Shown one piece after another: positions 1 to 50,728 of a stretch of DNA of 50,728 nt; position 1 is the stretch's first letter; the number at the start of each line of letters is the position of its first letter. The notes beneath the pieces are model-generated. The model saw only the letters and a list, made by a program, of their open reading frames with translations, did not search any database and was not told the origin of the DNA. Source of the stretch: a virus. Its lineage: Duplodnaviria > Caudoviricetes. The stretch lies in IMG/VR virus record IMGVR_UViG_3300032218_003147, positions 1-50,728 of that record, one strand, 5' to 3'. The translations under genes were made by a program, and so were the position numbers.

Positions 1-606
1 CCTAGATATTGGTTCATTGCTTTTACTGGTGCTGAATTTGAAAATGAAACCGATGCTATGGGCGTCGTTAATATGGATAATGGTACGTATGTTCATGATC
101 GCATACAGAAAGTTATGGCTAAAATCCCAGTATTCAAAGCAAATGAAACAGAAGTTACCCATGATGATCCACCGATTAGAGGATTTGCAGACACATTTAT
201 TGATTGGAACGGAAAAGAAGTAGTAGGAGAAATTAAATCCGCTAAGGAAGAAATTTTTGCAATAAGGCAAGCAGAAATGCAAGGTCTGCCATATCATAAA
301 GTTCAGCTTCTTACGTATATGAAAATTCGTGGAGCACAGCAAGGGTTTTTCTTTTATGAAAATAAAAACGATAACAGTTTTTTAATTATTCCAATTAACA
401 TGGATGAAAAAAATACAGAATTAATTGACGGTGTTTGGGATTGGATGCGTACAGTTTATAGTGCGTATAAAGAGGGAACTATGCCAGAAAGAACATTTAC
501 AAAGTCTACTTGGGCATGTAAAGGTTGTCCAGTTAAAAGCACTTGTTGGGCTGATAAGAAAGACTTGGGAGAAATATTTATCCCAGCGTTGGACTTAAAA
601 AAATGA
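1..606 (+). CDS. Cas4-like PD-(D/E)XK exonuclease (5' partial)
   Basis: Frame is open from base 1 (PRYW...). G-x-x-x-H, D...EIKS nuclease motif, Q-x-x-x-Y, and C-terminal CKGCPVKSTC Fe-S cysteines. Confidence 0.8.
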   Translation, partial: PRYWFIAFTGAEFENETDAMGVVNMDNGTYVHDRIQKVMAKIPVFKANETEVTHDDPPIRGFADTFIDWNGKEVVGEIKSAKEEIFAIRQAEMQGLPYHKVQLLTYMKIRGAQQGFFFYENKNDNSFLIIPINMDEKNTELIDGVWDWMRTVYSAYKEGTMPERTFTKSTWACKGCPVKSTCWADKKDLGEIFIPALDLKK

Positions 607-905
607 TATGTTCTTATGATGAATGTAATAATGAATTTGATGCAAAAACTCACAATCAAAAATATTGTTCTGATGAATGTTGCAGAACAGCAACAAATTT
701 AAAACTTAAAGAAAAGTATTATGAGAAAAAAGCAAGAAGAGCAGGAGTAATTTTTAAATGCAAATCTAAAGGCTGTAATCAAGACCTTAGTATGTATGAC
801 AATGATTATATTTGTAATGTTTGTAAAGCAAAAGAAAAGACAAAAGAAAGAAATAAGTTAATAGAAATGGTGATGAGTGTCTCTAGCAAAACTGATAAAG
901 CCTAA
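603..905 (+). CDS. Cys-rich zinc-finger protein
   Basis: CSYDEC..KYCSDEC, CKSKGC, CNVC; ATGA overlap with the upstream gene. Confidence 0.6.
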   Translation: MICSYDECNNEFDAKTHNQKYCSDECCRTATNLKLKEKYYEKKARRAGVIFKCKSKGCNQDLSMYDNDYICNVCKAKEKTKERNKLIEMVMSVSSKTDKA

Positions 906-1434
906 AGCACACAGAATTTTGGGTATAGACGCAAGTACAAATAGCATTGCTTTTTGTCTTATGAACGAAAAAAAACCTGTTAAATGGGGAGAAATACAAT
1001 TTGATGGCGCAGATATATATGAGCGTATATTGGATGCAAAACGTAAAATTAAAGCGTTTAAAGGTGAGCTGGATACAGATTTTGTAGTTATAGAAGCTGC
1101 CATATCTGTTAGATCAGTTCATACTGGAATGAAGATGGCTTACGTATTTGGTGCTATAATGGGAGAGTTACTTAGTGATGGAGTTAGGGTTGTAGAAGTA
1201 CATCCAATAACTTGGCAGTCGTACCTGGGGAATAAAAATTTTACAAAAGCAGAAAAGGTGGCAATAAAAAATGAGTTCCCAGGAAAATCGGAAAACTGGT
1301 ATAAAGGAAAAATCAGAGAGCGTAGAAAAGGAAAAACTATTGAATTTGTTCGTTCATTGGGTATTGAAACGGAATCGGACAACGTTGCAGATGCTGCAGG
1401 AATTGCGTGGTATGCGGTAAATGAAATTATATGA
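877..1434 (+). CDS. ruvC: RuvC-like Holliday junction resolvase
   Basis: ILGIDAS, VVIE and DNVADAAGIA RNase H-fold catalytic motifs. Confidence 0.8.
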   Translation: MSLAKLIKPKAHRILGIDASTNSIAFCLMNEKKPVKWGEIQFDGADIYERILDAKRKIKAFKGELDTDFVVIEAAISVRSVHTGMKMAYVFGAIMGELLSDGVRVVEVHPITWQSYLGNKNFTKAEKVAIKNEFPGKSENWYKGKIRERRKGKTIEFVRSLGIETESDNVADAAGIAWYAVNEII

Positions 1435-1582
1435 TAGCGAAGCTTGGCTACGTAAGCGATATGTAGTAGAAAAAAAGAAAATTGTTGAGATGGCTATGGA
1501 AGCTAAATGTAGTCATATGACTATACAGAGACAATTAGAAAGATACGGTCTTATAAAAAAACCTAGAAAGTGGACAAAATGA
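1421..1582 (+). CDS. Small HTH DNA-binding protein (53 aa, not in ORF track)
   Basis: Translated by hand: MKLYDSEAWLRKRYVVEKKKIVEMAMEAKCSHMTIQRQLERYGLIKKPRKWTK. Fills the gap and overlaps the next start (ATGA). Confidence 0.7.
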   Translation: MKLYDSEAWLRKRYVVEKKKIVEMAMEAKCSHMTIQRQLERYGLIKKPRKWTK

Positions 1583-2076
1583 CTAAAACATTAGATCTTG
1601 GTTGTGGTAATACGCCGAAGAACCCTTATAATGCAGATGAACTTTATGGGGTAGATATTGTTGATGTTAATACTCCAAATACTAAAAAAGCAGATTTGGC
1701 AATTGAGCCTATTCCATATGAAGACAATTCATTTGATTATGTAACTGCATATGATTTTCTTGAACATATCCCACGCATACTTTATATTGATGGAAAAAGA
1801 ACACAACCATTCATTGATGTTATGAGTGAAATATATAGAGTATTAAAGCCAGGTGGTATATTTAGAGCACATACTCCATGCTACCCACATGCCCCAACAT
1901 TTCAGGATCCAACACATGTTAATTTTATAACTGATTACACAGTTGAATATTTTTCGGGAGAGGCTCTAAAGCTTGGACAGTTGTATGGATTCAAAGGTGA
2001 ATTTAAATTATTAAAGCAAGAGTGGGATCCAAGATGGACGTATTTAATTGTATGGGAGTTAGAGGCTGTTAAATGA
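1579..2076 (+). CDS. Class I SAM-dependent methyltransferase
   Basis: LDLGCG, GVD, DNSFD, DFLEH and EIYRVLKPGG motifs; ATG at 1579 coupled to the upstream stop. Confidence 0.9.
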   Translation: MTKTLDLGCGNTPKNPYNADELYGVDIVDVNTPNTKKADLAIEPIPYEDNSFDYVTAYDFLEHIPRILYIDGKRTQPFIDVMSEIYRVLKPGGIFRAHTPCYPHAPTFQDPTHVNFITDYTVEYFSGEALKLGQLYGFKGEFKLLKQEWDPRWTYLIVWELEAVK

Positions 2077-2732
2077 GTAATAATGAAATGTTGGTCTTAC
2101 TTCCCTCAAGAGGTAGACCTGAAAAAGCAAAAACATTTTATGAGTTATACAGAAAAAATTCAATAGTTTCAGACATTTGTTTTGGATTAGATGATGATGA
2201 TTATGCTTCCTATGAAGTTGAAGAAGGTGCATTGTATAGTATAAATAAAAATATGAAACTATGCCCAAAACTAAATGTTCTAGCAAATAAATTTGTAGAT
2301 AAGTATAAGTATATTTGTTTTACGGGTGATGATGTAAATATAAATACTTATGGATGGGACGCTCAACTTTTAGAGCCATTAAAAAATCAAATTGGTATTT
2401 CATACGGTAATGATTACTATCATGGAGAATGGCTACCTAATACTTTTGTAGTCAATTCTGAGGTTATTAAAGCTCTTGGCTGGATGGTTCCGCCAATATT
2501 AGAACATTTTTATATGGATAATTTCTATAAAGATCTTGGATCGGAACTGGGAATATTACATTATTTTTCTGATGTTAATCTTGAACATAAACATTATACC
2601 AATGGTAAAACAAAATATGATGAAACATATAAAGCTGCAGGTGATATGAATGAAGAGCAAATAAGGTATAATAGATATAAGGAATCATCTTTTCAAGATG
2701 ATGTTAATAAGATAAGGGGTCTTATAAAGTGA
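2073..2732 (+). CDS. GT-A fold glycosyltransferase (GT2-like)
   Basis: LLPSRGRP, LDDDD, FTGDD (DxD-like), H-x-Y-x-D. Confidence 0.75.
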   Translation: MSNNEMLVLLPSRGRPEKAKTFYELYRKNSIVSDICFGLDDDDYASYEVEEGALYSINKNMKLCPKLNVLANKFVDKYKYICFTGDDVNINTYGWDAQLLEPLKNQIGISYGNDYYHGEWLPNTFVVNSEVIKALGWMVPPILEHFYMDNFYKDLGSELGILHYFSDVNLEHKHYTNGKTKYDETYKAAGDMNEEQIRYNRYKESSFQDDVNKIRGLIK

Positions 2733-3502
2733 AGGTAATTGATTGTTTCCCATTTTTTGATGAGTTTTTGATTTTGGATATTAGATTTAGGGAATTATAT
2801 GACGTAGTTGATAAATTTGTTATTATGGAAGCAAAAGAAACATTTTCTGGTAAAGAGAAACCTTTATATTTATCAGAATGTTACAAAGAAAAATATGCTC
2901 AATATGCTGATAAAATTGAAATTATTGTAGTAGAACGTTCTGAATACGATGACGTTTGGCAAAGAGAATATTTTCAAAAAGATCATTTATCTAAAGATGG
3001 TCTAAAATTTTTAAATCTTGATGACGAAGACCTTATTCTTTTTGCAGATGCAGATGAAATCCCAAGAAGATCTGTGGTGCAAAATTTAAAAGAAAATGGT
3101 TTTGATGAAAATGGCGGAGCATTAGTAGGACCATTTTATTACTATAAGCTTAATGTACTAACTTCAGAAGTAAGCTGGAGGCCAAAATTTATATCTTATG
3201 GAAAATTTATAAACTTTGATGCACATCGTCAAGATGAATCTTTCCCACCAATTCAAAATGGCGGATGGCATTTTTCTTATTTAAAAACAGTAGAAAAAAT
3301 TAAAGAAAAAATTGAAGCTTTTTCTCATCAAGAATATAATAATAATGAGTATAATACTCTTGAACTTTTGCAGGCTCGTATAGATAACGTAGAGGACATT
3401 TTGCAAAGAGGTTGGAACCGTTTATCAGTTGTACCTATGGATGATTCATATCCAGAGTATGTAAAAGAAAATATTGATAGCCTTAGAATGTGGATAGCAT
3501 AA
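2729..3502 (+). CDS. Glycosyltransferase family 17 (MGAT3/GnT-III-like GlcNAc transferase)
   Basis: DCFPFFDE, VDKFVIMEAKETFSGKEKP, DADEIP, GGWHFSY and KIEAFSH are GT17 motifs. Confidence 0.85.
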   Translation: MKVIDCFPFFDEFLILDIRFRELYDVVDKFVIMEAKETFSGKEKPLYLSECYKEKYAQYADKIEIIVVERSEYDDVWQREYFQKDHLSKDGLKFLNLDDEDLILFADADEIPRRSVVQNLKENGFDENGGALVGPFYYYKLNVLTSEVSWRPKFISYGKFINFDAHRQDESFPPIQNGGWHFSYLKTVEKIKEKIEAFSHQEYNNNEYNTLELLQARIDNVEDILQRGWNRLSVVPMDDSYPEYVKENIDSLRMWIA

Positions 3503-3505
3503 TAA

Positions 3506-3934
3506 ATGCCTACTGTGTACACTGGAGGAACATTTGATCTATTTCATTCTGGTCACGCCAATTTATTGAAAAAATGTAGAGAAATTGCAGGAGAAAATGG
3601 ATGGGTTGTTGTGTCTTTAAACCCAGATGACTTTATAGTTAAATATAAAGGAGATGCACCAATATGTAGCGAAATAGAAAGAAAAGCCGTACTAGAATCT
3701 TGTATGTATGTAGATAAAGTTATAATGAATGTTGGTGGGGAAGATTCAAGAATTGCAATTGAAATGGTTAATCCAGATTATATAGTAATAGGTTCAGATT
3801 GGGCTAAAAGAGATTATTACAAGCAGATGGGGTTTGATCAATTCTGGCTGGATGAAAGAAATATTGGGTTAGTGTATGTTCCGTATACAAAAGCTATATC
3901 TTCAACTGAAATAAAAAGGAGATTAAAAAAATGA
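3506..3934 (+). CDS. Cytidylyltransferase (TagD/RfaE-like)
   Basis: GGTFDLFHSGH (HxGH), GSDW, ISST. Confidence 0.9.
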   Translation: MPTVYTGGTFDLFHSGHANLLKKCREIAGENGWVVVSLNPDDFIVKYKGDAPICSEIERKAVLESCMYVDKVIMNVGGEDSRIAIEMVNPDYIVIGSDWAKRDYYKQMGFDQFWLDERNIGLVYVPYTKAISSTEIKRRLKK

Positions 3935-4461
3935 AAAATGCAATTGTTATAGGAACAAATATTGGAAGAGAAAAATGGTTACACGATTGCTTAGAATCTT
4001 TAAAAGTTCCGTCATTAGTTATTTCAGCTCCAGGATTTGAAGCTGGTCATATAAAATGGGTTTATGATAATACATCAATAGAAAGGTTTATTTACTTACA
4101 AGATAGCATAGTCATTAAAAACAATGATCTTCTTATGAGTATTTTTGACATTGAAGGCTCTGTCTGTTTAAATGATAATGCATTCCATATGAGTTCTTAC
4201 GTAGGACTTTATGAAAGAGAAACTTTATCAAAAATGACAATTCCTACATCAAAAAATAAAGCAGAATCAATGGCTAATGAAGAAGCTTTACCTAGACCAT
4301 ATATTGATCTTTGTGAAAAGTTTACTTGTTATTCTTCTCCACGAACAATGACTTGGGGAGTTTTTAAGCATGATAGAGAAAACTTGATTGAAGCAAATGA
4401 AATATTTGAAAAATGGAAAGGAAATTGGGGTCAATTTGGAGAGGAATACTACCAAGAATAA
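3931..4461 (+). CDS. Putative glycosyltransferase-like protein
   Basis: Coupled within the sugar cluster; FIYLQDS resembles a GT-A DxD region. Confidence 0.45.
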   Translation: MKNAIVIGTNIGREKWLHDCLESLKVPSLVISAPGFEAGHIKWVYDNTSIERFIYLQDSIVIKNNDLLMSIFDIEGSVCLNDNAFHMSSYVGLYERETLSKMTIPTSKNKAESMANEEALPRPYIDLCEKFTCYSSPRTMTWGVFKHDRENLIEANEIFEKWKGNWGQFGEEYYQE

Positions 4462-5468
4462 TGAAAAAAGTATTAATAACAGGTGTGGCAGGGTTTATGG
4501 GAAGTCATCTTGCAGATGAATTTCTATCAAGAGGATACCATGTAGTTGGTATAGATAACTTTATTGGAGGTTACGAAGATAATATTCCGCAGGGAGTTGA
4601 ATTTCATTACGCCGATCTTGGTGATTTTGATGCAGTTAAAGATTTATTTAACGGCGTAGATTTAGTTGTTCATACTGCATGTACAGCATATGAAGGTCTA
4701 TCTGTTTTTAGTCCCGCACTTGTTACACGCAATACTTCTCATATTACAACGGTGGCTGTATCCGCATCAATTCGTGCGGGAGTTAAGAAATTTGTTCATA
4801 TGGCTTCAATGGCTAGATACGGTACACAAGAAATAGTACCATTTACAGAAGATATGACACCAAAGCCACAAGACCCATATGGTATTGCTAAATATGCATC
4901 AGAACTTCTTATTAAAAATTTATCTGAAACTCATGGCATGAAGTATGTAATTTTAGTGCCACATAATATTATTGGTCCACGTCAAAAATTTGATGATCCA
5001 TATCGTAATGTAGCATCTATTATGATAAATCGCATGTTGTCTGGAAAGCAACCAATTATTTATGGAGATGGATCTCAAATGAGATGTTTTTCTTTTATGC
5101 AAGATGTAATAGATCCATTAATGATTGCATGTGAAACAGATGTTGCTGATGGACAAGTAGTAAATATTGGACCAGATGAAGAATTTATAACAATTAAAGA
5201 ATTAGCTGAAAAAATTGCAGTAATACTAGGATTTGAATTAGATCCAATATACATGCCAGGTAGACCGCAAGAAGTAAAACATGCTAATTGTTCTGCAGAT
5301 AAAGCAAGACAATTATTAAATTATAAAACATCTACAAGTCTTGAAGATGGCTTGACAGAATTGGCGGAATGGATTAAAATTAAGGGAGCAAGACCATTTA
5401 ATTACCACCTACCACTAGAGTTTATAACAGAAAAAACACCTAAAACTTGGTCAGAAAGGCTTATGTAA
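4461..5468 (+). CDS. NAD-dependent nucleotide-sugar epimerase/dehydratase
   Basis: ITGVAGFMGS, YGIAK (YxxxK), GDGSQMRCF; start placed at the TAATG-coupled ATG 4461. Confidence 0.92.
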   Translation: MKKVLITGVAGFMGSHLADEFLSRGYHVVGIDNFIGGYEDNIPQGVEFHYADLGDFDAVKDLFNGVDLVVHTACTAYEGLSVFSPALVTRNTSHITTVAVSASIRAGVKKFVHMASMARYGTQEIVPFTEDMTPKPQDPYGIAKYASELLIKNLSETHGMKYVILVPHNIIGPRQKFDDPYRNVASIMINRMLSGKQPIIYGDGSQMRCFSFMQDVIDPLMIACETDVADGQVVNIGPDEEFITIKELAEKIAVILGFELDPIYMPGRPQEVKHANCSADKARQLLNYKTSTSLEDGLTELAEWIKIKGARPFNYHLPLEFITEKTPKTWSERLM

Positions 5469-6139
5469 TGTCATTTACCCATAAAGTTCTTCATATGGAG
5501 AAAAGCGTAAATCGCAAACCTGTAGTAAATAAAATTAATCATATTATGTCTTCAAATTCTGAGGAATTGATAAGTGAAACATATGAGATATCTAATGATG
5601 AACAGCTAAATAAATTTAAATCTGATCATCCTTTATTTAAATTAGATCCAAAGATAGAATTTAGGTATTCAGAGATTGGTGTTTGGGCAAGTAATTATAA
5701 TGCTTGGGTTAATTTTTTAAAAACTGATAAAGAATATCTTGTTTTATTTGAAGATGATGTTTATATTCATGAAGATTTTTGGGAAAGAATTGATGGTGTA
5801 ATGTATCAAATTCCAGAAGATTGGCAGGCATTTTTCTTTTTAAACTGGAACCCTACATATTATCGCTCAGATCTTCATAATATTGGTAACGCTAGCATAT
5901 GTAAATCTTATCAAGGTCAATGGCTTGGAGGATATATTCTTAATAGATCAGGTGCAGAATCTCTTGTTAAAGATGTACAGGAAAATTTAATTTCAGACCC
6001 TGTTGATATTTACGTATTCTATAAGCATGGTAACTTAAAGTCCTATACGTTTAGCCCAGGTGTTTCAAAAATGGGTGGGGATTTAGCTATGGAAACAACA
6101 ATACACAATGTAGAAAGAATGAAGGTAAATAATGCCTAA
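5468..6139 (+). CDS. Glycosyltransferase family 25
   Basis: EIGVWASNYNAW, LVLFEDD, YILNRSGA, PVD. Confidence 0.8.
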   Translation: MSFTHKVLHMEKSVNRKPVVNKINHIMSSNSEELISETYEISNDEQLNKFKSDHPLFKLDPKIEFRYSEIGVWASNYNAWVNFLKTDKEYLVLFEDDVYIHEDFWERIDGVMYQIPEDWQAFFFLNWNPTYYRSDLHNIGNASICKSYQGQWLGGYILNRSGAESLVKDVQENLISDPVDIYVFYKHGNLKSYTFSPGVSKMGGDLAMETTIHNVERMKVNNA

Positions 6140-6461
6140 GCCAGTGTTTAAAGATACAGCTAGATTTAGATGTGATGATTTGTACTTACAAGCAGCATCT
6201 GCACCATCAGGATATGCAATATGGAATGCATGTCATGATATAGCACAGTTATTAGTAGAAAAAAATATTTCATATGGGGATTCAGCATTATCTCCAAATC
6301 GTATTTTTGCACAATCAGATAACGTTGAGCAATTAAAAGTTCGCATTGATGATAAATTAAATCGGGTAAAAAATAATCAAGGATTTGCTGGAGATAATGA
6401 TATTGATGATTTGATTGGTTATTTAGTTTTACTTAAAATTGCCTTGACAAGGCATGCATAA
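6132..6461 (+). CDS. Nucleotide-modification-associated domain protein (DUF1599/Nmad1-like)
   Basis: KNISYGDS...RIDDKLNR...DLIGY pattern. Confidence 0.7.
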   Translation: MPKPVFKDTARFRCDDLYLQAASAPSGYAIWNACHDIAQLLVEKNISYGDSALSPNRIFAQSDNVEQLKVRIDDKLNRVKNNQGFAGDNDIDDLIGYLVLLKIALTRHA

Positions 6462-6473
6462 AGGGAGTATAAT
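6444..6473 (+). promoter_or_regulatory. Canonical sigma-A promoter, probably giving a leaderless transcript
   Basis: TTGACA-N18-TATAAT with ATG 5 nt downstream. Confidence 0.7.
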
Positions 6474-6478
6474 TAAGT

Positions 6479-6661
6479 ATGCCTACATATGAATATAAAT
6501 GCACGGATGATGAAAGTCATATAATTGAAGAACAAAGAAATATAGATGATAGGGATGCTCCTATTACATGTCCCTGTGGTTCTTATATGAATAGAGTAAT
6601 GATAAATAGAGTTGGTGTGCAGTTTAAAGGCAAAGGTTTTTACAAAACGGATAATGGGTAA
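6479..6661 (+). CDS. FmdB-family zinc ribbon protein
   Basis: MPTYEYKC...CPCG...FKGKGFYKTD. Confidence 0.85.
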   Translation: MPTYEYKCTDDESHIIEEQRNIDDRDAPITCPCGSYMNRVMINRVGVQFKGKGFYKTDNG

Positions 6662-6662
6662 T

Positions 6663-7184
6663 ATGAGCGAAATAGAAGTAGCTGGTCAATTTGATCAAAT
6701 GAATAAAGTTGTAGAAGAATTACTTAAAGGTAATACTTCTAACCAAATTGCTAAAAATCAAGGTTTAACCCGTGTTCAAGTTGAAAAATATATTAGTACT
6801 TGGAAAGAATTAGTTCATGACAATACAGCCATACGTGAACGTGCTAGAGAAGCACTTGCTGGGGCAGATGAGCATTACAACATGTTAATTAAAGAGGCGT
6901 GGGATGTTATTAATGAGGCTGGTGTTTCATCAGAACTTGGAATAAAAAATGCTGCTATTAAACTTGTTGCAGATATTGAATCAAAACGCATTGACATGTT
7001 AAATAAAGCGGGAGTACTAGAAGATAATTCTATGGCTGATCAAATCATGGAATCAGAAAGAAAACAAGAAGTTCTTGTAAGTATTTTAAAAGATGTAACT
7101 TCAAGTTGTGATAAATGTAAATGGGAAGTTGCTAAAAGATTATCAGAAGTTACAGGGCAAATTGAAGCAGTAGTAGTAGAATAA
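6663..7184 (+). CDS. Putative terminase small subunit
   Basis: N-terminal HTH-like segment, helical body, TAATG-coupled to the large terminase. Confidence 0.55.
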   Translation: MSEIEVAGQFDQMNKVVEELLKGNTSNQIAKNQGLTRVQVEKYISTWKELVHDNTAIRERAREALAGADEHYNMLIKEAWDVINEAGVSSELGIKNAAIKLVADIESKRIDMLNKAGVLEDNSMADQIMESERKQEVLVSILKDVTSSCDKCKWEVAKRLSEVTGQIEAVVVE

Positions 7185-9031
7185 TGTCAGATTTTAACGT
7201 ATTCTTAGATGCATTAAGCGGGGATGAATTTGAAGAAAAACCCGTACCGCTAGAAGAATTTGTTACAAGTAAGAAATACCTAGGATTACCACCATTATCT
7301 GAATATCAATATACAATGCTTAAAGCTTCTACTCAGATATATAAACTTGATACATTAATAAATATTTATGGTGAAGATGAAGGCAGAAAAATATTTAAGC
7401 AAACATGTAATGAAATTATTTTACAGTTGGGTAAAGGTTCTGGAAAAGATTATACCTCAACTATTGCATGTGCATATGTAGTTTATTTGTTATTATGCCT
7501 AAAAGATCCAGCAGTTTATTATGGCAAGCCTCCAGGAGATGCTATTGATATTATCAATATTGCTATCAACGCACAACAGGCTAACCGAGTATTCTTTAAG
7601 GGATTCAATCAGCGTATTGAAAAATCTCCTTGGTTTCAAGGAAGATACATTGCTAAGGCAAATATGGTTGAGTTTGATAAAGAAATTACAGTTCACTCAG
7701 GTCACTCTGAATCAGAGGCGTGGGAAGGTTACAATGTTCTTGTAGTTATTCTCGATGAAATTTCAGGCTTTGAATTAGAATCAACATCAGGCCATGCACA
7801 AGCAAAAACAGCATCATCTATTTATAAGATGTATAAAGGATCCATTACTTCTCGTTTTCCAGATTTTGGCAAATTAGTTTTGCTTTCATTTCCACGTTTT
7901 AAAATGGATTATATTCAGCAAAAGTACAATGAAGCAATTGCAGAAAAAGAAGTTGTACTTAGACACCATAAATTTAAAGTAGATCCAGATCTACCAGATG
8001 GAACTATGGGTAATGAATTTGAAGTTGAATGGGAAGAAGATCATATTGTTTCCTATAGGTTGCCTAAAATTTTTGCATTAAAAAGACCAACATGGGATAT
8101 TAACCCTACAAGAAAAATTGAAGATTTTACTGAAGCTTTTTATACAGATCCAACTGATGCCTTATCTCGTTTTGCATGTATGCCACCAGATGCAACTGAT
8201 GCTTTCTTTAAAAACCGAGCAGTAATTGAAAAAGCATTTAGCAGTCCTAAATTAGGTGTAGATGAATATGGAAGATTTGATGATACATTTACGCCAGACC
8301 CAAATAAATTTTATTATGCACACGTTGACTTAGCCCAAAAACATGACCATTGTGCAGTTGCAATGTCACATGTTGATGGATGGGTTACAATGAAAATTGG
8401 AGATAAATATAAAGAAGCAGCTCCAAGAATTATTGTAGATGCAGTAAGATTTTGGACACCTACAGCATCAAAATCCGTAGATTTTACAGAAGTTAAAGAT
8501 TATATACTCTCGCTTAGAAGTCGTGGGTTTAATCTTAAAATGGTTACATTTGACCGTTGGAACTCACATGATATGATGCAGCAATTAAAAGCAAATGGAA
8601 TTAACAGTGAATTACTATCAGTAGCAAAAAAACATTATGAAGATATGTCTCTTACTTTAACTGAAGAAAGATTATTTGGACCACGCATTCAATTACTTAT
8701 TGATGAATTATTACAGTTGCGTATTGTAAAAGACAAGGTAGATCACCCTAGAAAGGGTTCTAAAGACCTTTCAGACGCAGTTTGTGGTGCAGTGTACAAT
8801 GCTATAGCTTTAACCCCTCCAGACGCTGATAAAGAGGTTGAGATATACACTTATTCGGGGGTATTTGGATCAGAATTAGATGCATTAAAGCAAGAATCAG
8901 ATGCAAGATTAATTAAGAATAAAACAATCAGAATGCCTGAAAGAGAACAAATGCCATCAAATTTGCGGGACTTTTTAGGAATAGAAGATGATGAAGATCA
9001 ATTCCCTATTGACAGCATGCAAATTTTATAG
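7184..9031 (+). CDS. terL: Terminase large subunit
   Basis: Walker A GKGSGKD, Walker B ILDE, nuclease motifs HVDLA, TFDRW and DHP..GSKDLSDA. Confidence 0.92.
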   Translation: MSDFNVFLDALSGDEFEEKPVPLEEFVTSKKYLGLPPLSEYQYTMLKASTQIYKLDTLINIYGEDEGRKIFKQTCNEIILQLGKGSGKDYTSTIACAYVVYLLLCLKDPAVYYGKPPGDAIDIINIAINAQQANRVFFKGFNQRIEKSPWFQGRYIAKANMVEFDKEITVHSGHSESEAWEGYNVLVVILDEISGFELESTSGHAQAKTASSIYKMYKGSITSRFPDFGKLVLLSFPRFKMDYIQQKYNEAIAEKEVVLRHHKFKVDPDLPDGTMGNEFEVEWEEDHIVSYRLPKIFALKRPTWDINPTRKIEDFTEAFYTDPTDALSRFACMPPDATDAFFKNRAVIEKAFSSPKLGVDEYGRFDDTFTPDPNKFYYAHVDLAQKHDHCAVAMSHVDGWVTMKIGDKYKEAAPRIIVDAVRFWTPTASKSVDFTEVKDYILSLRSRGFNLKMVTFDRWNSHDMMQQLKANGINSELLSVAKKHYEDMSLTLTEERLFGPRIQLLIDELLQLRIVKDKVDHPRKGSKDLSDAVCGAVYNAIALTPPDADKEVEIYTYSGVFGSELDALKQESDARLIKNKTIRMPEREQMPSNLRDFLGIEDDEDQFPIDSMQIL

Positions 9032-9037
9032 TAGACT
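9009..9037 (+). promoter_or_regulatory. Canonical sigma-A promoter
   Basis: TTGACA-N17-TAGACT. Confidence 0.6.
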
Positions 9038-9067
9038 ACAGTCTATAACTACTAACAAAGGATAAAA

Positions 9068-9355
9068 ATGCTAGCAAATGGCACAATTAAAACAATTGAG
9101 AATAATGAAGATATCTATATATCTTTAACTCAGATTTGTGAATATTTTACACAATCTACAATCAATATGTCAAAAGAAGTTGACGATGTTAATCCAAAAG
9201 AAAAGAAATATGCTATGGGTCTTTTAGATATGATGCATACAATCACTGATGAATTTTTGCAACTTGGAAAATTTGAAGCACAACGTAGATTAATTGATAC
9301 ACCACAGGATATTCTAGACATGTTTGACAACAAGCCATTTGGTAATATAGAATAG
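9068..9355 (+). CDS. Hypothetical protein
   Basis: ORF with AAAGGA RBS. Confidence 0.6.
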   Translation: MLANGTIKTIENNEDIYISLTQICEYFTQSTINMSKEVDDVNPKEKKYAMGLLDMMHTITDEFLQLGKFEAQRRLIDTPQDILDMFDNKPFGNIE

Positions 9356-9361
9356 GTTTAT

Positions 9362-9434
9362 TGGCCTGTAGCTGAGTTGGTACAGCATTCGACTGTTAAT
9401 CGAAAGTTCGCAGGATCGAGACCTGCCAGGCCAG
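9362..9434 (+). tRNA. tRNA-Asn(GTT)
   Basis: Cloverleaf: acceptor TGGCCTG/CAGGCCA, anticodon arm TTCGA-CTGTTAA-TCGAA, T-arm GCAGG/CCTGC with atypical loop ATCGAGA. Confidence 0.88.
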
Positions 9435-9471
9435 CAAAGAATTACAAAACAACTACTAGAGAGAGTATAAT

Positions 9472-9720
9472 ATGAATATGATAGCAGAAGAAACTCCCGT
9501 TGAAATAGTAAAGCCAGAATATATTCTTGGAGCAAAAGATAGATGTGACCAATGTCAGGCTGAAGCACTTGTTTTAGTAAAAGGTGTAGGCGGGGAGTTA
9601 TTATTTTGTGGCCATCACTACAACAAGAATGAAATAGCATTAGTTAAATTTGCATATGAAGTAATTGATGAGCGAGATAAATTAAAAGAAAATAAAGCAA
9701 CAGAGCCTCCACACGCATAA
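9472..9720 (+). CDS. Small zinc-binding protein of an actinobacterial family
   Basis: DRCDQC...LLFCGHH. Confidence 0.65.
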   Translation: MNMIAEETPVEIVKPEYILGAKDRCDQCQAEALVLVKGVGGELLFCGHHYNKNEIALVKFAYEVIDERDKLKENKATEPPHA

Positions 9721-9728
9721 TTAAATAG

Positions 9729-9802
9729 GGAGCAATAGCTTAGTTGGTTAAAGCCCCGAACTCATAATTCGGTAATCGTAGGTTCAAGTCCTACTTGCTC
9801 TA
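9729..9802 (+). tRNA. tRNA with CAT anticodon (elongator Met or Ile2)
   Basis: Acceptor GGAGCAA/TTGCTCT, CCGAA-CTCATAA-TTCGG, GTAGG-TTCAAGT-CCTAC; lacks the initiator three G-C pairs. Confidence 0.9.
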
Positions 9803-9805
9803 CAA

Positions 9806-9932
9806 GGTTGTAGGTAACAATCTTAGGATGATATAGTTACATATACACACCTGAACTCAATAGAGTTTACGGAGTGACAGATCCAGCAAGTTACGTCACG
9901 TGCAAACTGGAAGTCGCAAGTTACCTACAACC
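9806..9932 (+). ncRNA. Unidentified ~127-nt structured RNA between two tRNAs
   Basis: Perfect 13-bp closing helix GGTTGTAGGTAAC/GTTACCTACAACC plus internal hairpins; abuts tRNA-CAT and tRNA-Gly. Confidence 0.6.
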
Positions 9933-9935
9933 CCT

Positions 9936-10009
9936 GCGGATGTTGCATATTGGTAGTGCCTCTGCCTTCCAAGCAGAAGGGGTCAGTTCGATTCTGATCA
10001 TCCGCTCCA
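9936..10009 (+). tRNA. tRNA-Gly(TCC)
   Basis: Acceptor GCGGATG/CATCCGC, TCTGC-CTTCCAA-GCAGA, encoded CCA. Confidence 0.92.
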
Positions 10010-10010
10010 A

Positions 10011-10093
10011 GGAAAAATGGCAGAGTGGTCTAATGCAATCGGTTGCTAACTGATCGTACGAAAGTACCGTAGGTTCGAATCCTACTTTTTCCG
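10011..10093 (+). tRNA. tRNA-Ser(GCT)
   Basis: Acceptor GGAAAAA/TTTTTCC, loop TTGCTAA, long variable arm GTAC-GAAA-GTAC. Confidence 0.92.
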
Positions 10094-10132
10094 CAAGAAT
10101 GGTATAATAAAATTGTACTTAGGGGGTATAAA

Positions 10133-10417
10133 ATGGCTTTATCACACTCATTAATAGCATTAAACGCATCAACAGCAACAATTATTACAGTTCCAGCTTC
10201 GCAAGAGCAAGCATATTCACAATCTTTAACAATTTCTGTTCAAAATACAGGATCGGTAAACGTATATCTTGGAGATAATACTGTTACTTCATCATCATAC
10301 GGATATATCTTGGTTCCAAATGCAGTTTTTACAGCAGATCTTTTGCCAAATGATGAAATTTATGCAATATCAGCAAGCTCAACACCAAGCGTTGCAGTAA
10401 TTAAGGTGCAACACTAA
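10133..10417 (+). CDS. Hypothetical beta-rich protein, possibly virion-associated
   Basis: Upstream TGGTATAAT and GGGGG RBS; ISVQNTG..VYLG..V....G pattern. Confidence 0.55.
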   Translation: MALSHSLIALNASTATIITVPASQEQAYSQSLTISVQNTGSVNVYLGDNTVTSSSYGYILVPNAVFTADLLPNDEIYAISASSTPSVAVIKVQH

Positions 10418-10866
10418 TGGCTAAAATTCAAGTTGATAATCCTGCTTCTGATCCAACACCTACTTCATATAACCCAGTTATTTCAAGTGCTGGCGGATTA
10501 ACTCAAATTGCTTTTACAGGAACTCCTGCAACAGGATCTTATATGAAACAGGGTAAATTAGTTCATTTTAGAATAAAAGTTTCTTACACAACATTCACAT
10601 CTTTTGGTTCTGGTAATGGTAATCAATATTATGTAACGCTTCCATTTGCTCCAGTAGAGGAATATGTATTTAGAAATGCTTTATATGAAAAATCTTCCAA
10701 CGGTAATCACTATGAATTATCAGTACATGCTGCTGCAAATTCAACCACTATGTCTTTATGGCATTCAGCAGGAGGCGGAAATGAAATTGCTATGAATCAT
10801 TCAGCTCCTGTATCACCATCTACTGCAGATTATTTTTATATTTCTGGAACATACGAGGGGGTATAA
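10417..10866 (+). CDS. Fibre-tip-like beta protein (putative structural)
   Basis: GSYMKQGKLVHF...TLPF...ISGTYE pattern typical of fibre head domains. Confidence 0.55.
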   Translation: MAKIQVDNPASDPTPTSYNPVISSAGGLTQIAFTGTPATGSYMKQGKLVHFRIKVSYTTFTSFGSGNGNQYYVTLPFAPVEEYVFRNALYEKSSNGNHYELSVHAAANSTTMSLWHSAGGGNEIAMNHSAPVSPSTADYFYISGTYEGV

Positions 10867-11591
10867 TGCCATACAAAATAATACAACACGGGGATAAATT
10901 TTCAGTAGTAGCCCAGAATACAGGACATGTTGCTGGAACTCATGAATCAAAAAAGAAAGCGAGGGCACAAATGGAAGCACTATATGCAAATGAACCAGAA
11001 GCAAATATAAATAAATGTATGACATGCGGATGCGATGATTTAGGAAATGATCATCACTATATTTCAGATACTGAAAAATGTGCATACTGTATTGATAAAG
11101 GTCAAGGACCATGTTGGGAAGGTTATGAATATGCTGGTACCAAAGATAAAAATGGTAAAACAGTTCCTAACTGTATTCCCGTCAAAAAAGAATCAGCAGG
11201 CGCAGAAAGATTATCTGGTGGTCCAGGATTTAAGTTAGAATATAATGTGCCAGATTGTCTTGGTGGATATGCAGTAACAAAAGCGGGATCTGGACAAGTA
11301 ATTGGTTGTTATACAACAAAAGAACATGCACAAGAAGCAATGAGAGCTATAGCAGTAAATGAACCAGATTTAACTAAATCTGATACAGTTTCAGATAGTA
11401 TGTCTCAAAAACCATCAGATGATGGTGATGATGAAATGAATTTTTGGACAGGATCATTTTCCCCATTTGTTCATAGAGCAGTAAAAGGTGAGCCAATGGC
11501 TCCAGTTTATAATACACCCCCTCAGAAAGATGGGCAGCCGTCAGTTGGATACGGAAATTCGTCAAGCCCAAAAGGTAAATCAAACTCATAA
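10866..11591 (+). CDS. Hypothetical modular protein (possible internal head protein)
   Basis: Two ~42-aa repeats ending in NEP, and a PCWEGY..G.K.K.GK.VPNC module. Confidence 0.55.
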   Translation: MPYKIIQHGDKFSVVAQNTGHVAGTHESKKKARAQMEALYANEPEANINKCMTCGCDDLGNDHHYISDTEKCAYCIDKGQGPCWEGYEYAGTKDKNGKTVPNCIPVKKESAGAERLSGGPGFKLEYNVPDCLGGYAVTKAGSGQVIGCYTTKEHAQEAMRAIAVNEPDLTKSDTVSDSMSQKPSDDGDDEMNFWTGSFSPFVHRAVKGEPMAPVYNTPPQKDGQPSVGYGNSSSPKGKSNS

Positions 11592-11669
11592 AATATGATA
11601 TAATATATATACAGGATGCCGTAAGGGTTCTGAATCTAAATTAACTTGCTGAAAAGGAGCTAAGTAAAA

Positions 11670-12104
11670 ATGACACAATTAAAATATATTGATCCGTTTA
11701 CACAAATTCAAACTATTTTCAATGACCCGTTCTTTCTAGGGTTTAATGATCAATTTGTGAGATGGGAATCAAATAAAAAGACAGCATCTTCATTCCCACC
11801 ATACAATGTCAAGAAGGTTGATGAAGATAATTACATCATTGATCTTGCCGTTGCGGGATATGATCGTGACGAATTAGAAATTAAAGTAGAAAAAGATACT
11901 TTAACAATTAAAAGTAATAAAGAGGGCGATGATAAATCGGACTTCTTGCATCGTGGAATTGCTGGGCGTAATTTTACCCAACATTTTACATTGGGCGAAT
12001 ACATGGTTGTTAAGTCTGCTTCACTTGCAAATGGAATGCTTTCAATTCAAATTGAACGAGAGCTTCCAGAAGAAGCTAAGCCTAAAACTATTAAAATAAA
12101 ATAG
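11670..12104 (+). CDS. Small heat-shock protein (Hsp20/IbpA)
   Basis: FPPYN, LAVAG, FLHRGIAGRNF, A.L.NGMLSI, PEE.KPK.I.I. Confidence 0.95.
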   Translation: MTQLKYIDPFTQIQTIFNDPFFLGFNDQFVRWESNKKTASSFPPYNVKKVDEDNYIIDLAVAGYDRDELEIKVEKDTLTIKSNKEGDDKSDFLHRGIAGRNFTQHFTLGEYMVVKSASLANGMLSIQIERELPEEAKPKTIKIK

Positions 12105-12151
12105 TGATATAATTGAATTCTGCATCCCTTCATCGGGAAGTCGCAGATTGT

Positions 12152-12180
12152 GACCTGAGTATGTCCATGTAAACTGCTCA
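12152..12180 (+). ncRNA. H-type pseudoknot motif, copy 1
   Basis: GAC-C-TGAGTA-T-GTC-catgtaaac-TGCTCA. Confidence 0.6.
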
Positions 12181-12198
12181 CCAATTATAAGGAGAAAT

Positions 12199-12342
12199 AT
12201 GTCAAAGCATCTTGATAAGATTGCAAAAGCACTGGCTCAGCGTCAGGCAGCAACACCAGGCGGAGCGGGATTTAAAAAGCCTGGATCTATGAATAAAAAG
12301 AAAACTGGCTATAGAGGAATTAAGGCAAATAACGCAAGATAA
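12199..12342 (+). CDS. Small basic protein (47 aa, not in ORF track)
   Basis: AAGGAG RBS; MSKHLDKIAKALAQRQAATPGGAGFKKPGSMNKKKTGYRGIKANNAR. Confidence 0.7.
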   Translation: MSKHLDKIAKALAQRQAATPGGAGFKKPGSMNKKKTGYRGIKANNAR

Positions 12343-12357
12343 TGTATAATAGGTTAT

Positions 12358-12639
12358 ATGTGGAAAAATATAGCAACCTATTTTAGATTAAATCCAGCAA
12401 GAATGTCGGCCTACATATCATGTATAGTCATGTATTTAAACAAGCACGATACAAATATTCCTATTGATATTGTTATACCTTCTGTTTTAATCATTATAGG
12501 CTCGGGTGAATTTGCACAAAGAGCGGAAAACAAAAAAACTATAAATGCATTATATTCAGATAATCCAATAGATATGCCTGACCATGAAATTATACATGAA
12601 ATATGCTATACTAATAATGAATACAAGGAGAAAAAATGA
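12358..12639 (+). CDS. Small membrane protein (holin-like?)
   Basis: Two hydrophobic segments; TATAAT 7 nt upstream of the ATG. Confidence 0.45.
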   Translation: MWKNIATYFRLNPARMSAYISCIVMYLNKHDTNIPIDIVIPSVLIIIGSGEFAQRAENKKTINALYSDNPIDMPDHEIIHEICYTNNEYKEKK

Positions 12640-13088
12640 TGGAAGATTTGATTAAAATTTTAAAAGAATTACAAGCAGATTCTATGCAAATGTATGCACA
12701 AGCACACGGGTACCATTGGAATGTAGAAGGTCGTATGTTTAAGCAAGATCATGCATTTTTGTTAGAAATTTATGAAGATGTGTTTGATTCTGTTGATCCA
12801 TTTGCAGAAAATATTAGAAAGCTTGGAGCAAAAGCACCATTTGGCTTAGTACAATTAAATAATAATAGTGATATTGATATTAATGATTCTCTTGAATTAA
12901 GTGCTACACAAATGTTTCTTGAATTAATGAAAACAAATAATCATATAATTGATAAATTGAAAACTGCAGGAGAAATTGCAAGTAATTCCCGTGAGGAATC
13001 TATTGCCAACTTTATAGCAGACAGATTAGATAAACATGAATTCTGGAATTGGCAGTTGACTTCTACAATTAAAACTACTATAATGTAA
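12636..13088 (+). CDS. dps: Dps/ferritin-like starvation DNA-protection protein
   Basis: HGYHWNVEG..F...H...E.Y, D..AE.IR.LG, K..W.L. Confidence 0.9.
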   Translation: MMEDLIKILKELQADSMQMYAQAHGYHWNVEGRMFKQDHAFLLEIYEDVFDSVDPFAENIRKLGAKAPFGLVQLNNNSDIDINDSLELSATQMFLELMKTNNHIIDKLKTAGEIASNSREESIANFIADRLDKHEFWNWQLTSTIKTTIM

Positions 13089-13142
13089 ATTACAAACAAA
13101 AATTATACACAAAAGGTTCCAGAAATGGAGCCTTTTGTATTT

Positions 13143-13211
13143 GTCTCTATAGCTCAGCTGGGCAGACTTTTAATCTGCGGGTCGTTGGTTCAAGCCCAAC
13201 TGGAGACACCA
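13143..13211 (+). tRNA. tRNA-Lys(TTT) lacking the 3' strand of the D-arm (possible pseudo-tRNA)
   Basis: Acceptor, anticodon arm (GCAGA-CTTTTAA-TCTGC), T-arm and CCA are intact, but GCTCAGCTGG joins directly to the anticodon stem. Confidence 0.75.
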
Positions 13212-13212
13212 A

Positions 13213-13284
13213 GGCACTATCGTCTATTGGTTAGGATTTCGGGCTTTCATCTCGAAGGACAGGGTTCAATTCCCTGTAGTGCTA
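13213..13284 (+). tRNA. tRNA-Glu(TTC)
   Basis: Acceptor GGCACTA/TAGTGCT, loop CTTTCAT, CAGGG-TTCAATT-CCCTG. Confidence 0.88.
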
Positions 13285-13288
13285 CTAA

Positions 13289-13360
13289 TTTCAGTTCGTC
13301 CAATTGGCAGGACATTAGATTTTGGATCTAAGAATCATGGTTCGAGTCCATGACTGAAAG
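13289..13360 (+). tRNA. tRNA-Gln(TTG)
   Basis: Acceptor TTTCAGT/ACTGAAA, TTAGA-TTTTGGA-TCTAA, CATGG-TTCGAGT-CCATG. Confidence 0.88.
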
Positions 13361-13364
13361 CTAA

Positions 13365-13437
13365 GCCTCTGTAGTTCAGTGGAAAGAACAATGGACTTCT
13401 AAGCCATGTGTCGCAAGTTCGATTCTTGCCAGGGGTA
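13365..13437 (+). tRNA. tRNA-Arg(TCT)
   Basis: Acceptor GCCTCTG/CAGGGGT, loop CTTCTAA, GCAAG-TTCGATT-CTTGC. Confidence 0.88.
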
Positions 13438-13489
13438 CTGTATAATAATAATGAGGAAATGTTTAGCCCTTATTAATGGAAGGATGAAT

Positions 13490-13852
13490 ATGTACGAAGA
13501 TGATGAATTTGACGAAGACGAATTTGACAATGAAGATACATTAGCATCCGAACAAGTAATGGGATACTTAATACAGGTAGGTGCTGCAAGTTGGGACGGG
13601 ATGGATGATTTTGGTGAAAGAATCTTTAAATTCAATATGCCTTTATTGCAAGAAATAATGCCAGAACTGTATGATCAAATAATGGAAGATATAGATGAAG
13701 TTATGCTAGAATTGTACGAAAAAGACTTAGTACAAGTTGAATATAATGAGGATCTAGAAGCAAAGTTTATTATATCCGAAGAGGGTAGAAAAGAACTTGC
13801 AAAATATGGATTTGACTATTTTTATTCTAATGATGAAAATTCAGAAGAATAG
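13490..13852 (+). CDS. Acidic hypothetical protein
   Basis: Start moved to the ATG after a GGAAGG RBS; the longer ORF overlaps a tRNA. Confidence 0.6.
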   Translation: MYEDDEFDEDEFDNEDTLASEQVMGYLIQVGAASWDGMDDFGERIFKFNMPLLQEIMPELYDQIMEDIDEVMLELYEKDLVQVEYNEDLEAKFIISEEGRKELAKYGFDYFYSNDENSEE

Positions 13853-13899
13853 GGTATAATGGTCTTAGTTTTAAAAACTAATAAGGTGGTGATTAATAT

Positions 13900-14136
13900 A
13901 TGGATAACAATCAGCAAGTAGCAGGCAGTGGTACAGAACAACCAGCTTCATCAACTCCAGTAACGGAGCAAGCAGCACCAGATGCAGCAATTAAATCTCC
14001 TACTGTAACAAACTTGGGAGTACATAACCCTAGCAACGCTAGCGTTGGGTCTCCTTTTACTGGTAAGGATGTTTCAATGACAACCCCTCAGTATGCAGGT
14101 GGAAACATTACAACAACCGAAGCAGGTTCAAAGTAA
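13900..14136 (+). CDS. Low-complexity hypothetical protein
   Basis: GGGTATAAT promoter and AAGGTGG RBS. Confidence 0.6.
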   Translation: MDNNQQVAGSGTEQPASSTPVTEQAAPDAAIKSPTVTNLGVHNPSNASVGSPFTGKDVSMTTPQYAGGNITTTEAGSK

Positions 14137-14762
14137 TGGAAGCAACAAGCACTAAAAAATTTTTTGATGATGTAAAAGATTTAATTAAAGCAATTGGAAC
14201 AACTTCTTCATCAAATCAACCAGCGGATGAAAGATCCGTTGAAAACTATGTTAGGGGAAATTCTAACACTAATACAAATTCTCAGATAGGAGGTAATATA
14301 GTGTCAAATACAACAGAGCCAGATCCAAAGGGTGATATTGCAGTAACAAAAGTAATTGGTAGTGCAACAAATCCAAATGGAGATATTTCAGTTTCAGATG
14401 CACCAAATGGTGATTCAGCAGTAGTGCCAGATCAAGTAACAATGCCAAGTGATGCAACTTCAGCAATTGCTCCATCAAAAACAGATGAAGTAAATACACC
14501 TGACAAGGTAACAATTGCAAAGGGAGAAAAGTGTCCAACATGCGGTTCAATCGCAAAGGGAGATGATACAGATTCAGATGATGCAATTGAAAAATCTGAA
14601 AATTGTGCAGACTGCGGTAAAGCGATGAATCTTTGCAATTGCATGGGTAAGTCAGTTGATGAAGCAGAATCTAAAGAAGAAGCTGCCAAAGAAACACCAG
14701 CAGATGAAAAAGCAGAAATGAAAAAATCACTTTGGGGTGGAGCTTTCGCACCACGCAAGTAA
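14136..14762 (+). CDS. Disordered hypothetical protein (possible internal head protein)
   Basis: Coupled start; small Cys modules; C-terminal LWGGAFAP. Confidence 0.6.
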   Translation: MEATSTKKFFDDVKDLIKAIGTTSSSNQPADERSVENYVRGNSNTNTNSQIGGNIVSNTTEPDPKGDIAVTKVIGSATNPNGDISVSDAPNGDSAVVPDQVTMPSDATSAIAPSKTDEVNTPDKVTIAKGEKCPTCGSIAKGDDTDSDDAIEKSENCADCGKAMNLCNCMGKSVDEAESKEEAAKETPADEKAEMKKSLWGGAFAPRK

Positions 14763-14783
14763 TTAAATATATACGTATATATA

Positions 14784-14818
14784 CACATAAGGACGGGAAA
14801 CCGTTCTTATGTGTTTTT
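14784..14818 (+). terminator. Intrinsic terminator
   Basis: CACATAAGGACGG-GAAA-CCGTTCTTATGTG followed by TTTTT. Confidence 0.7.
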
Positions 14819-14832
14819 AGAAAGGAAACACA

Positions 14833-15201
14833 ATGAGAGTATTAGTCTTTGGAAGTAAAGAATGGAAAGACTATAATGAGTTAATTAGACAGCTTACTGT
14901 ATTGATTGATGATAGAAAACATTTCTATCCTGATGATAAAGAGTATACTTTTTTGCATACTGGGCTAAAAGGTGCAGAAAGTATGGTTGTTGAGTATGTG
15001 GGGCAAACTGAAAGATACTTGCGTCAAAAAGGCTATAAGATTAAAGAGGAATGGATCAGAGATAAATCTTCATTTATAGATGTATCTTTAATTGAATCTA
15101 ATCCCGACTTTATTTTAATATTTGGTGATTGCTATAGGAACAGGCAGATTTTAAAAATTCTTGAAGCTCTTGAAACACCCCATCGTTACATTAAAGATTA
15201 G
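14833..15201 (+). CDS. SLOG/YspA-like nucleotide-binding protein
   Basis: MRVLVFGSKEWKDY...HTG..GAE pattern. Confidence 0.55.
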   Translation: MRVLVFGSKEWKDYNELIRQLTVLIDDRKHFYPDDKEYTFLHTGLKGAESMVVEYVGQTERYLRQKGYKIKEEWIRDKSSFIDVSLIESNPDFILIFGDCYRNRQILKILEALETPHRYIKD

Positions 15202-15211
15202 TCAATTTTGC

Positions 15212-15240
15212 TTGACGAACTTGAACGTAAATGGTACAAT
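15212..15240 (+). promoter_or_regulatory. Canonical sigma-A promoter
   Basis: TTGACG-N17-TACAAT with extended TG. Confidence 0.7.
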
Positions 15241-15273
15241 TATATATATAAGCCCTACTAACAAAGGAAAAGA

Positions 15274-15576
15274 ATGACAAGTATTAAACCGCTAGGTAGT
15301 TTAGTTTTAATTAAAGCAATTACAGTAGATGAAAAAACAACTAAATCTGGTTTAGTTATTGCTGCAACTGCTGTTGATTTTGGATTAAAGCGTGGAACAA
15401 TTGTTGAAGTTGGTCCAGGAGATAATGACAATGCAGGTAATCATTATGATATCCCTTTACAAAAAGATGATATTGTAATATACTCAGAAAATAATGCAAC
15501 AGAAATTGAAGATAAAAATGGAGAAAAATATTACTTCATTAATTGGCGAACACTACTAGGAACGGAAAATAAATAA
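15274..15576 (+). CDS. groES: Co-chaperonin GroES
   Basis: IKPLG..VLI, TKSGLVI mobile loop, G.IVEVGPG. Confidence 0.9.
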   Translation: MTSIKPLGSLVLIKAITVDEKTTKSGLVIAATAVDFGLKRGTIVEVGPGDNDNAGNHYDIPLQKDDIVIYSENNATEIEDKNGEKYYFINWRTLLGTENK

Positions 15577-15806
15577 TGTCTAAAATTGTATTAAATTATG
15601 AGCAAGCACACAAGTTTGTTGAAAAAAATAAAAAGAATGGTTTCTTTTGGAATGGTTATACCATTGTTAAGTGGACTCCAGGATCCAATGGATATATGCA
15701 AAAAAACGGAATGTTTCTTAATAATCAATGGGGTTATTCTTCAAGATATGAAGTAGACAAATCTGGCATGTGGGAGCTAAGCGATAAATATGCCAAGTTT
15801 ATTTGA
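15576..15806 (+). CDS. Hypothetical protein
   Basis: Coupled ORF. Confidence 0.6.
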   Translation: MSKIVLNYEQAHKFVEKNKKNGFFWNGYTIVKWTPGSNGYMQKNGMFLNNQWGYSSRYEVDKSGMWELSDKYAKFI

Positions 15807-16116
15807 AAAATTAGGAATTGATGTAGAGCATTTAGAATGGTATCACCTTTCTGCTTGTAATAATATGCCTATCAATTGGTTCTACGATGATTATGAATCA
15901 GATAAAGAAGTTGCAAAACAAATTGATCAAGTTTGTTTGCATTGCCCAGTAGTTAAACAATGTCATGCTGAAGGTGTTGCTAACAAAGAAAAAGGCGTTT
16001 GGGGTGGTATTTATATGGACCTTGGACGAGTAGATAAACAGTATAATGTTCATAAAGAACCTGAAATTTGGAAAGAGTTAAAAAAACTTCATGGCAAAAA
16101 TATCATACACACTTGA
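15790..16116 (+). CDS. whiB: WhiB-family Fe-S transcription factor
   Basis: W...SAC...C..CPV...C...GVWGG (four Cys plus the G[V/I]WGG turn). Confidence 0.9.
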   Translation: MPSLFEKLGIDVEHLEWYHLSACNNMPINWFYDDYESDKEVAKQIDQVCLHCPVVKQCHAEGVANKEKGVWGGIYMDLGRVDKQYNVHKEPEIWKELKKLHGKNIIHT

Positions 16117-16351
16117 GATGGCTAAAAAAATACGGGAAATTAAAGTTCCCGTAAAACATTTTAAGATGGATATTAGAGCAAGACCTAACTATCTTGCTAT
16201 AACTGTGTTTGAAGATAATATAATGGAGTATAACGAAAGCCAAAGAATGCAGATCATGGAATATTTGTTGTTAGTAAGAAGCTTAATAATTTCTTATGGA
16301 ACTCCATGTGAATTAGAAGGAGTAAAAGAAAATAATGACTCAAAAAAATAA
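16091..16351 (+). CDS. Hypothetical protein
   Basis: Overlapping ORF in an operon. Confidence 0.6.
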   Translation: MAKISYTLEMAKKIREIKVPVKHFKMDIRARPNYLAITVFEDNIMEYNESQRMQIMEYLLLVRSLIISYGTPCELEGVKENNDSKK

Positions 16352-16559
16352 TAATTTTCATGAAAAAACAATAACTTATGTCTATGTACCAGACGAAGGT
16401 ATATATGGGACAATAGTTAGTCAAGGTGTATGGTCATCAATGATTGAATATTTTGATGGTGGATTTAAATATATAGAGGAATTTGTTAATGATGAGTTTA
16501 TTGTAGTTGATGAAATTGGTATTGGATATATATATGAGGATAAGGATGATAATTTATAA
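16335..16559 (+). CDS. Hypothetical protein
   Basis: Overlapping ORF in an operon. Confidence 0.55.
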   Translation: MTQKNNNFHEKTITYVYVPDEGIYGTIVSQGVWSSMIEYFDGGFKYIEEFVNDEFIVVDEIGIGYIYEDKDDNL

Positions 16560-16789
16560 TGCTGTGTTTTAGTTGTGGGAAATCAAAAAAAGAGCTTTTG
16601 CCCAAAAAATCAGATATAATTAATGGAGTAACGCTTTTAATGTGTCAATTATGCATAGAATCTAAGTTTGAACCTAGGTGGACTGTCATACTTGGCGGAA
16701 GACAGAATGGTGCTGAATCCGTAAGAGATTATATTATAAAGCGTCGTTATATGGGTAGAGACATATCTGCAGAAGAATTAATTGCTTAA
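16559..16789 (+). CDS. C4 zinc-finger protein
   Basis: CFSCGK...CQLC. Confidence 0.6.
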   Translation: MLCFSCGKSKKELLPKKSDIINGVTLLMCQLCIESKFEPRWTVILGGRQNGAESVRDYIIKRRYMGRDISAEELIA

Positions 16790-16798
16790 GGGGACAAT

Positions 16799-17107
16799 AT
16801 GTTAAAGATAACAAATGATATGGAAGAAATAATTAATCAAGATAACGCTGTAGTTGCATTTACTGCATCTTGGTGTCAACCATGCAAAGCTTTAAAACCA
16901 CATTTTGCAAAGGCTGCGGTGGCAGACCAAGAAACACCATATTATGTTGTAGATGTAGATGAGATTGATGCTATGTATTTAAAAACTTATAGTATTCAAA
17001 GCATACCTCAAGTATTTAAAATGAATCATGGAGTAGTTGAAAAAAGAATATCGGGAAGAACTTCCAATGACATATTAAATGAACTTGGCAAAAATTATGC
17101 AGCATAA
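16799..17107 (+). CDS. trxA: Thioredoxin
   Basis: FTASWCQPCK, VDVD, IQSIP. Confidence 0.9.
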   Translation: MLKITNDMEEIINQDNAVVAFTASWCQPCKALKPHFAKAAVADQETPYYVVDVDEIDAMYLKTYSIQSIPQVFKMNHGVVEKRISGRTSNDILNELGKNYAA

Positions 17108-17600
17108 AAAGTTATTTTTTATATTATTAATTATATTGACATTAATTGGATATAATTCTTATGCAGTTGCAAGTAATGATTGGAAATTGCCAATTAAAAA
17201 ATATACGCCAGGATCTATAAATCCAGAGGTTAATCAGAATAATATAAGCACTACTATTTGTAAATCGGGTTGGACAGCTAAAATTAGACCATCATCATCT
17301 TACACTACTAAATTAAAAGTAGATCAATTAAAAACTAATTATAAATCATTTGCTAAAATATGGGGTATGTCAACCTCATCGTATGAAGAGGATCACCTCA
17401 TATCCTTAGAATTAGGTGGAAATCCAACAGATCCTAAAAACCTATTCCCTCAGCCATATTTAGGCCAAAATGCCTATAAAAAGGACATTATAGAAAATAA
17501 GTTGAAAAAGATGGTATGTTCTGGTACAATTAGACTTAGTGATGCACAAAAAGCTATTGCTTCAAATTGGGTTAAAGCCTATAATCAATATATAAACTAG
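17097..17600 (+). CDS. Exported HNH-like nuclease-domain protein
   Basis: N-terminal signal/TM segment; EEDHLISLELGG...NLFPQ...KD..EN. Confidence 0.7.
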   Translation: MQHKKLFFILLIILTLIGYNSYAVASNDWKLPIKKYTPGSINPEVNQNNISTTICKSGWTAKIRPSSSYTTKLKVDQLKTNYKSFAKIWGMSTSSYEEDHLISLELGGNPTDPKNLFPQPYLGQNAYKKDIIENKLKKMVCSGTIRLSDAQKAIASNWVKAYNQYIN

Positions 17601-17615
17601 TAGTGAAAGGCTGTA

Positions 17616-18152
17616 ATGACAACAATAGTAGCAGTGTGTAAGAACGGAATAGTAACAATGGGTGCTGACTCTCAGGTTACTGATGACGATAGAATAAATA
17701 ATGATTTAAGAATGGAAAAAATAACCAAAAATAATGGTTATTTAATTGCAGGTGCAGGAGATGCTACTCCATGTGATATACTACAACATATTTTTGTTCC
17801 ACCAGTTCCAACTGTAACTGAAAGAAAAAATCTTTACAAGTTTATGATTACTAAATTTGTTCCAGCAATGCGTGAATGTCTTGATGAAAATGGATGGAAG
17901 CCAGTTCATGGTGATGATTCGGGTTTCAATATGCTTATAGCTTTTGATGGAGAAATATTTGACATAGGTGATGACTTTAGTGTATTATTGAATAATAAAG
18001 GCATATATGGAATTGGAAATGGCTCTAAGTATGCAATCGGTGCCCTGTATGCAGGAGCACCCGTAGAAAAAGCATTAGAAATTGCTTCTGAAAATGACAT
18101 ATATACATCTGGTCCATTTCAAATTGCACAACAAAGAAAAACAATTAAATAA
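17616..18152 (+). CDS. HslV/proteasome beta-subunit-like Ntn hydrolase
   Basis: N-terminal MTT (Thr nucleophile), ADSQ, K, AG, GIGNGS.YA.GAL. Confidence 0.85.
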   Translation: MTTIVAVCKNGIVTMGADSQVTDDDRINNDLRMEKITKNNGYLIAGAGDATPCDILQHIFVPPVPTVTERKNLYKFMITKFVPAMRECLDENGWKPVHGDDSGFNMLIAFDGEIFDIGDDFSVLLNNKGIYGIGNGSKYAIGALYAGAPVEKALEIASENDIYTSGPFQIAQQRKTIK

Positions 18153-18214
18153 AATTGGTTGCAAAATTTGCAATCCATTATCCTGATCAGGGATACTAAC
18201 TAGATAGGAAATAA

Positions 18215-19264
18215 ATGAATATCAAGAAAAAGATCGCCCTTGCTACTGCTGCAGCTCTAGCAACATTTGGCATCTCGGCAGCAAGTGCAGCACCACTTTC
18301 GGTGTCTGTAAACTCTGTTCCGAATGTAACAACTTCTGCAGCACCAAGCACTGTATTAGTGCCTTCAACTAATGTAATTGATGCAGGTCATACTGTTTCT
18401 ATTTCAGCAACAGCGGACAATGGAACATCAGTTACATTTACTGCATCGCCAACTGTAAAATTGGTATCTGCACTTAATACTGTAGATGCTCCAAAAACAG
18501 TAACAAGTGGAACATCTTCTGTAAGTGTAGTAAGTAATGGATCAGCAGTTTATGCTTATGCTTATACAACTTCAACTGCAGTAGGTTCAATTACTGTAAC
18601 AAATGGTGCATATTCAACAATCGTTTATGTACAAGGTATTGCTGGATTGGCAGCAAACATTAGTTTGTCTGTACCATCTGCAACAGCAGTAGGAACAGTT
18701 CCAACAATTTCAGCATCCGCAACAGATGCATTTGGTAATCCAGTTGGTTCAGAATCAATTTCTGTAACTTTAATTGGTTCAACATTTACTGGTGGTGCAA
18801 TTACTTCTTCAATCGTAACATCATCAGCAACATCTGCTCCAGGAGTGTCACCAGTGACAGTACTTGGAACAGGAACAGCAACACTTACTACAGCAGTAGC
18901 AGGAACTGTAACTGTAGTTGCAACAGATGCATCAATTGGTGTAGCACCAGCAGGACTTCCTGATTCAGTTAAGTCTGCTATTGCAACATTTGTTGTTTCA
19001 GATCTTTCTGCAACAATTACACAATTAAAGGCTCAGCTTTTAATTGAAAAGGCTGGTCGTACAGCAGACAAAGCAGCAGCAGATAAGGCTTTAGCAGATG
19101 AAAAAGCTGCTCATGCAGCAGATCTTGCAAAGGCATCATCAGATGCAGTATCAGTAAAGGCATCATCAGATGCAGCATTTGCTAAAGCAAATTCTAAATA
19201 TGCAGCACTTGTAAAGCTTTACAACGCTAAAGCTAAAAAGTACAAGTTTGCAGCAACTAAGTAA
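18215..19264 (+). CDS. Exported Ig-like surface protein with Ala/Lys coiled-coil tail
   Basis: Signal peptide MNIKKKIALATAAALA, TDAFGNPV (Big-domain motif), Ser/Thr/Ala-rich. Confidence 0.7.
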   Translation: MNIKKKIALATAAALATFGISAASAAPLSVSVNSVPNVTTSAAPSTVLVPSTNVIDAGHTVSISATADNGTSVTFTASPTVKLVSALNTVDAPKTVTSGTSSVSVVSNGSAVYAYAYTTSTAVGSITVTNGAYSTIVYVQGIAGLAANISLSVPSATAVGTVPTISASATDAFGNPVGSESISVTLIGSTFTGGAITSSIVTSSATSAPGVSPVTVLGTGTATLTTAVAGTVTVVATDASIGVAPAGLPDSVKSAIATFVVSDLSATITQLKAQLLIEKAGRTADKAAADKALADEKAAHAADLAKASSDAVSVKASSDAAFAKANSKYAALVKLYNAKAKKYKFAATK

Positions 19265-19276
19265 ACTAATACAACC

Positions 19277-19308
19277 AAAAGGGCGGAACTTAATTGTTCC
19301 GCCCTTTT
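19277..19308 (+). terminator. Intrinsic (bidirectional-type) terminator
   Basis: AAAAGGGCGGAAC-loop-GTTCCGCCCTTTT. Confidence 0.8.
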
Positions 19309-19338
19309 GATATAATAGTAACAGGAGAGTGATATTAA

Positions 19339-19620
19339 ATGAATCAATTATGGTCATGGTGCTTATCTATAATAGGCGTTTTTGGTATATATCTTACAGG
19401 TCGTAAAAACTGGAGAGGTTATGCTGTAGGCGTTGTCACAGAATGTGCTTGGGTATGGTATAGTATTATAACTAAGCAATGGGGATTTATATTTGGAGCA
19501 ACAATATATATATCAACATATTTATTTAATATAAACAAATGGATTACAGAAGAAAAAACGGGCAAAATTAAAAATATGTTTTATGTTAACCCCATGAATT
19601 ACAATAAAAGGAGCAAATAA
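19339..19620 (+). CDS. Small Trp-rich membrane protein (PnuC-like fragment)
   Basis: Three short TM helices. Confidence 0.55.
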   Translation: MNQLWSWCLSIIGVFGIYLTGRKNWRGYAVGVVTECAWVWYSIITKQWGFIFGATIYISTYLFNINKWITEEKTGKIKNMFYVNPMNYNKRSK

Positions 19621-19860
19621 ATGAGTAGTGTACCACTATCAATGAATCAACTTGAAGAAATTGCTGAAATGGTTTCAAGAGACCTGCTAGAAAAATGGGC
19701 AATTGATGATCGTTTTACAGAAGAAGAAATGGAAAAAGCTGCACAAAATGCAGTAGACGATACCATTTTTATTATTAATAATTTTATGGAACATTTTAAT
19801 AATGTAATGATTCAACAATCAGAATCACAAGAAAACAAGGAATCAAAACTTATTATTTAA
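19621..19860 (+). CDS. Hypothetical protein
   Basis: AGGAG RBS. Confidence 0.6.
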   Translation: MSSVPLSMNQLEEIAEMVSRDLLEKWAIDDRFTEEEMEKAAQNAVDDTIFIINNFMEHFNNVMIQQSESQENKESKLII

Positions 19861-19914
19861 TAAGAATGTATGATAAACTTAGTTTTACTAAGACATTTTT
19901 AAGAGGTGTGACAA

Positions 19915-20295
19915 ATAAAAAATTTATTAAAACGCTTTAGAAATAAAGCAGAAGAGATTTCAGATTTTACTGCAGAAGCTGCAGCACAGCCTTGGTTTAT
20001 TATTTGCCATATCATTTGGTGGCTATGCTGGATAGGATTTAAGGTAGAGCCATTTCCCTATGGCTTACTAACCCTTATAGTATCCTTAGAGGCTATTGTA
20101 CTATCTGGGTTACTCTTATCCTCTGGTAGCCGTGAAGGTGAGCAAGAAAAGAAAATCGCACGTAAAGATCTAAGAATTAGTACTGAGACTAATCTAATGG
20201 TTGAAGAAATGTATGAAATTGTGCGGGATCTACAAGAGGACCTTAGAATAATTAAAAATGATGGAGATAAAGATGAAGACATTAGAAATAATTAA
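19915..20295 (+). CDS. DUF1003-like membrane protein with apparent ATA start (not in ORF track)
   Basis: Open frame KNLLKRF...PWFII.H..WW..W....EPFPYGLLTLIVSLEAIVLS..; GAGGTG RBS 6 nt before ATA; in-frame TGA immediately upstream. Confidence 0.7.
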   Translation: MKNLLKRFRNKAEEISDFTAEAAAQPWFIICHIIWWLCWIGFKVEPFPYGLLTLIVSLEAIVLSGLLLSSGSREGEQEKKIARKDLRISTETNLMVEEMYEIVRDLQEDLRIIKNDGDKDEDIRNN

Positions 20296-20424
20296 TACTA
20301 TTATTCTAACTGCAAATACAATGGCTATTATGGCTATGTCGATATTTGCTCACAATAAATGTAAAAAGAAATAATTAGTCTTAAACAATTTGATAAAAAC
20401 AAACAAATAGGGTATAATAGTAAT

Positions 20425-20958
20425 ATGACTACAACCGCTAAAAACTATACAAAAGGACCAAGAAAGCATGCAATTGACCTAATTGTTATGCATACTATGG
20501 AATCACAAGAAAAAATTGGAACCGCAAAAAGAGTTGCACTATGGTTTGCTGGCAAAACAGCACCACAGGCATCAGCTCACATTACTGTAGATAATAAACA
20601 AATTGTCACAGTTGTTGACGATAAAGATATTGCATGGCATGCTGCTAATTCAGATATAAATCACAGATCCCTTGGGGTTGAATTGGCTGGTATGGCTTCA
20701 CAAACAAAACAAGAATGGGCAGATCCATTTTCTAAAGCCATGCTAGATTTGGCTGCAAAGAAAGTTGCAGATTGGTGTAAGATTTATAATATTCCAGTCG
20801 TTAAGATTACTCCAGCACAGCTTAAAAAGGGTGCTAAGGGCATTTGTGGGCATGTTGATGTTACAAAAGCCTATGATGTTGCAGGTGGTCATACAGATCC
20901 AGGTGCTAATTTTCCTTGGGACTTCTTTATTGGCTTAGTTAAAAAATATCACGGATAA
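20425..20958 (+). CDS. N-acetylmuramoyl-L-alanine amidase (Amidase_2, endolysin)
   Basis: IVMHTME, SAH, AWHA, SLGVE, GHVDV, HTDPG. Confidence 0.9.
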   Translation: MTTTAKNYTKGPRKHAIDLIVMHTMESQEKIGTAKRVALWFAGKTAPQASAHITVDNKQIVTVVDDKDIAWHAANSDINHRSLGVELAGMASQTKQEWADPFSKAMLDLAAKKVADWCKIYNIPVVKITPAQLKKGAKGICGHVDVTKAYDVAGGHTDPGANFPWDFFIGLVKKYHG

Positions 20959-21191
20959 TGTCCGAATCACCAGCTGATATAGTAAAACGATATTATTACA
21001 AATGCATTAATATTGTTGATGAAGTTTGTTATACTGAATGGAAGCATGAAGAATGTAGAATTCTTCGTGAAATATTATTTGAGTTGACGGGCGATGAAAA
21101 GTATCGTACATATGATAGAGTATGGAAATCATCAAATCATATTAATGACATATTAGATAACCTAATAGACGAAGCAGAAAATAAAGAATAA
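20958..21191 (+). CDS. Hypothetical protein
   Basis: Coupled ORF. Confidence 0.55.
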   Translation: MSESPADIVKRYYYKCINIVDEVCYTEWKHEECRILREILFELTGDEKYRTYDRVWKSSNHINDILDNLIDEAENKE

Positions 21192-21424
21192 TGATAACAG
21201 AACCAGAACACAAAACTAAGATATTGCCACTTAGGTGGTTTGCTAATTTCTGCAATCATATTGGAACTCCGCATATTGTGAAAATGTTTGATATGCAAGA
21301 AAATCATGGAATCAGTAATGGTTTTATTTGGAATTACCATTCATTTATCTGGAATTGGACATGGAAAGTTTATCAAAAATGGGGTACTACATATAAAATT
21401 ATGGGATGGGACGCAGATGAATAG
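21191..21424 (+). CDS. Hypothetical protein
   Basis: Coupled ORF. Confidence 0.55.
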   Translation: MITEPEHKTKILPLRWFANFCNHIGTPHIVKMFDMQENHGISNGFIWNYHSFIWNWTWKVYQKWGTTYKIMGWDADE

Positions 21425-21526
21425 TGAATCTAATTTTGATAAAGAATTTGAAGTGGTATTGACAAAAGAGGACTTGAAGGTGTATTATGGTGTATACACC
21501 GACGACGATTTAGATAGGATAGATTA

Positions 21527-22006
21527 ATGCAAACATTCCTTCCATCAAGCAATATTTTATGGTCAGCTATGGAATTAGATAGTAAGCGATTAAATAAACA
21601 AATTCTTGAGGCTTATCAAATACTTAAGACTATATCAACAGGAGCCAAAGCTTGGGGCAATCACCCAGCAGTGTTAATGTGGAAAGGTCATGAGCAAGCA
21701 CTTGCCTCATACGCCCGTACAATGGCTTCAGAAGCCGAAAAACGGGGCATCAAGGTAGATAAGAACCTAGCCAACCTAGATATCTTAGAACATCAATATG
21801 GACATACATGGGGTACTAATATGCCTAAGTGGTTTGATAAAGAATCAATGTCCCGTATTGTAGCTACACATAGAGCTAATCTATATCGCAAAGATCCAAT
21901 ATTTTATGAAGCATATGCCACAGCAGTTACTAGCGAATATAATAAGCCATGCTGCGAAAAGTGCCTATACTTCTGGCCCACACACCCATTAAAGAAGGCA
22001 AAGTAA
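21527..22006 (+). CDS. Pyrimidine-dimer DNA glycosylase-like (MSMEG_6728 family)
   Basis: MQTFLP...LD.KRL.KQ..EA.Q...W.NHPAV.MW.G...H..NL.RKD...Y. Confidence 0.85.
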   Translation: MQTFLPSSNILWSAMELDSKRLNKQILEAYQILKTISTGAKAWGNHPAVLMWKGHEQALASYARTMASEAEKRGIKVDKNLANLDILEHQYGHTWGTNMPKWFDKESMSRIVATHRANLYRKDPIFYEAYATAVTSEYNKPCCEKCLYFWPTHPLKKAK

Positions 22007-22149
22007 TGACACACGAAGAAATATCTAAACTCTTAAAGCAAGAGTCTTATCGTGTATGGGATACCAATAAGGTAATCAAAAATCATGACTATCATGACGG
22101 CCTAGTTAAAGGTCTTGAATTGGCTGCTAAGTTTGTGGCTAAGTTATGA
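22006..22149 (+). CDS. Hypothetical protein
   Basis: TAATG-coupled start. Confidence 0.5.
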   Translation: MTHEEISKLLKQESYRVWDTNKVIKNHDYHDGLVKGLELAAKFVAKL

Positions 22150-22580
22150 TTAAAATTAATATTAAGAAACTTAATGAAAATGCAATCCTGCCTAGTTACG
22201 CTAGACTTGGCGATGCAGGGGCAGATTTATGCTCTATTATTGATGCCACATTAAATCCAGGAGATAGGTTAGCTGTACCTACAGGCTTATCTGTGGCTAT
22301 ACCAGAAGGTTTTGTTGGTCTAGTACACCCTAGATCTGGGTTGGCCTTAAATCATGGCGTAACAGTCTTAAATGCCCCAGGAACTATAGATGCTGGGTAT
22401 CGTGGCGAAATTAAAGTGTTGCTCGTAAACAACGATAAATGGAAAACACATACAATACAAAAAGGTAATAAGATTGCTCAGTTAGTTATACAAAAAGTAG
22501 AGCAGGCTGAATTCTTTGAAGTTGAAGAATTAGATGAAACTGATAGAGGTATTGGCGGATTTGGAAGCACAGGTAAATGA
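22146..22580 (+). CDS. dut: Trimeric dUTPase
   Basis: AGADL, PRSG, GTIDAGYRGE, AQL and RG.GGFGSTG (motifs I-V). Confidence 0.97.
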   Translation: MIKINIKKLNENAILPSYARLGDAGADLCSIIDATLNPGDRLAVPTGLSVAIPEGFVGLVHPRSGLALNHGVTVLNAPGTIDAGYRGEIKVLLVNNDKWKTHTIQKGNKIAQLVIQKVEQAEFFEVEELDETDRGIGGFGSTGK

Positions 22581-22795
22581 GCGAAAAGCAGGAGATAAAA
22601 ATTCATTTTTTTAAAAAGATGAACATTTGGAGATTTAATTTAGAATATGGAAAGTACCAATCTATTGGAACTTCACCAACTTTTAAGGGGATCAAAAAGA
22701 AAGCTTTTGAAATAGCAAATAGCCTCCTATCTTCTGGTGCAATACATATAACATATGATAAAAACAAAAAGACAAAGAATGGATTAAATTTATGA
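22577..22795 (+). CDS. Hypothetical protein
   Basis: Coupled ORF. Confidence 0.5.
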   Translation: MSEKQEIKIHFFKKMNIWRFNLEYGKYQSIGTSPTFKGIKKKAFEIANSLLSSGAIHITYDKNKKTKNGLNL

Positions 22796-23079
22796 AAAAG
22801 AGCAACAACAAAGTTTCACAACATAAAATCAAACGGGCACAAAAAGTTCTTAGCCGTAAACAAAGGCTAGATGCTAAAATTGAAGCGCATGTTGAATGGC
22901 TTTATACTTTAATAATGGCTGGTAAAGAACTTGACATGGAAAAACTTATGTATAAAACTGTAATAAGTAAATTGACGGGAAAACCTGAGCAAGTTCGTAG
23001 AAATGAAAAAACCGTTAAACTAATATTAGCAAAATTAACATCAAAAATAAACCATAACAGAAAGCGAGTACAGCAATGA
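22792..23079 (+). CDS. Basic hypothetical protein
   Basis: Coupled ORF. Confidence 0.55.
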   Translation: MKKSNNKVSQHKIKRAQKVLSRKQRLDAKIEAHVEWLYTLIMAGKELDMEKLMYKTVISKLTGKPEQVRRNEKTVKLILAKLTSKINHNRKRVQQ

Positions 23080-23471
23080 GTAATCCAGTAGTAACTATTA
23101 TAGGTCGCATTGGAACGGATCCAGAACCTATGGGAGAGAATGGTCTCCGATTTAGGGTCGTCACTAGTGACCGCACAAAAAATGATGAGACAGGCACATG
23201 GGAAGATACAAACACTTCTTGGTGGACTGTAAAAGCTTGGAGAAAGCTTGCAGAGCAAGGGCGATCTACCCTTAAAAAAGGGCAGGAAGTTGTAATTGTC
23301 GGGAAGTTCAAAGAAGACAATTGGACTAATCCTACAACAGGAGAAAAACGTACTTCGTATGAAATCAATGCTGATACTATTGCAGTAACAACATATAGCC
23401 TTCAACTGATGCAGTCAATTGAAGATAATATCCCTTCATATAAAACATATGCAGAGGCTATGCGAGCATAA
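23076..23471 (+). CDS. ssb: Single-stranded DNA-binding protein
   Basis: IIGRIGTDPE, W...W.V.AW..LAE....LKKG..V.I.G OB-fold pattern. Confidence 0.9.
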   Translation: MSNPVVTIIGRIGTDPEPMGENGLRFRVVTSDRTKNDETGTWEDTNTSWWTVKAWRKLAEQGRSTLKKGQEVVIVGKFKEDNWTNPTTGEKRTSYEINADTIAVTTYSLQLMQSIEDNIPSYKTYAEAMRA

Positions 23472-23610
23472 TGAGCGAAAAAGAGGACAACATAATCGAT
23501 TTTCAGAGTAAGTCGCAAGAGCGACAAAAATCAGAAATATCTGATGTAGAATTTCAAATGTTTCTTAATGCATTACTTGGACCATATAAAGGTGGAGGGT
23601 ATCAACCAGA

Positions 23611-23931
23611 ATGATAGGATTGTCCATCACTGCAATATACTTCTTCGTAATGTCTGCATATTATTGGAATAAAAGCCGTAACCTAGATAAAAAAGTTTGG
23701 GAGCATTATGAAACTATAACTAAATATAAAGTCATGTTGTCCCAGTACTCTGGAACTATCCAGAATCTTGATATGGACAACAAGGTTCTAAAGGATCAAA
23801 ATCATATGTTGAAAGCTAATTTGGCGGGAGATAATGATTTCCAGTACGAATCTAGCATCAATAAAGCTATGATAGGAACACCCTATATAAACCCTAACAA
23901 TAACCCATTAGGAAAAAATGTCTCAGAATAA
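23611..23931 (+). CDS. Membrane-anchored coiled-coil protein
   Basis: N-terminal TM followed by heptads; GGAGGG upstream. Confidence 0.5.
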   Translation: MIGLSITAIYFFVMSAYYWNKSRNLDKKVWEHYETITKYKVMLSQYSGTIQNLDMDNKVLKDQNHMLKANLAGDNDFQYESSINKAMIGTPYINPNNNPLGKNVSE

Positions 23932-24381
23932 TAGTTGTACACACAAGTTGGTCATACATGACCAAAAACTTGTATGTGATTACTGTAGCGAAACATTTAA
24001 GTTTTAATCCTGCCTACAATATGGTATGATAATTAATATAAAAATACATACTATAGTGAAATATTTATAAGAAAGGAGATCAAAATGTGGACAATTGAAC
24101 TATCAGAAGATGAAAAATTTTGGCAATGCTTTGAAGATGGAAACGCTAGAACATCTTTCTTAGAGCAAATTCAAGCCATTGAATGGTGCGAACTCAACAA
24201 TATTGAATATACCTTAGTAGAACCTAAGTAGTATTATATGAACCATAAATGCTTTAAATGCGGGATTACAGGAGATTTCAACCCAATAGGAGTAACAAGT
24301 ATCTATATATGTGATACATGCCTTAAAAAGCTTCCAGAGGGTTGTATACCTACAAATACTAGGATAGTAGAAAGGTTTTAA

Positions 24382-24636
24382 ATGACATATTGGATAGTGG
24401 ATCAACTATTTAAATGGGAGAAGTTACGCTTGGTTATATTTGATCAAGTACGCTTTTATGACAGAGTAACTAAAATTGTCGACAATTATAATGGAGAAAA
24501 TCCAACTAACAAATACTGGAGAGAAAATGGTCTCTGGTATGGATGGTCATATAATGAAGCTTTCAATAGATACTATTTTTACGATCAAGGCAAAGCCTCA
24601 ATATCAGATTTAATGGATTCTGAAGGCATCCTATAG
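24382..24636 (+). CDS. Hypothetical protein
   Basis: GAAAGG RBS; last plus-strand gene of the block. Confidence 0.55.
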   Translation: MTYWIVDQLFKWEKLRLVIFDQVRFYDRVTKIVDNYNGENPTNKYWRENGLWYGWSYNEAFNRYYFYDQGKASISDLMDSEGIL

Positions 24637-25414
24637 TGGGCGGGAAGTTAAAAATGTTACCAATAATACCCTATATAAGAATACTCATTAAGACAAGACA
24701 TTTACCTAGATATCAAAAGAAAGCTAGAAGAAGATTTCATAGATATATACTATGGACTCTTTTTATCTATAAGTTCGATAGAAAGCATAAGGATCAATAT
24801 CCTTTTTAGAGTAGATTCGCTACGCTCATAATCCCCTCTTTTATTAGATATAAAATATGAATATATGTGGAGGATAATGGAGCGAAATGGTAGATAATGG
24901 AGAATAAATACAGTAGATTTGTCGATAAATCCATATCAACATATGAGATTATACCTGTTTAGTTATAAAGCGTACCATATCAACCTTCGTAATGTCAAAT
25001 CATATTGTGCGTATAAAAAAGTGATAAAAATCACATTATTTTGCACATATTTTGCACAATTTTGATTAAAATCTGCACAATTTTGATCTATTTTGATAAA
25101 ATATCGTGTGAATTAGATCACATCTTCGTAATGTCTACAAAATTAGATATAAATATATGATCGTATACACATATAAGTCCAGCGAATTTATATAGCTCTT
25201 CGTAATGTATATGGAATTAGGATCCAGTGAAAATTCCCGCCTCTTCGTAATGTCTGTTAAATTAAAAATACAGGCCCCCACAGAATATATAATGTGTAAT
25301 TAAATAATTATAATGTAAGGCCCAATTTTTTGATCTATATGTAGATAAAAGAAAACCCCCGCAGCTTGGCTGCGGGGGTGTATAGGATTTAGGTATACAA
25401 TCTACCAACCTACC
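24637..25414. repeat. Repeat-rich non-coding junction
   Basis: CTTCGTAATGT x4, tandem ATTTTG(CACA/AT) repeats and two CRP-type boxes; no ORF of 60 aa or more. Confidence 0.7.
25347..25379 (-). terminator. Intrinsic terminator ending the minus-strand island
   Basis: ACCCCCGCAGC/GCTGCGGGGGT hairpin followed by a T-run on the minus strand. Confidence 0.8.
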
Positions 25415-25708
25415 TTATGATGTAAGATACTCGTTACCGTTAACCTCTCCAAGTTCGGATATCCCTGTTAGACCCAACTCCTGCAGGGATACTTTGAGTA
25501 ACTTACATGTATTTTGTATGTCAACTAAGTTAAGGGGAATCAACTTAGAATCTGCCATGTAAATAATATAATTAGTTAAATACATTAATAGAGATTCATT
25601 GACATATACATTCTCTTTTATCATATGTGTTGCTAGAACTGCTGGAGATATTCTTGAATTCCCCAGTCCTGCTGCTATCTTTTCATGAAGTTTCTGTTCT
25701 GCTATCAT
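25415..25708 (-). CDS. Hypothetical protein
   Basis: Coupled operon, GAGGA RBS. Confidence 0.6.
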   Translation of the reverse strand: MIAEQKLHEKIAAGLGNSRISPAVLATHMIKENVYVNESLLMYLTNYIIYMADSKLIPLNLVDIQNTCKLLKVSLQELGLTGISELGEVNGNEYLTS

Positions 25709-26079
25709 GTAGTTTCCTCTCCACTGGATTCTAGCACATCATCTTGGTACCCGTCAACTTCTAAGGATATAATAAACTGTTTATCCATTAGCCAATCACG
25801 TACATGTTCATTTAAATCTTCAGGTCCGTACTCCAGGGAGAAGACGGGATTGGTCCAGAGTTCATCCCATACATCATCAATAGAATAATCAGGGTTAGCA
25901 ATAGTCTCTGAAGGGTCATCTAAGGACATAGAAGCATATTCAGTTGTAATTACATCCCAGACATATAGCCAGACAAGAGGTAGGCCAACAGGCATTTCCC
26001 CAAGCTTGGAAATCATTTGATCGAGTTCAGCACGTACATCATTTCCACGAACTTTTTCTTGTAGGTCTATATCATTCAT
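25705..26079 (-). CDS. Acidic hypothetical protein
   Basis: Coupled operon. Confidence 0.6.
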   Translation of the reverse strand: MNDIDLQEKVRGNDVRAELDQMISKLGEMPVGLPLVWLYVWDVITTEYASMSLDDPSETIANPDYSIDDVWDELWTNPVFSLEYGPEDLNEHVRDWLMDKQFIISLEVDGYQDDVLESSGEETT

Positions 26080-26347
26080 TGCGAAACCTTTCTTCTAACT
26101 CTAGTAGGATGTCTGATATTGTTTCAACTTTACCTTCTAAATAATGATATGTGGGTGCGTCAAATAAAGGTGAATTTGCAGATAGTTCTTCTTCTAGTTC
26201 ATTCTTCTTATCAATAAGGTGTCGTAGAAATGATTCTATGAAATCAATTGAATATTGATTCTCGCATTCCCCGCAAGTTACATCTGAGTCTTGATATGGT
26301 TGAGATTTACCACATGACATGCACCATGATTCATCATGCATTCCCAT
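26072..26347 (-). CDS. Zinc-finger hypothetical protein
   Basis: CMSC...CGEC. Confidence 0.6.
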   Translation of the reverse strand: MGMHDESWCMSCGKSQPYQDSDVTCGECENQYSIDFIESFLRHLIDKKNELEEELSANSPLFDAPTYHYLEGKVETISDILLELEERFRNE

Positions 26348-26594
26348 TTAGTTCCCCCTTCGCAAACGCAATTGCATATGTAAGTGCATATAGTTCAGCA
26401 TATGTTTCCGTAACGCCTTCCCAATACCTGCGTTCCATAGAGTCCATTGCTTCTTCTGTTTCTTCTTCTTGTTCAACTGCAAGTATTAATTGTGTTTCTG
26501 CTTCAACCATTAATGTCTTAAGGTGACCGTGCATAATATCTGCACCGTCCATTCCTAATTCGATTTGCTTTTGTAGATATGGGTCTAGCGCCAT
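26334..26594 (-). CDS. Hypothetical protein
   Basis: Coupled operon. Confidence 0.6.
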   Translation of the reverse strand: MALDPYLQKQIELGMDGADIMHGHLKTLMVEAETQLILAVEQEEETEEAMDSMERRYWEGVTETYAELYALTYAIAFAKGELNGNA

Positions 26595-27325
26595 TATAAT
26601 TGAACCTTTCTATATTCAGGGACTTTGGTTTCCAAGTATACCTTATGGGTCTGACATTCTGCTACAGCCTCTAGGTCAGCCTCTCCCAGCCAGTGACAGG
26701 CACCGCAGATTTCTCCACAGTCATTCTCTTCGCAGTATTCCATTTGGTCAGTGGCGTCGCAATCACGGCATTGATTATCATACCTAGATTCACTAATCAT
26801 TTCACCTCGTAGGAATTCACATTCTCCACCCCAACCAGTCTCTTCCTCATATGAGTAAGTAAATAGTAAATCAGGATATTGTGCAGACAATTTAGAAATA
26901 GCAGGAAAGACGGGAGACCAAGCAGTATTAAAGTTATAATGAATTACTTTGTTATCGCCATTGTCTGCTTCTTCAAAGTTAGTATCAGGATACTTATCAT
27001 CAGATGATACTGCTACATCCCATTTTGTTCCCCATTCACGAACATTAAATGAATACCAATCATCAGTCTTAAATTTAATCTGTTCATCAAATGGAATGGA
27101 AGAATCAGTTTGCTTGTCATATGCTTCCATGTCTGTTGGTTTAATGATATTCCAGAATGCAAAAATCGGGGAAGGATAAAGAACATCCTTTTTCTCTTGT
27201 TGCATAGTAGTAGTATTCCATGAGTCATGAACCATATGGAATGGTTGGTTTAATTGTTCTTTCATTTTAGTTACAGATTCAGGATTACCTTCTATAGTTA
27301 ATCCGTTATATACCCAGTTTGGCAT
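26594..27325 (-). CDS. DUF1281/YubB ferredoxin-like protein with C-terminal Cys cluster
   Basis: MPNW..N.L.I.G, WY......WGTKWD, FNTAWSP. Confidence 0.8.
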   Translation of the reverse strand: MPNWVYNGLTIEGNPESVTKMKEQLNQPFHMVHDSWNTTTMQQEKKDVLYPSPIFAFWNIIKPTDMEAYDKQTDSSIPFDEQIKFKTDDWYSFNVREWGTKWDVAVSSDDKYPDTNFEEADNGDNKVIHYNFNTAWSPVFPAISKLSAQYPDLLFTYSYEEETGWGGECEFLRGEMISESRYDNQCRDCDATDQMEYCEENDCGEICGACHWLGEADLEAVAECQTHKVYLETKVPEYRKVQL

Positions 27326-27352
27326 TGGAGAGTTTTCTTTCTATTAGTAGGT

Positions 27353-27598
27353 TTAGTTATCAAATACTAAAGAGTCATACAGTTCAGGTTCGCCTGTATC
27401 CTCGTTTTTTGTCCATAAATCTATCTGAAAATTACGGCGATATAATTCAGGCTCGCCGTCTGAAATAGCAAAAATCTCCTGCTCAGAAAGATTATCAAGA
27501 TACTGTGTATTTTTGTCGTAGCCATTATCACCGTCAATTTTAACGGAATATACTTTTGTGAACTCGACTGTATAAACGCTATGTGTTATTTCTGTCAT
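27353..27598 (-). CDS. Hypothetical protein
   Basis: GAAAGG RBS, downstream of a motif promoter. Confidence 0.6.
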   Translation of the reverse strand: MTEITHSVYTVEFTKVYSVKIDGDNGYDKNTQYLDNLSEQEIFAISDGEPELYRRNFQIDLWTKNEDTGEPELYDSLVFDN

Positions 27599-27628
27599 GG
27601 TATTACCTTTCGTTGGGTTGATGTATTC

Positions 27629-27650
27629 ATTATAGCAGACGGGACTGACA
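27629..27650 (-). promoter_or_regulatory. PafBC/RecA-NDp-type promoter
   Basis: TGTCAG-TCCCGTCTGC-TATAAT. Confidence 0.8.
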
Positions 27651-27655
27651 AATGT

Positions 27656-27769
27656 CTAGTCCTCATAAGGGGTTATATTACCAGTCAAGCTATTATAATA
27701 TGCCTCTGATTTACAGGCACAATAATAGATCCCTGGAATATCTGAACATAGCCAATGATGTTTATGCAT
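27656..27769 (-). CDS. Micro-protein (37 aa, His/Cys)
   Basis: MHKHHWLCSDIPGIYYCACK...; tightly packed operon. Confidence 0.5.
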   Translation of the reverse strand: MHKHHWLCSDIPGIYYCACKSEAYYNSLTGNITPYED

Positions 27770-27773
27770 TTAG

Positions 27774-27887
27774 TTATGCTCCCAATCCATCAGATTTGCC
27801 TGTTTCAATACATTCTCTACATACATACCAACCGCCTTCAATAGTAATATAATCAGCTAATCCTTCACATATGCAACATTCATTCAT
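27774..27887 (-). CDS. Micro zinc-finger protein (37 aa)
   Basis: MNECCICEG...VCREC; TAATG coupling. Confidence 0.55.
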   Translation of the reverse strand: MNECCICEGLADYITIEGGWYVCRECIETGKSDGLGA

Positions 27888-28045
27888 TAGTCAAAATACC
27901 CTTCTGCCCATAAGCCTTGGAGAAACTCCTGAGCCTTCCAAAGATTATTATATAGCCAAGGGTCATCATCAGAATTCACGGTAGTTATAGCAGACTGAAT
28001 AGCACTAACCATTTCATCTAAATCATTCATAGCATAACCTAGCAT
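27887..28045 (-). CDS. Small protein (52 aa)
   Basis: MLGYAMNDLDEM...GLWAEGYFD; TAATG coupling on both sides. Confidence 0.6.
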   Translation of the reverse strand: MLGYAMNDLDEMVSAIQSAITTVNSDDDPWLYNNLWKAQEFLQGLWAEGYFD

Positions 28046-28197
28046 TATCCTACCTCTATTCCTGCATATTGGGCGATAGTATTTAATGTAATATGAATTA
28101 AACAGTCACAATCTCCGCCATTCATATTTTCCATGTATTCAATGTGTTGTTCGTTGTCCATATATATTTCATTTATTAAATCATTTATTAGGTTCAT
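28045..28197 (-). CDS. Small protein (50 aa), leaderless
   Basis: ATG 6 nt after TATAAT. Confidence 0.55.
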   Translation of the reverse strand: MNLINDLINEIYMDNEQHIEYMENMNGGDCDCLIHITLNTIAQYAGIEVG

Positions 28198-28203
28198 GTG
28201 ATT

Positions 28204-28225
28204 ATTATATACTAGACCACTGACA
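28204..28225 (-). promoter_or_regulatory. PafBC/RecA-NDp-type promoter
   Basis: TGTCAG-TGGTCTAGTA-TATAAT. Confidence 0.8.
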
Positions 28226-28365
28226 AATTTAGGTCATATCGTAAAGTCCAGCGATCTCCAGGGATATATCGTAAGTATCGTAAAGGTTATTTTAAGATAG
28301 ATCAAATGTATAATTTATCTGATATATCAGGGGGCCCCCGCAGCTTTGCAATTGCAAAAAAAATA

Positions 28366-28393
28366 TGAACCTTTTATAGTCATGTTCAGGACT
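28366..28393 (-). ncRNA. H-type pseudoknot motif, copy 2
   Basis: AGTC-C-TGAAC-AT-GACT-ataaaag-GTTCA. Confidence 0.65.
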
Positions 28394-28412
28394 TTTACCA
28401 GCGAGGGTAAAT

Positions 28413-28751
28413 CTATTGTGCTTGTGAATATTTTTCTATAAATGCATCAAATGTATAAGGATTTCCGTCTACACTTACAGTAAAATCAGTGAAGTCAATT
28501 TTTGTATGTTCATAACTTTCCTCACCACCATTTTCATCTGCATAAATTCCATAACCAGTTTCTGAGTCATGGTCTGTTTGCAGTGCATTAAATAAAATAC
28601 GAGTTGCATACCCATAGTCTGTCCAACGAGGTTTTGCTTTGACTAAGGCATTTGCTAAGTCAATAAGTTTTTCATCTCCACCCCAATGTGAGTAAAGAGT
28701 TACATAGCAACCTTCGCCTTGCTTGACAACAAAGTTTGTTCTTGAACCCAT
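28413..28751 (-). CDS. Hypothetical phage protein
   Basis: MGSR.NF......LYSHWGG..., RW.D..YATRI. Confidence 0.65.
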   Translation of the reverse strand: MGSRTNFVVKQGEGCYVTLYSHWGGDEKLIDLANALVKAKPRWTDYGYATRILFNALQTDHDSETGYGIYADENGGEESYEHTKIDFTDFTVSVDGNPYTFDAFIEKYSQAQ

Positions 28752-28874
28752 TATATTCCTGCTCCTATTCCTACTGCTATTAAGATTGCCAATACGATTA
28801 TGATAAATAAAGTGTCCATGTTCCTATCCTATCAGAAAGAGGGGGACTTATCAAATCCCCCTCTCTCTATTTAA

Positions 28875-29297
28875 TTAGAGATAACGAGCAACGGCATTAT
28901 ATGTCGAAGTATTAACTGTTTCCTCATCTGTCATTTGCAGAATACGGATAGCGTTTTGGATTTCCTCTTTTTGCTCACGATAAGTGCTTTGGTGCATTGT
29001 TACAAAGTCCTTTTCAGGTTCTGTTGGCAAACCCTCTTTAGATACTGTTATATCAAAGTCAATGTTCAGGGTGTTATTCCATGAACGAAAGTTAGTGCGG
29101 AAGTTTTCTGCCTTCTTGATATTTGCTACTGCAAAATCAGTAAGTTCCTTGACCCACTTCTCATACGCCTTTTTATACTTTACTTCGTTTGCTTCTTGTG
29201 AGGCGTAGTCTTTTTCTAACTTCGCTAGTGCAGTTTCTAGTGCCTTGATTACCTTTGGTGTTGCGATTTTAACTGAGATTGCTTTTCCTCTAGCCAT
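28875..29297 (-). CDS. Hypothetical protein
   Basis: AAAGGA RBS, downstream of a motif promoter. Confidence 0.7.
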   Translation of the reverse strand: MARGKAISVKIATPKVIKALETALAKLEKDYASQEANEVKYKKAYEKWVKELTDFAVANIKKAENFRTNFRSWNNTLNIDFDITVSKEGLPTEPEKDFVTMHQSTYREQKEEIQNAIRILQMTDEETVNTSTYNAVARYL

Positions 29298-29335
29298 TTT
29301 GTTTCCTTTTCTTTAGTTGGGTTGTTATTAGTAGT

Positions 29336-29357
29336 ATTGTATCAGAGGGGTCTGACA
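29336..29357 (-). promoter_or_regulatory. PafBC/RecA-NDp-type promoter
   Basis: TGTCAG-ACCCCTCTGA-TACAAT. Confidence 0.8.
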
Positions 29358-29359
29358 AA

Positions 29360-29587
29360 TTAGGCTTCATGTCGGGGGTGGTCTACCCTGACATTTTTAG
29401 TGATAGATGAGTTAATTATAGTTCCTTGAAAGGCTACGATCATTTTTGCTAATCTCATCTCATCAGTAGAGGTCAGCTCGATTTGCAGATTATCTAGCAC
29501 TTCATATTCCACACCGAATTGCATAGCCTTGCCCAACCCGTACCCCATTTGGGCACGGGACGGGACTTGTAGAGTAACTACTGCCAT
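29360..29587 (-). CDS. Hypothetical protein
   Basis: Coupled ORF. Confidence 0.55.
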   Translation of the reverse strand: MAVVTLQVPSRAQMGYGLGKAMQFGVEYEVLDNLQIELTSTDEMRLAKMIVAFQGTIINSSITKNVRVDHPRHEA

Positions 29588-30237
29588 TAGTAAGCCTCTT
29601 GGACATTAGCAACTTCATAGTGTTCAACTGAAATATCACCATGTTGTGAGTCTGCAAATAGATTATCATTAAGTTCAGACTCGAAATCAAAGTCATCAGT
29701 TAAAGATACTTGCATTGTGCCTGATACATGCAAAGTTGCTTCCCAGTTGATTTCCTTAGTTAATTCAATATCAAGGATTTCAGCAATAGATGTTAAAGTA
29801 TCTTGGTCATCACTATCAGTAAAGTTGTCAATGATAAGAGAACGAACAGAGTCAATCTTATTCTGAAACTGTAAAGCAATTCTAGCATTTTGGCGGGAGT
29901 TGTGAAGTTCATATTCTATATTACGAACCTTATCAGTTATGTATTCAGCATCAGAGAAATCCTTAATTACTTTATATGTAACTAATAAATCTGGATTATA
30001 TTTTTCTGCATCAGATAGAGGCAGGTTGTTCATTGTTGTTTCCATATCTTGTCCTTCTTTCGTTGTTGAGGGTACTATTGTAGCAGGTGCTACTGACAAT
30101 AATGTGCATATAGAGTTACATGGACAAGTTAATTGCATCACACCATTTGGCCAACCATATCCATCTTTATATGTATATTCAATTAGGGCATCACAGTCTC
30201 CTGTGCATACCCATGTACATTTGCTATATTTAGTCAT
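29587..30237 (-). CDS. Cys-rich N-domain plus acidic C-domain; nested second start at 30045
   Basis: Leaderless ATG at 30237; internal promoter and RBS before ATG 30045. Confidence 0.65.
   Translation of the reverse strand: MTKYSKCTWVCTGDCDALIEYTYKDGYGWPNGVMQLTCPCNSICTLLSVAPATIVPSTTKEGQDMETTMNNLPLSDAEKYNPDLLVTYKVIKDFSDAEYITDKVRNIEYELHNSRQNARIALQFQNKIDSVRSLIIDNFTDSDDQDTLTSIAEILDIELTKEINWEATLHVSGTMQVSLTDDFDFESELNDNLFADSQHGDISVEHYEVANVQEAY
30077..30098 (-). promoter_or_regulatory. PafBC/RecA-NDp-type promoter (intragenic)
   Basis: TGTCAG-TAGCACCTGC-TACAAT. Confidence 0.75.
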
Positions 30238-30243
30238 AAGAGT

Positions 30244-30265
30244 ATTATATCGTAAGCCACTGACA
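30244..30265 (-). promoter_or_regulatory. PafBC/RecA-NDp-type promoter
   Basis: TGTCAG-TGGCTTACGA-TATAAT. Confidence 0.8.
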
Positions 30266-30330
30266 AATTCCCCCGCCTGAAAATGCGGGGGCCCCCGCAT
30301 ATTTATGCACCAGCTTGAATATTTATTTTG

Positions 30331-30404
30331 CGATTGCGATGGGACTTGAACCCACGATCTCTACCGTGACAGGGTAGCGAATTAACCAACTATTCTACGC
30401 AACC
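30331..30404 (-). tRNA. tRNA-Asp(GTC)
   Basis: Reverse complement: acceptor GGTTGCG/CGCAATC, CTACC-CTGTCAC-GGTAG, GTGGG-TTCAAGT-CCCAT. Confidence 0.9.
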
Positions 30405-30411
30405 AATAAGG

Positions 30412-30439
30412 TGAGCAGTTTATACACTTACTCAGGTGT
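30412..30439 (-). ncRNA. H-type pseudoknot motif, copy 3
   Basis: ACAC-C-TGAGTA-A-GTGT-ataaac-TGCTCA. Confidence 0.65.
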
Positions 30440-30444
30440 TGCGA

Positions 30445-31473
30445 TTATTTCGCTAGTGCTAAGACTTGCTTAACAATTTTATTTTTCTCAGCAGTTACAA
30501 CAGGGTCGAAACCACTTGCACCTGCCATGAGAGAGTCACCAGTCTTGCGAGCAGTGCGGTAGTAATCAAGGCGTTCAGTAAGTGCATTAACTACACCCCA
30601 TGCAGTACCCTTGATATTAGCATTTGTTGGTGAGTTATGATACAACTCATCAAGGAGAACAACTTTGTTTTCCCATTTCTTAAGAGAACCCTTAGAGTCC
30701 TTCTCAGGCTTTGGATACATAGCGTTAATAATTTGAGAGAACTTTTTGTCATTGACTTCAACGGCAAATAATTCTTGTGCTTGCTTCTCGAACTCATCAG
30801 CATAAGCAAAAGTTAATCCGAGTGCTTGTCGTGCTTGTGCAATTTTGCCATCAACAGTTTGTGTGTGGCGTATCTTGAAAGACTGCTTTGCCTTTTTCAT
30901 AGCAAAATTAAGTGTATTCTGACACATAACACGAACGGGGGTGATAGCAGATTGAACTGCAACAGAACCATCATGGCTAGTCCATACAATTAAGTATAGT
31001 TTAGTTTCATCATTGACACCATTAGGGTCAAGAACAATAGTGCGTGGGATTGACATTGTACCAAATACGATATTGCCACCCTTTAGAGAACCAGCAGACT
31101 CCCAAAATACATCTGAGTTTCCATCATGTAGGTTATCAGCAAAAGAGAATAATTCCTCATTTTGTACTTCTTTGTAACGAGAACCTACAACTGAGAGAAC
31201 ATCAGTTTGTCCAGCAACATATGGGTTATCACGAATAACTAATTGGTTATCCTTGATTGAACTCCAGTTTTCAGGTAAGTGTTCGGCAACAGGTTGTAAG
31301 CGAACATTCCAATTAGATAGTTTAGCACCATCTAACATTTGTGCAGTAGTGACTGCTTCATCTTGATTAAATACTTTATTAGCAAAACTATGCCATGCAG
31401 GTACTTGTCGGAGATTTACAGCAAGCGAAACAGAACCATTTTCTACTTCGGATTTATGAGCATTATTTGTCAT
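30445..31473 (-). CDS. DUF932 / TIGR03299-family phage-plasmid protein
   Basis: PAWH, VG.RY..VQN, ESAGSL.GG, SHDGS, TPVRV.C.NTL, IRHT, GTAWG..NA..E..D. Confidence 0.88.
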   Translation of the reverse strand: MTNNAHKSEVENGSVSLAVNLRQVPAWHSFANKVFNQDEAVTTAQMLDGAKLSNWNVRLQPVAEHLPENWSSIKDNQLVIRDNPYVAGQTDVLSVVGSRYKEVQNEELFSFADNLHDGNSDVFWESAGSLKGGNIVFGTMSIPRTIVLDPNGVNDETKLYLIVWTSHDGSVAVQSAITPVRVMCQNTLNFAMKKAKQSFKIRHTQTVDGKIAQARQALGLTFAYADEFEKQAQELFAVEVNDKKFSQIINAMYPKPEKDSKGSLKKWENKVVLLDELYHNSPTNANIKGTAWGVVNALTERLDYYRTARKTGDSLMAGASGFDPVVTAEKNKIVKQVLALAK

Positions 31474-31504
31474 TTTTACTTCTTTCTATTTGTTTGATTA
31501 TCTG

Positions 31505-31526
31505 AGTATAACATATGGGACTGACA
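31505..31526 (-). promoter_or_regulatory. PafBC/RecA-NDp-type promoter
   Basis: TGTCAG-TCCCATATGT-TATACT. Confidence 0.8.
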
Positions 31527-31593
31527 AATGTCTATCCGTAAAGTCCAGCAACCTTACGTAATATCGTAAATGTCCTTTTTGTCCTACGTAATG

Positions 31594-31654
31594 CCTACGT
31601 AATGATATGTGATAAATATCACAGCGTGGCGACACGCCCGAGTGCGGGGGCCCC
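31594..31654. repeat. 61-bp exact direct repeat, copy 1
   Basis: Identical to 35267-35327. Confidence 0.9.
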
Positions 31655-31770
31655 GAATTTATTAGCTCGATCCACGCATTATATCTATTAAGTATAAAAT
31701 AAAATAAATGAATGAACCAATCATCAATACATTAACTATATGGGCAAACAATTTCATTTTATTATTCTCC

Positions 31771-32493
31771 TTATTTTTTAGTGGCACTAAATCGAATGTC
31801 TGCTTTTCCATATACGCATAATTTACATGATACGCATGCAGAACCATTAGTTGAGATAAGCGGAATCTGTTTATTATTTTCAGGACATTTTGCACCAACC
31901 TTGCCAGTTAATTCTTTCATTTTAGATTCAGTTGCAGCGAATGTTTTTCCCAAATATGCTAATTTAATTCCATGTTCAGTTTTTAATTCTGCGCCAATAG
32001 GTGCGTTATCATCATCAGTAGAATAATAAAGTGAAAGATTAGGGATATTCTTTAAAATAAGTGCAGCAGACTTTACACGTGTATAAACCCAAAATTGTAC
32101 ATTAGGGCGATTAATAATTACATATTGCCATGCACGAGCATAGGTATCGTTAAAGAAATCCCCGTCCCAGTGGATACGGAATAGCATAGGGGCATTTTTC
32201 TTTTCACAATCAACAATGAACTCATCAATCATGTTTTCTAATAAGTCAACCATAGTTGGCTCATCCGCATTTTTTAATAAATCCCAATTGTGTAATAGAT
32301 TAGCCTTTACGCCTTTGAATAATTTTTCAAGTTTTCCCGCATAGCAGACACTTTCGCATATGCTTGTGGCGCCAGGGCATGAGAATTCTTTACCTGCAGG
32401 GAGACCGAAGGTGTTAGCAATTGTGGCAGTCTTGCCATTAGGAGAGACAGCATTAGCAACCTTTCTATCGTTAGAACGTTTTAGTTTAGTCAT
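31771..32493 (-). CDS. GP88-family protein
   Basis: FGLPA...SCPG....C...CYA, FRIHWDGDF, FWVYTR, C..CKLC; start moved to the ATG after GAAAGAAGG. Confidence 0.8.
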   Translation of the reverse strand: MTKLKRSNDRKVANAVSPNGKTATIANTFGLPAGKEFSCPGATSICESVCYAGKLEKLFKGVKANLLHNWDLLKNADEPTMVDLLENMIDEFIVDCEKKNAPMLFRIHWDGDFFNDTYARAWQYVIINRPNVQFWVYTRVKSAALILKNIPNLSLYYSTDDDNAPIGAELKTEHGIKLAYLGKTFAATESKMKELTGKVGAKCPENNKQIPLISTNGSACVSCKLCVYGKADIRFSATKK

Positions 32494-32524
32494 GAGTTGA
32501 CCTTCTTTCATTGGAGAGGAGATA

Positions 32525-32546
32525 AGTATAGCAGGCGGGACTGACA
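32525..32546 (-). promoter_or_regulatory. PafBC/RecA-NDp-type promoter
   Basis: TGTCAG-TCCCGCCTGC-TATACT. Confidence 0.8.
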
Positions 32547-32798
32547 AATTAATTGTAAGACTTAGCGCATATAGTACAGATCGAATAGTTAGTGCAATAG
32601 CAATCGTTAATATCGGCCATTAGAAATAAATCCCTTCAGTAGACATATCTAAATCATTATAGATTTTTTCCTCTTGCCACTCAAAAAAATGAGTAGTGCA
32701 CATAGTAGACGGACGGGAATCAATAGACGATAGACCCATGAGATTAGCATAACAGATATTACATGACATAGTTGCCTCTTTCTTTTGTTGATATGGGA

Positions 32799-32820
32799 AT
32801 TATAGCAGGTTAGACTGACA
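32799..32820 (-). promoter_or_regulatory. PafBC/RecA-NDp-type promoter
   Basis: TGTCAG-TCTAACCTGC-TATAAT. Confidence 0.8.
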
Positions 32821-32905
32821 TACTCAAACGACACGCCGTAATTTTTAGTGTGATGAATATCACAGGCGGGGGCCCCAGCTTGATCTGCAGGGGCCCAAAA
32901 AAATG

Positions 32906-32936
32906 TGAGCCGTTTACGTGGTCAATGCTCAGGACC
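32906..32936 (-). ncRNA. H-type pseudoknot motif, copy 4
   Basis: GGTC-C-TGAGC-ATT-GACC-acgtaaacg-GCTCA. Confidence 0.65.
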
Positions 32937-32970
32937 CTTGCCCTTTATATTTAAACACCGATGGCGGGTG

Positions 32971-33010
32971 TGAGTAGTTTATTTGATTACTTGCTCTTGC
33001 TCAGGAGCAA
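32971..33010 (-). ncRNA. H-type pseudoknot motif, copy 5
   Basis: TTGCTC-C-TGAGCA-A-GAGCAA-...taaac-TACTCA. Confidence 0.6.
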
Positions 33011-33017
33011 TTCTATT

Positions 33018-33200
33018 TTATTCTACGCCGAGATTTTTCATGCACTCTTCCCAAAATCGGTCCGAGTCAAATCGTTCATTATCAGCGAAAAACATTTCAG
33101 AAAAATCATTTACTAAATCCTCATAAACTTCTATGCGGATTTCAGTTGCATAAGAGTTTAAGATTTCAGCGGTGGCTACATAGTCTTTGCGGGTCATCAT
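33018..33200 (-). CDS. Small protein (MMTRKDYV family, paralog A)
   Basis: Paralog of 36270-36443. Confidence 0.7.
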   Translation of the reverse strand: MMTRKDYVATAEILNSYATEIRIEVYEDLVNDFSEMFFADNERFDSDRFWEECMKNLGVE

Positions 33201-33270
33201 TTGCTAATCTCCCATGCTACAAATGCAATAGTTAAAAGCATGAATGCTGGAATAATTAAAAGCATTATCA

Positions 33271-33477
33271 TTAGTGAACGACCTTTAATACTGCATAAGA
33301 ACTTCCTGCGTTAATTTCATCAAGAATTGGTGAAAGACGGGGAGCGATTAAATCTTTAAGCATTCCTTCAAGCATTGTTACCTGAAAGTCATGAGGTAAA
33401 GATAAGAGTTTTTTAGCAACAGGGTGAGTTTCATCAAACTCTGTTACAAACTCTAATTTATGTACAACAGTTTTCAT
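33271..33477 (-). CDS. Hypothetical protein
   Basis: AAAGGA RBS. Confidence 0.6.
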   Translation of the reverse strand: MKTVVHKLEFVTEFDETHPVAKKLLSLPHDFQVTMLEGMLKDLIAPRLSPILDEINAGSSYAVLKVVH

Positions 33478-33506
33478 TTATTTGTCCTTTTCTTTTTGTT
33501 GGTTGG

Positions 33507-33534
33507 TGAGCCTTTTTGTAACTTGCTCAGGTTA
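33507..33534 (-). ncRNA. H-type pseudoknot motif, copy 6
   Basis: TAAC-C-TGAGC-AA-GTTA-caaaaag-GCTCA. Confidence 0.65.
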
Positions 33535-33581
33535 GTTCCCGCCACTTATTTAGAGTCGCTGTACGTTAGCGACTTATTTGA

Positions 33582-33737
33582 TTATAGTTTAACGCTAGTG
33601 TAGCGTTCATCTCCATCTACATCAAGTAGCAGAGTAGTAGTGCGAGCATTAACTGGAATAATCTCCTTGATTGTTCCTGTTACCTTGCTTGATTGAGTGG
33701 TGAATAAATCACCGATTTGATAAGTGTTTGTAGCCAT
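33582..33737 (-). CDS. Small SH3-like beta protein (51 aa, not in ORF track)
   Basis: MATNTYQIGDLFTTQSSKVTGTIKEI...; GAAGGA RBS. Confidence 0.65.
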   Translation of the reverse strand: MATNTYQIGDLFTTQSSKVTGTIKEIIPVNARTTTLLLDVDGDERYTSVKL

Positions 33738-33773
33738 TTTTTTCCTTCTTTCGTTAGGTTGTTTATAGTAGAT

Positions 33774-33795
33774 ATTCTACCATAAGGGTCTGACA
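33774..33795 (-). promoter_or_regulatory. PafBC/RecA-NDp-type promoter
   Basis: TGTCAG-ACCCTTATGG-TAGAAT. Confidence 0.8.
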
Positions 33796-33808
33796 AATAT
33801 TGCCAAAT

Positions 33809-33952
33809 TTAGAGGATTTCGTCTGTGTCGAAATTGGGTATATCTATAAATAAAGACTCATCTTGTTCTTCATCTTCTTCTTCCATTTCCCAAGTTAGAA
33901 AGTCGCTTGGGTGTAACTCTGATTTAATTTCCCATGAGAAAGTGTATGACAT
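33809..33952 (-). CDS. Very acidic micro-protein (47 aa)
   Basis: MSYTFSWE...EMEEEDEEQDE; AGGA RBS. Confidence 0.55.
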   Translation of the reverse strand: MSYTFSWEIKSELHPSDFLTWEMEEEDEEQDESLFIDIPNFDTDEIL

Positions 33953-33983
33953 TTTATTTCCTATTCTTTTTGTTGATAGTAGT

Positions 33984-34005
33984 ATTATAGCATTTTGGTC
34001 TGACA
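33984..34005 (-). promoter_or_regulatory. PafBC/RecA-NDp-type promoter
   Basis: TGTCAG-ACCAAAATGC-TATAAT. Confidence 0.8.
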
Positions 34006-34134
34006 TTTATCAACTTATATCTTAATAATCTCATATAGTAAGACGCTCAACCTATGTGATAAAACTCACACCGATACGCCTTGACACGACACGCCCGAAC
34101 GGGGGCCCTAGCTTGATCTGTGGGCCCCCGATTT

Positions 34135-34248
34135 TCAATCAAATAATTTATTTTTATATTTTTGTTTTCGATTATATTTTTTCTTTGATGGAATTGCAGT
34201 TGCAGCATTACTACGACGCAATTCTTGTATGCGTTTTACTTTTTCCAT
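34135..34248 (-). CDS. Basic micro-protein (37 aa, not in ORF track)
   Basis: MEKVKRIQELRRSNAATAIPSKKKYNRKQKYKNKLFD; GAGGA RBS. Confidence 0.6.
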   Translation of the reverse strand: MEKVKRIQELRRSNAATAIPSKKKYNRKQKYKNKLFD

Positions 34249-34252
34249 TAGT

Positions 34253-34525
34253 TTAATCCTCATCATATTCTATCCAGTTTTCCAAGTGGTGTTGTTCAAT
34301 TATTGCATTAGCGGGAGCAGTTTCTTGTCCCCGCCATGATACGCCTTCAGGCAAATTAATTCTCTTAGAATAATCGCCATCATTATATGCATTAATGGCT
34401 TCAATGCATATTGGTACCATAGAATATGGGACGGGGGGATAGTGATTACTACGCAATTGTATAGTGATACTTTGCTCTAGTGACATATCCATAGTAGATA
34501 AGTCATGCGATAAATTATTTCCCAT
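34253..34525 (-). CDS. Hypothetical phage protein
   Basis: L.SNHYPPVP....C..AI, H.L..W. Confidence 0.7.
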   Translation of the reverse strand: MGNNLSHDLSTMDMSLEQSITIQLRSNHYPPVPYSMVPICIEAINAYNDGDYSKRINLPEGVSWRGQETAPANAIIEQHHLENWIEYDED

Positions 34526-34734
34526 TATTTTTCAACGACCTTTCGTCCTTCACGATAAAATACTTTTGTATAGCATTTTAGCGATGGTGTGTATAAATTA
34601 ACTGTTGAGTATTCATCGGCGAAACCCCAATCTACATATTTTGCAAACTCTTTGTGTGCTTGCAATTCATCTGAGTATTGAAAGACATGATTAGGCGAAG
34701 TCGCCTCATCATAGGTTACTGTTATTTTGTACAT
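34525..34734 (-). CDS. Hypothetical protein
   Basis: Coupled ORF. Confidence 0.6.
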   Translation of the reverse strand: MYKITVTYDEATSPNHVFQYSDELQAHKEFAKYVDWGFADEYSTVNLYTPSLKCYTKVFYREGRKVVEK

Positions 34735-34735
34735 A

Positions 34736-34870
34736 TTAGTTATTCCAATCTAGTGTGATACATTCACACTTATTTACAATTATTGTGTTACCTTGCTTTG
34801 ATACTGTTGCAAGGGTGTCGCATTCATCGCAGATAAATACGCCGTCTAGGTTGTCTAGGATATTTCCCAT
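34736..34870 (-). CDS. Micro zinc-binding protein (44 aa)
   Basis: CDEC...CEC; first gene after the promoter. Confidence 0.55.
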   Translation of the reverse strand: MGNILDNLDGVFICDECDTLATVSKQGNTIIVNKCECITLDWNN

Positions 34871-34905
34871 TTAATTAGTCTCGCTTTCTTTTGTTGAATA
34901 ATGGA

Positions 34906-34927
34906 ATTATAGCAGGTAGCACTGACA
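34906..34927 (-). promoter_or_regulatory. PafBC/RecA-NDp-type promoter
   Basis: TGTCAG-TGCTACCTGC-TATAAT. Confidence 0.8.
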
Positions 34928-34929
34928 AA

Positions 34930-35151
34930 TTAGTTAATGTCTACTAATATTGTTGCCCAAAAATCAGGCTTCAAGAATGACCCACTTGTATATTGTGGGC
35001 GTACTTGTATGGCGTAGGCTTCAAAACCTTCACCATAATATAGACCTTCACGCTTTTCAGCATATTGGATAATTCCGTCAATATGTCTGCCTAGTGAACG
35101 ATAGTATTTTCCCTCTAGTAGGGTTGGGATATCATATTTATATGTAGCCAT
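34930..35151 (-). CDS. Hypothetical protein
   Basis: Start moved to the ATG after GAAAGAGG. Confidence 0.6.
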   Translation of the reverse strand: MATYKYDIPTLLEGKYYRSLGRHIDGIIQYAEKREGLYYGEGFEAYAIQVRPQYTSGSFLKPDFWATILVDIN

Positions 35152-35182
35152 GAGTAAGACCTCTTTCTTTTTGTATATGGAT

Positions 35183-35204
35183 ATTATACCATTTTCCACT
35201 GACA
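35183..35204 (-). promoter_or_regulatory. PafBC/RecA-NDp-type promoter
   Basis: TGTCAG-TGGAAAATGG-TATAAT. Confidence 0.8.
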
Positions 35205-35266
35205 AATTCTTGTTACTTGCTAGTAATGTCACAATGTGAGACGCTCACGTAATGTGATAAATATCA

Positions 35267-35327
35267 CCTACGTAATGATATGTGATAAATATCACAGCGT
35301 GGCGACACGCCCGAGTGCGGGGGCCCC
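35267..35327. repeat. 61-bp exact direct repeat, copy 2
   Basis: Identical to 31594-31654. Confidence 0.9.
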
Positions 35328-35475
35328 AAATTTTTATGCACTTTCATGCATAAAAACCTAGATGATCTCAGCTATTTGAAATCTTTAAAAATCAATTCAA
35401 CAATTTTTAAATCTTCATCTCCTAAATTATCAAGCTCGATTGCTTCTACAAATCCAAAAATATCTTTTTCCATTT

Positions 35476-35670
35476 TTAATTCTCCAAACTTTCTAAATAA
35501 TCAGATTCAAAATCTGCTAAGGCACAACGGTATGCGATTGGGTCACACTCTTTTAAAATCTGTGACGGATAAAAAGTCATGTCTGCAATTTTGAAAGTGC
35601 CCCATGATTCATCTAGTGCTTCATCAAAAATTTGCTTTAATTCTAAAGCCTGTTCAAAATCTAATTCCAT
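35476..35670 (-). CDS. Small acidic protein
   Basis: F...LDE......I....FYPS.ILKECDPIAYR; GGAG RBS. Confidence 0.65.
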   Translation of the reverse strand: MELDFEQALELKQIFDEALDESWGTFKIADMTFYPSQILKECDPIAYRCALADFESDYLESLEN

Positions 35671-35826
35671 TTATTTATTTCTCCATTACTCTAAGAATTG
35701 TGTCAAGGTTTTTTTCTGATAGCAAAACCTGAGATGTACCCCATAGACCTGCTAACCATTGGTCTCCATATTTTTCTTTTGCTAGTTTTGAACACATAGC
35801 AATTTTTTCATTTCTTGTCATTTTCA

Positions 35827-36003
35827 TTAGTTAGTTACCTTCCAATTAGTAGCAAACGGCAAGCGGTCAAAATCATCATAGACCCAAAATCGGTCAATGT
35901 TTTGTTCGCAATTTATGCAGAAAGTATATTCTGCATCTTGATGTGACGAGATAGCACTCTCGTTTGGTGTGTGCGTTACGCACTCTTTTGTTAATGTAGT
36001 CAT
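35827..36003 (-). CDS. Small zinc-binding protein (58 aa)
   Basis: C..H.P....TFCINCEQNI; GAAAGGTGG RBS. Confidence 0.6.
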   Translation of the reverse strand: MTTLTKECVTHTPNESAISSHQDAEYTFCINCEQNIDRFWVYDDFDRLPFATNWKVTN

Positions 36004-36038
36004 ATTAAGACCACCTTTCTTTTTTCTTTATGTATGGA

Positions 36039-36060
36039 ATTATAACACGGGGGACTGACA
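36039..36060 (-). promoter_or_regulatory. PafBC/RecA-NDp-type promoter
   Basis: TGTCAG-TCCCCCGTGT-TATAAT. Confidence 0.8.
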
Positions 36061-36113
36061 AATATGCCCGTTTTTCGGGCGTGTCGCAAAACTATTTTTG
36101 TGATATGTATCAC

Positions 36114-36128
36114 CAAACAGATGTTCGA
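36114..36128. promoter_or_regulatory. LexA (SOS) box, one mismatch
   Basis: CAAAC-AGAT-GTTCGA versus consensus CGAAC-N4-GTTCG. Confidence 0.55.
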
Positions 36129-36159
36129 TGTATTCTTTATTTAATTTTTGTATAATGGA

Positions 36160-36181
36160 ATTATAGCAGGGGGGACTGACA
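36160..36181 (-). promoter_or_regulatory. PafBC/RecA-NDp-type promoter
   Basis: TGTCAG-TCCCCCCTGC-TATAAT. Confidence 0.8.
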
Positions 36182-36269
36182 TTTTTGGGTGTTTTTCGGG
36201 CGTGTCGCAAAACTATTTTTGTGAAGTGCGTCACAGGCGGGGGCCCCCAAATTTTTGAGGGGATCTCAG

Positions 36270-36443
36270 CTAGTCCTCCAAGCAAGCAAGTTCAAATTTA
36301 TTTGGTGAAAAGTTTTTATTATCTGCATGAAAAAAATCTGCAAACTCTAAAACTAAATCTTCAAAAACAAATTGGTCTGCAATAAGAGGGCGAAACTCTT
36401 TTAAGATATTCGATACTGCTACATAGTCTTTGCGTGTCATCAT
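36270..36443 (-). CDS. Small protein (MMTRKDYV family, paralog B; not in ORF track)
   Basis: MMTRKDYVAVSNILKEF...FEDLVLEFADFFHADNKNF...C. Confidence 0.7.
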   Translation of the reverse strand: MMTRKDYVAVSNILKEFRPLIADQFVFEDLVLEFADFFHADNKNFSPNKFELACLED

Positions 36444-36734
36444 TTAATTATTCTCCCATTTTTCAATATCTTCAATAAATTTATTTATTTGGTGTTCCAT
36501 TAAATCATCTGCCATAGCGTCAAATTTATCTTCACCTAAGCAAACTAATGCAACACCCGTTGCAACAGTTGCGGAAAGTGTTGCAGAATATTCAAACAAC
36601 AAATTTCCTAATTCTTCAATATCAGCACCACGAGAAACACCAGCAATAATGTCTCTTGCTTTATTTAGCACTACATCATCAACAATAGAACGATTAGAAA
36701 TATCTTTAATAAGATTAGCGGTTTCAAAATTCAT
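36444..36734 (-). CDS. Hypothetical helical protein
   Basis: TAATG-coupled ATG at 36734; GAGGAG RBS. Confidence 0.6.
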   Translation of the reverse strand: MNFETANLIKDISNRSIVDDVVLNKARDIIAGVSRGADIEELGNLLFEYSATLSATVATGVALVCLGEDKFDAMADDLMEHQINKFIEDIEKWENN

Positions 36735-36913
36735 TAGTGTTGCTCCTCGCAATTAGTATAAGGGTCAAATTGGCAAAACATGCAACCCATTTTTTCAAAA
36801 TGGTTTTCGCAATAATAAGCGAATTGGATTTCATCACAACAAATAAATGTCGTGTAGTCAGTTAAATAGTTTTCGTCAATGTGACGCAAAACAAGGGTAG
36901 GATTAGTAGTCAT
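36734..36913 (-). CDS. Small Cys-rich protein (59 aa)
   Basis: CCDE.Q..YYC..H.E.MGC.FC; GAGG RBS. Confidence 0.6.
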   Translation of the reverse strand: MTTNPTLVLRHIDENYLTDYTTFICCDEIQFAYYCENHFEKMGCMFCQFDPYTNCEEQH

Positions 36914-37039
36914 ATTATTTGACCTCTTTCTTTAGTACGGATAGGGCATTGGCAAGGCTTGCTTTACGCTGTGCCTCTACCATTTCTTTATATTCTTCAA
37001 GTGTCATTTTTTGACCTTTCTTTAGTTTCTTATAATGGA

Positions 37040-37061
37040 ATTATAACACAGGGGACTGACA
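37040..37061 (-). promoter_or_regulatory. PafBC/RecA-NDp-type promoter
   Basis: TGTCAG-TCCCCTGTGT-TATAAT. Confidence 0.8.
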
Positions 37062-37170
37062 AATATGGGTACTTTTATCGGCGTGTCGGAATTTATTTTT
37101 GTGATATACGCCACAGGCGGGGGCCCTATACAGGGGATCGCTATATGCAGGGCCCCCAAATTTTAGCGAT

Positions 37171-37287
37171 TTATTTCAGCTGTTTTATTTCTTGAATGAA
37201 ATCTTTTATCACTAACCTAAACATGATAAAGGCGGGAATTGCAATAAACAACTGCACTAGTGTAGTTAATAATCTATTAGTACTCAT
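37171..37287 (-). CDS. Small membrane protein
   Basis: MSTNRLLTTLVQLFIAIPAFIMF; GAAGGG RBS. Confidence 0.5.
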   Translation of the reverse strand: MSTNRLLTTLVQLFIAIPAFIMFRLVIKDFIQEIKQLK

Positions 37288-37517
37288 TAGATACCCTTCG
37301 CTAACATGATACATATACAACCCACAACAATAAAAGTAAATACAATAAACACTATTTAACTCCCTTATATAGATAACTCCATGCCTTACGGCATACCATG
37401 ATTGACTTACAATTATCGCAACAGATAACACCATCACGATTTAACTCTAGGTCATATACATCTATGCTAGTGCTTACTGCACCACACACAGACTTAACAG
37501 ATACAGACATGCTCATA

Positions 37518-37715
37518 TTACTTACCTACTTTCTTATTACCATATAAGGACATATAGCGTTTAACAATAACGCTACCTTTATCCATACCATATTTATTTA
37601 TAAGGTAATCGCATTGTGTTAATGTTAATGCGAATACAGGTTTAGGAGAGTAACCTGCATACTCTAAGCCAAACTCTATGGCTATATCCTTACGGATTTC
37701 GTTAGTGTAGTTCAT
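37518..37715 (-). CDS. Hypothetical protein
   Basis: GAAAGGTGG RBS. Confidence 0.6.
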   Translation of the reverse strand: MNYTNEIRKDIAIEFGLEYAGYSPKPVFALTLTQCDYLINKYGMDKGSVIVKRYMSLYGNKKVGK

Positions 37716-37824
37716 GATGAACCACCTTTCTTTAATTTGATTAGACTTTCTAATCTATTTGCTGACCTGATTATTTGCTTATTACTAAGGCTCACAGGAT
37801 TTCTTATTTAATTGTTATACTGGA

Positions 37825-37846
37825 AGTATAACATCACCCACTGACA
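37825..37846 (-). promoter_or_regulatory. PafBC/RecA-NDp-type promoter
   Basis: TGTCAG-TGGGTGATGT-TATACT. Confidence 0.8.
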
Positions 37847-37899
37847 AATTAGCCCGTTTCTCGGGCGTGTCTACCAATTATTTTTGTGATTTACATCAC

Positions 37900-37914
37900 C
37901 GAACAAGTGTTCGA
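37900..37914. promoter_or_regulatory. LexA (SOS) box
   Basis: CGAAC-AAGT-GTTCGA, matching the actinobacterial consensus. Confidence 0.7.
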
Positions 37915-37946
37915 TTTATTCACTATTTAATTTTTTGTATACGGGA

Positions 37947-37968
37947 AGTATAACAGATAACACCGACA
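37947..37968 (-). promoter_or_regulatory. PafBC/RecA-NDp-type promoter
   Basis: TGTCGG-TGTTATCTGT-TATACT. Confidence 0.8.
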
Positions 37969-38386
37969 AAATCAAGTCGACACGCCGTGTTTATGCAAAG
38001 TATTTATGTGATGTGCACCACATGCGGGGGCGGGTCCCTTTTCGGGCGCACTATTATTTTTTTTAAAAGATAGTTGATATATGTATCATACATGAAAAAT
38101 TTCCATTAACATTTTGATCAAATTGAAAAAAGGGGCGGGAGTTCCCTAGAAATTACAATTATCCAATATTACTATAAGGAATATACACTCTAGATAGCTA
38201 CAATATAATCACAATATAATAAATACAGCGCAATTGGTATGATTTTATAAAAAATAAAAATAAAATCGACGGGAATGTGATCAGAATCCTAGAAACTATA
38301 AATAAACACTTAACATAAGATCATTACATACGTCTAGAATATATTTACATTAGCCAAAATTCAATATTTTGATCAAAAATCGATTT

Positions 38387-38596
38387 TTAAGATTCAATAT
38401 CGCTATCATCTTCAATTAAGAAAGAGGGGGAAGGTGCAAGGACACGTCCTTGCTCGTGCAAATTGCTAAGTCCCTTAGCATCTGCACCTAGTTTATCAGC
38501 TATAATGGACAACATATCATAATTTCGTTGTTCTTGGATAAATATAGCTCCCAATAGCTCACGTATATTGTCTATAGCATCATTCATCTGTTTCAT
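38387..38596 (-). CDS. Hypothetical protein
   Basis: Overlapping ORF in the thyX operon. Confidence 0.6.
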   Translation of the reverse strand: MKQMNDAIDNIRELLGAIFIQEQRNYDMLSIIADKLGADAKGLSNLHEQGRVLAPSPSFLIEDDSDIES

Positions 38597-38840
38597 TTAT
38601 ATTTCCTAGCGTCTCGTGTATTATATGATCCCATTTATTTCTTTCCATTCCTGGCGAATTGTTGATTATGAGATCCTTATCCTCATTATAATCTATATAT
38701 ATCCAAGATCTAGGATCCATTTCAACTTTTCCCGCCAAAATTTCCTGTTTACCAGTTTTAATATGAAGAGATATAGACCAATCATCCTCAGTTTCATCAA
38801 ATGGTTCTATATAAGATCTTTCAAGCCAAATTTGAGCCAT
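38580..38840 (-). CDS. Hypothetical protein
   Basis: Overlapping ORF in the thyX operon. Confidence 0.55.
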   Translation of the reverse strand: MAQIWLERSYIEPFDETEDDWSISLHIKTGKQEILAGKVEMDPRSWIYIDYNEDKDLIINNSPGMERNKWDHIIHETLGNINETDE

Positions 38841-39552
38841 TTATCAACTTCAAAGAATTGGGGAATTGTGTTTCTGCTAAATCGCTCACTCTTTTTGCCA
38901 ATTCCTGTATTTCAAATTGGGCATCATGAGGTAAACGTTGATTTAAAAAGTTCATTACTCCATGCAAACTCACTGTCCAGCGATATCGGACGTACATTCC
39001 ATATGCAGGTAAAAATAATCTAGCAACTTCAGGAGCAATTCCGTCTTCTAAAGCCTTTTTATATAGGGCTTGACCATATCCCACCAATTCCGTCATTTTA
39101 TCGCTGTAATAGGCTCCTAAAGCCATTTCTACAGGCTTCCCAGATCCTTGCTTGGAATTTTCTGGAGCTGAACGCCAAGAATTTGGAGTAGGTATATAAA
39201 ATTCTTCATTTTCAGTGACATATCTCCTTGACGACTCATTCCAGCCGTTTTGATCGTCTACAAAAGTTGATGCTACTGTATATTTCCAATGTTGTCTTGC
39301 AACCATTAAGGGTGCATATATCTCAAAAGATAATACGGCATGTCTAAAAGGGGAAGTATGTTCATTCTCCCAAAGAAATTTTAAAAGTCCTTCATCCCGA
39401 ACGCTCAATGTCCCGTCGGGATTTGTGGATGATTGTTTATCATAAGATACTCTTGCAGCATTCGCTATATCCAGATCAGTCCCCATAGAATTAACAAGGC
39501 CAACATAGCCTTTATCTAAATAAGGTAGATAATTATTCGGTAACTGCTTCAC
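38821..39552 (-). CDS. thyX: FAD-dependent thymidylate synthase
   Basis: NAARVSY, HTSPFRH, VARQ, WNESSRRY, EVARLFLP, AQFEI. Confidence 0.92.
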   Translation of the reverse strand: MKQLPNNYLPYLDKGYVGLVNSMGTDLDIANAARVSYDKQSSTNPDGTLSVRDEGLLKFLWENEHTSPFRHAVLSFEIYAPLMVARQHWKYTVASTFVDDQNGWNESSRRYVTENEEFYIPTPNSWRSAPENSKQGSGKPVEMALGAYYSDKMTELVGYGQALYKKALEDGIAPEVARLFLPAYGMYVRYRWTVSLHGVMNFLNQRLPHDAQFEIQELAKRVSDLAETQFPNSLKLINGSNLA

Positions 39553-39763
39553 GTTCTACGACCTTTTTAATATTCTCATATAATTGTTGTCCAACTTTAA
39601 TTTTATATGAGCATGCATAGCATTGTAAAGTTATTGTATCATGTTCATCGATACTATGGTACAAACTATAAATATTGTCTTCATGCATAGGACAGGTCAG
39701 GGCTTTCGCCCTGCCTGCCTCTGCTATTTTTATATACTCTGAAAAGAGTTGTATTCTCATCAT
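39533..39763 (-). CDS. Zinc-ribbon protein
   Basis: CPMH...LQCYACSY. Confidence 0.6.
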   Translation of the reverse strand: MMRIQLFSEYIKIAEAGRAKALTCPMHEDNIYSLYHSIDEHDTITLQCYACSYKIKVGQQLYENIKKVVEREAVTE

Positions 39764-40455
39764 GATATAGCTATGTTTGCTCTCTTAAATACAGCATTAA
39801 CATATTGCTGAACGGTAGGATTTCCTGGAACTGGTTTGTTCCAAGTTTTCATATCGTTAGCCCTAGATGGCAATAGGTGTGACGCAATTACTTTTCTCCA
39901 GTCGTGATACTTGGCATAATTGTATTCAAGTTCATGAATTACCCTCATATCCTGTATCCAACTGGGAGCTTTGCAAGCATCCTTATATCCCATAAAGTTG
40001 TTCCATGTTCTAGGCATGTATTGGTATGCACCACATGCACTACTAGAGTAAGACTTGCGTGTATATGCTCCAACTCCCCCCGTTTCGGTGGACTTTAAAG
40101 CATTCGCTAGTCTTGATATCATTACCCGTTTGTCTACTCTTGATTTTAAATTTAGCTTTTTGCTATATTCGGGCATTATAAAAGTGTTTCTAGAAGATAA
40201 ATCATTAATTAGATAAAGAGTTTTAACTTTCAGTTTCTCTTTACTATTTAATATATATTTATAATCTATATTAATTATATCTTTTATATTAACTAAATTA
40301 TTAAATTTATTAATATATAATATATTTTTATTATACACTATCATTTCCTTCATTTGAGCCTGGGCTTCGGAATTAATTCCAAAAAGCATTGTGATAATAG
40401 TCACATATATCATAACCAGAGCTGTTCTCATCCTTACTTTGTTCTCATTATTCAT
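39760..40455 (-). CDS. Membrane-anchored lytic transglycosylase (SLT/lysozyme-like)
   Basis: N-terminal TM; ETGG, A.GAYQY...TW, QD, YV; AGGAGG RBS before ATG 40455. Confidence 0.75.
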   Translation of the reverse strand: MNNENKVRMRTALVMIYVTIITMLFGINSEAQAQMKEMIVYNKNILYINKFNNLVNIKDIINIDYKYILNSKEKLKVKTLYLINDLSSRNTFIMPEYSKKLNLKSRVDKRVMISRLANALKSTETGGVGAYTRKSYSSSACGAYQYMPRTWNNFMGYKDACKAPSWIQDMRVIHELEYNYAKYHDWRKVIASHLLPSRANDMKTWNKPVPGNPTVQQYVNAVFKRANIAIS

Positions 40456-40530
40456 TTTGAACCTCCTGGGGGTAAGAGTAGTATTAACAATACTATCATG
40501 ATATACTAAGAAAAACAAGTTAGGATTTTA

Positions 40531-41532
40531 ATGAAAGTCTCTTTTACGGGTGCTCCCGAGTATATGGATCGCAGCGTTGGGTATGGTGAAGCATCATTTA
40601 ATATATTTAATTCATTAGAAAAATTTGGTATAGAATGTCTAGTTAAATCAGATGATGCACAAATTGGTATATCATTTACACAACCAGACAGATATGATTT
40701 TATGAAACATCAATATAGAATTGGTTATACTCCCTGGGAATCTACTGGAATATTTAATGAATGGAAATCTCCATTAAATAATTTAATAAATGAATTATGG
40801 ACAACATCTCCTTGGTGTGCTAAAATGTTTTCTAAACATACTAATAAACCCGTATTTGTTTACGAACATGGTATAGATGATGGATGGATTCCTAAGAAAA
40901 GGGAAATTAATAAAACCCGTCCTTTTAGATTTTTACATATAGGAGAACCGTCATTTAGAAAAGATGGTCAAATGGTTGTTGATTCATTTATAAGTTTATT
41001 TGGAGATAATCCAGATTATGAGTTAATTATAAAAGCTAGCAGAATTAATACAACAAGAATTTTTGATAAACAAACGGGATTGGTAAAAGGATCCCCACCT
41101 GCATTTTATAAAAATGTTAGAATTATAGAGTCAGTACTATCTGTAGAACAAATTAATGGATTGTATGATTTATGTGATGTAATTGTATACCCAAGTTGGG
41201 GAGAAGGATTTGGATTAATTCCTTTACAAGGAATGGCAAAAGGTATTCCAACAATATGTACTGGAGCTTGGGCACCATATGAAAAATATATTACGATGCC
41301 TTTAGATTCTTCTGAAATAGCTTCCCCTTGGCCATCAGTACATCCAGGTGAAATGTTAAGGCCAGATTATTCACAACTGAAGTTTTACATGAAAGATGTT
41401 ACTGAAGATTATGAAACATATGCAAAAATAGCATACAGAAACTCATTTTTAATACATAAAGATTATAATTGGCTAAAGGTATCTAAACCTGCAGTTGAGA
41501 GATTGAAAAAAATACAAAAAGAGCATTTTTAG
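40531..41532 (+). CDS. GT-B glycosyltransferase (GT4-like)
   Basis: GY...., WES, RK, YPSWGEGFGLIPLQGMAKG.P.I.T. Confidence 0.88.
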   Translation: MKVSFTGAPEYMDRSVGYGEASFNIFNSLEKFGIECLVKSDDAQIGISFTQPDRYDFMKHQYRIGYTPWESTGIFNEWKSPLNNLINELWTTSPWCAKMFSKHTNKPVFVYEHGIDDGWIPKKREINKTRPFRFLHIGEPSFRKDGQMVVDSFISLFGDNPDYELIIKASRINTTRIFDKQTGLVKGSPPAFYKNVRIIESVLSVEQINGLYDLCDVIVYPSWGEGFGLIPLQGMAKGIPTICTGAWAPYEKYITMPLDSSEIASPWPSVHPGEMLRPDYSQLKFYMKDVTEDYETYAKIAYRNSFLIHKDYNWLKVSKPAVERLKKIQKEHF

Positions 41533-41582
41533 AAATAAATTGTGATACACTAGGATTCTACTAAAAGAGAAAAAGAGGAAAA

Positions 41583-43517
41583 ATGTCTAGAGTTATTGAA
41601 AACCCCTATGAAAATTTTATTGCACTATCACGCTATGCGAGATGGTTAGAATCTGAGAATCGTCGTGAGACATGGGGAGAAACTGTAGATAGATATTTTG
41701 ATTTTATGCTAAGTCATTTATCCTCTCAACATAATTATGTTCCTAGTGACAAAATAGTTACAGAATTAAAAGATGCGGTTTTTAATCGTAATGTAATGCC
41801 TTCTATGCGTTCTGTTATGACAGCTGGAGCAGCATTAGAAAGAGAAAATGTATCTGGATATAACTGTGCATTTCTTCCTGTAGATAATGCAAGATCATTT
41901 GATGAAGCAATGTATATTTTAATGTGTGGAACAGGTGTTGGATTCTCTGTTGAATATAAGTACATTAATAAACTCCCGTCTCTTCCCGAAAAACTTGAAA
42001 AGTCAAGTACAACAGTTATTGTTGGAGATTCAAAAGAAGGTTGGGCAAAAGCTTATCGTGAATTACTTGGATTACTTTGGGCAGGACAAATTCCTCAAAT
42101 TGATATTAGTAAAGTTCGTCCTTCGGGTGCAAGGCTTAAGACAATGGGTGGTCGCTCATCTGGACCACAACCACTTGTAAATCTTTTTGATTTTACAATT
42201 CAAATTTTTAAAAATGCACTTGGTCGTCAATTAAAACCAATTGAAGCACACGATATTATGTGTAAGATTGGTGAAGTAGTTGTAGTTGGTGGAGTTCGTC
42301 GTTCTGCTATGATCTCACTTTCAAATATTAATGATATTGAAATGGCTGCAGCAAAAGCAGGTAACTGGTGGGAATCAAATTCTCAAAGAGCATTATCAAA
42401 TAATTCTGTAGCATATTCTCGTAAACCAGATATGGCTCAATTTATTGCAGAATGGAAATCACTATATGATTCTAAATCAGGAGAGCGTGGAATTTACAAT
42501 GTTGCAGCAGCACAAAAACAAGCAGCAAAATATGGACGCAGAGATCCAGATATTCACTACGGAACAAATCCTTGTTCAGAAATTATTCTTCGTCCTTATC
42601 AATTTTGTAATCTTTCAGAAGTCGTATTACGTGAAGAAGATACAGTTGAGGATGTTACAAATAAAGTTCGCCTTGCTTCAATACTTGGAACATGGCAATC
42701 TACATTAACAGACTTTAAGTATATACGTAAAGTTTGGAAAGATAATACAGAAGAAGAACGCCTATTAGGTGTTTCTTTAACAGGTCAATTTGGACATAAG
42801 TTTTTTTCAGGTCAAGAAGACCTAAATGAACTTGTAGGTGTTTTGAGTAATCTAAGACAATGGGCAGTTGATATGAATATTGAAGAAGCATTAAAAATTG
42901 GGATTCCCGCTTCTGCAGCAGTAACTTGCGTAAAGCCATCAGGAACAGTATCACAATTGGTAGGGGTAAGTTCAGGAATGCATGCATGGCATTCAGATTA
43001 CTATATTCGCACAGTTCGTGGGGATAAAAAAGATCCAATTACTCAATTCCTAAAAGATTCAGGTATTCCAGCAGAAGACGATGTAATGAAACCACAAGAT
43101 ACTTATGTATTTTCATTCCCAGTTAAGGCACCATCAAATGCCATTACTAGAGATAAGCTAACTGCTATTCAACAATTAGAAGTATGGCTTGTGTACCAAC
43201 GTCATTGGTGTGAGCATAAGCCATCTATTACGGTATCTGTAAAAGAAGATGAGTGGATGGAAGTTGGAGCATGGGTTTATAAGCATTTTGATGAGGTATC
43301 AGGAATTTCATTCCTTCCATATTCAGAACATACTTATGTTCAAGCACCATATCAAGAAATTGATAAAGAAAAGTATGAAGATCTTGTTTCTAAAATGCCA
43401 AAATCAATTAATTGGGAAGCATTATCTTTATATGAGTTAGAGGATTCTACTACTGGTTCCCAAGCCCTTGCCTGCGTTTCTGGCGAATGTGAAATTGTGG
43501 ATATTGGCAAAAATTAA
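41583..43517 (+). CDS. nrdJ: Class II adenosylcobalamin-dependent ribonucleotide reductase
   Basis: PSMR, YNC, GGVRRSA, TNPCSEI, FCNL, TCVKPSGT, C-terminal CVSGEC. Confidence 0.93.
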   Translation: MSRVIENPYENFIALSRYARWLESENRRETWGETVDRYFDFMLSHLSSQHNYVPSDKIVTELKDAVFNRNVMPSMRSVMTAGAALERENVSGYNCAFLPVDNARSFDEAMYILMCGTGVGFSVEYKYINKLPSLPEKLEKSSTTVIVGDSKEGWAKAYRELLGLLWAGQIPQIDISKVRPSGARLKTMGGRSSGPQPLVNLFDFTIQIFKNALGRQLKPIEAHDIMCKIGEVVVVGGVRRSAMISLSNINDIEMAAAKAGNWWESNSQRALSNNSVAYSRKPDMAQFIAEWKSLYDSKSGERGIYNVAAAQKQAAKYGRRDPDIHYGTNPCSEIILRPYQFCNLSEVVLREEDTVEDVTNKVRLASILGTWQSTLTDFKYIRKVWKDNTEEERLLGVSLTGQFGHKFFSGQEDLNELVGVLSNLRQWAVDMNIEEALKIGIPASAAVTCVKPSGTVSQLVGVSSGMHAWHSDYYIRTVRGDKKDPITQFLKDSGIPAEDDVMKPQDTYVFSFPVKAPSNAITRDKLTAIQQLEVWLVYQRHWCEHKPSITVSVKEDEWMEVGAWVYKHFDEVSGISFLPYSEHTYVQAPYQEIDKEKYEDLVSKMPKSINWEALSLYELEDSTTGSQALACVSGECEIVDIGKN

Positions 43518-43532
43518 TATAATATAGATTGT

Positions 43533-43562
43533 AGCCCCCATTTATAATAGATGGGGGTTTTT
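43533..43562 (+). terminator. Intrinsic terminator
   Basis: AGCCCCCAT...ATGGGGGTT followed by T-run. Confidence 0.75.
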
Positions 43563-43611
43563 CTATGATTTATATTTGTTTAATGCTACAATTTATCTTG
43601 AGTGGGTGACT

Positions 43612-43956
43612 ATGCAAGAAACAAATTTTTCAACAATTCAAGGCGACACGCTTATATTAACGGTTGTTTATAAAGACAACACCCCGCAAAAAGCCCCAAT
43701 TAATTTAACTGGTTATACTGCAGAGTTTCAAGTAAGAGATCAACCAGGTGGAAAAATTGTTTGTGCAACAGTTGATACTACAAGCGGAATTGTTATCAAT
43801 GGGCCAACGGGGACTATAACCGTAACAATTCCTTCAAACCTAACTAAAAAATTTACTGTACCTCAAGCATCATATCAATTACAAATTAATTCGGGAACAG
43901 TTAAGACAACATTAGCAACTGGTTGGATTAAGGTAAGTAAAGGTATAATAGAATGA
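43612..43956 (+). CDS. Baseplate/tail Ig-like protein (BppU N-terminal-like)
   Basis: QGDT....., PINLTGY.A.FQVR, G.I.VTI, Y.LQI, G.I.V. Confidence 0.6.
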   Translation: MQETNFSTIQGDTLILTVVYKDNTPQKAPINLTGYTAEFQVRDQPGGKIVCATVDTTSGIVINGPTGTITVTIPSNLTKKFTVPQASYQLQINSGTVKTTLATGWIKVSKGIIE

Positions 43957-44312
43957 GTGATAATACAGTAATATTAGAACCAACATACAATAATGTTGAA
44001 ATTACAAAAAATGATAATCAAGTTATAATTTCATCATCTGGCCCACAAGGACCAGTAGGAAATACAGGTCAACAAGGCCCAGCGGGACCACAGGGAATTC
44101 CTGGAGACTCAGTTGCATCTTCATCTTTTGTGTATGAACAGCAATCAAGTTCTTCAGTATGGTCAATAACACATAATCTAGGTTATCGTCCATCAGTATT
44201 TACAACAGATTATGCACATAATACATTAGAAGGGGATATAGTTCATACTAGCGTTAATCAAGTAATTATAACATTTACTGATTCAGTAGTTGGATATGCA
44301 TATCTTACATAA
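43953..44312 (+). CDS. Short collagen-repeat tail protein
   Basis: (Gly-X-Y)8, then W.ITHNLG..PSV. Confidence 0.7.
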   Translation: MSDNTVILEPTYNNVEITKNDNQVIISSSGPQGPVGNTGQQGPAGPQGIPGDSVASSSFVYEQQSSSSVWSITHNLGYRPSVFTTDYAHNTLEGDIVHTSVNQVIITFTDSVVGYAYLT

Positions 44313-44325
44313 GGGGGACAAATAA

Positions 44326-45927
44326 ATGTCAAGAAGATTTTTAGTTAATATTAATATGGGTGGGAACCAAATTGTTTCCCCAGTTTTAAACAATGCAATT
44401 ATTTATGGTACTACGACAGATCCAGGTAGTGGTTCTGCTGGTCAGCTTTATTATAACACCAGCACCAACCTTTTAAAATACTGGAACGGTACTTCTTGGC
44501 AGGCTTTGACATCCAGCACAACTGCTACTAGCGTTGCCAATGCATTATCAACAGGAACTGGGCTCTCTTATACAACAGGAACAACATTTGATGGTTCTGC
44601 TGCAAGAACAATTAATCTTTCAAATACATCAGTATCAGCAGGCTCGTATGGCTCATCAACACAGATTCCAACATTTACTGTTGATGCACAAGGTCGTTTA
44701 ACAGCAGCAGGAACTGCATCAATCAGCACATCAATCTCTCTTGGAGCAGGAACTGGATCTGGCAACGTATCTGGCGGAGGAACATTAACAATTTCAGGCG
44801 GAACTGGAGTTTCAACTTCTGTTACAGGAAGCACATTTACAATCAGTTTGCCACAAGCAATTTCTACAACATCAACTCCAACATTTAATCAGATTACAAT
44901 TAATAATTCTCCTGCAAATGCTACAGATGTTGCCACTAAGCAGTATGTAGATAACATTGCATCAGGAATTAATGCACATGATGCAGTTGTTGCAGCCACT
45001 ACAGCTCCATTAACTGTTACATATAATAATAATACAACTGGTGTAGGAGCAACACTTACAAATGCTGGAACTCAAGCAACTCTTGTAATTGATAACGTAA
45101 CTCCAGTAGTTAATGACAGAATTCTTGTTAAAAATCAAGCGTCTGGTTCTCAGAATGGTATTTATACCGTTACAAATGTAGGTTCTAGTTCAACAAACTG
45201 GGTACTTACTCGTGCTACTGATTATGATAATAGCACAGCAGGAGAAGTAGCATCAGGAGATACAGTCTTTGTTGTTGCCCCAGCATCAGAATTTTCTACA
45301 ACCCCAACAAACCAAAATACAGGCTGGACTATGAATTCAGCAGGAATAATTACAATTGGAGTTTCTCCAATTACATTTGCTCAAAGTTCAGGAACTGGAA
45401 CTGTAACTGCTACAAATGGTTTGACAATTGTAACTGGAAATCAAGTTGGAGTAAATCTAGGATCAGCATTTGATTCAACCTCTGGAACTGGAACTTCAGG
45501 ACTTTCAATCGGTGGCGGAACACTACAAGTTAGATTAAGTTCTTCTGGTGGATTAACATCATCAACATCTGGACTTGCAATCAATACACCAGGAACTGGA
45601 CTTACTTTATCTGGAAATTCACTTGTGTTTGCTTCAGGAACAACTTCTCAAGCAGCAACTGGAGTATCTGGGGGAGCATATTCATATGCAACTCAAAAGC
45701 AGACTGCTACAATTACTCTTGATGGAACAACAACTTCCTGGGCAATTGCACATAACTTAAACTCAAGAGATGTTCAAGTACAAGTATATCAATCTTCAGC
45801 GGGACCAGATACTCAATATGCAGAGGTTGAAGCAGATATTGTAAGAACTTCTACATCTTCAGTTACCATAACATTTGCTTCTGCTGGTACATCTGGAAAT
45901 ACATATAACGTAGTGATAGTTGGATAG
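44326..45927 (+). CDS. Tail fibre/structural protein
   Basis: Ser/Thr/Gly-rich; TVDAQGRLT, ATKQYVD, DRILVKNQ..NGIY module, HNLNSRDV C-terminal module. Confidence 0.75.
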   Translation: MSRRFLVNINMGGNQIVSPVLNNAIIYGTTTDPGSGSAGQLYYNTSTNLLKYWNGTSWQALTSSTTATSVANALSTGTGLSYTTGTTFDGSAARTINLSNTSVSAGSYGSSTQIPTFTVDAQGRLTAAGTASISTSISLGAGTGSGNVSGGGTLTISGGTGVSTSVTGSTFTISLPQAISTTSTPTFNQITINNSPANATDVATKQYVDNIASGINAHDAVVAATTAPLTVTYNNNTTGVGATLTNAGTQATLVIDNVTPVVNDRILVKNQASGSQNGIYTVTNVGSSSTNWVLTRATDYDNSTAGEVASGDTVFVVAPASEFSTTPTNQNTGWTMNSAGIITIGVSPITFAQSSGTGTVTATNGLTIVTGNQVGVNLGSAFDSTSGTGTSGLSIGGGTLQVRLSSSGGLTSSTSGLAINTPGTGLTLSGNSLVFASGTTSQAATGVSGGAYSYATQKQTATITLDGTTTSWAIAHNLNSRDVQVQVYQSSAGPDTQYAEVEADIVRTSTSSVTITFASAGTSGNTYNVVIVG

Positions 45928-45937
45928 TAGGTAGATA

Positions 45938-46177
45938 ATGTCTCATAAATTTAAAAGTACCATTGGTCTAGTAAATTTATCTTCAGATCCCGTCTCAGGT
46001 ACTGAAGGCGAGATGTATTTTAATACTACTCTACATGGTGCTAGAATTTATCAAAATGGTGCATGGTCGGATGCGGGAAGTGGAACTAGTACAACAAATG
46101 CTATACTAAATATTGATGGTGGATTTCCAACATCAAATTATGGTGGCATTGATATTATAGATGGAGGGGGAATATAA
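45938..46177 (+). CDS. Small tail-fibre-associated protein
   Basis: P..G.MYFNT......Y....W and IDGG motifs. Confidence 0.6.
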   Translation: MSHKFKSTIGLVNLSSDPVSGTEGEMYFNTTLHGARIYQNGAWSDAGSGTSTTNAILNIDGGFPTSNYGGIDIIDGGGI

Positions 46178-49100
46178 TGGTTGTTAAAATTCAATTAAGA
46201 CGTGGAACATCATCAGATTGGTCTACAGCAAATACAGTTCTTGCACAAGGAGAAATGGGTGTTGAAACAGATACCCTTAAAGTTAAAGTTGGCGACGGTT
46301 CAACTGCATGGAACTCCCTCGGATATTTTAATATTGTTTTAGGTTCATCATCTCCATCAAATCTGGCGTCTTCAGCATCAGCAGGAACTTCATCAACTGG
46401 CTCACATTCAGATCACGTTCACTCATATTCTGGAATATTAGATTCTTCAACTACTTTAGCTTCTGGAGTTACAAACTCTTCACTTGTAAAAATTGGTTCA
46501 CTTTCAAGTGGAACAGCGGGATTTGTAAAAATTGATTCTTCTGGCAATCTAACATCTGATTCATCTACATATTTAACTACATCTTCGGCAGCCTCAACTT
46601 ATTTAACAATTTCAAATGCAGCAAGTAATTATTTAACAATTTCATCTGCAACAAGTACATATTTACCAATTACAACTGCCTCTTCAACATATTTGACACA
46701 AACAAATGCAGCATCAACATATTTGACGCAAACAAATGCAACATCAACATATTTGACACAGACAAATGCAACATCAACATATGCTCCCATAAATAGTCCT
46801 ACATTTACTGGAATCGTTACAGTACCAACTCCATCAAATGCAACTGATGCTGTAACAAAACAGTATGTTGACAATATTGCATCAGGAATTAATGCCCATG
46901 ATGCAGTGGTTGCTGCATCTACCGCCCCACTTACTGTTACTTATAATAACAACACAACGGGTGTCGGTGCAACACTTACAAATGCTGGAACTCAAGCAGC
47001 CTTTTCTATTGATAATGTTACACTAGCTCAATATGATCGTATTCTTGTTAAAAATCAAACTGATTCAACTCAAAATGGTATTTATACATTAACAACAGTG
47101 GGCTCAGGTTCTTCTAACTGGGTACTTACTCGTGCTTCAGATTATGATCAAAGTACTCCAGGAGAAGTAGCAGCTGGAGACATGGTGTTTGTTCTTGCCC
47201 CTGCTTCAAAATTTTCTATAACTCCAATAAATCAAAATACTAGTTGGATAATGAATTCAGCAGGAACAATTACAATTGGTTCATCATATATAACGTTTTC
47301 ACAAAGCTCTGGATCTGGAACTGTAACAGCTGGAACTGGTATATCTGTTACTGCAAATCAAGTATCTAATACTGGTGTTCTTTCAGTAAATGGATCAACA
47401 GGAGCTATAACAAACATTGCTACAACTAGCCAAACATTCTATATTGGAACAACATCCATAGCAATAAATAGATCTTCTGGCTCTCAAACATTAAATGGAA
47501 TTTCAATTGATGGAAATGCGGGAACTGTAACAAATGGTGTTTATACAACAGATACAGGTACAGTAACTAATACAATGCTTGCTGGATCTATTTCAAATAG
47601 CAAGCTTTCAAATTCATCAATTAGTATAAATGGTTCAGCAATTTCACTTGGTGGATCTATATCAGGACTTGCTACAAGTGCTTCTCCTACATTTACAGGA
47701 ACTGTTACATTCCCGCTCACAACTGCAGGATATGTAAAAACAACTTCAAGTGGAGTTATTTCAAGTTCTTCAAGCGTACCTTGGGCAGATATTTCATCTA
47801 CGCCAACAACTTTATCTGGATATGGTATTTCCAATGGAGCAACATCGGGTGCAAATTCTAATATTACATCACTAACTGGATTAACAACTCCACTATCAAC
47901 ATCTCAAGGTGGAACTGGAACTTCAACTGCTTTAACTCCTGCTGGAGTTGCATTTGGAGATTCTGCAGGAAAGCACACATCAACGCCTGCAGGAACTGCT
48001 GGTCAATTCCTTATGTCATATGGAGATATTGCAAATGGCGGACCAGAATGGATTTCTCTTCCAATTGTTGAAGAGGTAATGGCTGCTACAAATGGTCCAT
48101 TGACGGGAACTTGGGTATATGCTAACAATACTCCAGGAACTACTGCATCAACACTAACATATACAGGAACATCATATGTTCTTGATGGATATACATTTGT
48201 AGCAGGTGATAGAGTATTGGTTAAAGACCAAACCTCGTCCTCAACACCCACATATATTGCAAACGGTGTTTATATAATTAGCAGTATTGGCGCATCAACT
48301 ATTGTACTTACTCGTGACAATGATGCAGACACTATTGGTAAATTGGGCGGAAGTATTGTTACCGTTAACCAAGGAACTGTAAATGGCGGGACTATTTGGC
48401 AATGTACTAACTCAGCAACCACCACTATGGGAAGCTCAGCAGTTAACTTTAATAACGTGGTTACTTCACTTGGTGGCTCTGGTATTGCTGGACAGATTCT
48501 TATGTCTTATGGTGGCTACGGTTTAAATGCCCCTGAGTGGGTTTCAATTGCTGCTATGGAAAGCGTTTCTGTTGCAACAACTACTGCACTTACAGGTACT
48601 TATAATAACAATACCCCTGGAACTGTTGCATCCACATTTACAATTACTGCTACTGGTCCATTAATTGTTGATGGTTATACTCTTAATGCAGGTGAAAGAT
48701 TACTTATTAAAAATCAAACTGCAGGTACAACTCCTACAAATATAGCAAATGGTATTTATATTGTAACAACCGCTGGAGCCACAGGAGTTTCCGCAGTACT
48801 TACACGTGATAATGACTCTGACACAATGGGCAAGGTTTCTGCAATGCCTATTTCTGTAGATCAAGGAACTTTAAATGGTGCTACTCAATGGTTTAATACA
48901 AATAAAACTACAGATACAATGGGCACTACTGCAATTAACTATTATAATACAACAGGCAATCAATTAAATAATCAACCTTCTTCATATTATGCAGATCATA
49001 TTATTCCTTATACTAAAACTGGTGTATTGACTACTTCTACGGGAACTATTCGTTACCGCCTCCCTTGGGCAGCAACTATTATTGCAACAACTGCTGCAGT

Positions 49101-49341
49101 AAATACTGCCCCTACGGGAGCAGCAATAATTGTGGATGTGCTTAAAAATGGTACTACTATTTATTCTACAACAGCGAATAGACCTACAATTGCAATATCT
49201 ACATTTGCAACTACAACATCTCCAACCCCCGATGTGACTACTTTGGCTGCTGGAGATTACTTAACCGTTAACATATCTCAGGTGGGATCAACGGTAGCAG
49301 GCTCAGATTTATCAGTTTTTGTTGAACTTCAAAGAGCATAG
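46177..49341 (+). CDS. Long tail fibre with Mtd/hyaluronidase-like N-terminal domain
   Basis: IQLRRGT..W..AN.VLA.GE.GVETDT.K.K.GDG...W..L; three copies of the R.L.K.Q...NG.Y module. Confidence 0.8.
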   Translation: MVVKIQLRRGTSSDWSTANTVLAQGEMGVETDTLKVKVGDGSTAWNSLGYFNIVLGSSSPSNLASSASAGTSSTGSHSDHVHSYSGILDSSTTLASGVTNSSLVKIGSLSSGTAGFVKIDSSGNLTSDSSTYLTTSSAASTYLTISNAASNYLTISSATSTYLPITTASSTYLTQTNAASTYLTQTNATSTYLTQTNATSTYAPINSPTFTGIVTVPTPSNATDAVTKQYVDNIASGINAHDAVVAASTAPLTVTYNNNTTGVGATLTNAGTQAAFSIDNVTLAQYDRILVKNQTDSTQNGIYTLTTVGSGSSNWVLTRASDYDQSTPGEVAAGDMVFVLAPASKFSITPINQNTSWIMNSAGTITIGSSYITFSQSSGSGTVTAGTGISVTANQVSNTGVLSVNGSTGAITNIATTSQTFYIGTTSIAINRSSGSQTLNGISIDGNAGTVTNGVYTTDTGTVTNTMLAGSISNSKLSNSSISINGSAISLGGSISGLATSASPTFTGTVTFPLTTAGYVKTTSSGVISSSSSVPWADISSTPTTLSGYGISNGATSGANSNITSLTGLTTPLSTSQGGTGTSTALTPAGVAFGDSAGKHTSTPAGTAGQFLMSYGDIANGGPEWISLPIVEEVMAATNGPLTGTWVYANNTPGTTASTLTYTGTSYVLDGYTFVAGDRVLVKDQTSSSTPTYIANGVYIISSIGASTIVLTRDNDADTIGKLGGSIVTVNQGTVNGGTIWQCTNSATTTMGSSAVNFNNVVTSLGGSGIAGQILMSYGGYGLNAPEWVSIAAMESVSVATTTALTGTYNNNTPGTVASTFTITATGPLIVDGYTLNAGERLLIKNQTAGTTPTNIANGIYIVTTAGATGVSAVLTRDNDSDTMGKVSAMPISVDQGTLNGATQWFNTNKTTDTMGTTAINYYNTTGNQLNNQPSSYYADHIIPYTKTGVLTTSTGTIRYRLPWAATIIATTAAVNTAPTGAAIIVDVLKNGTTIYSTTANRPTIAISTFATTTSPTPDVTTLAAGDYLTVNISQVGSTVAGSDLSVFVELQRA
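46564..46783 (+). repeat. In-frame 30-bp tandem repeats (STYLTxxxAx)
   Basis: About 7-8 10-aa units in the fibre stalk. Confidence 0.8.
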
Positions 49342-49393
49342 CCCAAATATAAGTTTTGTGCTATAATCTATATATTAGAAAAAGAGGGATAAA

Positions 49394-49786
49394 ATGGCAG
49401 CAAATATTGTAACTACCATCTCTAACCAGCTACTCGATAGCTTAGTTGGAAATGCGTCTTATACTGTAACAACTCCAATTAAATTGCGTCTTATGACTGT
49501 AAATGGAACAAACACATCAGCTGGAACTGAAGTTACTGGTGGTTCTTATGCATCACAAAACATCACATTTAGCTCAGCAGGATCAATTCTTACTGAAACT
49601 CTGCAAAATAACGCAGCAATTTCATTTGCATCTATGCCAGCTACTACAGTTACTGGAATTGAATTATGGGATTCGTCGGGAACTCCAAAAAGACTTGCTT
49701 GGGGTCCATTAACAACAAATAGAACAACAGCATCTGGAGATACTCTTCAATTTGCAATTAACTCTATAGTAGTGAGCTTGGTGTAA
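49394..49786 (+). CDS. Minor tail protein
   Basis: L.L.T......GTEVTGG.Y....ITF...N...I.F......T...LWD...G pattern. Confidence 0.7.
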   Translation: MAANIVTTISNQLLDSLVGNASYTVTTPIKLRLMTVNGTNTSAGTEVTGGSYASQNITFSSAGSILTETLQNNAAISFASMPATTVTGIELWDSSGTPKRLAWGPLTTNRTTASGDTLQFAINSIVVSLV

Positions 49787-49787
49787 T

Positions 49788-50603
49788 ATGGCTATAGCAT
49801 CTGGCGATCAGTACATTGCTTCTTCAAAGCAAATTATTCCTTATGTAAAGACTTCTTCTGTAACAACTATTGCTGCTACCCGCTTTGCAACATTACAGCT
49901 TAACGGTTTTCCTGGAGCAGGTACATTGCCATCTACAGGAACAACTTCAAATGGTGGAACACTATTTACATCTTCATCTTCAGGTATGCCAACAATCAAC
50001 GCATTTGGTGGTTCTGCTACTGGATATTTAAGTCGTGTTCAGTATTTTTCTTCTGTAACTGGAAGACTTGAGATTTTTGATAAAATTTGGGGATTAGTGC
50101 CAGTATTAAATGCACTTGCTACTACTTCAGTGACATCCCCAACTTCATTTACATCTCGTATTCCAAACGGAACAGATTATTCAGGTTTAAGAATTTATGC
50201 TGAAATTACAACAACTTTTTCAGCATCCGCTACAACCCTTCAGGTAACATATACAAATCAGGCAGGTGCTACAGGTAAAACTACAATAACAACAGCATCT
50301 CTTTCTGGTTTTACTGCTGGTCGTTGGGTTGAATTGCCTCTTGCAGCTGGTGATACTGGTGTTCAGGCAATTACTTCTGTTACTGTTGCTGGTGCCACTA
50401 ACGCAGCAGGTGCTTGTAATATTATTATTGCTCGTCCTTTATGGACAAACCGTGTAACAATTGCTAACGGTGGTGGTATTGACGGTCTTGATAGAACGGG
50501 ACTTCCAATAGTTTATGCTACATCAGCATTAGTCGTAACAGCAATTCCTGATGCAACTTCTTCTGGTGTTATTGATATGAACATAGAGATTGCGAATAAC
50601 TAA
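49788..50603 (+). CDS. Putative virion structural protein
   Basis: Thr/Gly-rich; VTYTNQAG..G.T, LPLAAGDTGV. Confidence 0.6.
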   Translation: MAIASGDQYIASSKQIIPYVKTSSVTTIAATRFATLQLNGFPGAGTLPSTGTTSNGGTLFTSSSSGMPTINAFGGSATGYLSRVQYFSSVTGRLEIFDKIWGLVPVLNALATTSVTSPTSFTSRIPNGTDYSGLRIYAEITTTFSASATTLQVTYTNQAGATGKTTITTASLSGFTAGRWVELPLAAGDTGVQAITSVTVAGATNAAGACNIIIARPLWTNRVTIANGGGIDGLDRTGLPIVYATSALVVTAIPDATSSGVIDMNIEIANN

Positions 50604-50617
50604 GGGGGGGCTAAAAA

Positions 50618-50728
50618 ATGGCCTTGCCACTATTTAAGCTTAGTGATGAATTAGAAAACACATTCTCTTCTGGTTTATTCAGTACATCTACAATTGCTCA
50701 AAATTCAAATTATCAAGTAACTAATATA
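50618..50728 (+). CDS. 3'-partial ORF
   Basis: AAGGGGG RBS; frame open to the window end. Confidence 0.5.
   Translation, partial: MALPLFKLSDELENTFSSGLFSTSTIAQNSNYQVTNI

Follow-up and report, generated by a model that had tools for sequence, protein, structure and literature searches.

A promoter-rich, putative terminal repeat may place tiny genes of a freshwater actinophage under host signals

Why would a phage gather, on one strand of a single block, so many copies of what look like binding sites for host master regulators? The DNA analyzed here (50,728 nucleotides, hereafter, the window) belongs to a virus that, judged from its sequence, is very likely a freshwater actinobacterial phage related to Stanwilliamsviridae. 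An earlier note described an island in which boundary elements, regulator boxes, promoters, tiny genes and pseudoknots recur on the minus strand, and all of these parts were found there, far above chance as measured by 200 dinucleotide shuffles of positions 25,000–38,200. The promoter pattern TGTCRG-N10-TAnnnT occurs 18 times, always on the minus strand (26635–37968), compared with a shuffle mean of 0.07 (maximum 1) and no match in the other 37.5 kb of the window. The island also holds 12 CRP-type boxes (TGTGA-N6-TCACA, at most one mismatch; shuffle mean 0.71; one outside) and nine GACACGCC boxes, four in gene orientation and five reversed (shuffle mean 0.04 each; none outside). Eleven GGGCCC sites (shuffle mean 0.89; none outside) make up eight boundary elements; a ninth boundary-type element (38024–38034) is GC-rich and lacks GGGCCC. 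LexA-type boxes number one exact and one with a single mismatch (shuffle mean 0.07), and the pseudoknot pattern appears five times inside the island and once outside (12154, plus strand).

Table 1. Features of the island and its flanks, ordered by type (promoters are PafBC-type).
Feature	Coordinates	Strand	Details
Putative long direct terminal repeat	24950..38122		left end approximate, 24.9–25.1 kb
Conserved non-coding block, left end	24850..25270	minus	four TTACGAAG repeats, two CRP-type boxes
Conserved motif, right edge	38103..38121	minus	present in 28 of the 39 relatives whose flank is long enough
Flank outside repeat	38387..43517	minus, then plus	minus strand: small genes, ThyX; plus strand: glycosyltransferase, ribonucleotide reductase
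ORFs	25415..37715	minus	n = 42, manual calls (one frame is shared by two); median length 60 aa
DUF1281_C protein	26594..27325	minus	243 aa
DUF932 protein	30445..31473	minus	342 aa; homologue in cluster BE terminal repeat
GP88-family protein	31771..32493	minus	240 aa; also in BE repeat
tRNA-Asp(GTC)	30330..30404	minus
Header 1	37947..38034	minus	GC box; CRP 38007–38022; reversed WhiA 37979–37986; promoter 37947–37968
Tandem unit	37825..37913	minus	exact LexA-type 37900–37913, 33 nt after promoter 1; CRP box; WhiA 37864–37871; promoter 37825–37846
Header 2	37040..37155	minus	two GGGCCC (hairpin); CRP 37100–37115; WhiA 37080–37087; promoter 37040–37061
Header 3	36160..36248	minus	GGGCCC; CRP 36220–36235; WhiA 36199–36206; promoter 36160–36181
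Tandem unit	36039..36127	minus	LexA-like (one mismatch); CRP 36099–36114; WhiA 36078–36085; promoter 36039–36060; paralogue of 37825–37913 (repeat family D3)
Header 4	35183..35327	minus	GGGCCC; reversed WhiA 35304–35311; CRP 35281–35296 and 35253–35268; promoter 35183–35204
Header 5	33984..34130	minus	two GGGCCC (hairpin); reversed WhiA 34088–34095; CRP 34055–34070; promoter 33984–34005
Header 6	32799..32896	minus	two GGGCCC (hairpin); CRP 32849–32864; reversed WhiA 32830–32837; promoter 32799–32820
Header 7	31505..31655	minus	GGGCCC; reversed WhiA 31631–31638; CRP 31608–31623; promoter 31505–31526; heads DUF932
Header 8	30244..30298	minus	GGGCCC; promoter 30244–30265; leaderless, ATG at predicted +1 (30237)
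Header 9	28204..28341	minus	GGGCCC; promoter 28204–28225; leaderless, ATG at predicted +1 (28197)
Bare promoter	34906..34927	minus
Bare promoter	33774..33795	minus
Bare promoter	32525..32546	minus	heads GP88
Bare promoter	30077..30098	minus	within open frame
Bare promoter	29336..29357	minus
Bare promoter	27629..27650	minus
Bare promoter	26635..26656	minus	within DUF1281_C gene
H-type RNA pseudoknot	33503..33535	minus	between genes
Longer pseudoknot-like variant	32971..33009	minus	left out of tested alignment
H-type RNA pseudoknot	32906..32937	minus	U run after; precedes header 6
H-type RNA pseudoknot	30412..30440	minus	just past DUF932 stop, ahead of tRNA-Asp
H-type RNA pseudoknot	28366..28394	minus	compensatory change in stem 2; U run after; precedes header 9
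Intrinsic-terminator-like hairpin	25355..25379	minus	11 pairs, 9 G–C; U tail

The island is very likely a direct terminal repeat of ~13 kb (about 13.2 kb), because contig depth doubles across it, homology to relatives stops at a sharp edge, and its gene order is that of known phage repeats. The depth check suggested for a repeat of this size, run on contig depth, gave 37–44 inside and 18–21 outside (ratio 2.03), with the step ending near 25.1 and 38.1 kb; run X3 shows the step only weakly, and run X5 does not show it. On the right, homology begins sharply at 38,121, with identity to the window falling from about 0.78 inside to about 0.29 outside, and the motif conserved at this edge is a candidate end or packaging signal. 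On the left, the contig of one relative (L010) ends within the conserved non-coding block.

Cluster BE Streptomyces phages (Stanwilliamsviridae; Jay2Jay, Yaboi, Coruscant) are described as carrying direct terminal repeats of 10–12 kb (PMC8612146, PMC7650747). Their terminases share 58–65% identity with that of this phage, and the island is syntenic with the Jay2Jay repeat: in both, small genes together with DUF932 and GP88 form a block on the reverse strand, and ThyX, a glycosyltransferase and ribonucleotide reductase come next, so that the order of the right flank is the order behind the BE repeat. TCGTAA repeats likewise mark the left end, clustering within 700 bp of the start in Jay2Jay and Yaboi. 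A hairpin, GC box, promoter and small gene also recur in the BE repeats; on this comparison of sequences the cassette layout is ancestral and common to the soil BE phages. Unlike the BE repeats, the island, at about 13 kb, shows no Lsr2 or HNH gene. BE promoters differ in their -35, which is of TTG type, and in lacking a -26 box (one or two scattered matches per genome, the level of the control), and BE phages have few or no CRP or WhiA boxes. TGTCRG-type promoter matches are at chance level in six cultured soil relatives, and only the freshwater clade seems to have exchanged -35 for -26 promoters.

What reads these promoters? We assign a probability of about 0.6 to the reading that the island is the terminal repeat of a freshwater actinophage whose 18 co-oriented promoters are read by host RNA polymerase-SigA with PafBC, with CRP and WhiA as predicted co-activators at about half of them. 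The published PafBC motif is tGTCgg(N10)tA(N3)T (PMC8635444), and the island promoters match it, including at unforced positions. As in the actinobacterial PafBC (RecA-NDp, recA P1-type) promoters reported, TGTCRG lies at -28 to -23, followed by ten free bases and a SigA -10 (PMC8635444, PMC11804915, PMC8223512); two island sites also have an SOS-type box 32–33 nt downstream, as described at the host promoters. Across the clade, 475 coding-strand matches have a spacer of 10, whereas each of the other lengths between 6 and 15 gives no more than 50. PafBC-type promoters occur in all 42 uncultured relatives examined, 445 of them on the coding strand and one on the other, and in five near-complete relatives a single cluster of 6–10 kb holds 53 of 66 matches. 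An ATG falls at the predicted +1 of 29 of 687 promoters and at the next base of 15, compared with at most 7 elsewhere. Host PafBC promoters, in the sources cited, drive repair genes, whereas the island's 18 copies in one phage block drive micro-genes.

The island promoters also differ from host-type sites in having an extended -10 close to consensus (T at -15, 0.86; G at -14, 0.93; A at -9, 0.95), and may therefore fire without an activator. Constitutive promoters firing at entry, with -26, CRP and WhiA boxes that fine-tune or hitchhike through cassette copying, would explain the strong TGnTAnAAT consensus, the TG-extended -10 elements at the same place in BE phages, and the homogenization within a genome seen in headers 4 and 7 (99% identity over 67 nt; repeat family D8). 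A 4–5 of 6 match to a -35 at 17–18 nt accompanies 5 of the 18 island promoters, and TTGAC lies upstream of 23 of 411 clade promoters. We nevertheless consider this unlikely: the -26 box keeps its exact 10-nt spacing across hundreds of copies that have diverged and in some cases lie within coding sequence, and accompanies 15 of the 19 island TGnTAnA(A/C)T sites, and -21/-20 show the G/C proportions of 119 host-type loci combining a promoter with an SOS box, although the genome is 37% GC.

PafBC of the host is in turn preferred to a phage-encoded or virion-injected activator, a MotA/AsiA-like PafBC mimic possibly acting with phage WhiB. Such a reader is possible since the phage and a relative encode WhiB, relative G002 encodes a MerR-type HTH protein, and most island ORFs lack a family; HTH matches below the cut-off occur in two of five near-complete relatives. 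It is distinctly unlikely, given that none of those five has a WYL match, a full sigma domain or a sigma region 4 over the cut-off and that the motif, its unforced positions, the WhiA box at -42 and the SOS box 32–33 nt downstream copy host anatomy. Another WYL-family or sigma-adapting regulator might read the box in the true host; according to published proposals, many actinobacteria use sigma adaptation (PMC8635444, PMC11804915). The exact PafBC match makes this extremely unlikely, as does the annotated WYL pair, PafB and PafC, of the streamlined, cultured freshwater actinobacterium Ca. Planktophila, which also encodes Crp, WhiA, LexA, RbpA and CarD. The three GTDB bins in which a relative occurs carry three different labels: uncultured bacterium, Methylophilaceae and cyanobacterium.

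The earlier note counted four host regulators, and for PafBC, CRP and WhiA the matches are exact, clade-conserved and placed like working sites; LexA, with exact boxes in only 5 of 42 relatives, is a weak candidate for a fourth input. GACACGCC is the WhiA motif of Mtb, whose recA P1 is bound by WhiA 42 bp upstream (PMC13473873), and GGCGTGTC positions in the clade peak at -42.5 (24 of 97). Published class I activation by CRP/GlxR likewise uses TGTGA-N6-TCACA upstream of a core promoter, and WhiA/WhiB activation uses GACACGCC in either orientation near one; those sources describe both at -35 promoters, unlike the -26 type here (PMC10187061, PMC10243135, PMC13473873, PMC3781837). SigA region 4 is the reported target of WhiB as well as of PafC; at a given promoter, activation by WhiA/WhiB may thus replace that by PafBC rather than add to it.

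Measured from the promoter, CRP-box centres follow a 10.5-bp period (R 0.71, 181 boxes; strict de-duplication leaves 68 boxes, with R 0.68), compared with 0.19 from start codons. E. coli class I positions lie ~3 bp downstream of the peaks seen here. At host-type PafBC promoters, CRP and WhiA boxes are rare upstream (7 matches in 115 loci). Placement on one helix face favors activation over the sponge also raised earlier, in which a doubled, replicated repeat would titrate PafBC, CRP and WhiA off host genes, weakening defence, division and the response to damage. If the block is doubled, each packaged genome would carry about 36 PafBC-type, 24 CRP-type and 18 WhiA-type sites, and PafBC has been cited as a regulator of phage resistance in mycobacteria (PMC12848934). 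A decoy needs neither start-site phasing nor strand bias nor a ribosome-binding site followed by a gene, all of which are present, and we regard sponging as the main role as very unlikely; it can accompany activation as a side effect.

Given the PafBC-type layout and the regularly spaced CRP and WhiA matches, some 40 tiny viral genes are likely turned on by the host's own alarm and growth signals, and the island plausibly reads host state. Single-stranded DNA at or after infection, from processed linear ends, host-DNA breakdown or phage replication, would activate PafBC, which would bind the -26 box and boost promoters with basal extended -10 activity. Carbon state would tune the output through CRP-cAMP bound on one helix face (-54.5 to -85), and growth state through WhiA bound around -42 or -49; the micro-gene products would act on the host. 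Among the hand-called ORFs, 34 of 42 are shorter than 100 aa and nearly all lack a named family; no integrase match was found on the phage.

The T5 pre-early region and the SPO1 host-takeover module are long terminal repeats of small genes with many host-polymerase promoters of strong constitutive -35/-10 types. The island, with promoters of the -26 type, shares the layout of a repeat packed with small genes under many promoters, and by analogy may be early or first-injected. Ordinary TTGACA promoters outside it (seven on the plus strand) could fire first, so island expression need not come first.

The cassette order proposed earlier applies in part: 9 of 18 promoters follow a boundary element and the other 9 do not, 7 of them bare, and of the nine headers seven have both CRP and GACAC boxes and two neither. 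A pseudoknot directly precedes the next boundary in just two cassettes, and a third precedes tRNA-Asp. Relatives keep the boundary position but not GGGCCC (21 sites in 42 relatives, 0–3 per genome), each using its own GC-rich word, a hint that one or more of the boxes evolve together with a phage protein and a point in favor of the phage-encoded reader considered above. T4-type PeSL cassettes, as described, similarly repeat a promoter and stem-loop among non-essential small genes whose block order varies between relatives (PMC2839356). Those promoters are reported as strong and sigma70-like, with proven terminators, in dispersed hyperplastic regions (PMC2839356), whereas the island is a single terminal block of -26-type promoters with regulator boxes, and its GGGCCC hairpins have no U tract downstream. 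Of the PeSL-like shuffling suggested earlier, varying gene-block order is found among relatives, but cargo turnover is just modestly above that outside the island. The GC-rich hairpin boundaries and gene-end pseudoknots would split the block into separately driven, shufflable units, and a terminator-like hairpin near the left end may close island transcription.

The PafBC damage sensor seems to have been recruited by a phage clade to activate the genes of the phage terminal repeat. Regulators with a WYL domain, PafBC among them, are bacterial damage sensors linked to anti-phage defence. Titles and abstract openings from the literature outside subscription journals yielded no description of PafBC-type promoters on a phage.

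The window is part of a tailed-phage genome, with genes for terminase, ThyX, ribonucleotide reductase and tail proteins and nine tRNAs. It also encodes WhiB, a marker of actinobacterial phages according to passages of PMC10202952. The terminase is 58–65% identical to those of Streptomyces cluster BE/BK phages (Stanwilliamsviridae) and 44–45% identical to those of Rhodococcus phages Peregrin and Grayson, and the ribonucleotide reductase shares about 65% identity with that of BE phages; these single-gene identities, together with local synteny, point to kinship with Stanwilliamsviridae. Tyrosine integrases, the class searched, are absent from all five near-complete relatives, and a temperate lifestyle was rejected on this basis. 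Another relative feature is a strong oxidative-stress and iron theme in G002 (L182–L187), with at least nine 2OG-Fe(II) oxygenases, glutathione peroxidase, AhpC, ferritin and TauD.

Public runs containing the stretch are labelled as biofilm, river or lake metagenomes, or are unlabelled. A GTDB scan for the host returned three contigs with relatives, in bins that are non-actinobacterial or unlabelled, with no WYL match and with a WhiB match only on a 110-kb contig that itself carries a phage relative; on these grounds the three contigs were read as misbinned phage DNA and rejected as host. The supplementary table rows of PMC10202952 list PafB, PafC, WhiA, LexA, Crp, RbpA and CarD for Ca. Planktophila LanE-43, whose PafB has residues spaced like R50, K52 and R56, with the R46 position falling just before the annotated start. 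This gene set shows that a freshwater actinobacterial host with all the regulators exists, not that LanE-43 hosts this phage.

The promoter pattern TGTCRG-N10-TAnnnT, which has a −26 element, occurs 18 times in the window, always on the minus strand of the ~13-kb island and nowhere else, against a mean of 0.07 over 200 shuffles. Also concentrated in the island are CRP-type boxes (12 vs 0.71 expected), the GACAC box GACACGCC (9 vs ~0.08 expected; 0 outside), GGGCCC (11 vs 0.89), LexA-type boxes (2 vs 0.07) and the pseudoknot pattern (5 vs 0.02). The modular cassette grammar of the earlier note holds in this respect, but is looser than claimed: a GC-rich boundary precedes nine promoters, with both CRP and GACAC boxes in seven of these nine headers; two further promoters stand behind a LexA-type box with CRP and GACAC boxes of their own; and the remaining seven of 18 are bare. 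Coordinates are collected in the table. Promoters within open frames are likewise seen in relatives such as L005, L019 and L038.

Positions of features in and around the island
Feature	Position (nt)	Strand	Remark
Sixth small pseudoknot	12154–12181	+	Follows the Hsp20 gene, beyond the island
WhiB gene	15790–16116		
Left repeat end, conserved non-coding block	~24,850–25,270		Contains TTACGAAG repeats
GATCAAAA near the inferred repeat ends	25088, 25335, 38119, 38374	−	Four of five copies; candidate terminase signals
−26 promoters (18)	26635–37968	−	
−26 promoters within open frames	30077–30098; 26635–26656	−	
Leaderless ORF	from 30237		Runs in frame through the 30098 promoter into the following gene; fusion of 216 aa, or 152 aa when counted from the internal start
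GP88 gene	31771–32493		
Paralogous genes of 57–60 aa	36270–36443; 33018–33200		
Short peptide gene	36915–37007		In relatives the gene ends through a promoter; the window copy has lost that promoter
130-nt leader after promoter 37846	37710–37800	−	Looks structured; recurs in relative L040
Probable right repeat edge	38121		Placed by homology

The island is very likely a long terminal repeat, one of the readings that the earlier note had put forward: synteny with BE phages, a roughly two-fold contig depth and a homology edge agree. The DUF932 gene of the island matches each BE genome twice, near 1.2–2.7 kb and again at the far end, and GP88 likewise matches BE genomes twice, inside the repeat, with a shared gene order in the flank. 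In the BE phage Jay2Jay, an 11.4-kb repeat of reverse-strand small genes is followed by ThyX, a glycosyltransferase and ribonucleotide reductase, an order like that of the window; terminal repeats of 10–12 kb are given for BE phages in passages of PMC8612146 and PMC7650747.

The read-coverage check that the note had called for was run on contig-level depth, a single figure per contig taken from the longest records listed (481 and 91 more exist). In metagenome run X1, which may be the source sample, mismatch-free contigs fully outside the island have depths of 18.2–21.4 (nine contigs among the longest listed) and those fully inside 37.3–43.8 (four among the longest listed), a ratio of 2.03. From two straddling contigs (depths 25 and 36.2) the ends can be estimated at about 25.1 and 38.1 kb (24.6–25.6 and 37.8–38.5 kb under extreme depth baselines). 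Run X2, containing a related strain, shows a step of about 1.9-fold (5.8–9.1 outside vs 15–17 inside). Two runs that contain relatives and not the window genome gave a weak step (X3, 11.8–12.2 vs 15–16) and no usable step (X5). At the right edge, identity of relatives to the window drops from ~0.78 across 45 nt inside to ~0.29 across 40 nt outside, and a 19-nt motif at the edge recurs in 28 of the 39 relatives with enough flank. TCGTAA is also clustered within 700 bp of the genome start in Jay2Jay and in Yaboi, another BE phage, as it is at the left end of the inferred repeat. Among 26 truncated relatives, contig ends show no clustering at the inferred termini; that of L010 agrees with the left end.

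The promoters of this repeat match the PafBC consensus, tGTCgg(N10)tA(N3)T with its 5′ part at −23 to −28, in which PafB reads the GTC triplet and PafC binds SigA region 4 (passages of PMC8635444); single-stranded DNA is described as the activating ligand of PafBC (passages of PMC11804915). All 18 window promoters carry tGTCgg at −28 to −23, by definition of the search pattern. DUF932 was used to fetch 42 IMG/VR relatives; every one of these loci has matches, with a total of 445 on the coding strand and a single one on the opposite strand. A spacer of 10 to the SigA −10 element accounts for 475 matches, and any other spacer within 6–15 for at most 50; in the five near-complete relatives, 53 of 66 matches fall in one cluster. 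A stricter pattern scan of IMG/VR gave an estimated ~640 stretches, and the matches listed (at least 160 loci) belong almost entirely to this clade, with an island-ORF homologue in 77 of the 81 listed loci long enough to test. Moreover, an ATG opening a frame exactly at the predicted +1 is found in 29 of 687 unique promoters, compared with 15 at the next base and at most 7 elsewhere, which supports the predicted start-site geometry.

We put at roughly 0.6 the probability that, given this anatomy, host RNAP-SigA and PafBC would drive the island and CRP and WhiA would tune it, each step of binding and timing being predicted from sequence. The repeat would be the carrier of host-takeover cargo; extended −10 elements read by host RNAP-SigA would provide basal output; single-stranded DNA derived from infection would render PafBC active and raise all 18 promoters; and about half of these would be scaled by CRP-cAMP and WhiA.

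A comparison set of host-type promoters was drawn from 119 metagenome loci in which the same pattern is followed by an SOS box, 100 of them with at least 60% GC. At positions left unforced by the search, the host-type and phage profiles are nearly equal (−21, G 0.55/C 0.33 vs 0.57/0.36; −20, C 0.47/G 0.42 vs 0.52/0.43). This likeness and the strong preference for spacer 10 argue against promoters that are simply constitutive, a reading we consider unlikely although the phage set, unlike the host-type one, comes close to the extended −10 consensus (T 0.86, G 0.93, then TAnAAT). Extended −10 promoters can function without −35 contacts. Traces of a −35 exist as well: TTGAC lies upstream of 23 of 411 clade promoters, and 4–5 of 6 positions match in five of the 18 window promoters and in none of the rest. 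The extended −10 argues for basal activity and, with the five partial −35 elements, counts against strict PafBC dependence.

That the phage makes its own reader of the −26 element is quite unlikely, given that the five near-complete relatives contain no WYL match and no sigma region 4 over the cut-off; the candidates would be the WhiB of the window or, in G002, WhiB and a MerR-type HTH protein, which a Pfam scan of 142 of its 166 called ORFs found along with RecA and with no CRP or LexA protein. Recognition by a host adaptor other than PafBC is highly improbable. Because TTGACA-type promoters are used outside the island (seven on the plus strand), early expression of the island genes is put forward as an analogy and not as a result.

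CRP-type boxes follow TGTGA-N6-TCACA, the consensus for the CRP/GlxR activator site (passages of PMC10187061). They are present in 42 of 42 relatives (407 sites) and are phased to the predicted start with a period of 10.5 bp (R 0.71; 181 boxes, 439 non-redundant promoters), p-values for this phasing being inflated by shared ancestry. Stricter de-duplication leaves R at 0.68 for 68 boxes, compared with 0.19 for the 59 of those boxes measured from the start codon as a control. Box centres peak at −54.5, −64.5, −74.5 and −84.5, which lies about 3 bp further upstream than the class I positions of E. coli. Since length changes come in whole helical turns, CRP is predicted to contact polymerase. A sponge, which would soak up the host factors, needs no such phasing and is very unlikely here, even with PafBC cited in passages of PMC12848934 as regulating mycobacterial phage resistance (Rafique 2025 may bear on the sponge).

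The GACAC box is the 8-bp M. tuberculosis WhiA motif defined by ChIP-seq and in vitro, with WhiA 42 bp upstream of recA P1 (passages of PMC13473873), and in Streptomyces the motif functions in either orientation (passages of PMC3781837 and PMC10243135). It occurs in 41 of 42 relatives and peaks at −42.5 (24 of 97 reversed copies), near the reported recA P1 position, and at −49.5 (14 of 52 forward copies). Of the host inputs suggested in the earlier note, CRP and WhiA are upheld as clade-wide sites with predicted binding, and LexA is a weak member of the set. The window does have one exact and one near match to CGAAC-N4-GTTCG, paralogous and at host-like spacing (gaps from promoter to SOS box of 33 and 32 nt, within a secondary host peak of 21/119 at 32–34 that includes many homologous loci), but exact boxes occur in only 5 of 42 relatives and lie downstream of a promoter in the window only. 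Separately, a AATCGGACAT-like box lies in intergenic DNA of the repeats of soil BE phages (L043, L045) and in freshwater relatives (L002, L011, L033 and others), where reversed copies peak at −57.5 (16 of 59); it is nearly missing from the window.

GGGCCC, proposed as the cassette boundary, was rejected as a fixed conserved site: there are 21 sites over 42 loci, with other GC-rich words in its place. What is kept is a GC-rich element at that position, where each genome repeats a word of its own, often before a CCCG-loop-CGGG hairpin fused to the WhiA box (14 of 42 loci). This repetition suggests that boundary words are homogenised within each genome, and the word may change in step with a rapidly evolving DNA-binding protein or nickase of the phage. 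Genome-specific words were noted in L001, L009–L012, L017, L022, L024, L026, L030, L031, L034, L043 and L045.

The 42 hand-called island ORFs have a median length of 60 aa (34 below 100 aa). Pfam names only DUF932, GP88 and DUF1281_C, and PHROGs and the ESM Atlas name no others. Of the 42, 13 have homologues in 14 or more of the 17 full-length relative loci and 15 in no more than two, short ORFs being easily missed. Most relatives place ORFs 18–22 before 8–17, and five share a second arrangement. Turnover of cargo is only modestly above that of the rest: G001 and G002 keep 18–19 of 42 island ORFs vs 30–34 of 54 elsewhere in the window. The paralogous 57–60 aa genes have a homologue in 17 of 17 relative loci; their ESM Atlas matches are confined to viral clusters without a name. 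GP88 is found in one of 17 freshwater relative loci and is 48–54% identical to genes of BE phages and ~50-kb mycobacteriophages.

The repeats of Jay2Jay and Yaboi share the cassette layout (hairpin after the stop codon, GC-rich box, promoter, small gene), but their promoters differ, with a TTG-type −35 and TGnTAGACT. In Jay2Jay, Yaboi, Faust, Magritte, Weasels2 and Trina the −26 pattern has 1–4 scattered matches vs 0–5 in the reversed control, so that none of these six cultured relatives could serve directly as a test system; a cassette header compared with cultured phages by blastn gave only short chance matches. Since BE repeats share the layout without the −26 promoters, the layout is old, and it was apparently the freshwater clade that acquired the promoters. 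PeSL cassettes differ in having a strong sigma70-like −35/−10 promoter. They also carry a terminating stem-loop; paired GGGCCC in the island folds at −17 to −21 kcal/mol and in no case scored as a terminator. Recombination shuffles PeSL modules; the island shows differences in block order among 17 relatives. We regard the island as a terminal-repeat block of BE/T5 type, built of PeSL-like cassettes and probably placed under host regulators of DNA damage, cAMP and the cell cycle.

More tentatively, and with clear doubt, a clade of abundant lytic freshwater phages may have put the takeover genes of its terminal repeat, once driven by constitutive promoters, under the host's ssDNA alarm. Infection would trip PafBC, the damage response would launch the phage programme, and phased CRP and WhiA sites would restrain it where cells are starved or not dividing, so that host state would gate lytic commitment with no repressor involved. 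If the clade has indeed turned PafBC into an activator of its genes, this would explain the timing of takeover by lytic phages of slow-growing lake actinobacteria, and would mean that ssDNA arises early enough during infection to activate PafBC. The clade offers hundreds of natural promoters for asking whether CRP and WhiA co-activate sigma-adapted polymerase, and these can be assayed without phage culture, in M. smegmatis or with purified proteins.

Judged by covariation, the pseudoknot is a real RNA structure. In 36 aligned copies 97.5% of cells pair (25–37% in slid controls), with 55 double changes, a number reached by 0 of 500 shuffles; in an independent pattern scan, all 131 unique copies have Watson-Crick pairs at the two unconstrained positions of stem 1. 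Rfam 15 families gave no match in the window or in the 20 of 133 pattern loci that were scanned, and a known ribozyme or Rfam family was accordingly rejected; full-text literature contained pseudoknot 10-mers only in unrelated papers. The motif is not specific to the island, with an estimated ~4,400 IMG/VR stretches containing it. It lies near a −26 promoter in 22 of 131 cases, after a gene end in 92 of 129 and before a tRNA in 17 of 139, and may be a putative 3′-end guard for the upstream message. It is widespread (L049–L181) in phages of 29–59% GC, and in some of these a tRNA, a hammerhead-like match of type III (L050, L054) or a DUF2800 RNA (L073) follows it immediately.

Follow-up and report, generated by a model that had tools for sequence, protein, structure and literature searches.

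A leftward block of small genes in the genome of an uncultured Caudoviricetes phage carries 18 promoter-like sites that agree exactly, in consensus and in position, with the PafBC promoters (RecA-NDp, recA P1-type) of Actinomycetota, and the likeliest hosts possess both PafBC and the same motif at recA, so that the identity proposed by a sequence-only reading of this DNA is borne out at the level of sequence. The window, by which we mean the whole stretch of 50,728 nt analysed, is IMG/VR record IMGVR_UViG_3300032218_003147. At a probability of roughly two in three, we favour the explanation that these are two-gear promoters for the housekeeping polymerase of the host, in which a basal -10 element would be supplemented by a PafBC boost. 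Judged by sequence, the promoters are composites of a PafBC-type site with putative WhiA, phased CRP and LexA-type boxes.

The PafBC-type sites and their gene block

PafBC promoters are read by sigma adaptation and have the consensus tGTCgg(N10)tA(N3)T, with GTC conserved and the element at -28 to -23 (PMC8635444). All 17 minus-strand copies of TGTCRG-N10-TAnnnT claimed by the sequence-only reading, which numbered them by the low plus-strand coordinate of each -10 box, are found where it placed them, and an eighteenth lies at the 3′ end of the DUF1281 gene, where it may be partly codon-constrained (Table 1). Chance would yield 0.90 ± 1.04 matches (maximum 4 in 100 shuffles), and against the 18 sites at N10 the window holds 2, 1, 0 and 1 matches at spacers of 8, 9, 11 and 12 nt. 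The hexamer is TGTCRG in 18/18 sites, with GTC kept, while the -10 box is TAYAMT, i.e. of the canonical SigA type, in 17/18. The TG at -15/-14 reported for fifteen of the 17 is correct, giving 15/18 with the additional site. Sixteen of the 18 sites are intergenic; 13 lie 30-41 bp upstream of a start codon, and two lie only 7 bp upstream and are leaderless, which fixes the -10 register and thus places the hexamer at -28 to -23. The view that these promoters have no -35 element holds insofar as TGTCAG is not a -35, but in 5/17 a -35-like hexamer is present as well, with 17-18 bp between it and the -10 (marked in Table 1). Two other readings of TGTCAG were rejected: as a reversed -35 of a divergent promoter, because no conserved -10 lies upstream, and as a WhiA GACAC site, because G occurs at -29 in only 3%.

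The block measures ~13 kb, with the promoter-like sites standing ahead of its small genes, and we infer that it is expressed early. Homologs of its genes are found in the terminal repeats of Streptomyces BE phages and also below L5 Pleft. Eleven GGG..CCC runs (28330..37157), distributed over eight locations at intervals of about 0.9-2 kb, open promoter cassettes, and some of them form hairpins. A generic sigma-70 scan gave no excess (55 matches vs 60.9 by chance).

Table 1. Coordinates of the features in the window (CRP-type sites: distance from the start of the site to TGTC; a dot marks features without a strand)
Feature	Position	Strand	Remarks
PafBC-type site	37947..37968	-	TGTCGG, extended -10, -35-like hexamer
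PafBC-type site	37825..37846	-	
PafBC-type site	37040..37061	-	
PafBC-type site	36160..36181	-	tandem partner of 36039
PafBC-type site	36039..36060	-	
PafBC-type site	35183..35204	-	
PafBC-type site	34906..34927	-	
PafBC-type site	33984..34005	-	-35-like hexamer
PafBC-type site	33774..33795	-	
PafBC-type site	32799..32820	-	-35-like hexamer
PafBC-type site	32525..32546	-	of GP88 gene
PafBC-type site	31505..31526	-	of DUF932 gene; -35-like hexamer
PafBC-type site	30244..30265	-	no TG; leaderless, -10 then ATG after 7 bp
PafBC-type site	30077..30098	-	within ORF 29587-30237; in-frame ATG 31 bp downstream
PafBC-type site	29336..29357	-	
PafBC-type site	28204..28225	-	no TG; leaderless
PafBC-type site	27629..27650	-	-35-like hexamer
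PafBC-type site (18th)	26635..26656	-	inside DUF1281 gene; next start 41 bp downstream
WhiA-type box	37979..37986	-	GGCGTGTC on sense strand; -10 34 bp downstream
WhiA-type box	37864..37871	-	GACACGCC; -10 41 bp downstream
WhiA-type box	37080..37087	-	GACACGCC
WhiA-type box	36199..36206	-	GACACGCC
WhiA-type box	36078..36085	-	GACACGCC
WhiA-type box	35304..35311	-	reverse
WhiA-type box	34088..34095	-	reverse
WhiA-type box	32830..32837	-	reverse; -10 33 bp downstream
WhiA-type box	31631..31638	-	reverse
CRP-type site	38007..38022	.	near-perfect; 54 bp
CRP-type site	37885..37900	.	near-perfect; 54 bp; adjoins SOS box
CRP-type site	37100..37115	.	near-perfect; 54 bp
CRP-type site	36220..36235	.	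perfect; 54 bp
CRP-type site	36099..36114	.	near-perfect; 54 bp; adjoins SOS box
CRP-type site	35281..35296	.	perfect; 92 bp
CRP-type site	35253..35268	.	near-perfect; 64 bp
CRP-type site	34055..34070	.	perfect; 65 bp
CRP-type site	32849..32864	.	perfect; 44 bp
CRP-type site	31608..31623	.	perfect; 97 bp
SOS (LexA)-type box	37900..37913	.	exact core CGAAC-N4-GTTCG; between tandem promoters
SOS-type box	36114..36127	.	one mismatch; between tandem promoters
Leftward block	25415..38022	-	about 36 small genes and promoter cassettes; presumed early region
GP88-family gene	31771..32493	-	homolog of L5 gp88
DUF932 gene	30445..31473	-	
DUF1281_C (Api92-like) gene	26594..27325	-	
tRNA-Asp	30330..30404	-	within block
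Terminator-like hairpin	25355..25379	-	end of block
WhiB-like regulator	15790..16116	+	phage gene; actinobacterial host marker

Conservation in related viral loci

PafBC-type sites are present in 80/80 related viral loci (55 clusters at 95%), with 6-19 copies each. The family is large, one gene having matches in about 760 IMG/VR stretches. Across the 80 loci, 1038 sites are in the sense orientation and 4 antisense, and spacers other than N10 give at most 67 matches. When sites were anchored on the extended -10 alone, TGTCRG was found at the exact position in 282/462. Positions outside the search pattern agree with the recA sites of hosts: T at -22 has a frequency of 0.70 in phage vs 0.89 in host sites, and S at -21 of 0.87 vs 1.0. 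The phage sites have much stronger -10 boxes than the host recA sites, with a near-consensus -10 in 369/555 vs 0/18 and the TG extension in 365/555 vs 1/18. The first base of the hexamer is always T in phage sites and is C in 19/27 host recA sites. A -35-like hexamer accompanies 192/736 phage sites (26%), compared to 28 at a control position, and no -35 is conserved family-wide. No such array exists in any of 20 actinobacterial phages from GenBank, among them the nearest relatives from Streptomyces; in this small sample, extended by three more records, we found 0-5 scattered matches, mostly near control, and no cultured model.

Putative boxes of other host regulators

On their flanks the sites have boxes of the WhiA, CRP and SOS types, to which the sequence-only reading had made no reference. 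Promoters regulated by WhiA/WhiB are activated by WhiA together with a WhiB partner. The consensus of the WhiA box is GACACGCC (PMC13473873). In the window there are nine such boxes, in either orientation and every one inside the block, and in the phage family they keep fixed distances from the promoters. CRP has the consensus TGTGA-N6-TCACA, and its class I sites lie upstream with helical phasing. In the related loci, WhiA boxes number 525 vs 12 in the control and CRP sites 332 vs 0; the CRP half-sites are spaced by N6 in these 332 cases and otherwise in 3, and their distances peak at 34, 44, 54 and 64-65 bp, with one at 49, i.e. in helical phase. The SOS signal is modest, with 12 exact cores vs 0, and allowing one mismatch gives 26 at N4 and 25 at N2. 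DnaA boxes are enriched in the relatives (281 vs 9; 75/80 loci), and the window has no exact one.

Likely hosts

The host is likely a lake actinobacterium, a placement that we infer to phylum only, and Nanopelagicaceae is the likeliest family. Looking for pafBC and for the motif before recA in the predicted host had been proposed as a check, and Nanopelagicaceae have both. A WYL protein is encoded in 121/121 of their genomes, a tandem pair, with PDB matches to PafB and PafC, in 5/5 checked, and equivalents of the DNA-reading residues R46, R50 and K52 are retained in all 14 PafB loci listed. The motif stands upstream of recA in 27/28 usable loci, and 8 of 30 host sites inspected precede recA, dnaB, dinB, DEDD exonucleases or SOS-boxed DUF6504 genes. 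Counted over five whole host genomes, the strict motif shows no enrichment (47 vs 43 in the control). WhiA and CRP are each present in 5/5 host genomes. In Acidimicrobiia, the PafC HTH was found in 91/121 genomes and not in the other 30/121. Three approaches to assigning the host did not succeed: a quick dUTPase tree did not place the phage in Nanopelagicaceae, GP88 had no match in 401 Nanopelagicaceae genomes, and tRNA identity is only 72-82%.

Mode of action

How would these promoters work? The sequence-only reading had the island driven by PafBC promoters, and the sequence identity stands, but "driven by" is too strong for sites with a near-consensus or extended -10, a quarter of which have a -35-like hexamer. 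Given these features, a boosting role for PafBC is more probable than that of an only switch, and the sites probably fire without it. According to the two-gear explanation, the strong, mostly extended -10 would provide basal transcription by the host housekeeping RNA polymerase, and TGTCRG at -28 to -23 would permit a boost by ssDNA-activated host PafBC via sigma adaptation. ssDNA is the trigger of PafBC (PMC11804915), and during infection it could come from processing or replication of the incoming phage DNA; UV damage could likewise activate PafBC. Host WhiA, CRP and LexA, joined by DnaA in the relatives, would tune individual cassettes, and the host would be a PafBC-bearing lake actinobacterium. 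Against this explanation, a factor that depends on prior damage would ill suit promoters needed at entry, and with such -10 boxes and -35-like hexamers the contribution of PafBC may be small.

Alternatively, TGTCRG could be read by a phage-encoded activator similar to T4 MotA (the HTH_17 protein, WhiB or a small unannotated protein), the likeness to PafBC then being convergence or a relic. The family does encode WhiB and an HTH_17 protein, most of its proteins being without annotation, and T4 MotA/AsiA sigma appropriation has been named as a precedent (PMC8635444). We nevertheless consider this unlikely, since five complete relatives have no WYL or PafB homolog, the close Streptomyces relatives lack the array and the adjoining boxes match host regulators. 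Moreover, a second, distant phage lineage with 4/79 ORFs in common carries similar sites, whereas its relative DSL-LC01 has none, which fits a common host factor. No sigma factor was found among 93 scanned proteins of one complete relative or 97 of the window.

Similarly unlikely is that the boxes are chiefly decoys, i.e. that the many high-affinity PafBC, WhiA, CRP, LexA (and DnaA) boxes of phage genomes in replication sequester host regulators together with PafBC-polymerase complexes, so that repair, division and replication are dampened while transcription proceeds from the extended -10. There are 18 strict sites per phage copy vs 8-11 per whole host genome, the block has five perfect CRP palindromes vs none in five host genomes, and regulation in the host depends centrally on WhiA, CRP and DnaA. 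However, decoys need no fixed geometry, and here the spacing to the -10 is invariant, the CRP sites are phased and the WhiA distances are fixed, which favours working promoters over titration of PafBC; PafBC is also retained on DNA in complex with polymerase (PMC8635444), so that binding implies a promoter complex. A decoy role can coexist with two-gear promoters. Least probable is a PafBC-independent mechanism, in which the host SigA holoenzyme (or RbpA/CarD) reads TGTCRG directly or TGTCRG only shapes the DNA: the strength of the extended -10 boxes and the frequency of -35 hexamers would suit it, but no SigA element of this kind is described in the literature covered, TGTCRG is not enriched at host housekeeping genes, and beyond the block the plus strand of the window has ten promoter-like sites of the form TTGAC-N17-19.

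Returning to the two-gear promoters, a bolder version, possible though doubtful, is that an abundant lake phage family makes the host ssDNA alarm its early switch through super-consensus, recA-like promoters, that its WhiA, CRP, LexA and DnaA boxes read cell-cycle, energy and damage state as well as drain regulators, and that this design evolved two or more times, in phage lineages distant from each other. An entering or replicating genome would then trigger PafBC, and the host polymerase would be redirected to phage promoters. In bacteria, WYL-domain proteins are known to sense ssDNA in DNA repair and in defence against phages; a phage using one as an activator would, if this is true, reverse that picture. 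As the family is large and likely infects dominant lake bacteria, there could be a link from sunlight damage and the state of the cell to infection. Sigma adaptation could be mapped with the phage sites as naturally occurring variants of high strength, and the existing M. smegmatis PafBC system offers a cheap test bed for the claim.

Comparison with known systems

The phage sites agree with PafBC promoters in hexamer, 10-nt spacer, -28 to -23 position, canonical -10 and flanks, and the likely hosts have the cognate PafB residues. They differ in forming an array of 18 in a lytic-type phage, before small unknown genes, and in their strong extended -10 and frequent -35, where PafBC promoters show no -35 consensus and little strength unless activated; PafBC binding to them is predicted.

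The recA promoter region of Mtb has a WhiA site (PMC13473873), and the recA region of the hosts combines, like the phage promoters, the same WhiA and SOS boxes with a PafBC-type promoter. A reverse WhiA box precedes a -10 by 32-35 bp in 12/22 host matches and by 32-34 bp in the phage family. Unlike in the phage, the WhiA box of host recA precedes the SOS-overlapped promoter rather than the PafBC-type one, and no CRP site was found upstream.

Single-gene identities relate the window phage to the Stanwilliamsviridae (Streptomyces clusters BE/BK, e.g. Evy), whose terminase is 58-65% identical; we claim relationship, not family membership. Their terminal-repeat early region also has DUF932 and GP88 among small genes with repeated promoters. 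In Evy, GACAC/GACAT words lie 36-41 bp before the -10 in 7/16 sites, and many promoters appear by eye to have ordinary -35-like hexamers; unlike the window phage, Evy, Gilson, BillNye and Yaboi show no more than two scattered motif matches.

As in T4 middle promoters (PMC8635444), the contact at -35 would give way to a box located between -35 and -10. MotA and AsiA, however, are products of the phage that act by remodelling sigma domain 4, and no such phage factor was found here.

Co-option of host regulators by phages is already known from LexA boxes in GIL01, CTX and 186, Spo0A boxes in phi29 and CtrA boxes in Caulobacter phages (reviewed in PMC9437464). There, as would hold in the window, sites for host regulators tie phage genes to the state of the host, and LexA reports the same damage signal as PafBC. 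In the LexA and Spo0A cases the lytic cycle is repressed or deferred, whereas here the main factor would be an activator that rewires the polymerase, and its sites are accompanied by as many as four further types of host box. The PafBC-type array would thus, if true, add an activator-based route to the repressor-based ones.

Promoter array in the window

A pattern scan of the whole window gave 18 matches to TGTCRG-N10-TAnnnT, where 0.90 are expected by chance and 100 shuffles gave at most 4. The 17 sites of an earlier sequence-only reading were all found again, together with one additional site at 26635. Variants of the pattern with spacers of 8, 9, 11 and 12 nt have 2, 1, 0 and 1 matches. An extended -10 TG is present in 15 of the 18 sites, the number counted before, and a TAYAMT -10 in 17; 16 sites are intergenic. 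A start codon lies 30-41 bp after 13 sites and 7 bp after two more. Across relatives the first ATGs peak 6-7 nt past the -10 (72 sites), with a second peak at about 23-36 nt; the leaderless sites set the register and thereby place the hexamer at -28 to -23. For the leaderless gene with an internal promoter (see table) two nested products are possible.

The window spans the whole of a 50.7-kb virus record of about 35% GC. It carries genes for WhiB, a terminase, ThyX, a class II ribonucleotide reductase and a pyrimidine-dimer glycosylase, along with nine tRNAs. The terminase shares 58-65% identity with its counterparts in Streptomyces Stanwilliamsviridae. The block with the promoters contains small genes, mostly unknown, plus DUF932, GP88 and DUF1281; judging from homologs, it is presumably expressed early. 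Records of cluster BE phages show two copies of the DUF932 and GP88 homologs close to the end of the genome, which places these genes in the terminal repeat.

Several further features of the window are listed in the table. The DenV-like glycosylase gene fits a UV-exposed habitat. The 67-bp cassette and the small-gene pair suggest recent duplication. The AT-rich word cluster near 25 kb lies where the two transcription arms converge and the GC skew turns; it may mark a further site bound by a protein, or else be linked to replication or to the genome end.

Coordinates of features in the window and in two other phages
Feature	Record	Position	Strand	Remark
Promoter matches	window	26635-37968	-	18 sites
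Leaderless gene	window	29587-30237		internal promoter ahead of in-frame ATG
tRNA clusters	window	9362-10094; 13143-13438		eight tRNAs
Stress-type auxiliary genes	window	11670-17107		Hsp20, Dps/ferritin, GroES, thioredoxin, WhiB
Pyrimidine-dimer DNA glycosylase gene (DenV-like)	window	21527-22006		
Paralogous small genes of block	window	33018-33200; 36270-36443		80% DNA identity, first 46 bp
67-bp cassette	window	31594-31660; 35267-35333		99% identical
ATTACG(A/T)A and GGACTTTACG words	window	24988-25246; 28240-28279; 31537-31598; 35248-35271		repeated
Small-gene island with TGTCGG-type sites	G534	~16600-31520		
DnaA-type boxes	G534	27513-27558		five, clustered
Terminal-repeat promoters	Evy	1200-10300		

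Conservation and occurrence in other phages

A GP88 query returned 589 IMG/VR loci, of which the best 80 were taken (55 clusters at 95% identity). Each of these 80 carries 6-19 copies of the motif. Spacer 10 gives 1038 sense against 4 antisense matches in total, and no other spacer gives more than 67. In five large related genomes the copies are concentrated in one block of about 10-15 kb, with few stragglers. Among 462 non-redundant sites in relatives found by their extended -10 alone, 282 have TGTCRG at the exact position, so the box is under selection over and above a -10 that is good by itself.

Of the 64 truncated loci among the 80, 50 break off no more than 1.5 kb from a promoter; the block is perhaps a terminal repeat, or else a hypervariable breakpoint in the assemblies. 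The cassettes of these best 80 of 589 loci also contain oriented DnaA-type boxes (281 vs 9) and the words GCCCGCAA (136) and AAATGTCCGA (107); the window has none of the three and carries GGGGCCCCC runs in their place.

No array was seen in 20 GenBank phages of actinobacteria, including Evy, Gilson, BillNye, Yaboi, Trina and L5, each of which has 0-5 scattered matches, near control. A motif scan also picked out G534, a phage of a distant lineage (51% GC), which has 6 or 7 intergenic TGTCGG-N10-TAnnnT sites in its island of small genes. G534 shares 4 of its 79 ORFs with the window's phage family and has a portal 75% identical to that of phage DSL-LC01, in which no such promoter was found; the few shared ORFs and the siteless relative therefore point to an independent gain of the promoters in this lineage.

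Composite cassettes and the host side

The repeat unit of the block consists of a GGG..CCC run, a CRP-type site, a WhiA-type box and the promoter. GACACGCC, the consensus of WhiA sites in M. tuberculosis according to PMC13473873, has 9 copies in the window, all inside the block, and 525 against 12 in controls among the best 80 of 589 loci. Forward copies stand 41-42 bp and reverse copies 32-34 bp upstream of the -10; WhiA sites are described as occurring in either orientation with variable spacing (PMC10243135). The terminal-repeat promoters of Evy, a Streptomyces phage, have CGGACA(C/T) words at 36-41 bp upstream of TAGACT, which is also the distance of the forward box in the window, and this word is possibly an ancestral WhiA-type site.

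Perfect copies of the CRP consensus TGTGA-N6-TCACA occur 332 times, against 3 at other spacings (best 80 of 589 loci). Upstream of TGTC their distances peak at 34, 44, 54 and 64-65 bp, and a single further peak, at 49, is out of phase; 8 of the 10 CRP-type sites of the window block lie at 44, 54 or 64-65 bp. All five likely-host genomes encode CRP and WhiA; the perfect CRP palindrome is absent from the likely-host genomes examined. Two SOS-type boxes in the block, of a consensus also seen before host recA, adjoin CRP-type sites between tandem promoters; this signal is modest family-wide (best 80 of 589 loci).

From WhiB and the terminase the host can be placed only as an actinobacterium. Nanopelagicaceae are the likeliest candidates because of the low GC, and three attempts to prove this host (GP88 search, dUTPase tree, tRNA comparison) failed. 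WYL matches occur in 121 of 121 Nanopelagicaceae genomes, with two or more in 116, although a further WYL protein of helicase length can be among those counted. All five genomes checked have a tandem WYL pair, one of these pairs matched the structures of PafB and PafC, and the R-x-F-E-R-D-K helix is kept in all 14 PafB loci inspected. That pafBC and the motif before recA would be found in the predicted host thus holds for this family, in which YGTCRG-N10-TAnnnT precedes recA in 27 of 28 loci (30 fetched, two without upstream DNA left out; first base C in 19, T in 8). The strict motif is not enriched across five near-complete genomes (47 vs 43 in control); 8 of 30 inspected host sites lie within 60 nt of recA, dnaB, dinB, DEDD exonuclease or SOS-boxed DUF6504 genes (13 ORFs scanned). 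Since PafBC is found in Nanopelagicaceae, and the PafC HTH in 91 of 121 Acidimicrobiia genomes and one Microbacteriaceae genome, a PafBC-less host is unlikely among lake actinobacteria.

Ahead of recA, Nanopelagicaceae genomes retain a box of the WhiA type, an SOS box that covers one -10 and, apart from these, a PafBC-type promoter whose TACCTT -10 is weak. Because these elements are combined there, the phage cassettes look like a strengthened version of the recA control region.

Probable role of PafBC and alternatives

A near-consensus -10 is present in 369 of 555 phage sites and in 0 of 18 host recA sites, and the extended -10 TG in 365 of 555 and 1 of 18, respectively. Moreover, a hexamer resembling a -35 stands 17-18 bp upstream in 192 of the 736 phage sites, against 28 at a control position. 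Extended -10 promoters of such strength should work without an activator. The idea of an island driven by PafBC promoters therefore keeps its motif match but loses part of its force: with strong extended -10 boxes and frequent -35-like hexamers, PafBC most likely acts as a second gear. Of the 17 sites first described, 5 also have such a hexamer.

The PafBC consensus is given in PMC8635444 as tGTCgg(N10)tA(N3)T, with the element at -23 to -28; there the motif is read by PafB residues R46 and R50 in a complex with RNAP-SigA, which ssDNA enhances, and PMC11804915 describes activation by ssDNA. Our preferred reading, to which we assign a probability of about two in three, is that after phage entry host RNAP-SigA would start the block at a basal level, that PafBC would be activated by ssDNA arising when ends are processed, during replication or through UV damage, and that PafBC on the -26 boxes would raise output, with single cassettes tuned by WhiA, CRP and LexA.

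A phage-encoded activator reading the box is improbable: neither a WYL domain nor a PafB homolog is found in five complete relatives, and a scan of the 93 of 117 ORFs that one relative does not share with the window found no sigma factor. The same scan found a single HTH_17 protein, which belongs to the replication module, and an unannotated activator is possible. That the sites act as decoys is equally doubtful, and would be compatible with the preferred reading. Direct reading of TGTCRG by the holoenzyme is slightly less probable still.

At the sequence level, the promoter array is real, family-wide and a good match to a host system present in the likeliest hosts. In the literature searched we found no report of PafBC-type promoters in a phage, although supplements or subscription papers may mention them; a term search of PMC8612146 found PafBC, WYL and WhiA nowhere. 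General context is provided by PMC10202952, PMC6802176, PMC12143481, PMC10611076 and PMC5712189. Phages have been described that exploit the host regulators LexA, Spo0A and CtrA (PMC9437464), and the candidate co-option of PafBC would add a variant to this known recruitment of host regulators by phages.
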